The notes beneath the pieces are model-generated. The model was given only the letters and a program-made list of their open reading frames with translations. It ran no database searches and was not told where the DNA came from. DNA of 64,000 bases. It comes from Chiloscyllium plagiosum. Its lineage: Eukaryota. A program made the position numbers and the translations under genes. Each line of letters starts with the position of its first letter. Position 1 is the first letter of the stretch. Location of the stretch: positions 10,252,206 to 10,316,205 of the forward strand of contig NC_057719.1 of assembly GCF_004010195.1 (NCBI RefSeq), given 5' to 3'. This document shows positions 1-64,000 of the stretch, one piece after another.

Positions 1-135
1 TGAAAAAGTTTCACATTTCCACGACATCCTTCCCTGACAGCCTATGCTCCCAATTTATGCTCCTCAGATCCTGTCTTGCAGCATCGTATTTACCCTTCTC
101 CCAATTGTAAAACCTGCCCTGTTGCACGCACCTAT
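1..135 (-). mobile_element. CR1-clade LINE ORF2 fragment (endonuclease-RT linker)
   Basis: Minus frame reads FYNWEKGKYDAARQDLRSINWEHRLSGKDVVEM, typical of CR1 ORF2 downstream of the APE domain. Confidence 0.75.
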
Positions 136-149
136 CTCTTTCCATAACC

Positions 150-392
150 AAGGTGAAGTTTGCACATTCTCCCTGTGTTGCATGGGTTTCTTTCCACAGT
201 CCAAAGATGTGCAAGTTAGGTGAATTGGCCATGCTGAATTGTCCATGCTAAATTGTCCACAGTGTCCAGGGATGTATAGGTTAGATGCATTAATCAGGGT
301 GAAATGTAGGCTAATGGGTCTGGGTGGGATACTCTTCGGAGGGGCAGTGTGGAGGTGTTGGGCTGAATAGCCCGTTTCCCCACTGTAGCAAT
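150..392 (+). mobile_element. HE1-type V-SINE, 5'-truncated
   Basis: V-domain text tttgcacattctcccc...cacagtccaaagatgtgca...attggccatgct and a CR1-like tail. Confidence 0.85.
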
Positions 393-659
393 CCTAATTG
401 GCAGATAGTGAGTTGAATGCAATTTAAAATAAATCCTCACTGGATTATTCCACCTTCATCAGCATGTATGATAAAACTCTAATCACTTGAGAAGGCGGCA
501 AAACTATCGTGGTAATATATTGGACTACCACACTCCAATGATCTACACAACACCAAAGGAGCTGTGAGAATTTAAGTTAAATTCATAATATCTGTCCCAA
601 ATAATGCCACAAATAATATGTGGAAATGATGGTACTGCAGGTCCAGTTTGAAGTACACA

Positions 660-1322
660 AGTCATAAGAACAGAAGAAATAAGAGCAGGAGGAGGCCACT
701 CTGCCCATGAAGCCTGCCCTGCCATTCTGCAAGATCATGGCAGACCTGTCACACGTCCCAATTCCTCATTCATGCCAGCTCCTCAAAGCCCTTAACTCCT
801 CAACATTTCAAAAATTTCTCCACCTCCCTTTTAAATACTTTCAGTCATCTTGCCTCTACAACTCTCATGGCTAGAGAATTCTAGAAGATCACTACCTCTG
901 GGACAAGAAATGTCTTCATATCTCAGTCTTAAATGAGTGTCCCCTCATACAGTAACTCTGACACCTTGTCTGAGACTTCCCCAATAGTAGAAACATCTTC
1001 TGAAACCTTCCTTGGCAAGGCCCTTCAGAGTATTGTATGTTTGAATAAGATCATCCCTTGTTCTTTGAAATTCTAATGAATAAAGGCTTAATCTTTTTAG
1101 TTATTCTTGACAAACTAATCCCTTCATCCCACGAATCAGTGAATCTCTTTTGAACTGCCTCCAACTCCAGCCTATCCTTTCTTAAATACGGAGACCAAAA
1201 CTGTACGTAGCACTCCAAGTGTAGCCTCACCAACAGCCCATAAAGCTGTAACAAGACCTTTTAAGCTCCAAACCCTAAGCAATTAAGACCAAAATTCCAT
1301 TTGTCTTCTTAATTACTTGCTG
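660..1322 (-). mobile_element. CR1 LINE 3' fragment
   Basis: ORF 1051..1254 LQLYGLLVRLHLECYVQFWSPYLRKD..LEAVQKRFT followed by a CR1 3'UTR. Confidence 0.9.
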
Positions 1323-3229
1323 TTGGACTGCATCATTTTCAAATTTAGCTGTTTTGTTTTCCTTCAGGATTGGATATTTAGAAAAAGCTGGTTTCAGTCA
1401 TGAAGATCATTTAGCAACTTGACTATTATAAAGACCTTTTCCAGCTTGGTAATGCCCTCCAGAAGGAAAAGAAAATTAGCCCTCCTTCCTCAGATTAGCC
1501 TACATGTGACTCCAGAGCTACAGGTTGACTGCCCGCCCAAATGGCTGATGGGTAATTAATGCTAGCCAGTAATGTTTATGTTCCAAGACTGAATAAAAAT
1601 AGCAATATTCCTCACTTTGCACACATCATTCTTAAATGACAAACTGCATTTCAACATAGTATACACAACGATATGAGTGTGAACTGTTTTGCTGGCAAAC
1701 ACTTATTCACAAAGACATTTCTTTGCTTTGAAATAAATGCCTCGAGACACTTCATGATACCAGAAACTGAAATATAGCCTTCTAAATACACCTGAGTTCT
1801 ATTCATTGGTACTACACTGAGACAGCTTGCAATCAGAAATTAATCTTCATACAAATGATAATGTTTTATGGCTGAGATAAACTGGCTTATTAGACTGATC
1901 ATTGTGTATACGTGATCGACAAAATTAAAATGCACGAACATCCTCCAGCATCTGATGAGATTTTGAATTGCATTACATTTTTGCACAGAAGTAAATATTA
2001 TGAGTGTAAGAATGCTCATAAGTTTGATAGTGAGAAGTTTCTTCTTTTAGAAAGCTATGAGGGTCCTTAATTATATTTAAGGCTGGGATTGATAGATTCC
2101 TGATCAGAAGGGGCATAAAGATGGAATGGTCAGGAAAATGGATGCAAGGAATGCTGGATCAGCCTTGATCCTATTGAATGGCAGAGCAGGCTCAAAGGCC
2201 GAATGGCCTATTTATGTTTATATTTCTTATGGTCTTTTTGGGCAACAGTCATTATACACAGTAAGAAATATTTTTAAATAAAATGATAATCAGTGGTAGA
2301 AATATAGCATTGCAGTATATTTCATCGCAACATATATTTAGTTTCCTTAACAATGATAGTTTTTACATGTGATCTCAGTCTACAACAATGATCTTACTCC
2401 ACTTGCCATCTCTAACGTCTCATCAGCACACAACTCTCTTCACACTATACTGAAAGACTCACAGTTGGAATGAAAATGTTCCTATTGATAATGAATGGCA
2501 AGGATTTGTACTGTACCATTTATACCAAATAGTACATGTTACCATAATCACAGAGGACCACTCTCTCATTACAAAGCATGAGACAACTGGTGGTGAGTTT
2601 GACAAAGACCCACATAAGGGATCAATGTGTCAAGTAAAAAGCACCTGAGATTGGGATAGTGTTCGGAGATGGATTTAGCAGACCAGAAGCAAAGATGACA
2701 GAATTAATCTGTCTTTTTCTGAATGGCAGGCAGTGACTAGTGGAGGACTGCAGGGATTGGTACTAGGACCTCAGCTATTTACAAGATGTGTTAATAATTT
2801 AGATGAGGCAACAAAAAACATAATATCTCAAAATTTGCAAATGACACAAAGTGGGTTGGGAGGGTGAGCTCTGGGGAGGACTCAAATACATGGCACTGTG
2901 ACATGGATAGGCTGAGTGAGTGGTCAAATACATAACAGATGCACTATAGTTTGGGAAAATGTGACATTTGAACTGCCTCCAACTCCAGCCTATCCTTTCT
3001 TAAATACGGAGACCAAAACTGTACGTAGCACTCCAAGTGTAGCCTCACCAACAGCCCATAAAGCTGTAACAAGACCTTTTAAGCTCCAAACCCTAAGCAA
3101 TTAAGACCCTGGCAGAGATAGGAAGGCAGGTTATTATTTGATTGGCTGTAAATTAAGAGACGGAGGATGTTCATTGAGAGTGGAATGGAACCAGAGTTCG
3201 CCCCCGATTCATATTGATTCTAGTTCGGC

Positions 3230-3665
3230 TTGCTCTCCTTGTTGCCACACTCGGTCTGTCACTCTCACCTCACCCTCTAGAAAACAGCTCTTCTGTCTGT
3301 ATTTGAACCAAGGCTGTAATGAGGTCAGGAGCTGAGTGGCCCTGGTGGAACCCAAACTGGGTGTCACTGAGCAGGTTATTGCTGAGCAGGTGCTGCTTGA
3401 CAGCACTGTTGATGACACCTTCCATCACTTTACTAATGATTGAGTGTAGACTGATGGGGCAGTAATTGGCCAGGTTGGATTTGTCCTTACTTTTATGTAC
3501 AGAACATACCTCAGCAATTTTTCACATCGACACCATACTGGAACAGCTTGGCTTGTGAACAGCAAGTTCTGGAGCACAAGGCTTCATTACAATTGCTGGA
3601 ATGTTGTCAGGGTTCATAGCCTTTGCAGTATCCTGTGCCTCCAATCATTTCTTGATATCACGTGG
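3230..3665 (-). mobile_element. Ancient CR1-clade LINE RT fragment (second family)
   Basis: Minus strand translates ANYCPISLHSIISKVMEGVINSAVKQHLLSNNLLSDTQFGFHQGHSAPDLITAL (RT N-terminal domains). Confidence 0.85.
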
Positions 3666-4027
3666 CTTGTGACACTGGGAACAACTAGTGTAGGCCAAGT
3701 TGAATCATCCACGGAGCACTTCTTGCTGTCGATTGAATCAGTTAGGATTGCATTCACTGGAGTTTAGAAGGATGAGAGAGGATCTCATAGAAACCTCTGA
3801 AATTTTACCAGGACTAGATACAATAAGGGTGTTCCTGGTGTCAGCAGTGTCCAGAACCAGGCATCATAGTTTAAAGAGGTAGGCCTTTTAGGATTGAGAT
3901 AAGGAGACGTTTCTTCCCCATAGTGTGGTGAGCCTATAGAATTCACCGTCACAGAAAGTGGTTGAGATCAAAATATTATGTGTCTTCAAGAAGGAATTCG
4001 ACATTGCTCTTGTGACTAAAGGAATAT

Positions 4028-6072
4028 GGGATTACAGTACAGAGCTCCGTATGTAGCTCCGTAAACAGAGCACTGAGGTGGGATTACAGTACAGAGCTCA
4101 GTAAGCAGAGCACTGAGGTAGGATTACAGTACAGAGCTCCGTATGTAGCTCAGTAAGCAGAGCACTGAGGTGGGATTACAGTACAGAGCTCCGTATGTAG
4201 CTCAGTAAGCAGAGCACTGAGGTGGGATTACAGTACAGAGCTCAGTAAGCAGAGCACTGAGGTAGGATTACAGTACAGAGCTCAGTAAGCAGAGCACTGA
4301 GGTGGGATTACAGTACAGAGCTCAGTAAGCAGAGCACTGAGGTGGGATTACAGTACAGAGCTCAGTAAGCAGAGCACTGAGGTGGGATTACAGTACAGAG
4401 CTCAGTAAGCAGAGCACTGAGGTGGGATTACAGTACAGAGCTCCGTATGTAGCTCAGTAAGCAGAGCACTGAGGTGGGATTACAGTACAGAGCTCAGTAA
4501 GCAGAGCACTGAGGTGGGATTACAGTACAGAGCTCAGTAAGCAGAGCACTGAGGTGGGATTACAGTACAGAGCTCAGTAAGCAGAGCACTGAGGTGGGAT
4601 TACAGTACAGAGCTCAGTAAGCAGAGCACTGAGGTGGGATTACAGTACAGAGCTCAGTAAGCAGAGCACTGAGGTGGGATTACAGTACAGAGCTCAGTAA
4701 GCAGAGCACTGAGGTGGGATTACAGTACAGAGCTCCGTATGTAGCTCAGTAAGCAGAGCACTGAGGTGGGATTACAGTACAGAGCTCAGTAAGCAGAGCA
4801 CTGAGGTGGGATTACAGTATCAAGATCAGAATGGAGGGCACTGAGGTGGGATTACAGTATCAAGATCAGAATGGAGGGCCCTGAGGTGGGATTACAGTAT
4901 GTAGCTCAGAATGGAGGGCACTGAGGTGGGATTACAGTGTGGAGCTCAGTATGGAGAGCACTGAGGTGGGATTACATTATCAAGATCAGAATGGAGGGCA
5001 CTGAGGTGGGATTACAGTGTGGAGTTCAGTATGGAGCTCTGTATGGAGAGCACTGAGGTGGGATTATATTATCAAACTCAGAATGGAAGGCACTGAGGTG
5101 GGATTACAGTATGTAGCTCAGAATGGAGGACACTGAGGTGGGATTACAGTATCAAGATCAGAATGGAGGGCACTGAGATGGGATTACAGTATCAAGATCA
5201 GAATGGAGGGCCCTGAGGTGGGATTACAGTGTGGAGCTCAGTATGGAGAGCACTGAGGTGGGATTACAGTATCAAACTCAGAATGGAGAGCACTGAGGTG
5301 GTATTACAGTGTGGAGCTCAGAATGGAGGGCATTGAGGTGGGATTACATTATCAAGCTCAGAATGGAGGGCACTGAGGTGGGATTACATTATCAAGCTCA
5401 GAATGGAGGGCCCTGAGGTGGGATTACATTATCAAGATCAGAATGGAGAGCACTGAGGTGGGATTACAGTATGGAACTCAGAATGGAGAGCACTGAGGTG
5501 GGATTACATTATCAAGATCAGAATGGAGGGCATTGAGGTGGGATTACATTATCAAGCTCAAAATGGAGGGCCCTGAGGTGGGATTACAGTATGTAGCTCA
5601 GAATGGAGGAGACTGAGGTGGGATTACATTATCAAGCTCAAAATGGAGGGCCCTGAGGTGGGATTACAGTATGGAGCTCAGAATGGAGAGCACTGAGGTG
5701 GGATTACATTATCAAGCTCAGAATGGAGGACACTGAGGTGGGATTACAGTATGTAGCTCAGAATGGAGGGCACTGAGGTGGGACTACAGTATCAAGCTCA
5801 GTATGGAGGACACTGAGGTAGAATTACAGTATGGAGCTCAATATGGAGGGCACTAAAGTAGGATTACAGTGTGGAGCTTAATATAGAGGGCACTGAGGTG
5901 GGATTACCGTATGGAGCTCAGTATGGAGGGCACTGTGATGGGACTACAGTATCAAACTCAGGATGGAGGGTACTGAGGTGGGATTACCATATGGAGCTCA
6001 ATATGGAGGGCACTGAGGTGGGACTACAGTATCAAGCTCAGTACAGAGGGCACTGAGGTGGGATTACAGTAT
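4028..6072. repeat. 40-bp minisatellite, about 50 units in two sub-arrays
   Basis: Unit A cactgaggtgggattacagtacagagctcagtaagcagag (to ~4820); unit B cactgaggtgggattacagtat(c/g)..gctcagaatggaggg afterwards; occasional 52-bp variants. Confidence 0.98.
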
Positions 6073-6155
6073 ACATCTTAATGATCAGCCATGACAACAC
6101 TGAATCGCAGAGCAGGCTCAAGGGGTTGAATGGTCTTTGCTATCCTCCGCATAAA

Positions 6156-6295
6156 TTTAAACTGAGGGTCAGCACACCTCAGAGGAGGGGAGTGGTTGCA
6201 AAGAAGGGATCTTTATGGTAACCTCAGCCAGTGCAGGAATTGCTGACATGACTCTGCCTCACAAACCAGCTGGCCAGCCAACTGAACTAACCAAT
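6156..6295 (-). mobile_element. tRNA-headed SINE fragment (related pieces at ~2552-2600 and ~48440-48580)
   Basis: Minus strand begins ggttagttcagttggctgg (A-box-like); shares the cctc..gaggtg..gaccctcag.ttaaa segment with the 48.5-kb copy. Confidence 0.55.
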
Positions 6296-6844
6296 CCAGC
6301 TTTGGGAAAAAACATTCAAATCATATTGCCATTTCAAAAATTAAAATAAATCCATGTTTTAATTTTTCAATGTCTTTCCTGTAAGTTTCCCAATAACTGG
6401 AGCACACTTGAGCAATTATGAATTGCTGATCTTTGTGCTATTTAACAACAGGACTGAACAGAAAAAGAAAACGTGGATAATTTCAAACAGGATCCCAAAT
6501 TGAATGGAAATACGTGAAAATCTCGTTAAAAGGTATCTAATGCAATTCAAGACAATTAGAGAACATGCTATGTTCACCTTTCAAAAGGCTCCACAAATGT
6601 AAAATATTAATAAAACTTGTCAGGATCTGTGGTTTTGAAAAACACTGTTGCTTTTATCACTCAATATGCTGGAGCTCTCCGAACATAGATATTTTTTCTC
6701 ATCAGAAGAGAGGCTTGTGTACCTCTGTATGTGAATGTAAATGGAGGCTCATTTTAAACTGATTTGGAGGTGCCGGTGTCGGACTGGGGTGTACAAAGTT
6801 AAAAATCATACAATACCAGGTTATAGTCCAACAGGTTTAATTGA

Positions 6845-6885
6845 AAGCACTAGCTTTCGGAGCGCAGCTCCTTCATCAGGTGGTT
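6845..6885 (-). ncRNA. Minimal type-I hammerhead ribozyme motif
   Basis: Minus: aaccac-CTGATGA-a-ggagc tgc gctcc-GAAA-GCTA-gtgctt; core, stem II and stem I (cac/gtg) intact. Confidence 0.8.
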
Positions 6886-7114
6886 CAACACTGTGATGTA
6901 ACTGAAATTATGCATTTAAAAATACCTTGATTGTCTGCTGAGTCTTTCATCTGTTCGAATGCCATGATAGTTTCACTTCATGGTATTCTGTCATGGTATT
7001 CGAACAGATGAAAGACTCAACAAACGATCAAGGTATTTTTCAATGTATAATTTCAGTTACATCACACTGTAAACTTTTGCTATAAATTCTGTGCCTTACA
7101 ATTGTGTCCTCCAC

Positions 7115-7155
7115 AACCACCTGATGAAGGAGCGTCGCTCCGAAAGCTAGTGCTT
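7115..7155 (+). ncRNA. Minimal type-I hammerhead ribozyme motif
   Basis: aaccac-CTGATGA-a-ggagc gtc gctcc-GAAA-GCTA-gtgctt; palindromic AGCT in place of stem III. Confidence 0.8.
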
Positions 7156-7511
7156 CCAATTAAACCTGTTGGACTGTAACCTGGTGCTGTGTGATTTTTA
7201 ACTTTGTACACCCCAGTCCAACTCCGGCATCTCCAAATCATGAAATTGAGGAGATTTTGTTCCGAAACTTTACTTGCTTGTAAAATGTAGAACTTCCAGA
7301 CTTGAAAGGCATGTCATATAACAGGTACAAAGAGTGCAAGGCCAATCTCAGCGAGTGCAAAATGGGTGCAATGCATTCAGCCAACCATATATCAACAGCG
7401 GGTCACAAACAAGGATTCTGACCATATGAGATGGTCATCAGAGGTGCTGATTTCACAAGCTGACATTGGGTGGAAACACTGCTCTATCTGCGGGCTGCAG
7501 ATCAAATCCAT

Positions 7512-7695
7512 TTTTTTTATTTTCTACATTCATGGGATGTAGGCATCACTGGGTGGACCGGCATTTATTGCCCATCCCTAATTTCCAAGAGGGCAGTTAA
7601 GAGTCAACCATATCGCTGTGAGTCTTGAGTCACATGTAGGCCAGAGCTGGTAAGGTTGGCAAATTCCTTCCCAAAGGACATTAGTGAACCTGAAA
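7512..7695 (-). mobile_element. 3' half of a tRNA-derived SINE with a LINE-shared tail
   Basis: Reverse complement of ...ttagggatgggcaataaatgc...cccatgaat tail. Confidence 0.75.
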
Positions 7696-7721
7696 TGGCA
7701 CCAAATGTCTACAACTGAAGT

Positions 7722-8262
7722 TAACAAGCAGGAGGCTGGAAGAACACAGCGTCAGGAGGTGGGGAAGTTGACGTTTCGGGTATTAACCCTTCTTCAAGAA
7801 AAAGGTGGGTGTAGAGGGAGCTGCAGATAAAGAGGGGGAAAGGTTTTGGGTGGGTAGAGAGACGAAATGGTGAGGTAGTGATAGGTGAACGCAGGTAGTG
7901 GGCATGACCTGATAGGTCGATGGCAGGAATGAATCCATTTGGTAGCTGGAAGGAAGAGTCAGAAGGTAGAATGGAAGGAAGGAGGCGGGGCTCTACCAAC
8001 CAGATTCATCCCTCCCATTGACCTATCAGGTCATATCCACTACCTGTGTTCACCTATCACTACCTCACCATTCCACCCATCTCCCCACCCAAAACCCTTG
8101 TTCCGCTCTTTGTCTGTAGCTCCTTCACCCCACCTCCATTCCTGAAGAAGGGTTAATACCCGAAACATCAACTTCTCCACCTCTTGATGCTGTCTGTCTT
8201 GCTGTGCTCTTTCAGCCTCCTGCTCACCTACTTTGGATTCCAGTATCTGCCGTTTTGTTGTG
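7722..8262. mobile_element. Penelope-like terminal repeat, family B, inverted pair
   Basis: Arms 7722-7970 and 7995-8225 are reverse complements; decayed hammerhead cores at ~7762-7800 (-) and ~8138-8175 (+, CTGAAGAAGGGTTAATACCCGAAAC). Confidence 0.8.
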
Positions 8263-8960
8263 TCTGCGACTGGCACAGGGCTGGTGCCTGAAACTCTGAC
8301 TGCCTTTTCACTGGCGGTTTCCTGGAGTGGGGTGCATTACAGTGAGTGTACAGAGCAATTTGTGGAATTAATTTATCACTCTATGCAAAGATCTCCACTT
8401 CCACCCAACAACAAATTCAGTCGCTGGGGAATGCCATTGTGCTAGGCCTAGAAGATGCCATACTAGATTATTACACAAGATGCAGCACATTTAACCAAAG
8501 AAGCAAAGTGATGTGGAAACTTTGATCCCACATTTTGAATTAACTGGATCTTACCAATAACTCATTGTATAGTGCATCTTTGAAAAGAAATGAAAGAAAC
8601 AAAGATATACCTTCTCAACATCTACAAGAGGAAAAAATTCTGAACGACAAATTTACATTTTATTGCGCAAAGTAAAATACAAATTTGATTCATTCAGTGC
8701 ATTTAGTCTTGGAGAAGGTTATGGCCTAGAAGTATCACCCAGGATGATTGTCAGTGTACAGGGATTATCTTATGAACAGCCTCTAAGCAGGTTGCACTGC
8801 AGTTTAGAAGAATGAGAGATGATCTCATGAAACACAAAGGGTTCTTAGGGGGCTTGACAGGTAAATACTGAGACGGGTACGTCCCTTCATGGGAGTGTCT
8901 TGGACCAGTAATCCAGAGATCTTGGAATTTGAATTAAATAAGCATCTGAAATTATGAGTC

Positions 8961-9110
8961 TAACATGCAGGAGAATTGCCATTCCTGACGCAGGGCTTTT
9001 GCCTGAAACGTTGATTCTCCTGCTCCACGGATGCTGCCTGACCTGCTGTGCTTTTCCAGCACCACACTCTCGACTCTAATCTCCAGCATAATCAGTCCTC
9101 ACCTTTGCCT
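8961..9110 (+). mobile_element. Penelope-like family B terminal repeat inserted into a SINE (SINE spans ~8905-9335)
   Basis: 10-bp duplication attatgagtc at 8951-8960 and 9111-9120; hammerhead core mutated (CTGACGC). Confidence 0.8.
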
Positions 9111-9824
9111 ATTATGAGTCGAATGCTGACCATGAAACCATTGTCGATTGTCTGAAAACCCATGAGGTTCACAAATATTCTTTAAGGAAGGGAATCTGCC
9201 ATCCTTACCTGTTCTAGCCAACATGTGAGTCCAGATCCCCAGGAATATGTCTGATTCAATTGGGCAATTAGGGATGAGCAATAAATGATGGTCCAGCCAG
9301 TGATATCGACATCCAATGAACGAATGAAAGAAAAGTCTTTTGTGACTCTCATGTGCTGTCACTGAATTCTTGTTTAGCAATGAATTACCTGAATACCTGA
9401 TGCTGTTGCATAGGGAGAGAGCAGAATGAGGCTATTGGGTTGGATGATCAGCCATGTCCGTGATGAATGGTAGAGCGGGCTCAAAGGGTCAAATTGGCTC
9501 CTTCTCTCTTCTATGTTTCTATGTTTGTATGATTATTTTTCAATGCACAGGATTTATTTATTTCACAAAGTGTGGATACTTGGTAGATACTTGCATAAAC
9601 AGCCCAGCAAACAAGCCTTAAGTTAAACAGCACATCACTGAATCCACCAAAATGCAAAACATAAGCAGTCAATATTACAGGAAGCTTGAGCCAGTATTGT
9701 ATGTCCATACAGAAAACAAGCAATGTACTGGTTTTCAGAGTGCAAATATCTTAGTAATGATTTTGGAAATACAAGGAAGCAACCATACTAAAATCAAATT
9801 TCTTCACTCAGGGTGACCTTTAGA

Positions 9825-10278
9825 TCATAAGGAATAGGAACAGGAAAAGGTTGTTCAGCCCCTCAAGCCTGCTCTGTCATTCAATAAGATTATGGCTGAT
9901 CTGACATTCCTCACGTTCACTTTCCTGCCCTTTCCCCATAGTCCTCAATTCCTCGTCTGATCAAGAATCTTTCTATCTCAGGCTTAAACGTACACAAGGA
10001 CTCTGCCCCCACAGCTTTCTGTGGGAAGGACTCACAAACCTCAGAGAAGAAAGTTCTCCTCTTAAATTGTGCCCGTTTATTCTGAAACACTGTCCCAGGC
10101 TCTCCCATGAAGAGGAAACAGCTCCTCAGCAATTACTGTGTCCAATCCCAAGAATCCTAAATGCATTACCAGGATGACCTCTCATTTTCCTAAAGTCCAA
10201 TGAGTAGAGCCCTAACCTGTTTAACCTTTTCTCAAAAGACAATGCCTTCATACCAGGAATCATCCTAGTGAACCTTGT
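9825..10278 (-). mobile_element. CR1 LINE 3' fragment (an oppositely oriented 3' fragment follows at ~10290-10525)
   Basis: RFTRMIPGMKALSFEKRLNRLGLYSLDFRKMRG plus 3'UTR. Confidence 0.85.
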
Positions 10279-10604
10279 CATCGTTGTGAACTTTCCCTGA
10301 ACTCTGGTGCAGGAGCTTCTGGGAGTCTCCACCTAGAGGGCTGTGGAAGCTCAGGCATTGAGTATGTTCAATAAAGGACCCAATTGATTTCTAAATTTTA
10401 AAGACATCAAGTGATACAGGGATAGTGTGGGGAAATGCTACTGAGTGGGAAGATCAGCCATGATCTGTTTGAATGGTGGAACAGGCTTGATGGGCTGAAT
10501 GGCCTACTCCTATTCCAATGTTCTTAATTACATGGATTAACTGATGAATGCAAGCACAACTTATCACCAATACTCTTCAATTTTTTTGATAAATGTGGTC
10601 AGTG

Positions 10605-11490
10605 CATTGACTAAGGGGGGGTTCGGAGGTAATGTTGTGGCTATACAGAACATTGGTTAGGGCACTATTGGAATACTGCATTCAATTCTGATTTCCTGGC
10701 TGCAGGAAAGATGTTGTGATTCCCTACAATGTGGAATCAGGCCATTTGACCCAACACATTTGGTCCACGCCGACCCTCCGAACAGTAACCTACCCAGACC
10801 CATTTCCCTCTGACTAATGCACCTAATATGACGGACAATTTAGCATGGCCAATCCACCTGCCCTGCACATCATTGGACTGTGGGAGGAAACCAGAGCACC
10901 CGGAGGAAATCCACGCAGACACGGGGAGAATATGCAAACTCCACACAGTCACCCGAGGCTGAAATTGAACCCGGATCCCTGGCGTGTGACTCAGCAGTGC
11001 TAACCACTGAGCCACCTTGCCTACAAAGGGTTCAGGAAAAAATTACAAGGATGTTGCTAAGGTTGGAGGGTTTGAGCTACAGGGAGAGCTGAATAGGCTG
11101 GAGCTGTTTTCCCTGCAGCGTCAGAGGCTGAGGGGTGACCCTAAAGAGGTTTATTAAATCATGAGGGGCATGGATAGGGTGAATAGTCAAGGTCTTTTTT
11201 TCCAAAGATAGGGGAGTCCAAAACTAGGGCTAGTTTATGGTGAGAGGGGTAAACGTTTTCATGCAGAGGATAGTCCGTGTATGGAATGAGCTGCCAAAGG
11301 AAGTGGCGGAGGCTGGTACAATTACAACATTTAAAAGGCATCTGAATGAATATGTGAATAGGAAGGGTTTTGAGGGATATGGGCCAAGTGCTGGCAAATG
11401 GGATTAGATTGATTTCGGATATCTGGTCGGCATGGACAAGTTGGACGAAAGAGTCTGTTTCCGTGCCTTAAATTTCATTGACTCTATCAC
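10605..11490 (+). mobile_element. CR1 LINE 3' fragment interrupted by an HE1 SINE
   Basis: LYRTLVRALLEYCIQF before the SINE; RVQEKITRMLLRLEGLSYRE and 3'UTR after it. Confidence 0.85.
10715..11020 (-). mobile_element. HE1 V-SINE, full length
   Basis: Minus: ggtggctcagtggttagcactg (A box), gggatccgggttcaatt (B box), V domain and tail. Confidence 0.92.
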
Positions 11491-12384
11491 TTCCTAGAGA
11501 AACCTTTCATTCGCTTGACTCTTACAGATTCAGGTACCAGAGAGAAATGTGTGGCTCCTTTTTACACAAGTATTACCCAGTGAAAGGAACAAGAGAGGGA
11601 GAGAGAAACGATTGGGTTATATTGTTCACCTTGCCCCAGATTGCTGAGTGCTTTCCCTGACAGCAATGAGCTGCATGCTTCATTTAGTCACGTTAATTAA
11701 TTCACTTTGCTGTGTTCATTTTAATTAGCCCAAAGCATGGAAGGGCAAGAATTGCACGGATACTTATTTTAAATTCGATTTCTCTCATTTGAGGACTCTG
11801 ACTATCTGGCCGTGCCATTTCCAGGTCTGTCATTCGAAATGGAAATGTGATATTATATAGGCATTCAGCTTTGCTTTTGCATGAATAATTAATTTATTAA
11901 TGACTGAGAGTAAGGAGGATTAGGCATTCAGCTGGATCCACTGTGAAGCTCCAACATGAGACAAATGGCATTTCAGATGTCTGTTACAATCAAAATGAAT
12001 TGAGATCGTATTATCATCAATAAAAACTCTGGATTTTTAAATGTCAACTCACTTTGCTGGAAAATAAAGTCAAGCTGTGGGAAAGTCCTGTCACCTTGCG
12101 TTTAAATAGCAGTGGAGCTAAACTGCACGTACGAACGTTAATCATTTACTATCCACTGCTGAATGGGAGGAGGTAAAAATAGAAATGAGTATTGGAAGCA
12201 GATCTGATGGTGGATTCCTGCTGAACCATTAATCATCCAATGTTGTATCATTTGCCATTTTCGTTGCTGTGTGTAATGTGGGGAGGATGGCAATACAGAG
12301 CAAACTCCACAGCTGCAACCTATTGGAAAAATTAGAACGGAATCTGGAATCCCAGTGAATTTGCAACAGAATCACTCAAAACTA

Positions 12385-12945
12385 TTGAGTGTAGGATGTC
12401 ATGTTGAGGTTTGACAAAACATTGGTGAAGCCACTTTTGCAGTACTATGTACAGTTCTGCTTGCCCCACTACAGGAGGGATATCATTAAACTGAAGAGGA
12501 TTCAGACAAGATTTTAAGGATGTCGTCAGGAATGGAGGGTTTGAGATTTAAAAATAGGGTGGGTCTTCTTTTCAATGGAGTGTAAGGGGTTGAGGGGTGA
12601 CCTTACGGAACTTTATAAAATCATGAGGGGCATAGGTAAGGTGTATGACAGGTGTCTTTTCCCACGGGTGTGCAAGTTCAAAACAAGAGGGCATAGGTTT
12701 AAGATGAGAGCAAAGAGATTTAAAAGGAACCTAAGGGGTAACCTTTTCACACAGAGGGTGTAATGTATGTGGAATGAAGAGAAAGTGGCAGCTGGAGGAA
12801 CAGTGACAACATTTAAAAGACATTTGGAAACTGACATGAATAGGAAGGGTTTCAAGAGATATGGGGCACTCGCAGCCAAATGGGACTAGTTTAGTTTGGG
12901 AAAATTGATGGGCATGGACGGGTTGGATCAAAGAACCTGTTTTTG
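12385..12945 (+). mobile_element. CR1 LINE 3' fragment
   Basis: LRGDLTELYKIMRG..TRGHRFK..LRGNLFTQRV; tail resumes at ~13466 after the Penelope insert. Confidence 0.88.
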
Positions 12946-12948
12946 TTT

Positions 12949-13465
12949 TGGATAAGCGGTTCAAGGAGCATCTCTGGTCCACATGCATGAACCAACCCCA
13001 CCGCCCTGTGGTCAACCACTTCAACTCCCCCCCCACCCCCTCAAGGACATGCTAATCCTCCACTGCCAAATCAAAGCCACCCTCTGACTGGAGGAATAAG
13101 GCATCATCTTCTGCCTCAGGACCTTACAACCCTACGACATCAACACTGACTTCACCAGTTTCCTCATTTCCTCTCCCCCACCACCTCATCCCAGATCCAA
13201 CCCTCCAACTCGGCACCACACTCTTCACCAGTCCTACCTGTCCATCTTCCTTCCCACCGACCTGTCACAGCTACTCTCCACCTGCATCTACCTATTGCCA
13301 TCCCAGCCCCCTAGCCTCCAGCTTCACCCCCACCCTCCTATTTATCCCTCAACCTCCTTCCCTCTCCACATTCTTTATGAAGGGTTTTTGCCCGAAACAT
13401 CAAATTTCCTGCTCCTCGACCTGTTGACCTGCTGTGCTTTTTCCAACGCCACACCTTTCGACTCT
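12949..13465 (+). mobile_element. Penelope-like element 3' end: GIY-YIG endonuclease C-terminal remnant plus family B terminal repeat
   Basis: From 12951: DKRFKEHLWSTCMNQPHRPVVNHFNSP...EE*GIIFCLRTLQPYDINTDF, then a C-rich UTR and decayed hammerhead at ~13372-13405. Confidence 0.85.
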
Positions 13466-13486
13466 GTATGTCTCTATAACTCAATG

Positions 13487-13667
13487 CCTTGAGAGTGTGG
13501 TGCTGGAAAAACACAGCAGGTGAGTCAGCATCTGAAGAGCAGGAAAATTGATGTTTCGGGCAAAAGGCCTTCATCAGGAATGATGGCTCATTCTGCCTGG
13601 CCCACTGTGCTGTTCCAGCACCACACTCTTAACTCTAATCTCCAGTATCTGCAGTACTCACTTTCAC
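13487..13667. mobile_element. Penelope-like family B short inverted pair
   Basis: 15-bp duplication ctctataactcaatg at 13472-13486 and 13668-13682; minus-strand CTGATGAAGGCCTTTTGCCCGAAAC. Confidence 0.8.
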
Positions 13668-13859
13668 CTCTATAACTCAATGAGTCCTTTGAGAAAATAA
13701 CTGATCTATATTGATGATCACTAACCTGAGAACATCCCAAAGTTCTCCCTGGGCAATAGAGTCCTGCTGTAAAGTCATATCCATAGCGAGATCCCACAAG
13801 TGGCAAAGGGACAGTGAGGCGATTTAATTGTCTTTCTTTCGTGATGCTAGCTGAGTGAT

Positions 13860-14075
13860 GAATAACGGCCAGGACACATGCAAAATATTGCTGCTCTATT
13901 TTGAAATAGTGCTGTGGCAAAGTTTATTTCCAACAACGAAGGGTACAAGTGGCACTGGTTAATCACCTCATCCAAAAATTACATCTCCAAGCGTGAAACC
14001 ACTCCAGCAGCACACCGCACTAAAGCACCAGGCCAGAGGTTGTGCTCACCCTCCGAGAGTGCAACTTGCACTCAG
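13860..14075 (-). mobile_element. DeuSINE (SacSINE1/AmnSINE1-like), decayed
   Basis: Minus: gccacagcactatttcaaaatagagcag...gtgtcctggcc, resembling the Deu domain. Confidence 0.6.
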
Positions 14076-14130
14076 AAATTTAACTGGGTTTCAAGGGAGG
14101 AAGAGGAGGTTTCCAATCCCTCCAATGAGG

Positions 14131-14440
14131 GGAGGTGGTGGTGTTGTGGTGATGTCACTGGTGTAGCAATCCAGAAAGCCCAGGCCAATGCCTTACATTC
14201 CAATTTGGGCAGATGGGGAAATGAAGATTCAACAAAAAAAAGTCTGCAATAAAGAGCACATAACCATTGCTGTAAAAAAAAAACACCTGGTTCACTCATG
14301 TTCTTTAAGGAAGGAAATCTGCCATCCTTACCTGGTATGGCCTACGTGTGACTATGACTGCCCTCTGGCCAATTAGGGATTGGCAATAAATGCTCATCTA
14401 TCCACTAATGCTTGCAACCCATAAACAAATAAAAATAAAT
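14131..14440 (+). mobile_element. tRNA-derived SINE with LINE-shared tail
   Basis: Head gtggtgatgtcactggtgtagcaatccag; body ggaaggaaatctgccatccttacctgg; tail ggcaataaatgct. Confidence 0.8.
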
Positions 14441-14713
14441 TATTTGTTTTTGATTCGCTTTCACCGAGAGTAAAGGTGGCAAGATCAGCAGCCAGATTAC
14501 TTTGGCATAATTATCATCAAAGCACAGCATTCTGATGATTCCTGTGCATCATCAGAATAAGAACCTTCTAAAAGTATATTGAGGAATAAAAACTTCCTGT
14601 GAGCATTTATTATCGTCTAAGTCTCTCCTTGAGGATTACTACAGAAGAGCTAATATTTCAGTTTTCTGCTAAGCCTATGATTATGACAGATGACTGGAAG
14701 ATTCTTGCATTTA

Positions 14714-15376
14714 AGACCATAAGACATAAGGGTGGAAGTAAGGCCATTTGGCCCAATGAGTCCACTCCACCATTCAATCATGGCTGATGGGCATTTCAAT
14801 GCCACTTACCCGCACTCTCCACGTATCCCTTAATTCCTTGTGAGATTAAGAATTTATCAATCTCTGACTTGAAGACATTTAACATCCTGCCTCCACTGTG
14901 CTGCATGGCAATGAACTCCACAGGCCCACAACTCTCTGCTGAAGAAGCGTCTCCTCATTTCCGTTCTAAATTGACCCCCTCTAATTCTAAGCCCATGGGT
15001 CCTAGTATTGCTGCCTGATAGAAACAATTTCCCAGAGTCCACCCTTTCTAAGCCATGCATTATTTTGTACGTTTCTATTAGATCTCCCTTAAACCTTCTG
15101 AACTCTAGCAAAGACAATCCCAGTATCCTCAGCCATTCATCGTATGTTAGGCCTACCATTCCAGGGATCATCCATGTGAATCTCCGCTGGACACACTTCA
15201 GTGTCAGTATGTCCTTCTTGAGGTGAGGAGCCCAAAACTGGACACTGTATTCTAAATGGGGCCTAATCAGAGCTTTATAAAGTCTCAGTAGCACATCACT
15301 GCTTTTACATTCCAACCCTCTTGAAATAAACAACAACACTACATTTGCTTTCTTAACCACAGACTCAACCTGCAAG
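14714..15376 (-). mobile_element. CR1 LINE 3' fragment, well preserved
   Basis: ORF 14857..15375 LYKALIRPHLEYSVQFWAPHLKKDI..VQRRFT..GDLIETYKI; 3'UTR with short repeat tail. Confidence 0.93.
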
Positions 15377-16904
15377 TCAGGTTGCTGTATATCTTCTTAA
15401 GCATTTCTTTTTCATTTTTATTGTATGAAATAGTCCTTTTCTCTCATGTTCCAATACTGACCATCAACAGAGTGTTATAACTTCCACTAAAGCCACTCAA
15501 GACAAGAGCAGGGAGATATGCATGCCCTATAAATTCCTACCTTCCCCAGATACTACAAAGATATGGCAAATAATCAAGCCATTAGGCCCAACTAAGTCAA
15601 TGCTAAGATTTATGTTCCACACGGGTTTTCTCCTACAATTTTCACCAAATCGTTATTTTCAGTTCGAGGGAAACACATTTTTAGTCACTTATAGGTGAAT
15701 GGAAGCCTGTAAATTCAGTCTTTGAAGAAAGTGCAAATTATTAATCATGGAGAAGTCATCCAAATACCAAAACCAGTCAGAAAGAAGTTCAGCTAGTTGA
15801 TCATTATCATCAGGACTAATATTAGTAATTGTCTAAACACACACGCACACACGCGCAAATGAACTTTTACAACATATACAATGACACCCCATCATCAACG
15901 CTCAGAATTTTTGACAAAAATTTAATTTTCACTTTATTACCTCATTTCTACAACATTTTTCTTCACTTTCATACTTGAGATGTTGATGTTGATTTTGGCT
16001 TGGCCCACCCCAAGTTGCCACTGAGAAGATTTTGGTGATCTGCCTTCCATTACTGTCACAAGCACAAACTCGATACAATCAGAGTTGGAAAGAGTCTGGT
16101 TCAATCTGAGTCAGTGGCTAGAGCGAGGGAAGGAATTGATAGCAGGGTTCTGAATGGTGTCTATGACAGATTCAAAGGCAATGGCTTTTCCCAGTATTGA
16201 ACAGGAGTTAACTGTGGCGCGCCCTCGACTGGATAGCATTTGTGGATCAGAGCTAAGCTCTTCCAGACAAGTATTTTCTCTGACCATGATGTTAACCCCC
16301 AACGACGTTTGACCTGTCATTTTTAAACCTGCATGCAGTAAATCCATCTTTTTTTTTAGTGTGTATGAGAAGTGTTAGGAGTATACTGCATACCAATGTC
16401 GACATCTTCATGTAAAACGGAAGGAACGGCAGATATTTGGTGGAAATCTTTCCAGGTGTAGAAGTTTTAAAGTTTTTTAACCAATGCAATTTCTCTAGCC
16501 CAGCAGTGAAGCATGGAGCAGTGCTATCATTCTTACCTGATGTTTCAGGGTTTGCTTTCAGCTGGGAGGGATAAGTGCGGGGTGCATGCTGTGTGTAAAC
16601 ATTTCGAGGCTAACAGCTGAAATTTCCAGGCAAGCAAGATTGCTTCTTCACTGGGGCTCTGTTGGTCTCATCAAGGTCAGCTCAATTCAAGACTTGGTAG
16701 AAAAAAGGAGATAGATAGCACAGGGAGCAAGCAGCAGTCCATGGACACAGAACGTGAGCCTGTGTCCAGCTAGAGAAAGCTCAATTGACAGAATTGTTAG
16801 TTTTACTGCCAGATTTCTCTTGGGGAGGCAATGGTCTACATATGCTACTGGTGGGCTATCAGTCCAGAGAACCAGGTACTGCATTGTTCTGGGGACCTGG
16901 GCAT

Positions 16905-17225
16905 CCTGGTGGCTCAGTGATTAGATTTGCTGCCTCACAGCACCTGGTTCGATTCCACCCTTGGATGACTATCTGTGTGGAGTTTGCACGTTCTCCCCGT
17001 GTCTGCGTGGGTTTCTTCAGGGTGCTCTGGTTTCCTCCCACCGCCCAAAGATGTGCTGGTTAAAAGCGGATTGGCCAAGCTAAATTTCTCATAGTATCAG
17101 GGATGTGCAATTTACATGGGTTAGGCATGGGAAATGCAGGATTACAGGGTGGGTCTGGCTGGGATGTTCTTGGTGGGGCAGTGTGAGCTCAATGGGCCAA
17201 ATAGCCACACTGTAGGGATTCTATG
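16905..17225 (+). mobile_element. HE1 V-SINE nested in a tRNA-derived SINE (host ~16826-17585)
   Basis: ggtggctcagtgattag head and V domain; host SINE head before, body and tail after. Confidence 0.85.
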
Positions 17226-17758
17226 ATCCTACAAAAGTTTGACATGGCAGATCTTAAAATTTCAGTTCAATAAAAATCTGGAATTAAGAATTGAATGGTG
17301 ACCATGAACCATTGCCAATGGTTGTTCAAAACCCATCTTGTTTACTAACGTCCTCTACGGGAGAGAACTGCTGGCTCGCCTGTGACTCCTCCAGAGTCAC
17401 ACCATCATGGTTGACTCTGAACTGCCCTCTCAAATGGCCCTGGCAAGTCACTCAGTTGTAACAATTACGAGAAAACCTACTGCAGGGGTTCGAGAAAGCG
17501 GCTCACCATCGCCTTCTCAAGAGCAACTAGGGACGGGCAATGAATGCTGGCCAACCAGTGATGCCTATGTCCTTCGAGTGAATCGAAACAGAAAGCTCAC
17601 CTCGCAAAGCTTCAGGAAGATTGACGATGAACCTGACAGACTTCCAGCCCTTTCAGGAAGGTTAGAGACAAAAATAAGCTGCAGATGCTGGAATCCAAGG
17701 TAGACAGGCAGGAGGCTGGAAGAACACAGCAAGCCAGGCAGCATCAGGATGTGGAGAA

Positions 17759-17791
17759 GTCAACGTTTCAGGTGTAACCCTTCTTCAGGAC
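17759..17791 (-). ncRNA. Hammerhead ribozyme motif in a Penelope-like repeat (repeat ~17662-17811)
   Basis: Minus: gtc-CTGAAGA-a-gggt tac acct-GAAA-CGTT-gac; stem I gtc/gac. Confidence 0.7.
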
Positions 17792-18654
17792 CTTTCGCCA
17801 CCTCCTGATTCTCAGGAAGATTCTCACTCCTTCTCATGGGGAGAGAGAGGGAATTCTTGATAAGTCCACAGAAGGAGCATGGAAATAATGGAAGGACCAG
17901 TGCACGAACTGCAAGACTTACCTTCATATTTAATGCTTCGGATAAACTGAGTTAATCTTCTTACATAGACCTACTTCCAATCAATAATATATGCACAGTA
18001 GACAGGAAATTACATTGCCTAAAATGATTTTTTTAAAAAACAGATACAACAAGGAGCGTTAATTTTACTATCTACAAATTTAACCTTTTACAGAGGGATA
18101 GCTCCGACATGAGCTCCCCAATATCTCCATGCACAGTGGAAATTGCTACAGTCACCTTGTGCAATAAAAGGCTGTACAGCTGTACTCACAATCCATTGAT
18201 ACAGCTGGTAGCTCAGTGAAGAGAAACGTGAACAGCAGAGTGCATGCCATCCAGACACAGCGATGTTTCAGCCTCGGCCACACACTGCAGAAAAATCTGA
18301 ACACAGAGTTCTGCAAAGGCCTGTGCTGAAACTTGGTGCTAGAGCCACATTATTATTCAACGCTCGCCTTCTGTCAGAGCAGTAAGCAGGGCCTACGTTA
18401 GTTCCTGGCCAAGAAACACCTTGATCTTGACACTATTGTTTTCAAATACTTCCATGCCCCCAACCCCGCGCTGTCTCTGAAATCTCCAACCCCAGAACCA
18501 TCAGACGTATCTGCGTTCTAGTTTTTTTTTTAAGCATCTCCCATTTTAATTGCTACAACATTGGTGGCCATAGAATCAGAGTGTGATAGATTCATACAGG
18601 GCAGAAGAGGCCCTTTGGCCCACCAAAGCTGACAAGTGGACAGCACAGTGGCTC

Positions 18655-18842
18655 CAGAAGCGGCAGGGACAGACCACTATAAACACCGGAGGAAACATCA
18701 AAGAAGCGCTTCGCAGGAGGCTCCCAAGCACTGATGATGTCGCCTAGCCAGGAGACGAAACGTTTGCAACAAAAACTTCCAGCTCGGCGAACAGAACCAC
18801 AGCAACGAGCACCCGAGCTACAAATCTTCGCACAAACTTTGA
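18655..18842 (+). mobile_element. Penelope-like terminal repeat, family D, young, inserted in an HE1 head
   Basis: 10-bp duplication acagtggctc (18645-18654, 18843-18852); CpG-rich; contains a hammerhead motif. Confidence 0.8.
18728..18767 (+). ncRNA. Minimal type-I hammerhead ribozyme motif
   Basis: gca-CTGATGA-t-gtcgcct agcc aggagac-GAAA-CGTT-tgc; stem I gca/tgc; stem II with one mismatch. Confidence 0.82.
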
Positions 18843-19190
18843 ACAGTGGCTCAGTAATTACCACCTCTGCCTCACCGGGCAAGGGACCTGGATTTGATTC
18901 CGGCCTCGGGCAACTGTATGTGTGGAGTTTGCACATTCTCCCAGTGTCTGTGTGTATTTCCTCCAGGTGTTCCGGATTCCTCCCAGAGTCCAAAGATGTG
19001 CAGGTTAGATGGGTTGGCCATGCTAACTACCCACAGCATCCAGGGATTTGTAGGCTAGGTGGATTAGTCATGGGAAATGCAGGGTGACAGGGTAGGTAGG
19101 GGTGTGTCTGGGTAAAGATACTCTTTGGAGGGTTGGTGTTGACTCCGTGGGTCATATGGCCTGCTTCCACACTGTAGGGATTCCATGATG
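18843..19190 (+). mobile_element. HE1 V-SINE (head starts ~18638)
   Basis: A/B-box-like head, V domain, tail ccacactgtagggattc. Confidence 0.9.
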
Positions 19191-20294
19191 TGAGAAACAC
19201 CTAATCTTTAACCTATTCCCATTTACCTGTATTAGCCCCATAGCCTTGAATGTTACAAGGTGCACAGTCAGGAACCTTTTAAAGGATGTGAGTCAACTCG
19301 CCTCTCCCACCATCCTGGGCAGCGCATTCCAGACTGTCATCACGCTCTGAGTAAATACGTTTTTCCTCACATTCCACCCTAAAACCTTTTGCCCATCACC
19401 TTGAACCTGCATCCCCTTGTGACTGACCATTCAACTAAGGGGGGCAGCTACTCCTTATCCACTCTGTCCATGCCTCTCATTACCTTCTCCATCATGATTT
19501 CCTTGCCCAAGCTCCAAGCTCTGGAATACCCTCCCTATCATGCTCTGTCTCTCTCACATAAATTTCCTTTAGAACATTCCTACACAGCTTTAAGACACAA
19601 CCTACATTTTTAACGTAGTTTTTGGCTGAATATCTTTTGTAACTCTGCATCAAATTCTGTTTGATAATGCTTTTGTGATGGACTAAAGGCACTGTATAAA
19701 TGAAAGCTGGTGTTGTTGAAAGCCTGTCTTCGCTGCACCCAGGTCGGTCCAACACTCATACTGACCCATGGCCACTACAACCTTATTTATCCAGTTTCTA
19801 CTTCAACTTTCTCTGTCAGGCAAAGAAATGTAAGTTTTAACAGAATGTTAAAAGTTCTGGAGAAATTCCCTTTGACTAGTAGAGACAGAGGCAGAGTTAA
19901 CGTTTCAAGTTCGAAAGAGCTCTTTTACAGGATCCTGGACTCAGATTCTTTCATATTGTCATTTCAGATCTCCATCATCATAATTCTTTTGTAGAAATGT
20001 AAATAACTGAATTGAAATCAATCGTTACTGAACCAAATGTTTGGTCGTCTGTCCTGGTCACTTTAGGATCTTTTCTGTTTTAACACTTTAACAAATCAGC
20101 TCACCACCCACCTCCTCAAGGGCAACTAGAGGCGGGCGATGACAGCATGAATGTAGTTAGGGAGTTCAGGACATGCTTACTGAAGATGATTATTGACATA
20201 TTACAGTAGATCAGTGACCACAACTCAACCGTACCTCATGGGCTGTAATGTAAAACATTTTGGAGTATCCTGAAATCATAAAAGGTACTATATA

Positions 20295-20790
20295 AATGCA
20301 AAAACATAGTGAATACTGAAGAAACTCAGTGTATCTGGCAGTGCCTGTGGAGAAAGAAAAAGAGTTAACATGCAAATCCGGTACCCCTCTTCTTCAGAAC
20401 TGAAAGATGTTGGAATTTGTTTAATACACTTTTCAGAGAGATGGAGGAGGGGCAAGTGTCTGTGTTTCTTGTTATCTTTGCCCTCAGGTACGAGGACTCT
20501 CTCTCTCCCTTTCACACCTTAACTTACACACATCTTAAATTCCTTTTCTCTTTCACATCATTCACAATCTTTCTCCTTTGCCTCCATACCATCTGCCCTC
20601 TTGCTCCTCCTTCGCCTGTATAACAAGTATAAAATAACAATTCCAACCACATTCAGTTCCAAAAAACAGTCACACTAGAGCTGAATCATTAACTCCGTTT
20701 TTCTCTCTCCACAGATGCAGCCAGACCTGCTGAGTTTCTCCAGCATTCTTTGTGTTTGTCTCAGATTTGTAGCACCTGGAGCGTTTTGCT
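20295..20790. mobile_element. Penelope-like family C inverted pair, decayed
   Basis: gaagaaactcag...tctggcag...gagttaac...cttcttcagaactg mirrored by cagttcc...ttaactc...ctctccacagatgcagccagacctgctgagtttctccagca. Confidence 0.6.
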
Positions 20791-21349
20791 TCAAACTAAA
20801 TGCACATCTTTCTTATATAAACCCTTATGCAGTCATAGAGTCAGAGAGCTCTACAGCATGGAAAAAGGCCTTTCAGCCCAAACTGCCTAGGTATCCCAGT
20901 TTTCACATTAAATTAGTCCCATTTGCCCAATTGATCCATATCTCTCCATACTCATTCCATCCATGTAAAAGAAAAAAAAAATTCTCATTTGCAGCACTAC
21001 CTTTGGCAACCTATTCTTGACACTCACCATGCTCTGTGTGAAAAAACTGCCCCTCAGGACCCTTTTGTATCTCTCCGCTCCCATCCTAAACCTAAGCCCT
21101 TTAGTTTTAGACACCTCGACCATGGGGAAAAGCTGTTACCTTATTTAAGCTTCTCTTGATTTTATAGACCGCTATGTCACCCCTCAATCTCCTGTGCTCC
21201 AGTTACATTAGAAATAGGTCTATAATCTTGACATGTATAATCATAAGTGGTTCTGCTCGTAATATTCCCCCATGTGAATCAGAAGGCTATAGAATTGGAC
21301 ACAAAAAAATCTCAATAGAGTCAAGACTAGTGCTCCCGTGCAGGACTGA

Positions 21350-21880
21350 GATTAAAGCGAGGTGCTGCAGTTTGGAAAAGCAAATCTTAGCAGGACTTAT
21401 ACACTTAATGGTAAGGTCCTAGGGAGTATTGCTGAACAAAGAGACCTTGGAGTGCAGGTTCAAAGCTCCTTGAAAGTGGAGTCGCAGGTAGATAGGATAG
21501 TGAAGAAGGCGTTTGGTATGCTTTCCTTTATTGGTCAGAGTATTGAGTATTTTCCCTGGGGTCGGGGAGTCCAGAGCTAGAGGGCATAGGTTTAGGGTGA
21601 GAGGGCAAAGATATAAAAGAGACCTAAGGGGCAACGTTTTCACGCAGAGGGTGGTACGTGTATGGAATGAGCTGCCAGAGGAAGTGGTAGAGGCTGGTAC
21701 AATTGCAACCTTTAAGAGGCATTTAGATGGACATATGAATAGGAAGGGTTTGGAGGGATATGGGCTGGGTGCTGGCAGGTGGGACTAGATTGGGTTAGGA
21801 TATCTGGTCAGCATGGACGGGTTGGACCAAAGGGTCTGTTTCCGTGCTGTACCTCTCTATGACTCTTTGAGTCTATGACT
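21350..21880 (+). mobile_element. Young CR1 LINE 3' part with internal deletion
   Basis: QRDLGVQV..VDRIVKKAFGMLSFIGQSIEY joined directly to FPGVGESRARGHRFRVRG..FTQRVVRVWNELP; tail (ctatgact)n. Confidence 0.92.
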
Positions 21881-22348
21881 GAGGGACTGCTGCTCTGTTG
21901 GAGGTGCTGCCTTTCAGATGCGATGTTAAACAGAGGTCATATGTGACTGCTGGGTGAATGCAAAAGATCTCATGTTTCTTTCTCGAAAAACAGCAGGGCA
22001 GTTCTCCCAATGTTCGGCCCAGGATCGTGGGATACATCAGGGGTCTGTAACTGGGGGCTTATGGCTCCAGAGGGATCCCACTAGGCTTGCGGTCAACATG
22101 GAACTGTTGCTTGGGAACTGGGGACAGACACTGTGTTCTTGAAACCCACGTCAGGAGCAGCACCAGTGCCACCGATTTCTATCCCCACCCCGGTCATGTC
22201 CAATACTTATCCCACAATTAATATCACAAAAGCCAATTACCTGGTCATTGTTACTTTGTTGTTTGTGGGGCAAATTGGGTGGCCCCGTTTCCTACATTAT
22301 AACTGGGGTATCCTAAAGAAACTCTTTAAATGCAAGTCTTCCTCTTTC
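21880..22348 (+). mobile_element. DeuSINE (SacSINE1/AmnSINE1-like) with an internal insert
   Basis: ggaggtgctgcctttcagatg..aaaagatctcatg..ctggtcattg..tgtttgtggg..gtttcctacatta..aaatgcaagtctt. Confidence 0.78.
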
Positions 22349-23198
22349 TTATTGCCTGCTGATAGAATATTTCACAGCGTACAGTAGAAGGAATAATGTG
22401 CTAGCAAATCAAATACAGAAAACTAGAAGCAGATGGATAGAAATCTGATGACCTTGAGGGCTCTCAGCTTAAAAACCTGTGCCCTAATTGGCAGCATTGG
22501 AATATACTGAGTGTAATTAGTACAATTACAATCATGTAGGTTAATTATGCAGAGAAGGCTTTACCTAAAATGTAAAACCAGCATAGGAAACAATTCAGAT
22601 TAATGGTCAATTTTGCTCAACGAGTCCATGGATTTATCAAGCAACACATTCAATTATCCGACAGAGTTATCTTGAGAGCCCATCGGATTTGCTCAAGGTT
22701 GAAGATTTTGATGTTCGGATATTTCCAGTGTAAAGATTGATTTTATTCACCACCTCATTCAAAAATGCATGCCTCTGCCAACCAGGCGGTGTACTGTTAT
22801 CCAACAATTTATCGCAGATGATGAGTTTTGAAAAGCACCAATATGACAGAAATAATCGTCAGATCTGTGTAATTTGAAAGGGATTAATTTCACTGGGAGA
22901 TATCAGGGGGAAGAAAAAAGCACACAGGGGATAAAGGATGAAGTACCGAGAGGATTTGATTTTAATCCGACGAATGACATTATGGTCAGCAACATAAATG
23001 GAAAATCCAGATAAATCCCCCATGCGTTCCATTTACATCAAATGCTCAAAAGTCATAGATATTTGTATATTAAGTACAAACTAAATTGATGCAGACATTT
23101 ATGCTCAACTGTGCCATGGGATGTACTTTACTTATATTGCCGAATATATCACATGTAATCTGATCACATGCTTTACATTTGCAGTTACTTCATAACAG

Positions 23199-23434
23199 TG
23201 TAGTGATTGTAATGAGGTCAGAAAGGTGGACCGAGAGACTATGAGTTCCCTGATTGGGGCTGTCAATCTGATCCAACCAAGAAGTCCTGGCTGACAGATG
23301 AAAGGAGGGAGTGTCAGAGATACTCACTCTCGAGAACCTGCATCTGAATGAGGCAGTATTAAAGTCAAGTCCCGTTCATGTTCAGATAAAGGATGACTTA
23401 ATGACAGGACACCTGTCTCTGTGGAGTTATTTCA
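23199..23434 (+). mobile_element. Solo LTR, family 1
   Basis: TGTAGTGA...GGAGTTATTTCA termini; homologous to copies at 31522, 34423 and 59432. Confidence 0.75.
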
Positions 23435-23816
23435 AATGGAGTTAGGCTATTCTAAGCCTGACTGAGTTTAATAACTTTAGCAAAACAGAAAGAATCTCTC
23501 AGCAGCTGATGGAATGAACCAGGAAACATGAATTCACATTTTTGGGCTCAGATTTTCTCCCCAAGTCAGGGTCAGGCACGGAGTTGGGTGATATACAGTT
23601 TCTGTACACCTAACTTTTAAAATCCATGGATATTTGAGCAAGGGGTGGGAGCTGAATTTTATATTCAGAAGGGTCCAGGAAGTTCCCAGAAGGCAGGGTG
23701 GAGGGAAAGCTGTCTCGGGGACTCTGCCACTGTATGCAGAGTTTGAAATGAAATTTAATCAGAAAATGTCTCTCACCCTTTATTCCATTCCTTATCCAGC
23801 CAAACAATAAGGCCAA

Positions 23817-24941
23817 ACGATAAGGTTCCCCACAGTAGACTATTATACAAAATGCGGAGGAATGGGATTGTGGGAGACATAGCAGGTTGGATCAGTAATT
23901 GGCTTGCTGAAAGAAAACAGAGGGTTGTAGTTGACGGAACATGTTCATCTTGGTGTCCAGTTACTAGCGGTGTAACGCAAGGGTTGATGTTGGGTCCACT
24001 GCTGTTCATCATTTTTATAAATGGCCTGGATGAGGGCTTAGAAGGGTGGGTTAGTAAATTTGCTGATGACACTAAGGTCGGTGGAGTTGTGGATAGTGAC
24101 GAAGGATGTAGTAGATTGCAGAGAGACATAGATAGGATGCAGAGCTGGGCTGAGAGGTGGCAAATGGAGTTTAATGTAGACAAGTGTGAGGTGATACACT
24201 TTGGCCGGAGTAATATGGAATGCAAAGTACTGGGCTACTGGTAGGATTCTTGGGAGTGCAGATGAGCATAGAGATCTCGGTGTCCATGTACAGATTGACA
24301 GGGTTGTTAAGAAGGCATACAGTGTTTTGGCCTTTACTAATAGAGGGATTGAGTTCCGGAACCAGGAGGTTATGCTGCAGCTGTACAAAGCTCTGGTATG
24401 GCCACACTTGGAGTATTGTGTACAGTCTGGTCACCGCATTATAAGAAGGATGTGGAAGCTTTGGAAAGGGTGCAGAGGAGATTTACTAGGATGTTGCCTG
24501 GTATGGAAGGAATGTCTTACGAGGAAAGGCTGAGGGCCTTGAGGCTGTTCTCGTTAGAGAGAAGAAGGTTGAGTGGTGACTTAATAGAGACATACAAGAT
24601 AATCAGAGGGTTAGATAGGGTGGACAGGGAGAGCCTTTTTCCAAGTATTGGGACGGCAAACATGAGAGGACACAACTTTAAAGTGAGGGGAGACAGATGT
24701 ATAAGACAGATGTCAGAGGTAGCTTCTTTACTCAGAGAGTAGTAAGGGTATGGAATGCTTTGCCTACATTGGTAGTAGATTCGCCAAGTTTAAGTGCATT
24801 TAAGTCGTCATTGGACAGGCAAATGGACGTACATGGAATAGCGTAGGTGGGATGGACTTCAGATTAGTATGACAGGGCGGTGCAACATCGAGGGCCGAAG
24901 GGCCTATACTGCGCTGTTATGTTCTATGTTCTATGTTCTAA
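23817..24941 (+). mobile_element. Young CR1 LINE: RT core to 3' end, frameshifted
   Basis: [41 protein letters not shown]; (ttctatg)n tail. Confidence 0.95.
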
Positions 24942-25374
24942 TACCCCTGCAGCTTCTCCATTGGCACCTCGTACACCATGTGTCATCCAACACCCACCTA
25001 CTCATATGTCACCCTAAACCTATCTACCCATTCCATGACCATCCATATCCCCAGTGCCACCCTTGTCTTTCCCCTCACACCACCCTATGTCCATATATTG
25101 TGGCTCCTCACACCCCATAATCCCTGACAGTGCTTTATAATACACACACACACCAACTCAGTGCCAATTCGCCTCTGAACCATCAACCATTGCCCTTTTC
25201 TGTCCATGAAAACCCACCTAACTAGTATAGACATTAATCAGTACAAGAAGTAAAGTTACTAGACCATTAGTTATTTCACTATTTAAAGAAACCATATTCT
25301 TATTGATACAAAACTAACATCCAATGCAGTAAAATTACAAGAACAAATTCCTTATGAAAACGAACAAGTTTTCA

Positions 25375-25990
25375 ATGACTTTTTTAATTTCTGCGTGGGA
25401 CGTGTTCATAGCTGGCTGGGCCAGCATTTATTGCCCGTCCCTAGTTGCCCTTGAGAAGATGGGAGTGAGCTGCCTTCTTGAACCGCTGCATTCCACATGC
25501 TGTAGGTTGACCCACAATGCGCTTAGGGAGGGAATTTCAGGATTCCGACCCAGTGACAGTGAAGGGACAGCAATGTATTTCCAAGTCAGGATAGCGAGTG
25601 GCTTGGAGGGGCACTTGCAGGTGGTGATGCTCCCATGTATCTGCTGCCCTTGGCCTTCTTGGTGGAAGTGGTCATGAGTTTGGAAGGTGCTGTCTAAAAG
25701 ATGTTTGGTGGATTTCTGCAGTTCATCTTGTCAACAGTACACACTGGAGCAGATGTTCATGGATGTTGTGCCAATCAAATGGGTTGCTTTGTACTGGATA
25801 GTATCAAATGTTTTGAGTGGTGTTGGAGCTGCACCCATCAGGAAAGTGTGGGGTACTCCACACATTCTTGACTTGTGCCTTGTAGACGAAAGACTTGCTT
25901 TTGGGAGTCAGAAGATGAGCTACTCGCCACAGATTCCTAGCATCTGACCTGCTCTTGTAGCCACTGTGTTTATGTGACAAGTCCAGTTGT
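25375..25990 (-). mobile_element. Ancient CR1-clade LINE 3' end (...MQRFKKAAHSHLLKGN* type)
   Basis: Reverse complement of gcagcggttcaagaaggcagctcac..cttctcaagggcaactagggacgggcaataaatgctgg. Confidence 0.8.
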
Positions 25991-26989
25991 TAACAATGAG
26001 GGATGGGCAATTAATGCTCGCCTGGTCAGCAATGCCCTCATCCTGTGAACAAATAAAAAAAATCAATGTCTCTCCTGGGTGAGTGTTTCTTTAGGACACT
26101 CAAAAGGCTTGACAGCATCCATGATCAAGCAGCCTGTTTGGACTGTCATCCTAATCGCAACCTTTAACACCATTCCCTTCACCGCCAACGTACAGCATCA
26201 GTGGTGTGTGCCATTGATCAAATGAATGGCAGTAACACAACAAAGGCCTAGACAGCACCTTCCTAATCTGCGACCTTTATTGCTCTGAAGGACAAGGACA
26301 GCAAATACGTGGGAGCACCACTTCAAGTCATACACAGTCCTGACCTGGAGATATATCGCCATTCCTTCACTGTTATCAGTCAAAGTCCTTAACATACAAA
26401 CATATGAAATAGATGTAGACCATTCAACCTATCAAACCTGTTGCATCATTTGAGGAGACCATGGCTGATCTGTTTGCATTCTAAATTTCGCATTCCCATC
26501 CCAAACAAGAACCTACCTACCGTTAAAAAAAATATTCAATGACTGCTTCAGCTGCCTTCTGGGCTAGAGACCTTTACAACCCAAAACAAAAAAATCTCTT
26601 CAACTCTGTCCTACAAATGCCACCGCTAATTTGGAATCAGTGCCCCTTAGTTCTAGACTCAACCACAAGAGGAAACATCCTTTCCGCATCCATATTGCCA
26701 TGACCATTCAGGATTTTACATACATCAATCAAGTCACCACTCACTTTTCTAAACTCCTGGAGAAATGAGCCCACCTACAGAATCACAGAATCCCTACAGT
26801 GTCGAAGCAGGCTAATCAGCCCATCCAATCCACACTGACCCTCCAAGTAGCATCCTTACCAGACCCAACCCCTACCGTACCCCTGTAACTCTGCATTTTC
26901 CATGGCTAATCCACCAAGTCTGCGCATCCTTGGACATTACAGGTAATTTAGCACGGCCAATTCAGCTAGCCCGTACATCTCTGAACTCA

Positions 26990-29290
26990 CTCATTCCATG
27001 TATCGATCTGATAAACCTCCTGGGAAAGCAGATTTTATTAAAATAAAGCAAGATCTGGCCAAAGGTGATTGAGAACTGTTACTTGTGGGCAAGTCTACAG
27101 CAGACCAGTGGGGGATATTCAAAAAGGAGCTGAGGAGAATGGAGATACATTTTACAGGAGAATGTAGGAGCAATAAGTTCAGAGAACTCGATGTCCAGGA
27201 CAATTCAGGACTTGATGAGGAAGAAGAAAAAGGCTTTTAGCAAGTTCAAAGAGAGCAATTCAGCTGCAGTCCCACAGGAAGATAGATAGTACAAGACAGA
27301 GCTTAAGAAAGCAATTAGAAGAGCAAAAAAAAGCACAAGAAAGGATTCGCTAACAGGATATATACAAATACATCAAAGGGAAGAGGTTAACTAGGGCAAG
27401 AGTAGGATTCATTAGGGACCAAGGGGACAATCTGTGTGTGAAGCTGCAGGATATTGAGAGGATGTTAAATAAGTACTTCTCTTCAGTCTTTCCTCTGGAA
27501 AAGAAGAATGTGGGTATGGAATTCAGGAAAGTGGACTGGGAGGAACGGGCACAGTTTGACATAGGAAATAGGGAGGTAATGGAGGCTCTGTGAGGCTTAA
27601 AACAGACAAATCCTGTGGCCTGGATAAATTGCACCCCAGACTGCTTTGGGAGATGATGCAGGAAATTGCAGGGGCTCCAACACAATTTTTTAATTTCTCT
27701 CTGGCCACAGGGGATGTGCCAGAGGACTGGAGGACTGGTAATGTGGTTTCACTTTTCGAGAAAGCTGGTAGAGATGAGCCAGCAAATTACAGATCAGTGA
27801 ATCTCATGTCACGACTGGAGAAAATTCTGAAGGACAGAATTAATACCCACTTGAAAAAGCTTGGCTTAATTTGGGATAGTCAGCATGGCTTTGCGAGAGA
27901 GATGTCATGCCTAATAAATTCAGTTAGAATTTTATGAAAATGTGATCATTTGTGTGGATGAGGGAAGTTCAGTTGATGTAGTTTATATGGAGTTTAGCAA
28001 AGAAACTTAATGCACATGGAATTCAGGGAAACCTGGCGAGATGGATCAGAAATGGGCATATTAATAGGACACAAAGGGCAGTGGGTAGAGGGATGCCTAA
28101 GTGACTGGAGGCCGGTGTCCAGTGGTGTACTACAAGGATCAATAGTGGGACCCTTATTGTTTGTTATACACATAAACGATATAGATGAAAATGTGGGGAG
28201 AATGTTAAGCCTGTTTGCAGACAACACCAAGATTGGTTGGATAGTTAATTGTGAATAAGATGGTTGTAAGTTGCAGGAAGGTATAGATGGGTTGGTCAGA
28301 TGGACTGAGCAGTGGCAGACAGTATTTAACCCTGATAAGTGCAAGGTGACGCACTTTGAAGAAATAAGATGAGGGAGTATTTAATGAGTGGCAGGACCCT
28401 GTGTAGCTCAGAGGAACAGAGGGATCTTGGGGTAATTATTCATCGATTCCTGCAGTCGGCAAAGAACGTGAATAGGATTGTTAAAGAAGGCATTTGCTTT
28501 CATTAGTCATGACTGAGTGTATTAGAGGTAATATTGGAGTTGCACAGAGCATTGATCAGGCTACAGCTGGAGTAATGTGTGCAGGTCAATTCACCTCACT
28601 ACAGGAAGGATATGATAGTATGAGAGGGTGCACAGAGGAGGTTCACTCGGATGTTGCCTGTGATGGAGCAATTGGGCTATGAGGAGAGATTACGTAGGCT
28701 TGGATTGTTTCTTTAGTCATGATGTGGAAGTGTTGGTGTTGGACAGGGGTGGCCAAAGTCAGAAGTCACATGACACTAGATCATAGTCCAACAGATTTAT
28801 TTAAAATCACATGCTTTTGGAAAACCTCACCTGATGAAGCAGAAGCACTCTGAAAGCTTGTGACTAAATAAACCTGGACTATAACCTGGTATCATGTGAC
28901 TTCTGATTCTGTTTTCTTTAGAGCAGAGATGGTCAAGGGGCAATGTGATTGAGGTATATAAGATTATAAGGGGTATGGTCAGGGTGAGTAGAGAGCTGTT
29001 CTCCTTGGTTGAGGGGTCAATCATGAAGGGGCAAGACACTTAGATGGGATTTGAGAAAAAAACCTTTTTCACTCAGAGGGTGGTGGAAATCTGGAATGCA
29101 CTGCCTAGGAAGGTAGTGGAGGCTGGAAACCTTATTACCCTTAAAACAATATTTGGATGAGTACTTGAAATATCATAACATTCAAGGAGGTGGGACAAGT
29201 GCAGGAAATTGGGATTCGAGCACTTTTAGTGGAAATTATTGTCGGTGCAGACTTGATGGGCCTTTTCTGTGCTGTATGACTCTATGACTC
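26990..29290 (+). mobile_element. CR1 LINE ORF2, 2.3 kb, decayed
   Basis: KSCGLDKLHPRLL..VPEDWRTGNVV..NYRSVNL..SQHGF; SGVLQGSIVGPLLFVIHIND..LFADNTK; tail tatgactctatgactc. Confidence 0.93.
28717..28908. mobile_element. Penelope-like family A inverted pair, decayed
   Basis: Homologous to 6760-7240; ctcacCTGATGAagcagaagcactctGAAAGCT; flanked by near-duplicated tgtt(t)tctttag. Confidence 0.75.
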
Positions 29291-31521
29291 CTCTGAACTG
29301 TCTCCAATGCATTTACATCCTTCCTTCAATAAGGAGACCAAAACTGCACACAGTAGTCATGATGCAGTCTCATGAATGCCCTTTATAACTGAATTACAAC
29401 ATCCTTAATGTTTTGTTCAACTTCTCTCATAATAAATGATAGCATCCTATTCGTCTGTTTGATCCTGTGATGTAACCACAGTCTAACTCATTCTCTCAAA
29501 CTCCAAGATTCCTCTGCATCTTGGAGTTTTGCAGCTGTTCTGCACTGAAGTACCATGCTGTTTATTCCCTCCTCCTGCCCGAATAAACAAGTTCACATTT
29601 AGTGTGGTACCTTTTAAAATTCCTCTTGCAATCCAAGTACAGTACATTCACAGGACAGGACCTGGTTCCCCTTTATCCACAGCGCTTGTTACCCCTTCAA
29701 AGAAATCTTCCTTCCATGGAACCATGTTTCCAGGGATGTGCAGGCTAGGTGGGTTAGCCATGGTAAAGGTGGGATTATAGGGACAGAGTGTGGGTGGCAT
29801 GCTCTTGGAAGGGTTGGTACAGACTCGATAGGTCAAATGGCCTCTTTCCACATTCCAGGGATTTTATGAATCTATGATTCAATGTTGACTTATCCCAAGT
29901 GTTTTTGGTTTTCTAAATATGCAGCTACATTGAGTTTAATACCTTTCCAATGATGAACATTACCCTAACTGGCCTGTAACATATTGTTTATTGCTTCCTG
30001 TACCTTCTTGAACAGAGGGGTTACATTTGTCATTTTTCAGACGATGGGACCTTTCCAGAATCAAAGCAATATTGGAAAATTAACATCAACCCATCTATTA
30101 GCTCACTAGCAACCTCTTTTAAGATTCGAGAATTAAGTCCATCTGGACTTAGTCAAGAATGCCAGTTCACTTCAGCTAGAGACAAAGAAATCTGGAGATG
30201 TTGGAGTCCAAGGTAGATAAGCAGGAGGCTGGAAAAACACAGCAAGCCAGTTCACTTCAGCAAGCTCAGTTTTCATATCAGAAGTCACTATATCAGACCT
30301 CTCTGAAAGCTTGTGCTTTCAAATAAACCTGTTGGAATATAACCTGCTGTCATGTGACTTCTGATCTTGTCCACGCCAGTCCAACACCAGCACCTCCACA
30401 TTATAGCTTTTATGCCAACGTTGTTGCCCTTACTTAGATTTAAAATGCTTACAGTAGTGCCAATCTTCTCCCTTTCGAACTGGATGTTATATTCAATCTT
30501 ATTCTGGTCTCTTCTACATGGGGGTGCCTTTACTCGGAGGTCATTAATTAATGCTGCCACATTACACAACACCGAGTCTAATAAAACCTTCTGCCCAGTC
30601 AGTTCCAAAGAAACAATCTCACAAGCATTCTAGGATCTTCTCATCCAGACAACTACTGCTTATCACATTTCTCCAATTTAACTGTAAATGAGAATTCCTT
30701 TATTAGTGAGGGGATCAAGGGTTATAGGGAGAAGGCAGGTAAATATGGTAGAAAAACATATCAGCCGTGATTGAATGATGAAGCAGACTCAATGGGCTGA
30801 ATGCCCTAATTCTATTCCTGTATTTTATGATCTTATCACAAGCAGCAATTATTTCTTCCTGCATACTTTGAACCACATTGTGGATATTGTGAATTTCTTC
30901 CCTCAGAGCACTGTGGGTCTGCCTACAGTATCTGGACTGCAGCGGTTCAAGAAGACAGCTCACCACCTCATTCTCAAGGGCAACTAGGGACAGGCAATAA
31001 ATACCTGCCTGTCAGCAATGCCCACATGCCACAAGAGACTGTTTTAATAACCATTCAGGAGCCTGTACACACTCTATTAACTGCTTCCTCAAATATTCAT
31101 CCCCACCATCCAAACTAATTCTACTTCCTCACCTCCTAAACCAAGGTCGTCTCTAACTATTGCATAAATGCCATTCTCGACTAACAATGCAGCCCTCCAC
31201 CTTTACCTAGCTCCTTGTTTTGAATGAAGGTCATATAAGCATCAAAATGCAGGACTCAATCCTGTTTATCTTGTAGATACCTCTCCATATGGCTATTAAA
31301 CTATATTTATTTACTTCTATCAATTAATTTACTTTATTTTGCTCTAAGCGTTTAGACATAGTCATAGATTCTTTAGTTTTGCTACCTTTGCATTATCTAA
31401 TCATCATTGTTGATGTATTCCTAAGTTTGTTTGCTCTGTTCCTTCCTGTCATCCTCTGCACCTCATATCCTATATTACTCTGTTCCTCTCTTCCCTTCTC
31501 ACACCTTTCCACACTTGACCC

Positions 31522-31734
31522 TGTAGTGACTGGAACAAAGTCAGAAAGGTGCACCCCACAGAAAACGAGTTCCCTGACTGGGGCTGTTAACCTGGTCCAG
31601 TCAGGGAGGCCTGGCTGACAGGTATAAATCGGAGTGTCAGAGGCTCTGAGCTCGCAGGGTCAGTGTCATGTACTATGTACATATAAATAAGGGTAGCTTG
31701 GTGATGGGATACTGACCTTTGTGGAGTTATTTCA
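31522..31734 (+). mobile_element. Solo LTR, family 1
   Basis: TG...CA termini; flanks gaccc/gacac (4 of 5 match). Confidence 0.78.
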
Positions 31735-34422
31735 GACACCCTTGCCTCCACTGTTTAGTTTAATGCCCTCTCTACTTCCTTGAATATATTAGTCACAAAA
31801 AAACACTGGTTCAGATGTAGACTGTCCCAACAGTACAGTCGAAGATCTCCCAAAATAGATGCCAATGGCCCACAATCTGGAACCTCCTTCTATGAGTCTT
31901 TGAGTCTCGTATTCATCTCTCTAATTTGATCTACCATCTGCCCAATTTTCATGCAACTCAGGTAGTAATCCTCAAGATTATAACCATTGATTAGAAAATA
32001 TCTAAAAAGGATTGGGTTAAGCTCATAAAAGGCAGTTTAGCACTGATGTCAAAAAGCTCTACTTCACATAAGAAGTGATTAACATGTGAAATAGAACCTG
32101 GGGGTTAATAAAGAGATATAAACTTTTGATTCATTTATAAATTTCTGGAGACCTTGCCAGCCTGAACAAAGGCTTTTTCTGAATAGGCAGAAGTAAATGG
32201 TTTAGTCCTAGCTTATGCTCCCATAACCTTTAACCTCTGACTAATTAAAAATCTGTCTGTCTCCTCCTTAAATTTACTCAGTATGCCAGCATCCATCGCA
32301 CTTTGAGATAGTGTATTCCACAAATGCACAACTTTTTGTTAGAAGTAATTTCTCATCTGTTTTAAATCTGCTACCCCTCATCCTAAAACTCATACACCTG
32401 AATTAGATTTCTTCTCATCCTTCTAAACACTAGTGAGTATAGACCTAACTGTACAATCTCTCCTCATAAAACAAACCTTTCACATTTGGAATTAATCTCA
32501 TGAATAACGAGAACACTTGAAAAAGGGAGTTGTGCAGGAAGGTAAATATGGGAATCTTCTTGACAAGCTTCAAGAGTTAGGTTGGGTGAATTGACCATGG
32601 TAAATTGTCCATAGTGTTAGGTGCATTAGTCAGAGGGAAGTAGGTCTGGGTGGGTTACTCTTTGAAGGGTCGGTGTGGACTTGTTGGGCCGAAGGGCCTG
32701 TTTCCACACTATAGGGAATCTAATCTAATCTAGTATAATTTAAGAGGTGGAGTCCAAAGATGGAAGAAAGAAGCCCACCCCAAAATATCCACTATTTCTA
32801 GGGCCACTTCCCCGAGTACTGTGAGATGTAGATCATCAGGGCCTGAGAACTTATCAGTTTTCAACCCTATCAACTTCTCCAATATTATTTCTCGACTACA
32901 GGTTTGCTTCAGTTCCTCACCCTCACTAAACCCTGTGTCCCCTAACGTTACGGGTACATGATTTGTGACATCCTCTGTAAAGACAGGGGCAAATTATGGA
33001 TTTACATTTCAAGAAGAAGGTAGACATAGCTCTTGTGGCTAAAATGATTAAGGGGTGGGGGGAGGGCAGGATTAGCGTATTGGATCTAATGGGCAGCCAT
33101 GACCATATTGATGGGGTCGAATGACCTATTTCTGGTCCTACCTTCTATGTTTCTATAGTCAATGATCCTATTCCTATTAGGGTGACTGATGGCACATTAG
33201 AAATGTCACCAGGCTAGTAATCCACTGTCGAGGCTAATGTTCTGGGAAAATGAGTCTACTTTGGCACCAGCGATTCTAAAGTTTACAACCATCACCAACT
33301 GCTGTAAAAACAATTTTCAAAAGTAGGAAAGTTGATTTGAGGTCAAGATGACATCAGCCATGAACGTATTAATTGGTGAAGCAGGCTTGAGGAGCTGAAT
33401 TACTTACTCTCGCTCTTGGTTCTTATAGAGCGTTCTTGACACTGAGTATTTGAATCTGGATTAGGAGTCCAGTAATTACCACAAAACCATTGTCAATTGT
33501 TGTAAAATGCATCGGCTTTCACAGGAAATCTGCCTCCTTTACCTGATCGGGCCTGCAAGTGACTGCAGGCTCGTAGCAATGTGGTTGACTCTTAACTGCC
33601 CTCTGAAATGGCACTGGCAAGGGCAAGGGCAAGGGTAACTGAGGATGGGCAACAATTGCTGGCTTTCCCAGTAATGCCCACATCCCATGAAAAAGACAAA
33701 GAGAAACAAAACGGTGAATTCTTAACAGAAAGTGAAATTAGCCTTCACTTTCCCGCACCTGGGGCCTAAGCAGACTTACTTCTTCTCTCAGGAAAAGGTT
33801 ATAAAAATCCATTTGCACTTGCAAGGCTGTACAGATCATGTATTTAAAGCTGTTTCCTCGGGTTCTCCCATTCCAAGTGGCAAATACGGAAATCTGGAAG
33901 AGTATTTAATGCTGTTTCCATGTAACTATTCCATTCTGAACAACATGAACTTGATGAGCTGAATGGCCTGCTTCCACACTGTTGGGATTCTATGATTCTA
34001 TGTGGAAAGATTTCATTTCTGCTCGTACAAATGTCAAATATAAAGAGACTCTGCTGAGGGAAGGGATGGGGAGGGATTGATCTAGTGCAAATCTGCAAGT
34101 CAAATCTAATCAGCCCCTTGGGAATTTAATTAGTTACTGTATACACTATTTAACTTTGCCAACGCACTTCTGCAACATTTCTGATTTGTAAGAAATTTCC
34201 AGAGGAAAAACAGCTGTCTTTTAAGCAGCTCTGATTCGAAATGTTTGTTTATCTGAATAAATTCGAGACACTGAATAAAAATGAACTTGGCTGAAAATGG
34301 GAAAGTGCATAATTAACGACTGGTCATTATGCAGTTTTATAACACTTGAAGGTGGCTCTTACATGTTAGTGCAGGAAGAAGCGGTAACAGGAAGGGGAGA
34401 CTGAGTCTCTTGACAAGTACTT

Positions 34423-34653
34423 TGTAGTGACTGTAACAAGGTCGGCCAGGTGGATCTCACAGAACATGAGTTCCCTGATTAAGGCTATTAATCTGGTCCA
34501 ATCAGGGACCCTTGGCTGACAGGAAAGGAGTGTCAGGCATCCCGTTCACTCTGAGATTTGGCTCTGAGGGAGCAGGAGCAGTGTCCAGGCCTCTCCACGC
34601 CTAAATAAAAGGTGATTTGGTGACAGGATAGCAGTCTCTGTGGAGCTATTTCA
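34423..34653 (+). mobile_element. Solo LTR, family 1
   Basis: TGTAGTGA...ATTTCA; CCAAT and AATAAA inside. Confidence 0.78.
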
Positions 34654-35613
34654 CAGTTGAATTCAATGATAATTATCTAGTTAACTGCAAGTGATCAATA
34701 CAGAAGGTATTTACAAGAACTTGCTCACCTAGAAGCAAAATAATGGTCAAACTCCAAGATAAACACTAACTATGGCGTTATCTGTTTTTGGATGTTGCTT
34801 CTTTGTAAAAGGGTATGATGCTGATCAAGGTGAACTTCAAGAGGTCAACTTGATGGCCACAGCTCAGGAGTGCCACGCTCAATCTGGTTTCAGTACTGCT
34901 CAGTTCCCATTGACTTGAATATGACAATCTAAGCTGATACTCCAGTGAAACACTGATGTCGCTACCACCTTTCAGCGATACATCGTTGTAGTTTAAAAAT
35001 AAGGGGCATCCATTTAAGACAGGCATGATGAAACATTTGTTTCCCTCAGGGGGTTGTGAGTCTATGGAATTCCCTTCAAAGAACAAAGAACGTTACAGCC
35101 CAGGAACAGTTCCTTCGGCCCTCTAAGGCTATGCCAATCCATATCGTCTATCTAAACCTGCTGCCTATTTTCCATGGATCTGTATCCCTTCTCTCCCTGC
35201 CCATTCATGTATCTGTCAAGATGCACCTTAAATAACTCTATCATTCCCGCCCCCTACCACCTCCACTGGCAACACGTTCCAGGCACCCACCACCCTCTGA
35301 CTCTTCCTCAAAAGACACTGGAGACAGAATATTTAAATATTTTAAAGGCTGAGGGAGATAGATTCTTGATTTCCAGAGGGGGGTGAAAGACTTTTTGGGG
35401 AGATGCAGGAATGTACAGCTGAGATTAAAATCAGATGAGCTACGATCTGCTTGAACGGAGGAGCAGACTCAAAGGCCAAGTTGCCTTGCCTAATTTCTTG
35501 GCCGAGAGCTTATATGTGAAACCTATGACCAGGTAACCACATTTCAAAGAGAAGCAGGTGATTTATCCCCAATGACCCAATTAACACTTTGAGCTCGACC
35601 AACACAACTAAAA

Positions 35614-35791
35614 GACAAACCAAAATAACTGCAGATACGGTAAAACAGAAACAAAAACAGAAGTTGCTGGAAAAGTTAACGTTTCAGGTCCGGTGACCCT
35701 TCCTCAGTTCCGAGAACCCGAAATGTAAACTTCACTTCACAGATGCTGCCAGACCTGCTGAGCTTTTCCAGCAACTTCTGCCTTTTGTTTT
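35614..35791. mobile_element. Penelope-like family C inverted pair inside a DeuSINE
   Basis: 12-bp duplication acacaactaaaa (35602-35613, 35792-35803); minus CTGAGGA-a-gggtc accg gacct-GAAA-CGTT. Confidence 0.78.
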
Positions 35792-36211
35792 ACACAACTA
35801 AAAAAGATCATCTTATAATTTATCTGATGGGAGTCTGAAAAGATCTTGCTTTGTGCAAACTGACAGCAGCTTCTGAATGAGAGACAAAGTTAATGTTTCA
35901 CGTCAACCGCTGAATCTTCCTGCTTCACATTCAAACTGTCCTAAATTCACTACTGGTGTTTTCCATTTTGTCTTTTTTGTGCTTTCAACTCACATCACGG
36001 TGGTTAAAAAAAAATTGAAGTGAACAATATATTTGATCCAGCTCTTTTTACAACATAGTTGAAATAATCATTTAACAAATGGAATGTAATGGATAAAATT
36101 TGCATTAACAGCTGTGTTCGTGGTGCTCATAACATCATGGAATTGGATCATTAAATTCTATGTACTTCTTTTAACAGAAGAGGAATTGAAATTAAACCAC
36201 TTTTCACTGTG

Positions 36212-36515
36212 GGGTGGCATGGTGGCTCAGTGGTTAGCATTGCTGCCGCCCAGTGCCAGGGAACTGGGTTCGATTCCAGCCTTGGATGACTATTGGTGTG
36301 GAGTTTACATTTTCTCCCTCTGTGTGAATTTCCTCCCACAGTCCAAAGATGTGCAGTTTCGGTGGATTGGCCATGCTAAATTTCCCATAGTGTTCAGGGA
36401 TGTGTAGGTTAAGTGGACGAGCTTGGGAAAAGTGGGGTTACAGGGATGGGGGGGGGGGGGGGGGGGGTGGATTGGATGGTCCAAATAGCCTACTTCCAAA
36501 CTGCAGTGATTCTCT
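36212..36515 (+). mobile_element. HE1 V-SINE containing a G20 run
   Basis: ggtggcatggtggctcagtggttagc head; poly-G at 36448-36467. Confidence 0.88.
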
Positions 36516-38067
36516 GATTTTGTGGCATTACAGACCACAGCAGTTAGCAAAACAAAATCGGTGAGAGACCTCAAAAGAACTATTCAAGATTGAAAGGTGG
36601 CCAGCTTTAACAAGGTTAAAGTGTCAAGCCTCCATTCCAATGCATAACAACTCATTTTTAAACATCCTGTAGATTCTTTTTCCACTCTTTCTTCTTTTTG
36701 AAAACTTCTGCAAGTCATTCCTGCTGCCTCATGAAATGCTAAAAGTAGAAAAGGTTCTTGTCTGAACAACAGCATATAGTTTTTAATATGCTGTCTGACA
36801 AAATGCATTCATTCTATCTTTCAAAGGGGGCATATATTCAGTAGCTAATGGCTGAGTGAGGTCAACATTTCAAAAGACGACCACAAGAAACTGCTACACT
36901 TTGGACAAAGCCTGATGTTATGAAAGGAGCTATATAAATGCAAAGTCAAAATCAAGTCCAACCAAGTCCCAGCTCTGGCTGTTTCCAATCAAATGCTTCA
37001 TCCGAGAACAGTTTTCCGCATGCTTGCATTCACAAGTGGAATTGTTTTCAGAGCTTCAGTAGGGATACTGGCTCTCATTCAAATTGAGGGTAAGTGCAGA
37101 AGCGGTCAGTGTGACAGCAGACATATGGCTCCATTTTGTGTCATTGCTGCGGCAAGATAATGTCAAGCTTTGCCTGGAGTTGGTCGCCCGCTCAGGGGCT
37201 GAACACATGGAGAAGGTCAGACATTTATGGAACTGAATTAGTCTTATGTTCACATGAGTACAGTGAAAAGTTTACAAGTCACTACTTGCAGTGCCATCTC
37301 AGGTACAAAGGTACCTAGTTACAACTTGTTCAGAACAAATTCGCAAGCAAAACAATAAACATCCAGCATATATACCCTTAAAAATATGAAATTGTGGTAT
37401 AAATTAGAAAAACAAAGAAATAAAAAGTTCAGGGTAAGAGTCCTTCCACGATAATATCCCAGGCAGCAGCCAAAGCTGGTGAAAGGGGTCCCAGGCCAAG
37501 TTAGATAAACTGTGAAGACCATTAGACCATAAACCATAGGAGCAGAAATTAGGCCATTCAGCCCTTTGAATCTGCTCTGCCATTCAATTATGGCTGTTAA
37601 GTTTCTCAAACCCATTCTCTTGCTTTCTCTCCATAACTCTTGATTCCCTTTACAATCAGGAACCTATCTATCTCCGTCTTAAACATCCTTCCACAATAAT
37701 ATCCCAGCATCTTAGGATGCTGCAGAAGCCTCCAGGAAAACCTGGACCATTGGAATCCTGGGACCGGCCCCCATGTCATCTCCAAAGCAGCCCGGATGAA
37801 GGACACAGCCATGAGGAATGGCCAGATCCACACCACATTTTCCACTGCAGCAGCCTCTCGGAACCTCCTTCCTCACCCAAAGCTGCCATAGGACGGTAGG
37901 ATAAAGGGATGCAGTAGGCCTGGTGATACGAAGCAGGTGGGCCCGGAATGTGAATACTACCCACCCGGCCATTCACTATCCAACTGCAGAACAGCACATT
38001 CATTTGTGGTCGGGAACAAAAAATGGTAGAATCACAGTGGGTCAGGTAGCACCTGTGGAGAGGCAGC

Positions 38068-38107
38068 GAGCTAACATTTCGAGTCGAGTTGACTCTTCGT
38101 CAGAGCT
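38068..38107 (-). ncRNA. Hammerhead motif (family C), one CpG-type change in the palindrome
   Basis: Minus: agct-CTGACGA-a-gagtc aactc gactc-GAAA-TGTT-agct. Confidence 0.6.
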
Positions 38108-38264
38108 GAAGGCATTTATCGTTATTTGACGAGCACAGACAAGTGTGTGGTGCAGGAAAAGCACAGCAGGTCAGGCAGCATCCGAAGAGAAGGAGAATCG
38201 ACATTTTGGGTCAAGGCCTTTCATAGGGAAGCACAGACATTCAGGAGTCACACAAACAATGAAG

Positions 38265-38482
38265 GGGAGAAAGTGAGGCCTGCAGATGCTGGAGATCAGA
38301 GCTGAAAATGTGTTGCTGGAAAAGCGCAGCAGGTCAGGCAGCATCCAAGGAGCAGGAGAATCGACGTTTCGGGCATGAGCCCTTCTTCCGGAATTCCTGA
38401 AGGGCTCATGCCCGAAACGTCAATTCTCCTGCTCCTTGGATGCTGCCTGACCTGCTGCGCTTTTCCAGCAACACATTTTCAG
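38265..38482. mobile_element. Young Penelope-like family B inverted pair (single-arm copy at 38142-38229)
   Basis: Near-perfect palindrome centred on gaattc; 12-bp duplication caaacaatgaag (38253-38264, 38483-38494); neighbour flanked by agcacagaca. Confidence 0.85.
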
Positions 38483-39459
38483 CAAACAATGAAGAGGCTC
38501 TTGTTTTTCTTTCAGGTAACATCATCAGACGGGTCAGCCCAGAGTGACAAAGGCTGCTCTCACCAGGCTCCTTTGACAGCATCTTCTAAAACTTCCACCT
38601 TCTGGAAGGACATCAGCACTACAGGCAGAGACAGGAGGCAGTGATGTTCTGGTTATGTCACTGCACTAGTAATCCAGAACCTTGGGCTTACACACTGAGG
38701 ACACGAGTTCAAATTCCACCGTGAAATCTGAAGTAGGGGGCATGGTTATAGAATAAACGGTCACTCAGTTAAAACTGAGATGTGAAGGCATTTCTTCCTA
38801 GAGGGTCGCAAACATCTGGAATTCTCTACCCTGCAGGCTCCATCACTGAAAATATTTAAACAGGCAGTCGATAAGATTATTGAAATATCAGGATTTTGAG
38901 TCAGTGACACAAAAGAGGAGTTGGGGGCCTGAGGTAGATCAGCCATGATGTTGTTGAATGGTGGAGCAGGTTTGATGAGCTGAATGGCCTACTCCTGCCC
39001 CTCTTTCTTATGCTCTTCTGTAACAATTGACCTCAACCACCCAACTAGACAGGAAGGGGTAAGAAAATAGCCAGAATTCCCTGAAATGGTGGAGAAATTT
39101 CTTCAAGCAGAGTGTGGGACCCCTCTGCCACATGAAGAAGTTGAGGCCAAAACATAAAAGGCTTTCAAGGTGGAATTAGATAAGGTTATTAGGGTGAAAG
39201 GGATCAAAGGGTATGAAATGCACAGAGTACTGAGTTGGTTGATTGGCTATGATCATAATTAATGACAGAGCAGGTTCTGAGCAGGCACTGCCCGACTCGT
39301 ATTTATGATGTTTCTATATAATTAGGATTGAGTAACTTCAATTGGATGGTGGTTGTGAATAAGACTTTTCCTTACTCATTCACAGGGTTGTTGGGCCTTG
39401 TTCATTCGGCCAGCCAGTCCTGGCGTCTTTCACAGTTAAGTATTTTTTATTATTATTAT

Positions 39460-39795
39460 TCATTTATAGGATGAGGACATCGCTGGCTAGGTCAGCATTT
39501 ATTGCCCAACCCTAATTGCCTCGAGGACAGTTAAGTGTCAACCATATTGCTGTGGGTGTGGAATCACATGTAGGTCAGACCAGGTAATGATGTTAGTGTT
39601 CGTGAACCAAATGGGTTTTTTTTCCCAACAATTGGCAATGAATTCATGGTCATCATTAGACTCTTAATTCCAAATTTTTCATTGAATTCAAAGTCCACCA
39701 TTTGCCATGGCAAGATTCAAACCCGGCTCCCCAAGACATTACCGGGGTCTCTGGATTAACAGTCCAGCAATAATACCACTCAGCCATTGCATCCT
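39460..39795 (-). mobile_element. tRNA-derived SINE with LINE-shared tail, full length
   Basis: Minus head agtggtattattgctggactgttaatccagagacc; tail ggcaataaatgctg. Confidence 0.82.
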
Positions 39796-39914
39796 CTTGA
39801 TTGATTTATGTCCCCATTTATTCAAACTTATTTGGTGTCAATGGAAACATGTCCAAAATGGAGGGGGAGCAGGGAGGAGGAGGAAAGGGCTGGGTGGAAA
39901 TCATGGAAGCCAAA

Positions 39915-40298
39915 TGGACTCCATTTGCACTTCTCATTTCCACGGGAAGGCAGCCAACATCATCAAAGACCCTTCCCACCCCTGTAATGCTCTCCTACAA
40001 CCTCTTCCCTCAGACAGAAGATACAGAAGCTTGAACACACGCATCAGTAGATTCAAGGACAGCTTCTTCCCTGCCTTTATTAGACTGAATTGACCTCTCT
40101 GAAATTTCAATCTAATGTTAACCTTACTTTTGGGCACCTCTTGTGCACACATAACCTGGTGTGTCTCGCTCTGTCTAAGCACCCAATGATCTATATGTCC
40201 TTGTTTGTTACGATCTGCCTGCACTGCTCGCAAAATAAAACTTTTCCCTGTTCTTAGGTATATGTGGCAACAATTAATCAAATCAAATCAAATCAAAT
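39915..40298 (+). mobile_element. Rex1/Babar LINE 3' end
   Basis: KAANIIKDPSHPCNALLQPLPSDRRYRSLNTRISRFKDSFFPAFIRLN; (aaatc)n tail. Confidence 0.85.
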
Positions 40299-40495
40299 CC
40301 TAAGGACATTGTGGGTCAACCTACAGCATGTGGACTGCAGTGGTTCAAGGAGGCAGCTCACCACCATCTTCCTAATGGGCAACTAGGGACAGGCAATAAT
40401 TGCTGGGACAGCCAGCAATGCCCACGTCCCACGAATGAAAATAAAGAAAACTGAGTCGAACTTACCCTGAAAAGGAGGCAATTGGTGCTTTCAAT

Positions 40496-41042
40496 TATTA
40501 TGAAAATGTGGGTGAACTATAACTTTTAAGAGAGTTGAAAGCTAGTAGTGACAGCACCAAGTGTTCTCAATAAGACACAATGTAACATGTGCTCCAGCTA
40601 CAGAAAATTGAACAGTTGGGAGGAGAACTGTCAAGCTCCGGCAGGTAAACGAGTGCCTGGTAAATAGTTCTCTTAAAAGTACCTTTTTTGATCAGTAACC
40701 TATGAAGCAAAAATCCCTAAAAAGAAAAATGACACAGGAAGATCCAAACAGAAGAACTGAAAGCTGCCTGGCTTTGAGATAAAAAGTCTTGCTTTGTAAA
40801 TCTTAACTGGGAGTTTTATCAGACTAGTATTATGGAAGGGAAGGTAACAGATAGGTTAGAGTAAGGAATTGTAAATAGCTGTTAGTTAATTATTCTCTGT
40901 TATACTTTAAGAAATAAAGTTATTAATTTTTACTTTAAACAGTTCCTAGCCACTCAATGTTTTACAGATGACTGCGTGGGATAAATCTTTTCTGTGTTGC
41001 TGGTTTTAAATTTAGCAGGAGGGTTTACCCTGGTTTGTAACA
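40496..41042 (+). mobile_element. Solo LTR, family 2 (Gypsy-like)
   Basis: Termini T(A)TTA...TAACA; 4-bp TSD caat at 40492-40495 and 41043-41046; AATAAA at ~40913. Confidence 0.75.
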
Positions 41043-41454
41043 CAATAATCAGCACAAAACTGGGGAACACGTGTTCTGAGGCCATAAATAATCTTTCAGT
41101 GGACACTTGGACATAGAAAGGATCGCTGGAGATCCCGCTTGTATCATTTCCAAGGATGGATGCCAACAGGTGCAATCAAAATGGGTCCTGGAAAACAACA
41201 AACGATTGTAGGTCTGACAGAGCTCATTCAGAAATTGACACTGGTTCATTGTGAAATTGGCAAAAGAAAATTGAAAACGCTTTTTAATACTGTGACAAAA
41301 GAAGCAAGGCATTTATCGTTTTATTTGTCCCAAAGGATTCCTGAAGCAGAATGGACGTTGAAAATCCATCTGATCTGTCACATTTGAAATTTCACTTTGA
41401 TGAATAATTAAGTTAAACACAGTGGAGATTAATCATTTTAAATTCCAAATTTAA

Positions 41455-42145
41455 AATCACAGAATGGTTTTGGCACCGGAGGCCATTCAGCCCATCATTT
41501 CTCAACTGGTTCTTCAAACAAACATCAATACTGAGTGCCGTTCTCCTGTCTTCTCCTCAGATCCCAGCACACCATTCCTGCCGAAATAACCAATTAGATA
41601 CCCTCTAGAGCTGAACCTGCCTCTTCCACATTTCCAGACAGCACATTCTATACTTTAACTTCTTAGAATCGTAGAGGTATACAGCACAGAAATAGACCAT
41701 TCGGTCCAACTCGTCCATGCCAACCAGATATCCTGACTCAATCTAGTCCCATTTGTCAGCATTTGGTCCATATCCCTCTAAACCCTTCCTATCCATATAC
41801 CCATCCAGATGCCTTTGAAATGTTGGAATTGTGTACTTGCTGCACAAAAAAAATCAGCTTTCTCATATCACCATTGCTTCTTTGCAGATAACTTTAAATC
41901 TCCGCCCTTTCATTCGCGTGTCTTTTATAAGTGGGAACAACTTCTCCCTATCTACCCTGTCCAACCTACTCATAATTTTGGAAACCTTTCTCAAATCTCC
42001 TCTCTCCCTTCTTCTCTCCACAAAGGAGAGTCCCAATATTTTCAATTTATCCCCATAACTGAAGTTTCTTATCTCTGGAATTGTTCCTGTAAATTGCTTC
42101 TGCACTCTCTCCAATGCACTCACATCTTTCCTACAATGTGGCACC
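41455..42145 (-). mobile_element. CR1 3' fragments (nested)
   Basis: PHCRKDVSALERVQKQFTGTIPE..RGDLRKVSKIM; a second 3'UTR is nested at ~41665-41840. Confidence 0.8.
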
Positions 42146-42911
42146 CACGGCCATTTGGGAAATGACTTTCACTGCTCCAGAAGACAGCGTACAAATATGT
42201 GAACCCAGAAAAGAGCTTTAAGCAACCCAATACTAAGGATTTTTATATCTTGATTTATTTGTTTCTCCCCAGCAACTACTGGGATAATTTTAAAAGATAA
42301 TCAATTCATTCGGATGACTCAGGGACTAACTGTTCCTGACACCTAGTATTCACAGGCAAGTTATCAAAGGAAACTTGATTCCAACCCAATAAAGAAAGTA
42401 CTTGGTCTGGTAACCAAAGGCTTATTCAAAGAAATGGGTTCAAACAGGGGTCTTTAAAGATGAATAGGGGAGGGATAAGGGTCAACAACAAAGGAATATA
42501 ATTTTAATGTGAAAGGCAGGAGGTTTAGAAGGGATTTGAGGAATTCTCTCTCACCTAGAGGATGGTAAAGCTCTGGAATGCACTGCCTGGTGAACAGTGG
42601 TGGGGATGGTAATTGAAGAGGGAAACTGCACAAACTTTAAAATGTACTTTGGATGAGCACAATAAATGTCCATCATATTCAAGGCGATGGGCCTAGTGCT
42701 GCAGGGTAAGACTAGATTTAGAGTAATTTTTCTTGTTGCTGATTCGATGGGCTGAAGGGCCTTTTTTGTGTTAAATGTTTCCATGATCCATGTGACTCTC
42801 AACCCATAACCGAGTGGTTGTCTACTCACTGACCCCTTCAGTGGCCTAGCGAGAAAAATAAAATAAAACTTGGAATGGAAGAATTCGAACAGACCATTCT
42901 GTCCCTTGTTC

Positions 42912-43432
42912 AGAGAGGGGTGCTGGAAAAGCACAGCAGGTCAGGCTGTATTCAAGAAGCAAGAAAATGAATGTTTCGGGCAAAAGCCCTTCATCAGGAA
43001 TGATGCTGGGAGCCTCGGGGGTGGAGACATAAATGGGAAGGGGTGGCGTTGGGGGGAAGGTAGTTGAGAGTGCAATAGGTAGGTGGAGTTGGGTTAAAGG
43101 TGATAGGTCGGAAGGGAGGGTGAAGTGGATAGGTGGGATGGAAAATGGACAGGTAGGACAAGTCATGAGGGTGGTGCTGAGCTGGAAGGTTGGAACTAGG
43201 ATAAGGTGGGGAAGGGGAAATGAGGAAACTGGTGAAATCCACATTGATGACGTGGGGTTGGAGGGTCCCGAGGCGGAAGATAAAACATTCGCCCTCCAGG
43301 TGTTGGGTGGTATGGGAGTAGCAATGGAGGAGTCCAGGATCTGCATGTCCTCAGTGGAGTGGGGTGGGGGTGGGGGGTTGAAGTGTTCAGCCACAGGGCG
43401 GTGGGGTTGGTTGGTGTGTCTGTTCTGCCATT
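42912..43432 (-). mobile_element. Penelope-like element 3' end (GIY-YIG remnant plus terminal repeat with hammerhead core)
   Basis: Minus HTNQPHRPVAEHFNPP..HSTEDMQILD; CTGATGAAGGGCTTTTGCCCGAAAC at ~42973-42997; homologous to 12949-13465. Confidence 0.85.
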
Positions 43433-44504
43433 TATAGAATCCGTGAATCATACAGCACAGAAACAGACCCTTTGGCCCAACTAGTCCATGTTGGCCATAA
43501 TCCCAAACTATACTAGCCCCACCTACCTGCACTTGGGCCATATCCCTCCAAGCATTTCTTATTCATGTACTTATCCAAATGTCTTTTAAATATTGTAACT
43601 AGAACCACATCCGCCACTTCCTCTGGAAGTTCATTCCACACATAAACCATTCTGAGTAAAAGAAATTGTCACTCATGTTACAGAGTCAACATCTTTTTAA
43701 AATCTTGCTCCTTTCACCTTAAGAATACGCTCCCTTGCTTTGAAATCCTTCACCAACCCCATCCCAGGGAAAAGACATCTGCCATTCATCTTATCTACAC
43801 CCCTCATTATTTTATAAACCTCTGTGAAGTCATCCTCAACCACCTAAGTTCCAGTGAAAAAAGCCCCAGCCTATTCAGCCTCTCCTTATGACTCAGACCC
43901 TCCATTCTCAGCAACATCCTGGTAAATCTTTTCTGATCCTTCTCCAGCTTAAAAATATCCTTCCTATAACAGGCCTCAATAGCTGAGCTGAGGCCTAACT
44001 CCAAATACCTGCATTTGACCCATATTTATCTTTCTCAGATTTAAAACTAACAACTGATTCTGCATCCATTGCCATTTGTGGAAGAGAGTTCTAAACCTCT
44101 ACTGCCCTTTGTATGTAGAAGTGCTTCCTAACATCTCTCCTAAACAGTCTGACCCTAATCCTCAGACTATGCCCCTAGTTCTAGAATTCCCAATCAGTGG
44201 AAATAGTTTATCTTCACCTATCCTAATGTTTCCTGTTAACACCTTGAAGACTTCAATTAGGTCAATCCTTAAGCTTCTAAATTCTCAAAGAAAAGGCCTA
44301 ATTATTTGGGTAATCTCTCCTCATAACCTAACCGCTGAAGTCCAGGTATCATTCTTCTAAACCCATGTTGTATCCCCTCCAAGCCAATATATCCCTCATA
44401 AGGTGTGGTACCCAGATCTGCTCAAAGTACTCTAAGTGAGATCCAAGTAAGGGTTTTGGATAACTGAACAGGAAATTTTGGCTCCTTTGATAATAGATGC
44501 TTTC

Positions 44505-45072
44505 AGAGCCATGAGGTCATCTTGCAGCTGTACAAAACTCGAGCTGCACTTGGGGTATTGCCTACGGTTCTGGTCGCCACATTATAGGAAGGATGTAGAA
44601 GCATCGGAAAGGATGCAGAAGAGATTTACCAGGATGTTGCCTGGTATGGAAGGAAGGTCTTATCAGGAAAGGCTGAGGGACTTGAGGTTATTTTTGTGAA
44701 AGAGAAGGTTAAGAGATGACTTAATAGAGGCATACAAGATGATCAGAGGATTAGATAGAGTGGACAGTGAGAGCCTTTTTCCTCAGATGGTGATGGCTAG
44801 TACGAGGGGATATAGCTTTAAATTGAGGGGTGATAGATATAGGACAGTTGCCAGAGGTAGTTTCTTTACTCAGAGAGTAGTAGGGGTGTGGAATGTCCTG
44901 ACTGCAACTGTAGTAGACTCGCAAACTTTAAGGGCATTTAAATGGTCATTGGATAAACATACAGAAGATAATGGAATAGTACAGGCTAGATGGGCTTTAG
45001 ATTGATTTCACAGGTCGGCGCAACATCGAGGGCCGAAAGGCCTGTACTGTGCTGTAATGTTCGATGTTCTAG
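44505..45072 (+). mobile_element. CR1 LINE 3' fragment
   Basis: FWSPHYRKDVEASERMQKRFTRMLPGMEG..FFTQRVVGVWN; same subfamily as 23817-24941. Confidence 0.92.
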
Positions 45073-45074
45073 AA

Positions 45075-45860
45075 GCTGGAAAACCAGTATGACAATTGAA
45101 AGCGAGAGTGGACAAATCAGGAGATGGGCTGGTGAAAGATAGCTTGATGTTTTCAGCATGGATTTGGAATCTGGTGTTGTGGTTTCCTTCCAATGGTATC
45201 ATCGATGAACAATAGATGACAAATATGAGAGGGCCAAGGATATATCCTTGGGTGGTGACAATGGTAATGGTGCCAGAATGGGTAGTTCTTTGGCAGTGGC
45301 TGCATAGAATGGTGTTGTCAGCTGTATCAATGGCTAAGTCGGTCAATAAGGTTAAGGAACATTTTATTAGAACCGCTTCAGTGCATGGCACATGCAGAAA
45401 CCTGGCTGGTAACATTCTATCATGAAATTCAGCGTACATGTCTAAGTGGTGATAACAATGAATTGAATTGAATTGAGATAGCTTTACTGTCACATGTACT
45501 CAAATGAGTCCACAGAAAATTTACAAGTCGTTATTTGTAGGGTCATTCAAGGCCTTGACATGAAAGGGAGGTTAGAGATGGAATGGCATTCTTCAACAAT
45601 GTAAGGCTCAAGAGGTTTGTTTTTCAGAGATGGGTGAGTCAGAAGGGAGAGGATCAACACTCAAACACAAAGAAGTGTCCATTAACATGGGATCCAGGAA
45701 GGATATTCCATTGGTCAGCAGTTTAGTGGGAATAGGACGGAGGGAGAATCGAGTTGCCTGTAGGTGAGAGCAGAAGGGGCACAGGAGAGAGACTACAGAA
45801 GATGACAGTACATGTGTCATGCAACTGGGGAACTTTAAAGGAAGTTTGACCTGATTAGCT
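45075..45860 (-). mobile_element. L2-clade LINE RT fragment, old
   Basis: Minus LLTDLAIDTADNTIL..TTQGYILGPLIFVIY..FQIHAENIKLSF resembles decayed DL..AFDTV / PQGSILGPLLF / YADD motifs. Confidence 0.65.
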
Positions 45861-46599
45861 AATGGGAAGGGAGGTAAGTGGGAGTTAAGTGCTCATTGGG
45901 CCTGTTGTTGGAGGTGAGGAGGGAGCAGACTGGGAAAATGGGTTCAAATTCCTCAGAATTCAAAATCAATCACAAAAATGGTCTGCTTGAACCCGCATTG
46001 AAAATGTGCCAGGAACAGACAATTTGCAGACTTCAAGCCATTCAAACATCATCCGATTTTGCTCTACTGCTCTCAGCCAGATAAAGCACTCTGAATTTAA
46101 AATGTGTACAATTAAGAGTTGTTTCATTTTTCAACAGTCAAAATTATCTTCAATGAACTTATACTAACACAAACTGATTTTGTCTGTGCAAACAAAGGTT
46201 GCCAGCTAATTTATAATGTCCAACTTTGCAACCTATTTATTTAGGAAGATGTCAAGCTTTTGTGCCCTTGGCAAATGAAGCGATTTGCCTGTCATCATCT
46301 CTAACTTCACTGACCTATATTTAGTCCTGGTATAAAATTTGCATCCTTTTTTCACAATTCCCTTCATCGCCTTGTCCCTCCCAATCTCTGCAAACTCCTC
46401 CAGTCCTACAACCCTCTAGTCTCCTTCAACCCGTGACTCTTCTGAACACCCTGGTTTTAATACCCACGCCATTGGTGGCCATGTGTTCTGTTGTTACAGC
46501 CCTGTGCTCTGGAATTTCTCCTGGCGTTTCTCTGCTGCTCTAATGCTCTATTCTGCTGTTGGGTTGCAACGGCTGACATCTGAGTTCAACAAATCAGCT

Positions 46600-47063
46600 C
46601 AAACACACTGACCAACAGGTTCAAGAACAGCTTCTTCCCCGTTGTTGTTAGACTGATGAATGGACCTCTCAAATTTCAAATCTAATGTTGATCTTTGTTA
46701 AAAGTCACACACCACCAGGTTATAGTCCAACAAGGGTATTTGAAGCACTAGCTTTCGAAGCGCTGCTCCTTCATCAGGACAACCACCAGATGAAGGAGCA
46801 GCACTCCGAAAACTAATGCTTCCAAACAAACCTTTTGGACTATAACTTGGTGTCGCGTGATTTTTAATTTTGTACACCCCAATCCAACTCCTGCACCTCC
46901 AAATGTTGATTTTGTATACCTCCTGTGCAGCTGTATGCCTCGCTCTGTCCAAGCACCCTATGATCTGTATGTCCTTCTATGTTATGATCTTGTTTGTAAT
47001 GCACACAAAACAAAACTTTTCACTCTACTTAGGTACATGTGACAACAATGAATCAAATCAAAT
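46600..47063 (+). mobile_element. Rex1/Babar 3' end interrupted by a Penelope family A inverted pair (46693-46901)
   Basis: TNRFKNSFFPVVVRLMN; insert flanked by aatgttgat (46684-46692, 46902-46910); (aaatc)n tail. Confidence 0.8.
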
Positions 47064-48819
47064 AGAAAAGGCAAATAGAATGTTGGCCTTTACTTTAAAG
47101 GGAATGGAGTATAAAGGTCAGGCTATTTTGCTCAAACGATTCAATGCACTATTTTCACGGTCAAGTTAGATAGATTTTTTTGATAGGCAAGGGTTCGTGG
47201 CTAATGCGGTTGACTGAAATGTGATGCCGATACCACAGCCAGATTAGCCTTGATCCTACTGAATTGTGGATCAGAGTCACATGCAATCCTCCTGCTCTGG
47301 AGCCCTATGGTTCCTATAATAACAGGGTGCTTAGCCAATAGATGATCCACCCTATCACTGGATCTTGTGACACTAAGAGGTGGTCAGCTGTGCTTCAGTA
47401 CATCCAGGCACCGCAACAGCTCTGGCTGAGTGGGATTAAAGATTTTAACATGGTGTACAGATAGGGGCATGCAAATTGAGTATTCACTGTAAGTTTAGGA
47501 CAATAAAAGGTTGAAGTTGAATTATTTGAAAGAATTTGCATTTATGTAGCTCATTACCCCAGTCTTGCCAAGTGTTTTGCAATGGCTGGATTATTGCTGT
47601 CAGCAGATATGGCAACTGATTTGTACACACCGAGATTCCATAAACATTAAATGAATGAATCATCGGGTAATCTGCTATTTCTTTTTCGTTCATGTTATTT
47701 TTGCATCAATGTTGGCAGTATTAATGGAACCTTTGTTTTAACATCTCACGCTGAAACAGAACCTCTTACAATTCAGCATCCTCTCAGTACTGCACAGAAG
47801 GGCCAACCCAATTAACATGCAAAGATGCAAGTGTGGCACTTGAACATGTAACACTTTGATTGAGAAGTGGGAGAATGCTACCAACTGAGTCAACCTGGCA
47901 GTCAAAGTGGCCGTGTTCCTATAAGTAATTAACTGAGTCATTAGCAAGTCGATAGTGAGTACCAGCAATATTTGAAGAAAAGGATGAAATAAATATTAGC
48001 TTTTAAAAAAATCAAAAAATACCAACAGCTATTAAAATGACAAACTTGATTAATCTTCTCATCAAGAGCACAAAGTATACAAAGACAATATTTGTATGGC
48101 TTATTCAAGACGGGGAAAAAATATGCATTTTTCACTGGCCCCAACAGAAATGGAAATGTATTTTTTCTCAAAGAAGAGGCCCAGCTTAGAAGGATGCAAA
48201 TACAGGGACTAAATTATGACTACATTTAGGGCACCATAAATCATAAAAGATGGAAGAATTGAGATGAGTCATTGTAAATCAATAGATTCAAAATGTTTAA
48301 TTCATACGAGCAATTTGCAACAATTGCAAAGGTTTGTGGGCACAGTGGGCACATTTTCGCAATGAAAACTTTTTTAACACATTATATAGGCTGGAGAACA
48401 ATGTACAGTTTTGATCCCCCAAGGCCATTTTGAAATCACCAAGAAGATCCCACCTTCTCAACCTCTCCCCTCGCCTGAGGCATGGTGAACCCCCCCAGGT
48501 TAAACTCACCACCAATCATCCCTCTGTAATGACAGAGCAGTCCTAAGGTCCTCTGGGAAAATGGTGACTGTAACTTTCACTTTCCCACAGGAAATAAAAC
48601 ACAAGTTGACTAAACTGTTTCCAGGACTAAGGTGATCATCCTTTCAGTAGACCATGTTACATCATTGGAGGTAAGAGAAATCAAAGGTGTTCTAATTGAA
48701 CGATATAAAATCGGAAAGGGTTTGACATAGTAGATGCTGCAAAAATACATGGCCAGGGGATCAAAAACACATGGTCATGGCCTCACAATGATGAGTCAGT
48801 CATTGAAGACTGAGACAAG

Positions 48820-49385
48820 ACAATAAGACATGGGAGCAGTAGTAGGCCATTCAGCCATCAGGCATGTTCTGCCATTCAATGAGATCATGGCCGATCTGAT
48901 AATCCTCAAACTCATTTTCCTTCCTGATCCCTATAACTCTTGATTCCCTTACTGGTTAAAAGTCTATCTATCATGGACCTGAATATACTTAATGACCCAG
49001 CCTCGACAACCCTCTGCAGTAAATAGTTCAACAGTTGACTACCCACTGAGAGAAAAAAAAATCCTCATTTCTGCCTTAAGTGGGCAACATCTGACTCAGA
49101 GAAAATGTCTCTGGTGTTGACTCTCTGAGAAGGGGAAACACCTTTTGTTGCATCTACCCTGTCAAGTTCTCTTAGAATCTTATAGGTTTTAACAGTGTCA
49201 ACTCTCATTCTTCTCAACTCCAAGGAGTACAGGCTTAACCTCTCCTCATACAGATATTCTATGCCTGATCTCAACATAGGAAACCTTCCCTGGACTGCCT
49301 CCAACACCATATATCTTTCCTTAGATAAGGGCTTACAGTATTCCAACTGTGGTCTGCCTTGTACAATTTTAGCAAAACCTCCCTC
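48820..49385 (-). mobile_element. CR1 LINE 3' fragment
   Basis: LEAVQGRF..YEERLSLYSLELRRMR..TYKILRELDRVD plus 3'UTR. Confidence 0.85.
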
Positions 49386-51289
49386 CTCATATTCTGAGGA
49401 GAAATGTCTTCACTGTGGATATCTGAACCTCACAGACAGTTGTGAGTGCTCAGTCACAGAGCATATTAAAAACAGAGGTTGATAGATCAAAAGATATGGG
49501 TATAGTGGGGCAATGCTAAAGTTGAGGTAGAGGACAAACATGATCTTGAATGATGGAGCAGGTTCAAAGGGCCAGATAGGAAAAGTCAGGGTAAATAAAG
49601 ATAAGCTTTCCACTGGTTGGGGATTCTAGAGCTAGGGGGCTTAGGCTGAGTGTTCGGGCCCGATCCTTCAGGAGAGATGTAAGGAAGCACTTCTACACAC
49701 AAAGGGTAGTAGATGTTCAGAACTCCTTTCCGTAAACAGCAGTGGATGCTAGATCAGTTGTTAATTCTAAACCTGAGATGGATAAATTTTTGTTAAGCAA
49801 AGATATAAACCAAAGGTAAGTGCATGGAGTGAGGCCTCAGAACGGCTGTGGTCTCATCAAATGGTGGAACAGACTCGAGAGGCTGAAAGGGTTTCTCTTG
49901 TTCGTATTTTTCTCAGTTCCTAAACAGCGACCTTCACGTCTTAATTTTGTTCTCATTATATTCAAGTTTGAACATCTCACCATGGACTCCTTAACATCCT
50001 ACTCCTGTTCTTGCAACTTAAAGCTGCTGCAAGGTGCCATTTGCTATTTCTAATGGTTTTCCAATTTGTCAGTGGAATAGAGGCTGTACAAATTTGACTG
50101 TGGTACTTGCTTGACTGTAAAGTAAGTCACAGCACTAAGGCATGTTCCTGACTCCATACTGTTCTACACTTGAGCAAAGAAACACCCTGTCCATTAAGAT
50201 GAACATTTAAGGAAAAATAAATGAAGTTAACAAAGAGTGAACAAAACTGTATGCCAACAAATGAACAAACTTAGTTTCTAAATGTAAACTCTAATTCGGG
50301 CAGCTTGTATTCACTGAAATATGTTTAATGACAATTTGATAAGTCTGACAACAGTGTATTTTGTGCTTGAATGCTGGAACATTTAATTTAGGCACAATTA
50401 TACAGAAATTTATGCAAAGTCCCATCATTTGGCTCAATGCTCACTTGATTTTTGGAATTTTCTTCCTCATGGCCAGATTTCTACCAGAATTCCTTTCTTA
50501 TATTGTTTCACTGAAGGCTATTTTATGACTGTGCTTTCAAAATGGTTACTGTACGTTTCTTCCATTCAACAGCAAGGCATAATAGAAATGGGCAATTGAT
50601 ATTCAGATCTTTGGAACAAACAAGAAGAATCTTTCAGGTATAATAGGTGGGGAGATAAAGGAGAGAGTTTCTGAACAAACACAATGCAACCTAATATTCA
50701 AACACAAGATTTGATGGTTAGAAAATTAAATTGTTTATATGGTCAACCTAATGTTTGAGCCCTAATTGGAACTCAGGAACATCCACACTATACAAATCCA
50801 AGGGACCAGTCCCACACCAGGTCTTTATCAAAACCAAATCCTGCAACACTTTGACTTCAAAATTCTCTTCTTTATTGCTATATGTGTGCCATCCTCCAAG
50901 CCCACAATGCTCTGAGATCTCAGCACTTCTCCGGTTTTGGTCTCTTGCAGAGCACTTTCAGCTCTCCTGGCTCCAGGCTCCATGAGTGTCTCCCAACCCT
51001 CTCCTTCCCATTTGCACTCTATCTTCAAGACAATCCATGAAACCTAACTTTTTAGCCAACGTTTTGTCCACTTTTCCCAATGTCTCCTTACAGGGTTAAG
51101 GTATCCATTATTTATTGTCCGTCACTAAACCGCCATCAAGAACAGGGTGGTAGGCTACTCTCTTCAACTGCTACAGTCAACATGATGTTGATACTCTCAT
51201 GGCACTGTCAGGGAGATGGGTGTGAGACAAAAGGTTATTTGAGAGGCAGTCAATGATCATTGCAATAGATAAACATGCAATATCGGAGC

Positions 51290-51858
51290 TTGACTGGCCA
51301 TTCAGCCCTTCGAGCCTGCTCCGCCATTCAGTGTGATCATGGCTGATCATCCAACTCAGCCCCTTGTTCTTGCTATCTCCCCATAACCTTTGATCCTTAA
51401 GAATGGTGTCTAATTCCTTCCTGAAAACATTCAATGTTTTGGCCTCAACTGCTTTCTGTGGCAGAGAATTCCATTGGTTCACCACTCTCTGGGTGAAGAA
51501 ATCTCTCTTCATCTCAGTCTTAAATGGCTTATCCCGTAACTTTATACTGTGACCCCTGGTTCCCGACTCCTTGGTCATCAGGAAAATCATTCCTGCATTT
51601 ACCCTGTCTAGTCCTGTTAGAATTTTACAGATTTCTATGAGATTCCTCCCTCTTTTTCTAAGCTCCACTGAATGTAGTCTTAACTGATCCAATCTCTCTT
51701 CATATGTCAGTCCTACTATCCCAGCAAGCAGTCTGGTAAACCTTTGTTGCACTCCCTCCATGGTCAGAACATCTTTCCTCAGAAAAGTGGACCAAAACGG
51801 CACACAGTATTCAAGGTGTGGTCTCACCAAGGGCCAGTATAATTGCAGCAAGACAATC
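51290..51858 (-). mobile_element. CR1 LINE 3' fragment
   Basis: LQLYWPLVRPHLEYCVPFWS..TRGHSIKLR..FFTQRVVNQWNSLP. Confidence 0.92.
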
Positions 51859-52747
51859 AATCGAACAATAAGGAATCAGTTGACTTTTCAATGGACATGG
51901 TGTGCAGTGGGGATGGTGATTTAAACCAAGTATGGGGAACAGGCAATGCAAGACAATGAGGAGTCACAGCATGAAACCCCTTCCTCCTTTATGGACTGAT
52001 TTGGAGATCACTTAGCACCTTCTCAAGATATCATTGATGAGAGATGGAATCTGACAAGAAAGGAAATGGTGGCCAAGACACCACAAACTAGCAGCTCATG
52101 ACGTAACTCAAAATGAAGTGCCAACATGGCTTTTTAACCAACCATTAAATCAATGAATATCAAAATACTGCATGAACTTGGAGTGCCTCTAACACAGGAA
52201 TAAAGTGGTGCCTGTATGAGATTTTGAAAGCATAATGGAAACTAGAATTGGCTTTGCCCGCAAAAACTGCAATATTGATCGAGATTGTAAGTGAAATTAT
52301 TGTGTTATCTTTCTGAAGTGTCTCCTTCTTGAAGTGGATTGCAAAAGGTCAGTAACGAAATACTGATTGTGATAATTATGAAATACGTGTGGATCTTCCA
52401 TAGTGTTACTCATGGTTACAGGAGAGCAGTCACTGATACAGCAGTGCTAAAAGCACGTGTTAAATTGCTTTACAGTAACTTGGTAAGTTTATTGCATGGT
52501 CACATTGTTGAACAGACAAAGGACAAAGTAAACATTGTACGAATAATAAATCACTCCCAAATGAAAAATTTGCTTTGCAGACTAATAGCTTGGCACAATA
52601 ATGAAAGTGGGACAATTTCTATGGTCAGTTTTACATCCAAAGGGAAGGTACAATCTGCCCCAAAGGTACTCAGGGTAAAAACATACAAGATATTATTGGG
52701 GTGTAACAAAAGCCATCCAGTTTAAAACTTGCCTTGATCAAGATCTT

Positions 52748-53240
52748 CATTTGATTTGATCTGATTTATTATTGTCACATGCACCTAGGTACAGTGAAAA
52801 AGGTTTATTTTGTGAGCAGTACAGGCATATCATACCATACAAAATGCATTAGGGTAATAGAACAGAGTGAGGAATACAGTGTTACAGGTGCAGAGAAGGT
52901 GCACAAAGAATGAGATCGATACTGAATTTAAAATTTAAGAGGTCCATTCAGAAGTCTAATAACAGCAGGGAAGAAGCTGTTCTTGAATCTATTTGTACAT
53001 ATAAAAGTTTATATCTTCTGCCCAGTGGAAGAGAGCATAACCAGGGTGAGAGAGGTCTGTGGTTATGTAGGTTGCTTTCCTGATGCAGTAGGAAGTATAA
53101 ATGGAGTCAGTGGATCACTGGTTTGTGTGATGGACTGAGCTGTTCATGACTCTCTGTAGCTTCTTGTTGTCTTGTACAGAGCACACTGTGATGCATCCCG
53201 ATAGGATGCTTTCTATGGTGCACATATAAAAATTGGTAAG
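52748..53240 (-). mobile_element. Rex1/Babar LINE 3' end
   Basis: Reverse complement of agattcaagaacagcttcttccctgctgttattagact; (gattt)n at the left end. Confidence 0.8.
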
Positions 53241-55499
53241 TTGTTCTGTCTTGATCTCATTTCAATAGCAATAAGCAACTGGAACTGTTTTATGACATTA
53301 ATGATGATCCTTAAAGGTAACATGTTCCTGTGCAATCTATTTCTTTGAATGTAGGTCAAGTATATTACAGAGATCTTCACATAAGGACTGTACGTTTACG
53401 TCAATGGATTATGATGCCGCGTTACATTGGAACTGTATGTGGCTCAAGGGAGAGTACATGCTAAATGAAATTGTGGCTGTGAATGTTCACGTGAAAGCCA
53501 GAGCTTACACCGTATGTATTGAAAATTCCACAATTGTGATGTGAAGATTTTGGATGTTGTATTCACCTTGCAAAGATTTGCTTTAGGACCATTACATTTC
53601 AACAGGCAAACAGTGGGGTAGTTTCCCAAACAGGCAGGCAGTAGGACCTGCCCTCGGGTAGCTATCTTCAAAGGCATTGCAGGTTTGCATTTTGAGTCAG
53701 GCTGAGCAAGTGCGTGACCAGGGTTGGAGGTAGATTCCTTGGATTTTCCAGGTTCTGATGTTGCAAATCCAAGGTCTTAGCACTCCTGCAGTTCCAGCTT
53801 TTTAAGCATTCCCAATCTCCATGGCTCAAGCAGTGGGGGAGGGGATGGGGGCGGAGTGAGTGCCTTCATCTGCCTGGGCCTTAAGCTCTCCAACTCCATT
53901 TCTGAGCTTGGTCTCCCACATACAATTCTCCTATAAATTGTCCTTTGAAAGCTAACTCCTAGCTGTAACTTTTAGTCACCTGTCCTAATATCACTTAATG
54001 CAAAAGTGTCTTCCCATGATAAAGGTGCTGTATAAAGGCAAGTTGTTGTTGTTACATATTGGCAGTCTGTATAATGCATTACATCTTTTCAGTTGTCCTC
54101 TGCACCAAACTCTGAAGTTGCACAGCCTAGGGTAGGGGTAGTGGGGCAGGGGCAGGGAGGGTTTTGGGGGTCGTTGGAAGACCCAAGTGTAAGTGAACAC
54201 AAAAATCCAGTCCACAGTACCGGTGATCCCGAGTCTATAAACACCATAACAGCAGGAGACAGGGTAAATGCTAGCAAGATGTTCCTAATGGTCTGAGAAT
54301 CCAGAACCAGGGGTCTCACTCTCAGGAGACAGGATGGACCATTTAGGGCTGAGATGAGGAGAAATGTCTTCACCCAGAGAATGGGGAGTCTGTGGAATTC
54401 TCTACTGCAGAAAGCAGTTGAGGCTAAAGTATTGAATGTTTTCATGAAGGAGTTAGATATAGGTCTTAAGGCTCAAGGGCTCAGAAGGAAGGAGGACGAA
54501 GAAGAGAATACTGAGTTAGATGATCAGCCACGATGAATAGTGGAGCAGGATTGAAGGGCCTATCTTCATCGTTTAAAAAGCAACTCACCTCTTGTCACAG
54601 AAAATCACACTTTACTCCATCAACATACGTGACATAAAGGCAGTGCCACTCACTGTAATGTCATAGGACTCCTACTCCCTTGACCCTCAGCTGTAAAAGT
54701 GTATTCCTTTTTCCATTCTTTTGAAGGCACGAGAATAACATGAATCAGAAAAACTGAAAATCAATTGCTAAAACAGCACACGATTGGCAGCTCTTTTTCA
54801 GACATCAGCTTCAGAGCTTTGACCACCTTAGCAATTTAATTGATTCAGCCATTCATTGTCGGGGGAGAATTTTACAACAGTCGATTCAATGCAACAGGTC
54901 GCTGACACTGATAATACTCATTTTGGCCTCCTTACATTCTGATGTGGCTCTCACCCACATCAGTGCATAACGTTCCAATAAAAGGACCCTTAAAAAATCT
55001 GGAAAAAAATTGGAACAAATTGCATTGTACACAGCAAAGTGGAGAATTGATATTTATGCTGATTTGACAGGTGACTTACAGACAGCATAACCATTTGGGA
55101 TTTCAACATTAGTGAACAATGGTTGGAATTTATGCAACAGAACAATGGTTTTACCACCATCATCTGTTCAAAAGAGGTCAAACAGTGTACAAGTTCAAAG
55201 AACGTTAAATGCAAATGACATTGGAATTTAAATGATCTTCAACATCATGTCACATCAGCTCATTCAGCCACAAACCTAGCTGCCCCTATGATCGATACAA
55301 CTGGCTGACAATTTACTGCCAATAGCAGTTCCTTGGAAAGACTCTTAACATTAAGATTCCTTAGCACAAAGGCATAAATGGGCACTTTTTAAAAGTTTTC
55401 CTACCTATTAAAAATATTTAATTGTCCAAGAAAATGACTAGCATACACCAAGGGATTTAGTAAAAGGCACTTCACAGGTTTTGCTTAAAGTTATTTTCA

Positions 55500-55817
55500 T
55501 TACATTTTCCATCGTATCCACTACAGTTTGGAAAGAGACCATTAAGCCCATCAAGTCCCACCCAGACCAAGCCCCTCACTCTATCGCCATAATTGCACAT
55601 TTACCATGACTAAAACACCTAACCTGAACACTATGGGCAATTTGGCATGGCCAATCCACCCCAACCTGCACATCTTTGGACTGTGGGAGGAAACCAGAGC
55701 ACCCGGAGGAAACCCGCACAGACACGGGGAGAATGTGCAAACTCCACACGGACACCCAAAGCTGGAATGGAACCCGGATTTCTGGCATTGTGCTAACCAC
55801 TGAGTCACCATGCTGCC
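55500..55817 (-). mobile_element. HE1 V-SINE
   Basis: Minus gggcagcatggtgactcagtggttagcac head; V domain. Confidence 0.9.
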
Positions 55818-56048
55818 CTAAACCGGCCTACATTTTTTGCAGGTTACTCAAAGATGCCAGATTAGACACTGAATGAAATGCTTGTGTTTTGTGATAAAGG
55901 CATGTTCAGTTGTATTGGTGAAACAGCACCTCAGTACTATACATAGCAATGAATATTTTTAAAGCGCATGCTGCCTGGCAGGGCTAGCTCATAGAAGATT
56001 TTACATTTGAGATTGTGCAATTTGAGCTCTGTCCTTTGTTTTTGTAGC

Positions 56049-56220
56049 TGAAAATGTGTTGCTGGAAAAGCGCAGCAGGTCAGGCAGCATCCAGGGAACA
56101 GGAGAATCGATGTTTCGGGCATAAGTCCTTCTCCTGTTCCCTGGATGCTGCCTGACCTGCTGCGCTTTTCCAGCAACACATTTTCAGCTCTGATCTCCAG
56201 CATCTGCAGATCTCACTTTC
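56049..56220. mobile_element. Young Penelope-like family B inverted pair, hammerhead cores deleted at the centre
   Basis: 17-bp duplication tcctttgtttttgtagc (56032-56048, 56221-56237); arms are perfect reverse complements. Confidence 0.85.
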
Positions 56221-57134
56221 TCCTTTGTTTTTGTAGCAAACTGCAGTTTCTAGAGTTGAGCCCATAACTCTTATAAATTGCGTGATACACCATTTCACAT
56301 ACCATGATGAAAATACTGCACCACAGAATTACAATCACCATTTTAATTGAGTTATTTCACACTGTAAGTTATCCACCATTCAAAAGTCAGAAAAAGAATC
56401 AAATTGCTGAAATATCATTCAAACTCAAGCCTCGAGTCATATCTATTCATAAGAATTAAAATTAAATCCAAGCAAAATAATACATCAAGATCATCAACTT
56501 AACAGTGCTTAACTTGCAGAATAATTTACGCTGTCTCAGAATTCAAGTGTTCGCAATAAAAAGTTGAGAGTATGTCAGAATATTAGTTTGTTTCAATTCT
56601 GTTCCATTGTATTATTGCAATCATTGGTCTCATTGAAACATATAGGATTCTTATGGGATTTTTCAGGTTAAATGCTGGGTGGATGTTTCACCTCAAGGGA
56701 GAGTCAAAGACCAGATATCATTGTCTCAGTTTAGGGGAGCGTCAATTTAGGGCTGACATGAGGAGGAATTTCTTCTCTCAGAGGGTTGTGAGTCTGGAAC
56801 TCATTGTTATGGAGAGTTGTACAGAAATTTGTGTATCTTTAAATCTGAGACAGATAGATTCTTGACCAGCTGGGGAAATCAAGGGTTACAGGTAAAGGAC
56901 GAAAAGGTGGATGCAAGGAATGTAGGCTCAGCCATGATCTGATTAAATGGCAGACCTGGCTCAAGGGGCCAAATGGCCTCCACCTGTTCCTATTTCCTAT
57001 AGTCAATGTGTAAATGGTTAAAAGCAAAGCTGCGAGATGTGCCCACCTCTGACACCTTGTAATGTAGAGGCCAACATTTTCTGGATAAAATCTCAGTGAA
57101 AACAATCCTTTTACGAATGAATTTTTGTTCCATT

Positions 57135-58380
57135 TAGATATGGAATGAGGGCACCATGGGCTAGGACAACGTTTGTTGTCCATCACTCGGTATCCTACAA
57201 AAGGCTGCAGTGATCCACGATCTTGAATCGCTGAAGTCCACATGGTGCTGATAGGAATGGAATTCTCGGATTTTGACATTGCAGCAGTGTTGGAATAGCA
57301 ATATGCTTCCAAGTCAGGGTAATGTGCGACTTGGAGGCAAACTTGCAGGTGGAGCTGCTGCCCTTGTGAAGTTGCTGCAACACAATTTGTATATTGTATA
57401 AAACTGCTGCCACTGTGCTTCAGAGGGAGTGAACGTTTAACTCGGTGAATAGGGTGCCAATCAAGTGAGCTGCATTGTCATGAATGGTGCTGGGCATCTC
57501 ACCCAGGCAAGTGGAGAGATTTCCATCACACATGGAGACAGAAGGGCTGCAGATGCTGGAGCCAGAGTCAATAGGTGTGAAGGTGGAAAAACACAGCAGG
57601 TCAGACAGCATCCGAGGAGTAGGAAGGGCAACGTTTTGGCTTTCCTGCTCTTCTATGCTGTCTGACCTGCTGTGCTTTGCCAGATTCACATCTATTGACT
57701 TTAAATTCCATCACACACCTGGCTTATGCCTTGTAGATAATGGGCAGACACTGGGAGATAGGAGGTGAGTTACTCACTGCAGAATATCCAGCTTTTATCT
57801 GATCTTATAGTTACACTGTTCATATGGCTCATACAGCTCAGTTTCTGGTCAATGGTAATCCCTAGGATGTTGACAGTAGGAAATTCAGCAACCTTGAACT
57901 CAAGGCAAGGTGTTTGATTCTCTCTTGCATGAGATGTTCATTGCCTGGCACTTGTGAGGCACAAATGTTGCTTGCCACTGACCAACCCAAGTTCAAATGT
58001 TGCCCAGGTCTTGCTGCATTTAGACACAGAGTGCTGAGGTATCTGAAGTGTTGTAAATGGTGCTGAACAGTGTCCAATCATCAGCTTACATCCACACTGC
58101 TGATCTTCAGAGTGAAGAAGTAGCTGAAGATAATTGAGCACAGGACATTAGCCTCAGTAACTGTTTAGCTCTCTTGTGATATAGTGGTAGTATCCCTACC
58201 TCTGAGCCTGGGGCCCAGGTTCAGGTCCCACCTGCTCCGTAGTTATCTGCTCCATGCCCCTTAAGAGATGCCCTGGAGCTGAGGGGACTGATGTCCAGCA
58301 TCCAAACAGTTTTCCTCAGAGCCTGGGCATGCACATTAAACAGCTGTAACAGCATTTGATCAGAATTTCGAAAGTCTTAT
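57135..58380 (-). mobile_element. Ancient CR1-clade LINE 3' part with nested Penelope pair (~57532-57703) and SINE head (~58175-58240)
   Basis: Minus HITLTWKHIAIP..PCGLQRFKIVDH; AKPGQHLNLG/QWQATF-type RT C-terminal region. Confidence 0.7.
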
Positions 58381-59431
58381 GACTTTGGACCAATGGCTCA
58401 CACTAAGTAGTAACCCTAACCTGTTGAGGCACTGAACACTGATATCTTGCTTGATGTTGGCAATAGTCATTATAGCAACAAGGATCCTAAATGCACTTGG
58501 TCCAGATCATTCACTATAAAGTCATACGACACTCGAAAAAGAGATCAGATGAATTTGACTAGTGTCTGTTTTAAATACTGAATTGCTCCCATGAGAAACT
58601 TGCACAAAGTGACAGAAGCCTTATTGTACAGAAGGAGGCCATTTGGCCCATTGTGCCTGCAACCACTTCCATTACCCTGTGCCAATTTCCTGCCCTTTCC
58701 CCATGTCCCTGCACACCATTATTATCTAAAGAAACACTCAACGCCCTCTACAACATCTCAATTTCATATTGGAAACACTTTTTCCACACTTTTCCCAATG
58801 TTGCGCTCTTTAGCGTTTCCATGGACGCTTAGAAGCATGTCACATCGAAGGCCAGTGACCGTCAATCATTTAATTCTGCTTCACCATTCTCTGAAGCCTC
58901 TGCAGCAAAGTTCAGAAATTCCTAATATGTGCCAGTTCGAATCAGATACAGTTCACAAATTAACCTCCAGGAAATACGTGAAAAACCTACAGATGTTGAA
59001 GGGAAAAAAGAAGCCAATCAATTGGTAAGAAAAACAATTCATTCCTCACCAACAAGCATATCTTAAAAAAAAAAGGCTTCTCCACCTCTACAGCATCAGC
59101 TTAATTCTCAAATTGAATACAAAATACAGTTCTCTGAACATGTTATATAAATTTTCAGCAGGTTAAGCATGTTTTCAAAGACTCTGTAGACAGCATTTCA
59201 GTAATTCTCCATCTAAATCCTCAATTTTCTCCCATGAGAGTCTCCATTTGTGTCAAGTCAATTAGTAATTCTCCTGTTCTTGACCTTAGCCAAAGTGGAG
59301 ATTGATTTTTAAAGCACTTTTTGCTGATTATTCCTTGTTTTCTCACAGGTGTCACAGCTATTGGTAACAAAAAAACCGGCTAGACAGTTTTCATCAGGAG
59401 CACATGAGTAGAATACCATTATAGTCACTAC

Positions 59432-59828
59432 TGTAGTGATTGTAACAACATCAGCCAGTTGGGCCTCATAGAATAGGAGTTCCCTCATTGGACCAAATTA
59501 ACAGCCCCAATCAGGGAGCTCTGGCTGACAGATAAGAACAGGAATGTCACCTGCATGCACTCAACATGGGTGCTGGAGAAAAAATAAAAAACTACTGCAG
59601 TTAGGCAGCAGTTTAAGGAAAAATGAAAAATAAAAACAGGAAAAAGAAAAAAAGGATAAAAGTGCAAGATATCCTGTTCACTCTGAGTGCTGGGAAAAAA
59701 AAGAACAGGAATGTCAGAGATTTTGTTCACTCAGAGCTGGCTCTGAGGGAGCTGGATCAGTGCCAAGGACTCTCCATGTGTAGATAAAGGGTGACTTGGT
59801 GACAGGATATTGGCCTCTATGGAGTTCA
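59432..59828 (+). mobile_element. Solo LTR, family 1, with a 151-bp internal insertion
   Basis: TG...CA termini; perfect 5-bp TSD actac (59427-59431, 59829-59833). Confidence 0.85.
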
Positions 59829-62789
59829 ACTACTAATCTGTCGCCACAGCGTTAAATCAAGTACACTTGCTAATGAAGCTTCATCTAGTGTTGTCAGTGT
59901 GAAGAGCATCTAAGAGTGAACTCCACGACAGGAAACCATCTTTCCACACATTAAGCATAACTCACAAAGAGCTCACATAAGATTGCTGTCCCACTGCCCC
60001 CAATTGTATTGTTTCTGTACTTGAAGGAAATTTCCTTCCAGTTAACTCTGCAATACACTATACAGAGCTATCAATGTCGCTCAAAGTTCTCTCGCCAATC
60101 TTGCTTACCCATAACTGACATTCTGCAGGCGCAGCTATAAGAACTATAACTCCCCTTTTCTAAGGTGAGTGAAGAGATATTTAAAAAAGACATAGCAGGC
60201 AATTTTGTATTTCCTAAGGAAATGATGGATACGGGTACAATTATAACATTTAAAAGACATTTGAATGGATACATTAGGAAAGGTTTGGACATATATGGGC
60301 CAGGATCAGACAAGCGGAACTAGTTTAGTTTGGGATTATGTGGCATGGACAAGGGTCTGTTTCCGTGTTGTATGACTCTATGACTATGTATGCTAATTAA
60401 ACCCTTGAGTGGATCCTGTGAACTTTTTTGCTGGATATGAAAAACACATTAATGTATAGCACCTCCTTTTGTAAGTGCCCCAAACCATTGTTGTACTGAA
60501 GGTCACTGGAGACAATAATTATGACTGCACCAGCCAAAACAAAAGAGTGGCTGTAAGTGCAAAGGAAGGCCAATTGTTTTGATAACTCCATGACAAATGG
60601 CTCATGCTCTGTTGTCACAAAATCTCTACACCATCTACACCCAAGCACAAGTGAGGATGAAAACACTCACTGGGATGGAGACAGCCAAACATTCTTGAAA
60701 GAGACCATAAGGAATAGGAATAGGAATAGGCCATTCTGCCCTTCAAGCCTGCTCTGCCATTCAATAGGGTTGTGGCTAATCATGCCTGCTTTCCTTCGCT
60801 TTTACCCATAACCCTTGATTCTCCAACTGATCAAGAATCTGTCTCAAGGAGTCTGCCCCTACAGTCCTCTGTGACAAGGTTTCAAAGGCTCATAACCCCC
60901 TAGAAGAAGAAATTTCTCCTCATCTCAGTCTTAAACTGGTGCTCCATTATTCTGAGCCCATTCCCCGCGCCCCCCCCCGCCACTCCTACACTCTCCATGT
61001 GGAGGAAACATCCTCTCAGCATTTACCCTGTCAACCTCCTTAAGATTCCGATATGCTTCAATGAGACCACCCATCATGCTTCTAAATTCCAGTTAGCCCG
61101 ATTGATTAAAGTATCTCTTTAGTGGCCAGATAATCAACATAAATGTGTGGTATTTAGTAGGTTTTGCTTAAAAGGATAATAGTTGAGACAGTCTGTTCTT
61201 CAATAGACGTTGGCCACAGATCAGGAATACCTGGTTAAGCGGAGTAATTTTGCCTTAATGGACAATTTCCAAAGGATTTGGAAATAGGTATCTCACACTG
61301 TTTTATCAATGACATGTAAGTTTTGGATAACGGCTGTGTGGGCGAATGAGCATGCTTCCTTCAATCAGAGGGTTCAAAAGATACAGGAACCAAAGTGTTG
61401 CACTCTACCCAGTGTTTCACTCAGACAATAATCAAAGTCAATTTGTGTCACGCATTACAAATTGTCCCATACTTGTGGCAAGTTCACCAGTAGCACATGG
61501 TCTTGCAACTTTGACTTGAAGTAGTTGTATGGGGAAACTATCAGCTATAAAATTACAATTATCCTGAGTTGGAGACAGATCATCAGTGTTTCATCGCCGG
61601 TGGGACAATGCCCAGAAATTACTAACACCACTGTAGGAACACCGTCAGTGCGAGGACAGCATCAGTTCAAGGTAAAGACTCACTCCCTACCTGTTCAGAC
61701 GGGGCTCTGTCAGAATGCCCACCAGCTGAAAACAAATCAAGAAACAGAAGAGGCAATTTTTTTTGGCTATCACAGAGCCAATCCAGAGGCAATAAGAGGC
61801 AATCACAGAGGGTGATCCATTTGTGGAATGAACTTCCTAAGAAAGTCGTGGATGCGGCTACAATTACACTGTTTAAAAGATGTTTGGATAGATACATGAA
61901 CAGGAACGGTTTGGAGGGATATGGGCCAGGAGCAGGTAGATGTGACTAATTAATGTATAGTACCTCTTATTGTAAGTGCCCCAAACTATCGTTATACTGA
62001 AGGTCACTGGAGGCAATTTAGGATTATGTTCGGTATGGACTGGCTGGACTGAAGGGTCTGTTTCTGTACTGGATGACTCTATGACTCAATAGTAGACCCA
62101 GAGACAAGCAGAATAATATCCCAGCATGGATTCAATTCCCACACCACATTGTTGTGGGTCTGGAGTCACACCTAGACAGGACCAAACCAGGAAAGGAGGT
62201 CAGATACCCTTGGCTAAACAATATTAGTTGTCATGGGCAGCATAACTGAGACATATCTTATACTCCAGATTTTTGTTTTGTGTGTTAATATAATAATTAT
62301 TTTAAATGCCATGAGGTACAGTGGTGAGATTTGAAACTGTTTAACCACAGCGTTATTTCAGGCTTCTTGCTTACAAGCCCAGTGCACGATAGAAACAGCA
62401 GCAGTCGACAGAGGATGCATTCAAATACTCGAAACCTACTTCTCATTACTCCAATGGATATGATTGTTGATAAGGCCAGTGTTAGTTGTTCTTGAAATGA
62501 GTGTGTTGCTTCGCAATTTTTGAGGGCAATTAAGAATCAATCGTATTCCTATAAGCCTGGAGTCACATGCAAGCAAGTTTGGATAAAGGCTTCCTTTCCT
62601 AATGGAACATTAGTGAACAGATCAGTTTTTAATGACAGAAAAATAATAATTCTGAGGCTTTATTATTGAAACAGGCTTTTAATTCCAGATTTACTTCATT
62701 GATTTTAAACTGCACCACTTGTCGTTTGAACCAGTGTCCCAGAGCATAAGTCTAGGACCCAGGATTACTAGCCCAGTGATATTACCATT

Positions 62790-63120
62790 ATCATAGAACC
62801 CCTACAATGTGGAAACATGCCCTTTGGCCCAACAGGTCCACACTGACCCTCTGAAGAGTAATCTACCCAGCCCCATTATCTACATTTACCCCTGACTAAT
62901 GCACCTAACCTACACATTACTAAACACAATGTGCAATTTAGTATGGCCAATTCACTGAACCTGCACATCTTTGAATTGTGGGAGGAAACCGGAGCACCCG
63001 GAGGAAACCACACAGTCACAGGGAGAATATGCAAACTTCACACAGACAGGCACCCAAGGCTGGAATCGAACCTGGATCCCTGGTGCTGTGAGGCAGCAGT
63101 GCTAACCACAGAGTCACTGT
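62790..63120 (-). mobile_element. HE1 V-SINE
   Basis: Minus gtggttagcactgctgcctcacagcaccagggatccaggttcgattcc; V domain; tail. Confidence 0.9.
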
Positions 63121-64000
63121 CCTGCAAATCTGGCACACCTAAGCCTAATACAATGCGCATGACAGATGGAATTTCCTCCCTCAGGGCACTGTGGGTTAAC
63201 CTACAGGTGGACTACAGCAGTTCAAGAAGGCAGCTCACCACCACCTTCTCAATGGCATTTAGGGATGGGCAATAAAATGCTGGCCCAGCCAGTGATGCCC
63301 ACCTCCCACAAATGAATACATTTTTAAAAATTCATATATGAACACTTAAGAGTAACCTAGCATTCTTCTTGACCTGGGGTTGTTGAAATGGTTGCCTACT
63401 CTATGTCACCATGAGGAATGCGGGACTGAAGATGTTATTTCTTTTTCAAAGTTACTAAATTTCTGGATAAATCTGCTGGCAGCTACACTGCAAGTGCTCC
63501 TGTGTTGAAAACAGGCTCTGTCATCTTTCTGCTGCAGGGATTATTGTGCATCTCTGTGAAGTTAGACCATTGCTCCTAACCTGAGACCAGATTTATCATC
63601 ATCTAAGCTCATTAGTACCATGCCACTTGGTACTAAGCTCAGCATCATTACTGATCTTCAGGAGATCAGGCCTGATATGAAGGTCTGCATTCTAGCCATC
63701 TGAAACCAGATGCTGATATGATCGAAATGGAAGAGACTGTTTCCTCTGAAATAGTAGCAGACAGCATGTACAGATATTGCTGTGGAGCTAACAGTAGCAC
63801 TGTGGTTCAAGCTTAATTCTGCCTTCTTGCAACATCCACACATGCAGATTCTCCTCAGACCCACAATACAGGAATAACAGCAAGAATATTTGCGCATTTC
63901 CTCTTCTTATCCAAGTCACCTATATCACCACTACAACACAGATCTGTTAACTCAACACTGATCACATACTGAACCACAAGACTTCATAGTTGTCACAGTG

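Follow-up and report, generated by a model that had tools for sequence, protein, structure and literature searches.

The window, by which we mean the whole 64,000-nt stretch of DNA analysed, contains 20 insertion units with 29 distinct repeat-end copies between positions 6760 and 57703, as found by BLAST with 11 seed copies as queries (one 15-nt match at E 0.02 was excluded, and duplicate rows were merged by eye). Family A has stem II GGAGC/GCTCC with the palindrome AGCT, family B has GGGC/GCCC with ACGT, as well as GGGT/ACCC variants, and family C has GAGTC/GACTC. C (38103, minus strand) and D (18731, plus strand) are each one copy in the window and are thus families only by difference. All four stem II types listed in the original prediction are therefore present, although two of them are single copies and C has a downstream box in common with B.

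The family A unit at 6760..7243 is a head-to-head inverted pair whose arms are 92% complementary and are separated by ~230 nt of upstream sequence that is palindromic in part. It carries fully intact hammerheads on the minus strand at 6851..6879, with the core, a 5-bp helix II, AGCT, a 3-bp helix I and a predicted cut after 6851, and on the plus strand at 7121..7149, with a predicted cut after 7149. Inverted pairs of this family also lie at 28717..28906, where helix II is broken but the core intact in the hammerhead at 28831 (plus), the opposite arm is truncated and the 9-bp target duplication is within the chance range, and at 46697..46904, where the arms are joined at the hammerhead 5' edge, the core at 46777 (minus) is intact and lacks helix I, that at 46787 (plus) has one change, and the target duplication is 12 bp. 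The plus-strand copy at 30296..30404 is truncated within the hammerhead.

Family B is represented by several subgroups. Two B1 copies extend into coding sequence: 12948..13470 (plus) comprises a decayed GIY-YIG C-terminus (12948–13162), a C-rich 3' UTR and a broken hammerhead at 13374, while 42907..43460 (minus) comprises a decayed GIY-YIG C-terminus (43225–43418), a C-rich 3' UTR and a hammerhead at 42970–42997 with an intact core and ACAT. Solo B1 copies are found at 8979..9105 (plus; with a tail, A9 changed, 13-bp target duplication) and 38137..38230 (minus; core broken, exact 10-bp target duplication). The B1 inverted pairs are 13489..13669 (core intact with ACAT at 13577, minus; exact 15-bp target duplication), 38266..38483 (joined just 5' of the core, both cores damaged, a tail on one arm, 12–15-bp target duplication) and 56046..56224 (both arms truncated within or past the core, 16–19-bp target duplication). 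B2 comprises an inverted pair at 7724..8265, with hammerheads at 7797 (minus; C3 changed) and 8142 (plus; palindrome decayed to ACAT), a solo copy at 17666..17795 (minus) whose hammerhead at 17762–17788 is fully intact, with a 5-bp helix I and ACGT, and a fragment without a hammerhead at 30177..30250 (minus; 19-bp target duplication). A B3 inverted pair at 35625..35790 has an intact core without helix I at 35707 (minus) and a 14-bp target duplication, and a further family B pair at 57533..57703, also with a 14-bp target duplication, lacks the core in both arms. The copy at 35840..35930 (minus) is B-like and highly decayed, and the fragment at 20700..20790 (plus) is related to B and C and has no hammerhead. 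The single family C copy (38000..38110, minus) has a hammerhead at 38073–38103 with an intact core, a 5-bp helix II, a 4-bp helix I and a palindrome decayed to ATGT. Family D, of the Penelope/Poseidon type, occupies 18686..18847 (plus), and its hammerhead (18731–18764) overlaps the start of an ORF with its ATG at 18737.

A structural descriptor found an intact hammerhead core in 11 of the 29 copies, where 0.045 are expected (maximum 1 in 200 shuffles). The prediction of about 20 short insertions with a hammerhead-type motif is confirmed. With up to one core mismatch there were 15 matches (0.395 expected, maximum 2), and the reversed sequence, used as a control, gave 0. An intact core together with 4/4 pairs in helix II and three or more in helix I was seen in 4 copies and in none of the 200 shuffles, and every hammerhead element is retained in only 3–5 copies. 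The core boxes CUGANGA and GAAA occur with U16.1 and H17, as in minimal type I hammerheads of Penelope-like elements (PLEs), and are intact in the same 11/29. Pairs were counted by script after anchoring, which was possible for 17 of the 29 copies; the 3' side of the cross-family MAFFT alignment is one base out of register. The pair 10.1–11.1, which follows the extra nucleotide, is G-C in 12 of these 17 copies and G-U in another 4; positions 1, 3 and 4 of helix I, which is weak in B1, are paired in 10, 9 and 10; and a palindrome without helix III (AGCT or ACGT) is present in 10, the other 7 being single-base variants (CA 4, TG 2, AC 1). Among the core-intact copies, only 7 of 11 have a perfect 4-nt palindrome. 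The predicted covariation between families around a fixed core was also upheld, with 45 of 54 family-level cells paired against 31.5 after shuffling and 0 of 10000 shuffles reaching this value; the groups compared are related, and 3 of the 6 are single copies.

The loose motif CTGANGA..GAAA is weak by itself, with 14 occurrences lying inside the shuffled range (200 shuffles, mean 6.8, maximum 16), and the Rfam covariance search suggested with the original prediction returned no hammerhead at E up to 5–10 for the whole window and two short stretches. Both results would fit a chance match in repeat-rich sequence. However, the structural descriptor is nonetheless far above chance, the stem changes between families are matched, and the motif agrees with the published consensus (PMC4209133). 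The descriptor excess and the covariation refute a chance origin, which we rejected as having a negligible probability. Five Rfam microRNA-precursor matches at E <0.1 in the window correspond to fold-back pLTR pairs, and annotators should be aware that such copies score as microRNA precursors.

A Penelope-like origin, as predicted, is shown for families B and D, and its evidence is indirect for A and C. The GIY-YIG remnants upstream of two B copies match protein P0004 (E 7.5e-13 and 6.4e-11), which in turn matches the ORF of contig L002 (E 2e-6), and this ORF scores 0.97 to GIY-YIG clusters. By this two-step homology chain, the pLTR of both copies is preceded by a predicted C-terminal GIY-YIG endonuclease. 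Pfam did not recognise GIY-YIG in the window remnants or the L002 ORF, a tblastn comparison of that ORF with the window gave no direct match, and a 45-aa GIY-YIG remnant had no match in a word-index search and matched four short proteins in an exhaustive one. Family D shares 37 of 44 residues (84%) with residues 12–55 of P0001, a 656-aa RVT_1 protein, and judged from this match is the start of a Penelope-type reverse-transcriptase (RT) ORF: helix II begins at the ATG, the predicted cut follows 28 nt later, and the protein match stops at +111, counted from the ATG. An RT ORF linked to the repeat within the window was seen for D and not for A, B or C, and the window holds no full-length PLE. The evidence for family A comes from contigs L001 and L002, which are from another organism than the window's. 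A near-identical hammerhead (33/35 nt) lies ~750 nt past the GIY-YIG ORF in L002, where the family-A model matches over positions 3–123 (E 6e-8), and in L001 the family A hammerhead is head-to-head with an RT fragment; these contigs indirectly suggest a PLE origin. For family C the likewise indirect assignment comes via similarity to B only. Family A is putatively 'Neptune' by a CX2-5CxxC-type linker in the L002 sequence, and family B is putatively so by the general features of Neptune.

Nine of the 20 units are inverted, and 8 of these 9 pairs have a one-sided tail. Target duplications of at least 10 matches flank 11 of the 18 units tested, compared with 33 of 1000 random window pairs, and a clear duplication is absent from the other 7. 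These duplications, together with the inverted pairs and their one-sided tails, match published PLE insertions (PMC8557442, PMC3846280). Many copies keep sequence upstream of the predicted cut site, and many solo copies and inversion junctions begin within ~8 nt upstream of the core. The latter would be expected if the short units were not truncated full PLEs but non-autonomous elements of SINE or retrozyme type, amplifying independently from short RNAs headed by a hammerhead, and retrozymes derived from pLTRs have been reported, one chondrichthyan genome among those that contain them (bioRxiv 10.64898/2026.07.22.740005). We consider this unlikely, as the 5' ends instead form a continuum from within the repeat to within the endonuclease ORF, and fold-back with a one-sided tail is the standard truncation pattern of PLEs (PMC8557442, PMC3846280). 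Retrozyme arrays as such were rejected: the window contains no tandem head-to-tail array of hammerhead units, which is the retrozyme criterion.

The claim of a locus seeded with self-cleaving RNA proved overstated, since 18 of the 29 copies lack an intact core and palindromes have decayed. CpG-type decay broke the dimer-forming palindrome in several copies; it reads ACAT in 4 of 17 scored. In B1 the core is kept no better than the downstream flank (divergence 7/66 versus 30/297), whereas family A cores are kept better than their flanks (1/55 versus 30/264), which may reflect subfamily differences or could reflect selection after insertion. On the same strand, the two closest copies with an intact core lie 1.0 kb from each other and belong to different families (range 1.0–17.9 kb). 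All 9 close pairs are inverted, so that one transcript would contain sense and antisense arms and would fold back instead of dimerising; in-cis dimers from inverted pairs were rejected on this basis.

That the copies here are active self-cleaving elements processing a host transcript is thus highly improbable. The 3–5 copies that keep all elements argue for such activity, and the palindromes can pair between molecules in 4–6-bp duplexes with energies near −4.5 to −5.7 kcal/mol. Against this, no same-family intact copies stand in tandem on one strand, and minimum-energy folding of monomers and dimers mostly gives structures other than the hammerhead. No host protein domain was found in 129 non-repeat ORFs of at least 62 aa, a set that short exons would escape, and no read of the RNA run X19 covers the unique flanks in the 2.2 kb examined. 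In the same run, which consists of poly(A) RNA and could not capture the short product, read ends do not pile up at the predicted cut site. Minimal PLE hammerheads are also reported to cut weakly even as dimers (PMC4209133) or to need the element's protein (PMC11167929).

We are confident that the repeats are 5'-truncated, often fold-back pLTR insertions of several PLE families with a minimal type I hammerhead, which was likely under selection in the source element, and that the copies are most likely inert and decaying. A mechanism is proposed that combines the short-copy structures observed here with inferred enzymology. The source element, likely a partial tandem, would be transcribed through the pLTR into the next ORF start, by analogy with PMC11167929, whose geometry family D shares. 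The RT-endonuclease would then nick DNA, and reverse transcription would begin ~90–110 nt past the hammerhead at either of two sites ~35 nt apart, which would give the optional tail. Early halting or fold-back of synthesis would be usual, and the short copies that result, solo or inverted, have target duplications of 10–19 bp. Since sequence from upstream of the cut is kept in many copies, the template was likely uncut at the hammerhead; by analogy with the literature, the source transcript would be cleaved only when two copies pair via the 4-nt palindrome and/or with the element's protein. After insertion, selection would be lost and CpG decay would erode the palindrome, an erosion that is observed in B1.

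A new lead came from RNA of a relative, in which family A is polyadenylated just past the predicted cut site. The data are one run (X19) of one sample from a related organism, of which ~2% was examined; its sister run X20 gave 0 mapped reads. On the plus strand at 7159..7179, a poly(A)-signal-like hexamer 10 nt past the cut is followed by poly(A) read ends at 7175 (868 reads) and 7179 (688 reads). These ends lie 26–30 nt past the predicted cut, the reads span the cut site, and the template at the ends is not A-rich. Reads show a sense bias of ~4:1 to 6:1 over family A versus ~1.4:1 over the B1 copy at 8988–9061. Of the 5 A copies, 3 have ATTAAA or AATAAA 8–10 nt past the cut and two have variant hexamers; in L002 such a hexamer lies 19 nt past it. 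Given this sense-biased, polyadenylated RNA in the relative, not all family A copies are transcriptionally silent.

Family A pLTRs might thus act as 3'-end cassettes, such that cleavage would strip PLE transcripts, or host transcripts, with this 3' end of their poly(A) tail; the hammerhead in the Clec2 3' UTR provides a functional precedent (PMC6765202). We regard this as possible but improbable. Of 2513 X19 reads, 637 have a 2-nt insertion at 7149, which suggests that the signal may come mainly from a few loci or a single subfamily, and the aligned sequence of families B and D has no such poly(A) hexamer. The molecules captured run across the cut site and hence are uncut, although cut products of ~28 nt plus tail would escape X19, so that the run speaks neither for nor against cleavage. 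Such a cassette could coexist with truncated, decaying pLTR insertions as the best explanation. More doubtful still is the broader proposal that in cartilaginous fish the family-A pLTR, which is very abundant, serves as a mobile 3'-end cassette: its poly(A) site would be functional and would follow by 26–30 nt a hammerhead gated by dimerisation or protein, so that ribozyme cleavage could de-tail transcripts ending in it. No mention of poly(A) signals downstream of PLE hammerheads was found in the literature searched, which included PMC3846280 and PMC2377424 and few subscription papers.

The shark families described here are new members of the PLE hammerhead class described in 2014, and the prediction was right that this class is known, minimal type I hammerheads in PLE terminal repeats having been published (PMC4209133). 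A shark-specific report of these families was absent from the literature searched, most subscription papers and the supplements of bioRxiv 10.64898/2026.07.22.740005 lying outside it. The role of PLE hammerheads has been termed unclear (PMC8557442). If poly(A) and cut sites are coupled in family A, this role would become directly testable in a high-copy family. A true cassette would give these hammerheads a concrete role, in which they silence host RNAs or the mRNA of the element itself, and would be a genome-wide analogue of the Clec2 3' UTR ribozyme.

Compared with known systems, the copies share with the PLE pLTR hammerheads of PMC4209133 the core boxes, the extra nucleotide after A9, G10.1-C11.1, the palindromic 15.2–16.2 without helix III, a short helix I, several families per genome, and mostly solo copies along with opposite-strand pairs 100–700 bp apart. 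Helix II is shorter here (4–5 bp in A, B and C), and the available examples in that paper include no cartilaginous fish, with 0 matches to shark, Callorhinchus or Leucoraja in supplement part 2. Family D resembles Poseidon of Anolis carolinensis (PAc; PMC11167929), in which the ORF also begins at helix II, RT starts at +111–118 (the D copy ends at ~+111), the cut follows the ATG by 26 nt (28 nt in D) and RNA-seq likewise showed no ends there; in contrast to PAc, D is a 160-nt fragment known from sequence alone. As in Neptune-type PLEs (PMC8557442, PMC3846280), a C-terminal GIY-YIG domain is followed by a 3' UTR and pLTR, and an adjacent inverted 5'-truncated copy, target duplications and a 30–40-bp tail on one end are found. 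Animal non-LTR retrozymes (PMC7229834, bioRxiv 10.64898/2026.07.22.740005) share the type I hammerhead and pLTR ancestry, but are defined by tandem head-to-tail units, and their canonical loop 1–loop 2 contacts are not evident in the window copies. The mammalian Clec2 3' UTR hammerhead (PMC6765202) is split, monomer-competent and single-locus, with a demonstrated effect on expression, whereas the cut site of family A is predicted; in both, the cut lies upstream of a poly(A) signal.

A BLAST search of the window with 11 seed copies revealed 20 insertion units, located from 6760 to 57703, that together hold 29 distinct repeat-end copies, in agreement with the original prediction of about 20 insertions. 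Of these terminal repeats (pLTRs) of Penelope-like elements (PLEs), seven belong to family A and 20 to the B group, made up of B1, B2, B3 and fragments; families C and D are represented by a single copy each. On their own, the two conserved boxes stay within the range of shuffled sequence (14 in the window versus a shuffle mean of 6.8 and a maximum of 16). A structural descriptor gave 15 matches versus 0.395 expected when one core mismatch was tolerated, and 11 versus 0.045 expected for an intact core. Four copies combine an intact core with pairing at four positions of helix II and three of helix I, which occurred in none of 200 shuffles; three of them carry a perfect palindrome (6879-, 7121+ and 17788-, labelled by hammerhead position and strand), and the family C copy reads ATGT at that position. 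The family D copy joins this set if one internal helix II mismatch is allowed. Three to five of the 29 copies look like complete hammerheads. The motif matches the minimal-hammerhead consensus of PMC4209133, and this agreement, together with the descriptor counts against shuffles, bears out its recognition as a hammerhead motif. Rfam searches of the whole window and two short stretches returned no matching hammerhead model. Three minus-strand copies lie inside 290 nt at 38000-38490 (C at 38103, B1 at 38227 and 38390); they are independent insertions, and the core is intact only in the C copy.

Pairing was counted in 17 anchorable copies, with 12 truncated or too decayed copies omitted. The first four helix II positions are paired in 16, 16, 16 and 15 copies, and positions 2-4 show changes on both sides of the pairs. 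In helix I, position 2 is paired in 15 of the 17 (A-U, U-A or C-G), and pairing at positions 1, 3 and 4 is limited to 10, 9 and 10 copies. Family A has G-C as its inner palindrome pair, and families B and D have C-G. At the family level, 45 of 54 cells are paired versus 31.5 after shuffling, and 0 of 10000 shuffles reach 45, a figure that is not a strict probability, as three of the six groups are single-copy and the groups are related. The stem covariation proposed between families is thus upheld, among related groups. The ACGT palindrome has been changed by CpG-type decay to ACAT in four and ATGT in two of the 17 copies. In B1 the core (7/66) and downstream sequence (30/297) have decayed equally; in family A the core has changed less than the downstream sequence (1/55 versus 30/264, the latter including subfamily differences and some flank).

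Flanking direct repeats with at least 10 matches were found in 11 of 18 units tested, with boundaries placed by eye, versus 33 of 1000 random pairs. Nine of the 20 units are head-to-head inverted pairs, eight of which bear a tail of about 35 nt on one arm only. The same pattern of inverted pair, one-sided tail and flanking duplication appears in published accounts of PLE insertions (PMC8557442, PMC3846280). Because about 18 of the 29 copies keep sequence upstream of the predicted cut site, the inserted template was likely uncut at the hammerhead, which parallels the in vitro finding of an uncut template for the Anolis element (PMC11167929). Several copies begin at most 8 nt from the hammerhead core. 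A transcript running through an inverted pair would fold back on itself as an RNA duplex. The fold-back pairs at 6915-7043, 38331-38453, 56071-56163 and 57584-57682 give Rfam microRNA-precursor matches under gathering scores; transcripts of such pairs, if made, would fold into long hairpins from which small RNAs might arise.

The surrounding 64 kb have 43% G+C, and 35% of the window matches itself elsewhere. No host protein domain was detected among its 129 non-repeat ORFs of at least 62 aa, the three matches being reverse-transcriptase fragments. Decayed LINE fragments, which we take to be of CR1/L2 type, are numerous (23759-24241, 27998-28255, 3273-3521, 51177-51875 and 14857-15396); three contain Pfam RVT_1, and one LINE 3' end is split by the B1 copy at 42907-43460. 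A minisatellite at 4067-6071 (40-bp unit, 48.6 copies, 83% matches) is strongly G- and A-skewed on the plus strand, and a tRNA-like stretch at 39713-39793 (Rfam 25.2 bits, under cut-off) is probably a SINE head.

The family D copy matches a Chiloscyllium protein at 84%, which marks the DNA as shark-like, and codes for residues 12-55 of the 656-aa reverse transcriptase P0001. Its ATG lies where helix II begins and precedes the predicted cut by 28 nt, and the protein match stops 111 nt past the ATG; the corresponding distances in Poseidon of Anolis are 26 nt to the cut and 111-118 nt to an internal reverse-transcription start (PMC11167929). A TATA-like box at 18678-18684, about 50 nt upstream of the hammerhead, fits a pLTR promoter. 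In two B copies the upstream sequence runs through a C-rich 3' UTR and reaches a disrupted reading frame (minus strand at 43225-43418; plus strand at 12948-13162). This frame matches four database fragments, one of which matches the C-terminal half of the ORF of L002, a marine metagenome contig (E 2e-6). That ORF was grouped with GIY-YIG clusters at 0.97 (Atlas); Pfam recognised no GIY-YIG domain in it or in the family B frame remnants. Families B and C share a downstream box. Family A lacks an ORF in the window, and its hammerhead recurs at 33/35 nt in both metagenome contigs retrieved: L002 carries it about 750 nt downstream of the GIY-YIG ORF, and L001 carries it head-to-head with a fragment of RT. 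Both contigs are of one PLE family: L001 (1-1050) has an inverted RT fragment fused head-to-head to a 3' UTR, and L002 (1-1470) has a GIY-YIG end that is still open and a linker rich in Cys.

Four public runs were mapped on 6990-9200 at 85% likeness, and read starts and ends showed no pile-up there. The only informative RNA run, X19, is a single-cell poly(A) library of a related organism, of which about 2% was read (6985 reads mapped); its sister run gave 0 reads on this interval, and the pattern described here rests on one sample. First mates fall mainly on the minus strand over family A (1334 versus 358 and 485 versus 74). In most stranded libraries this denotes sense RNA, which suggests that family A RNA in X19 is mostly sense; over a B1 copy both strands are about equal (791 versus 1072). 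At the predicted family A cut site the depth is 2513, and the poly(A) end is at 7175 in 868 reads and at 7179 in 688, 26-30 nt past the cut. An ATTAAA or AATAAA hexamer lies 8-10 nt past the predicted cut in three of five A copies, and 19 nt past it in L002. Since genomic A copies run about 60 nt beyond the poly(A) site, the tailed RNAs are likely not insertion templates. Exactly at the predicted cut (7149), 637 of the 2513 reads carry a 2-nt insertion, which hints at few source loci and would change helix I; it reaches 10% of depth in run X2 and 0.1% in X15.

According to PMC4209133, minimal hammerheads of this consensus cut weakly as dimers, and that of an Anolis PLE is described in PMC11167929 as cutting only with the element's protein. 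The closest same-strand core-intact copies here lie 1.0 kb from each other and belong to different families. A literature search outside most subscription papers, Dfam and Repbase found neither a shark-specific description of PLE hammerheads nor any reference to a poly(A) site behind such hammerheads. PLE-derived hammerhead repeats in one chondrichthyan are reported in a 2026 preprint (bioRxiv 10.64898/2026.07.22.740005). PLE minimal hammerheads have been known since 2014 from fish, lamprey, coelacanth, frog and reptiles (PMC4209133); the repeats in the window are of this kind, as the original prediction held in calling the class known, and a possible coupling of the family A poly(A) site to the predicted hammerhead cut is the single lead of interest beyond it.
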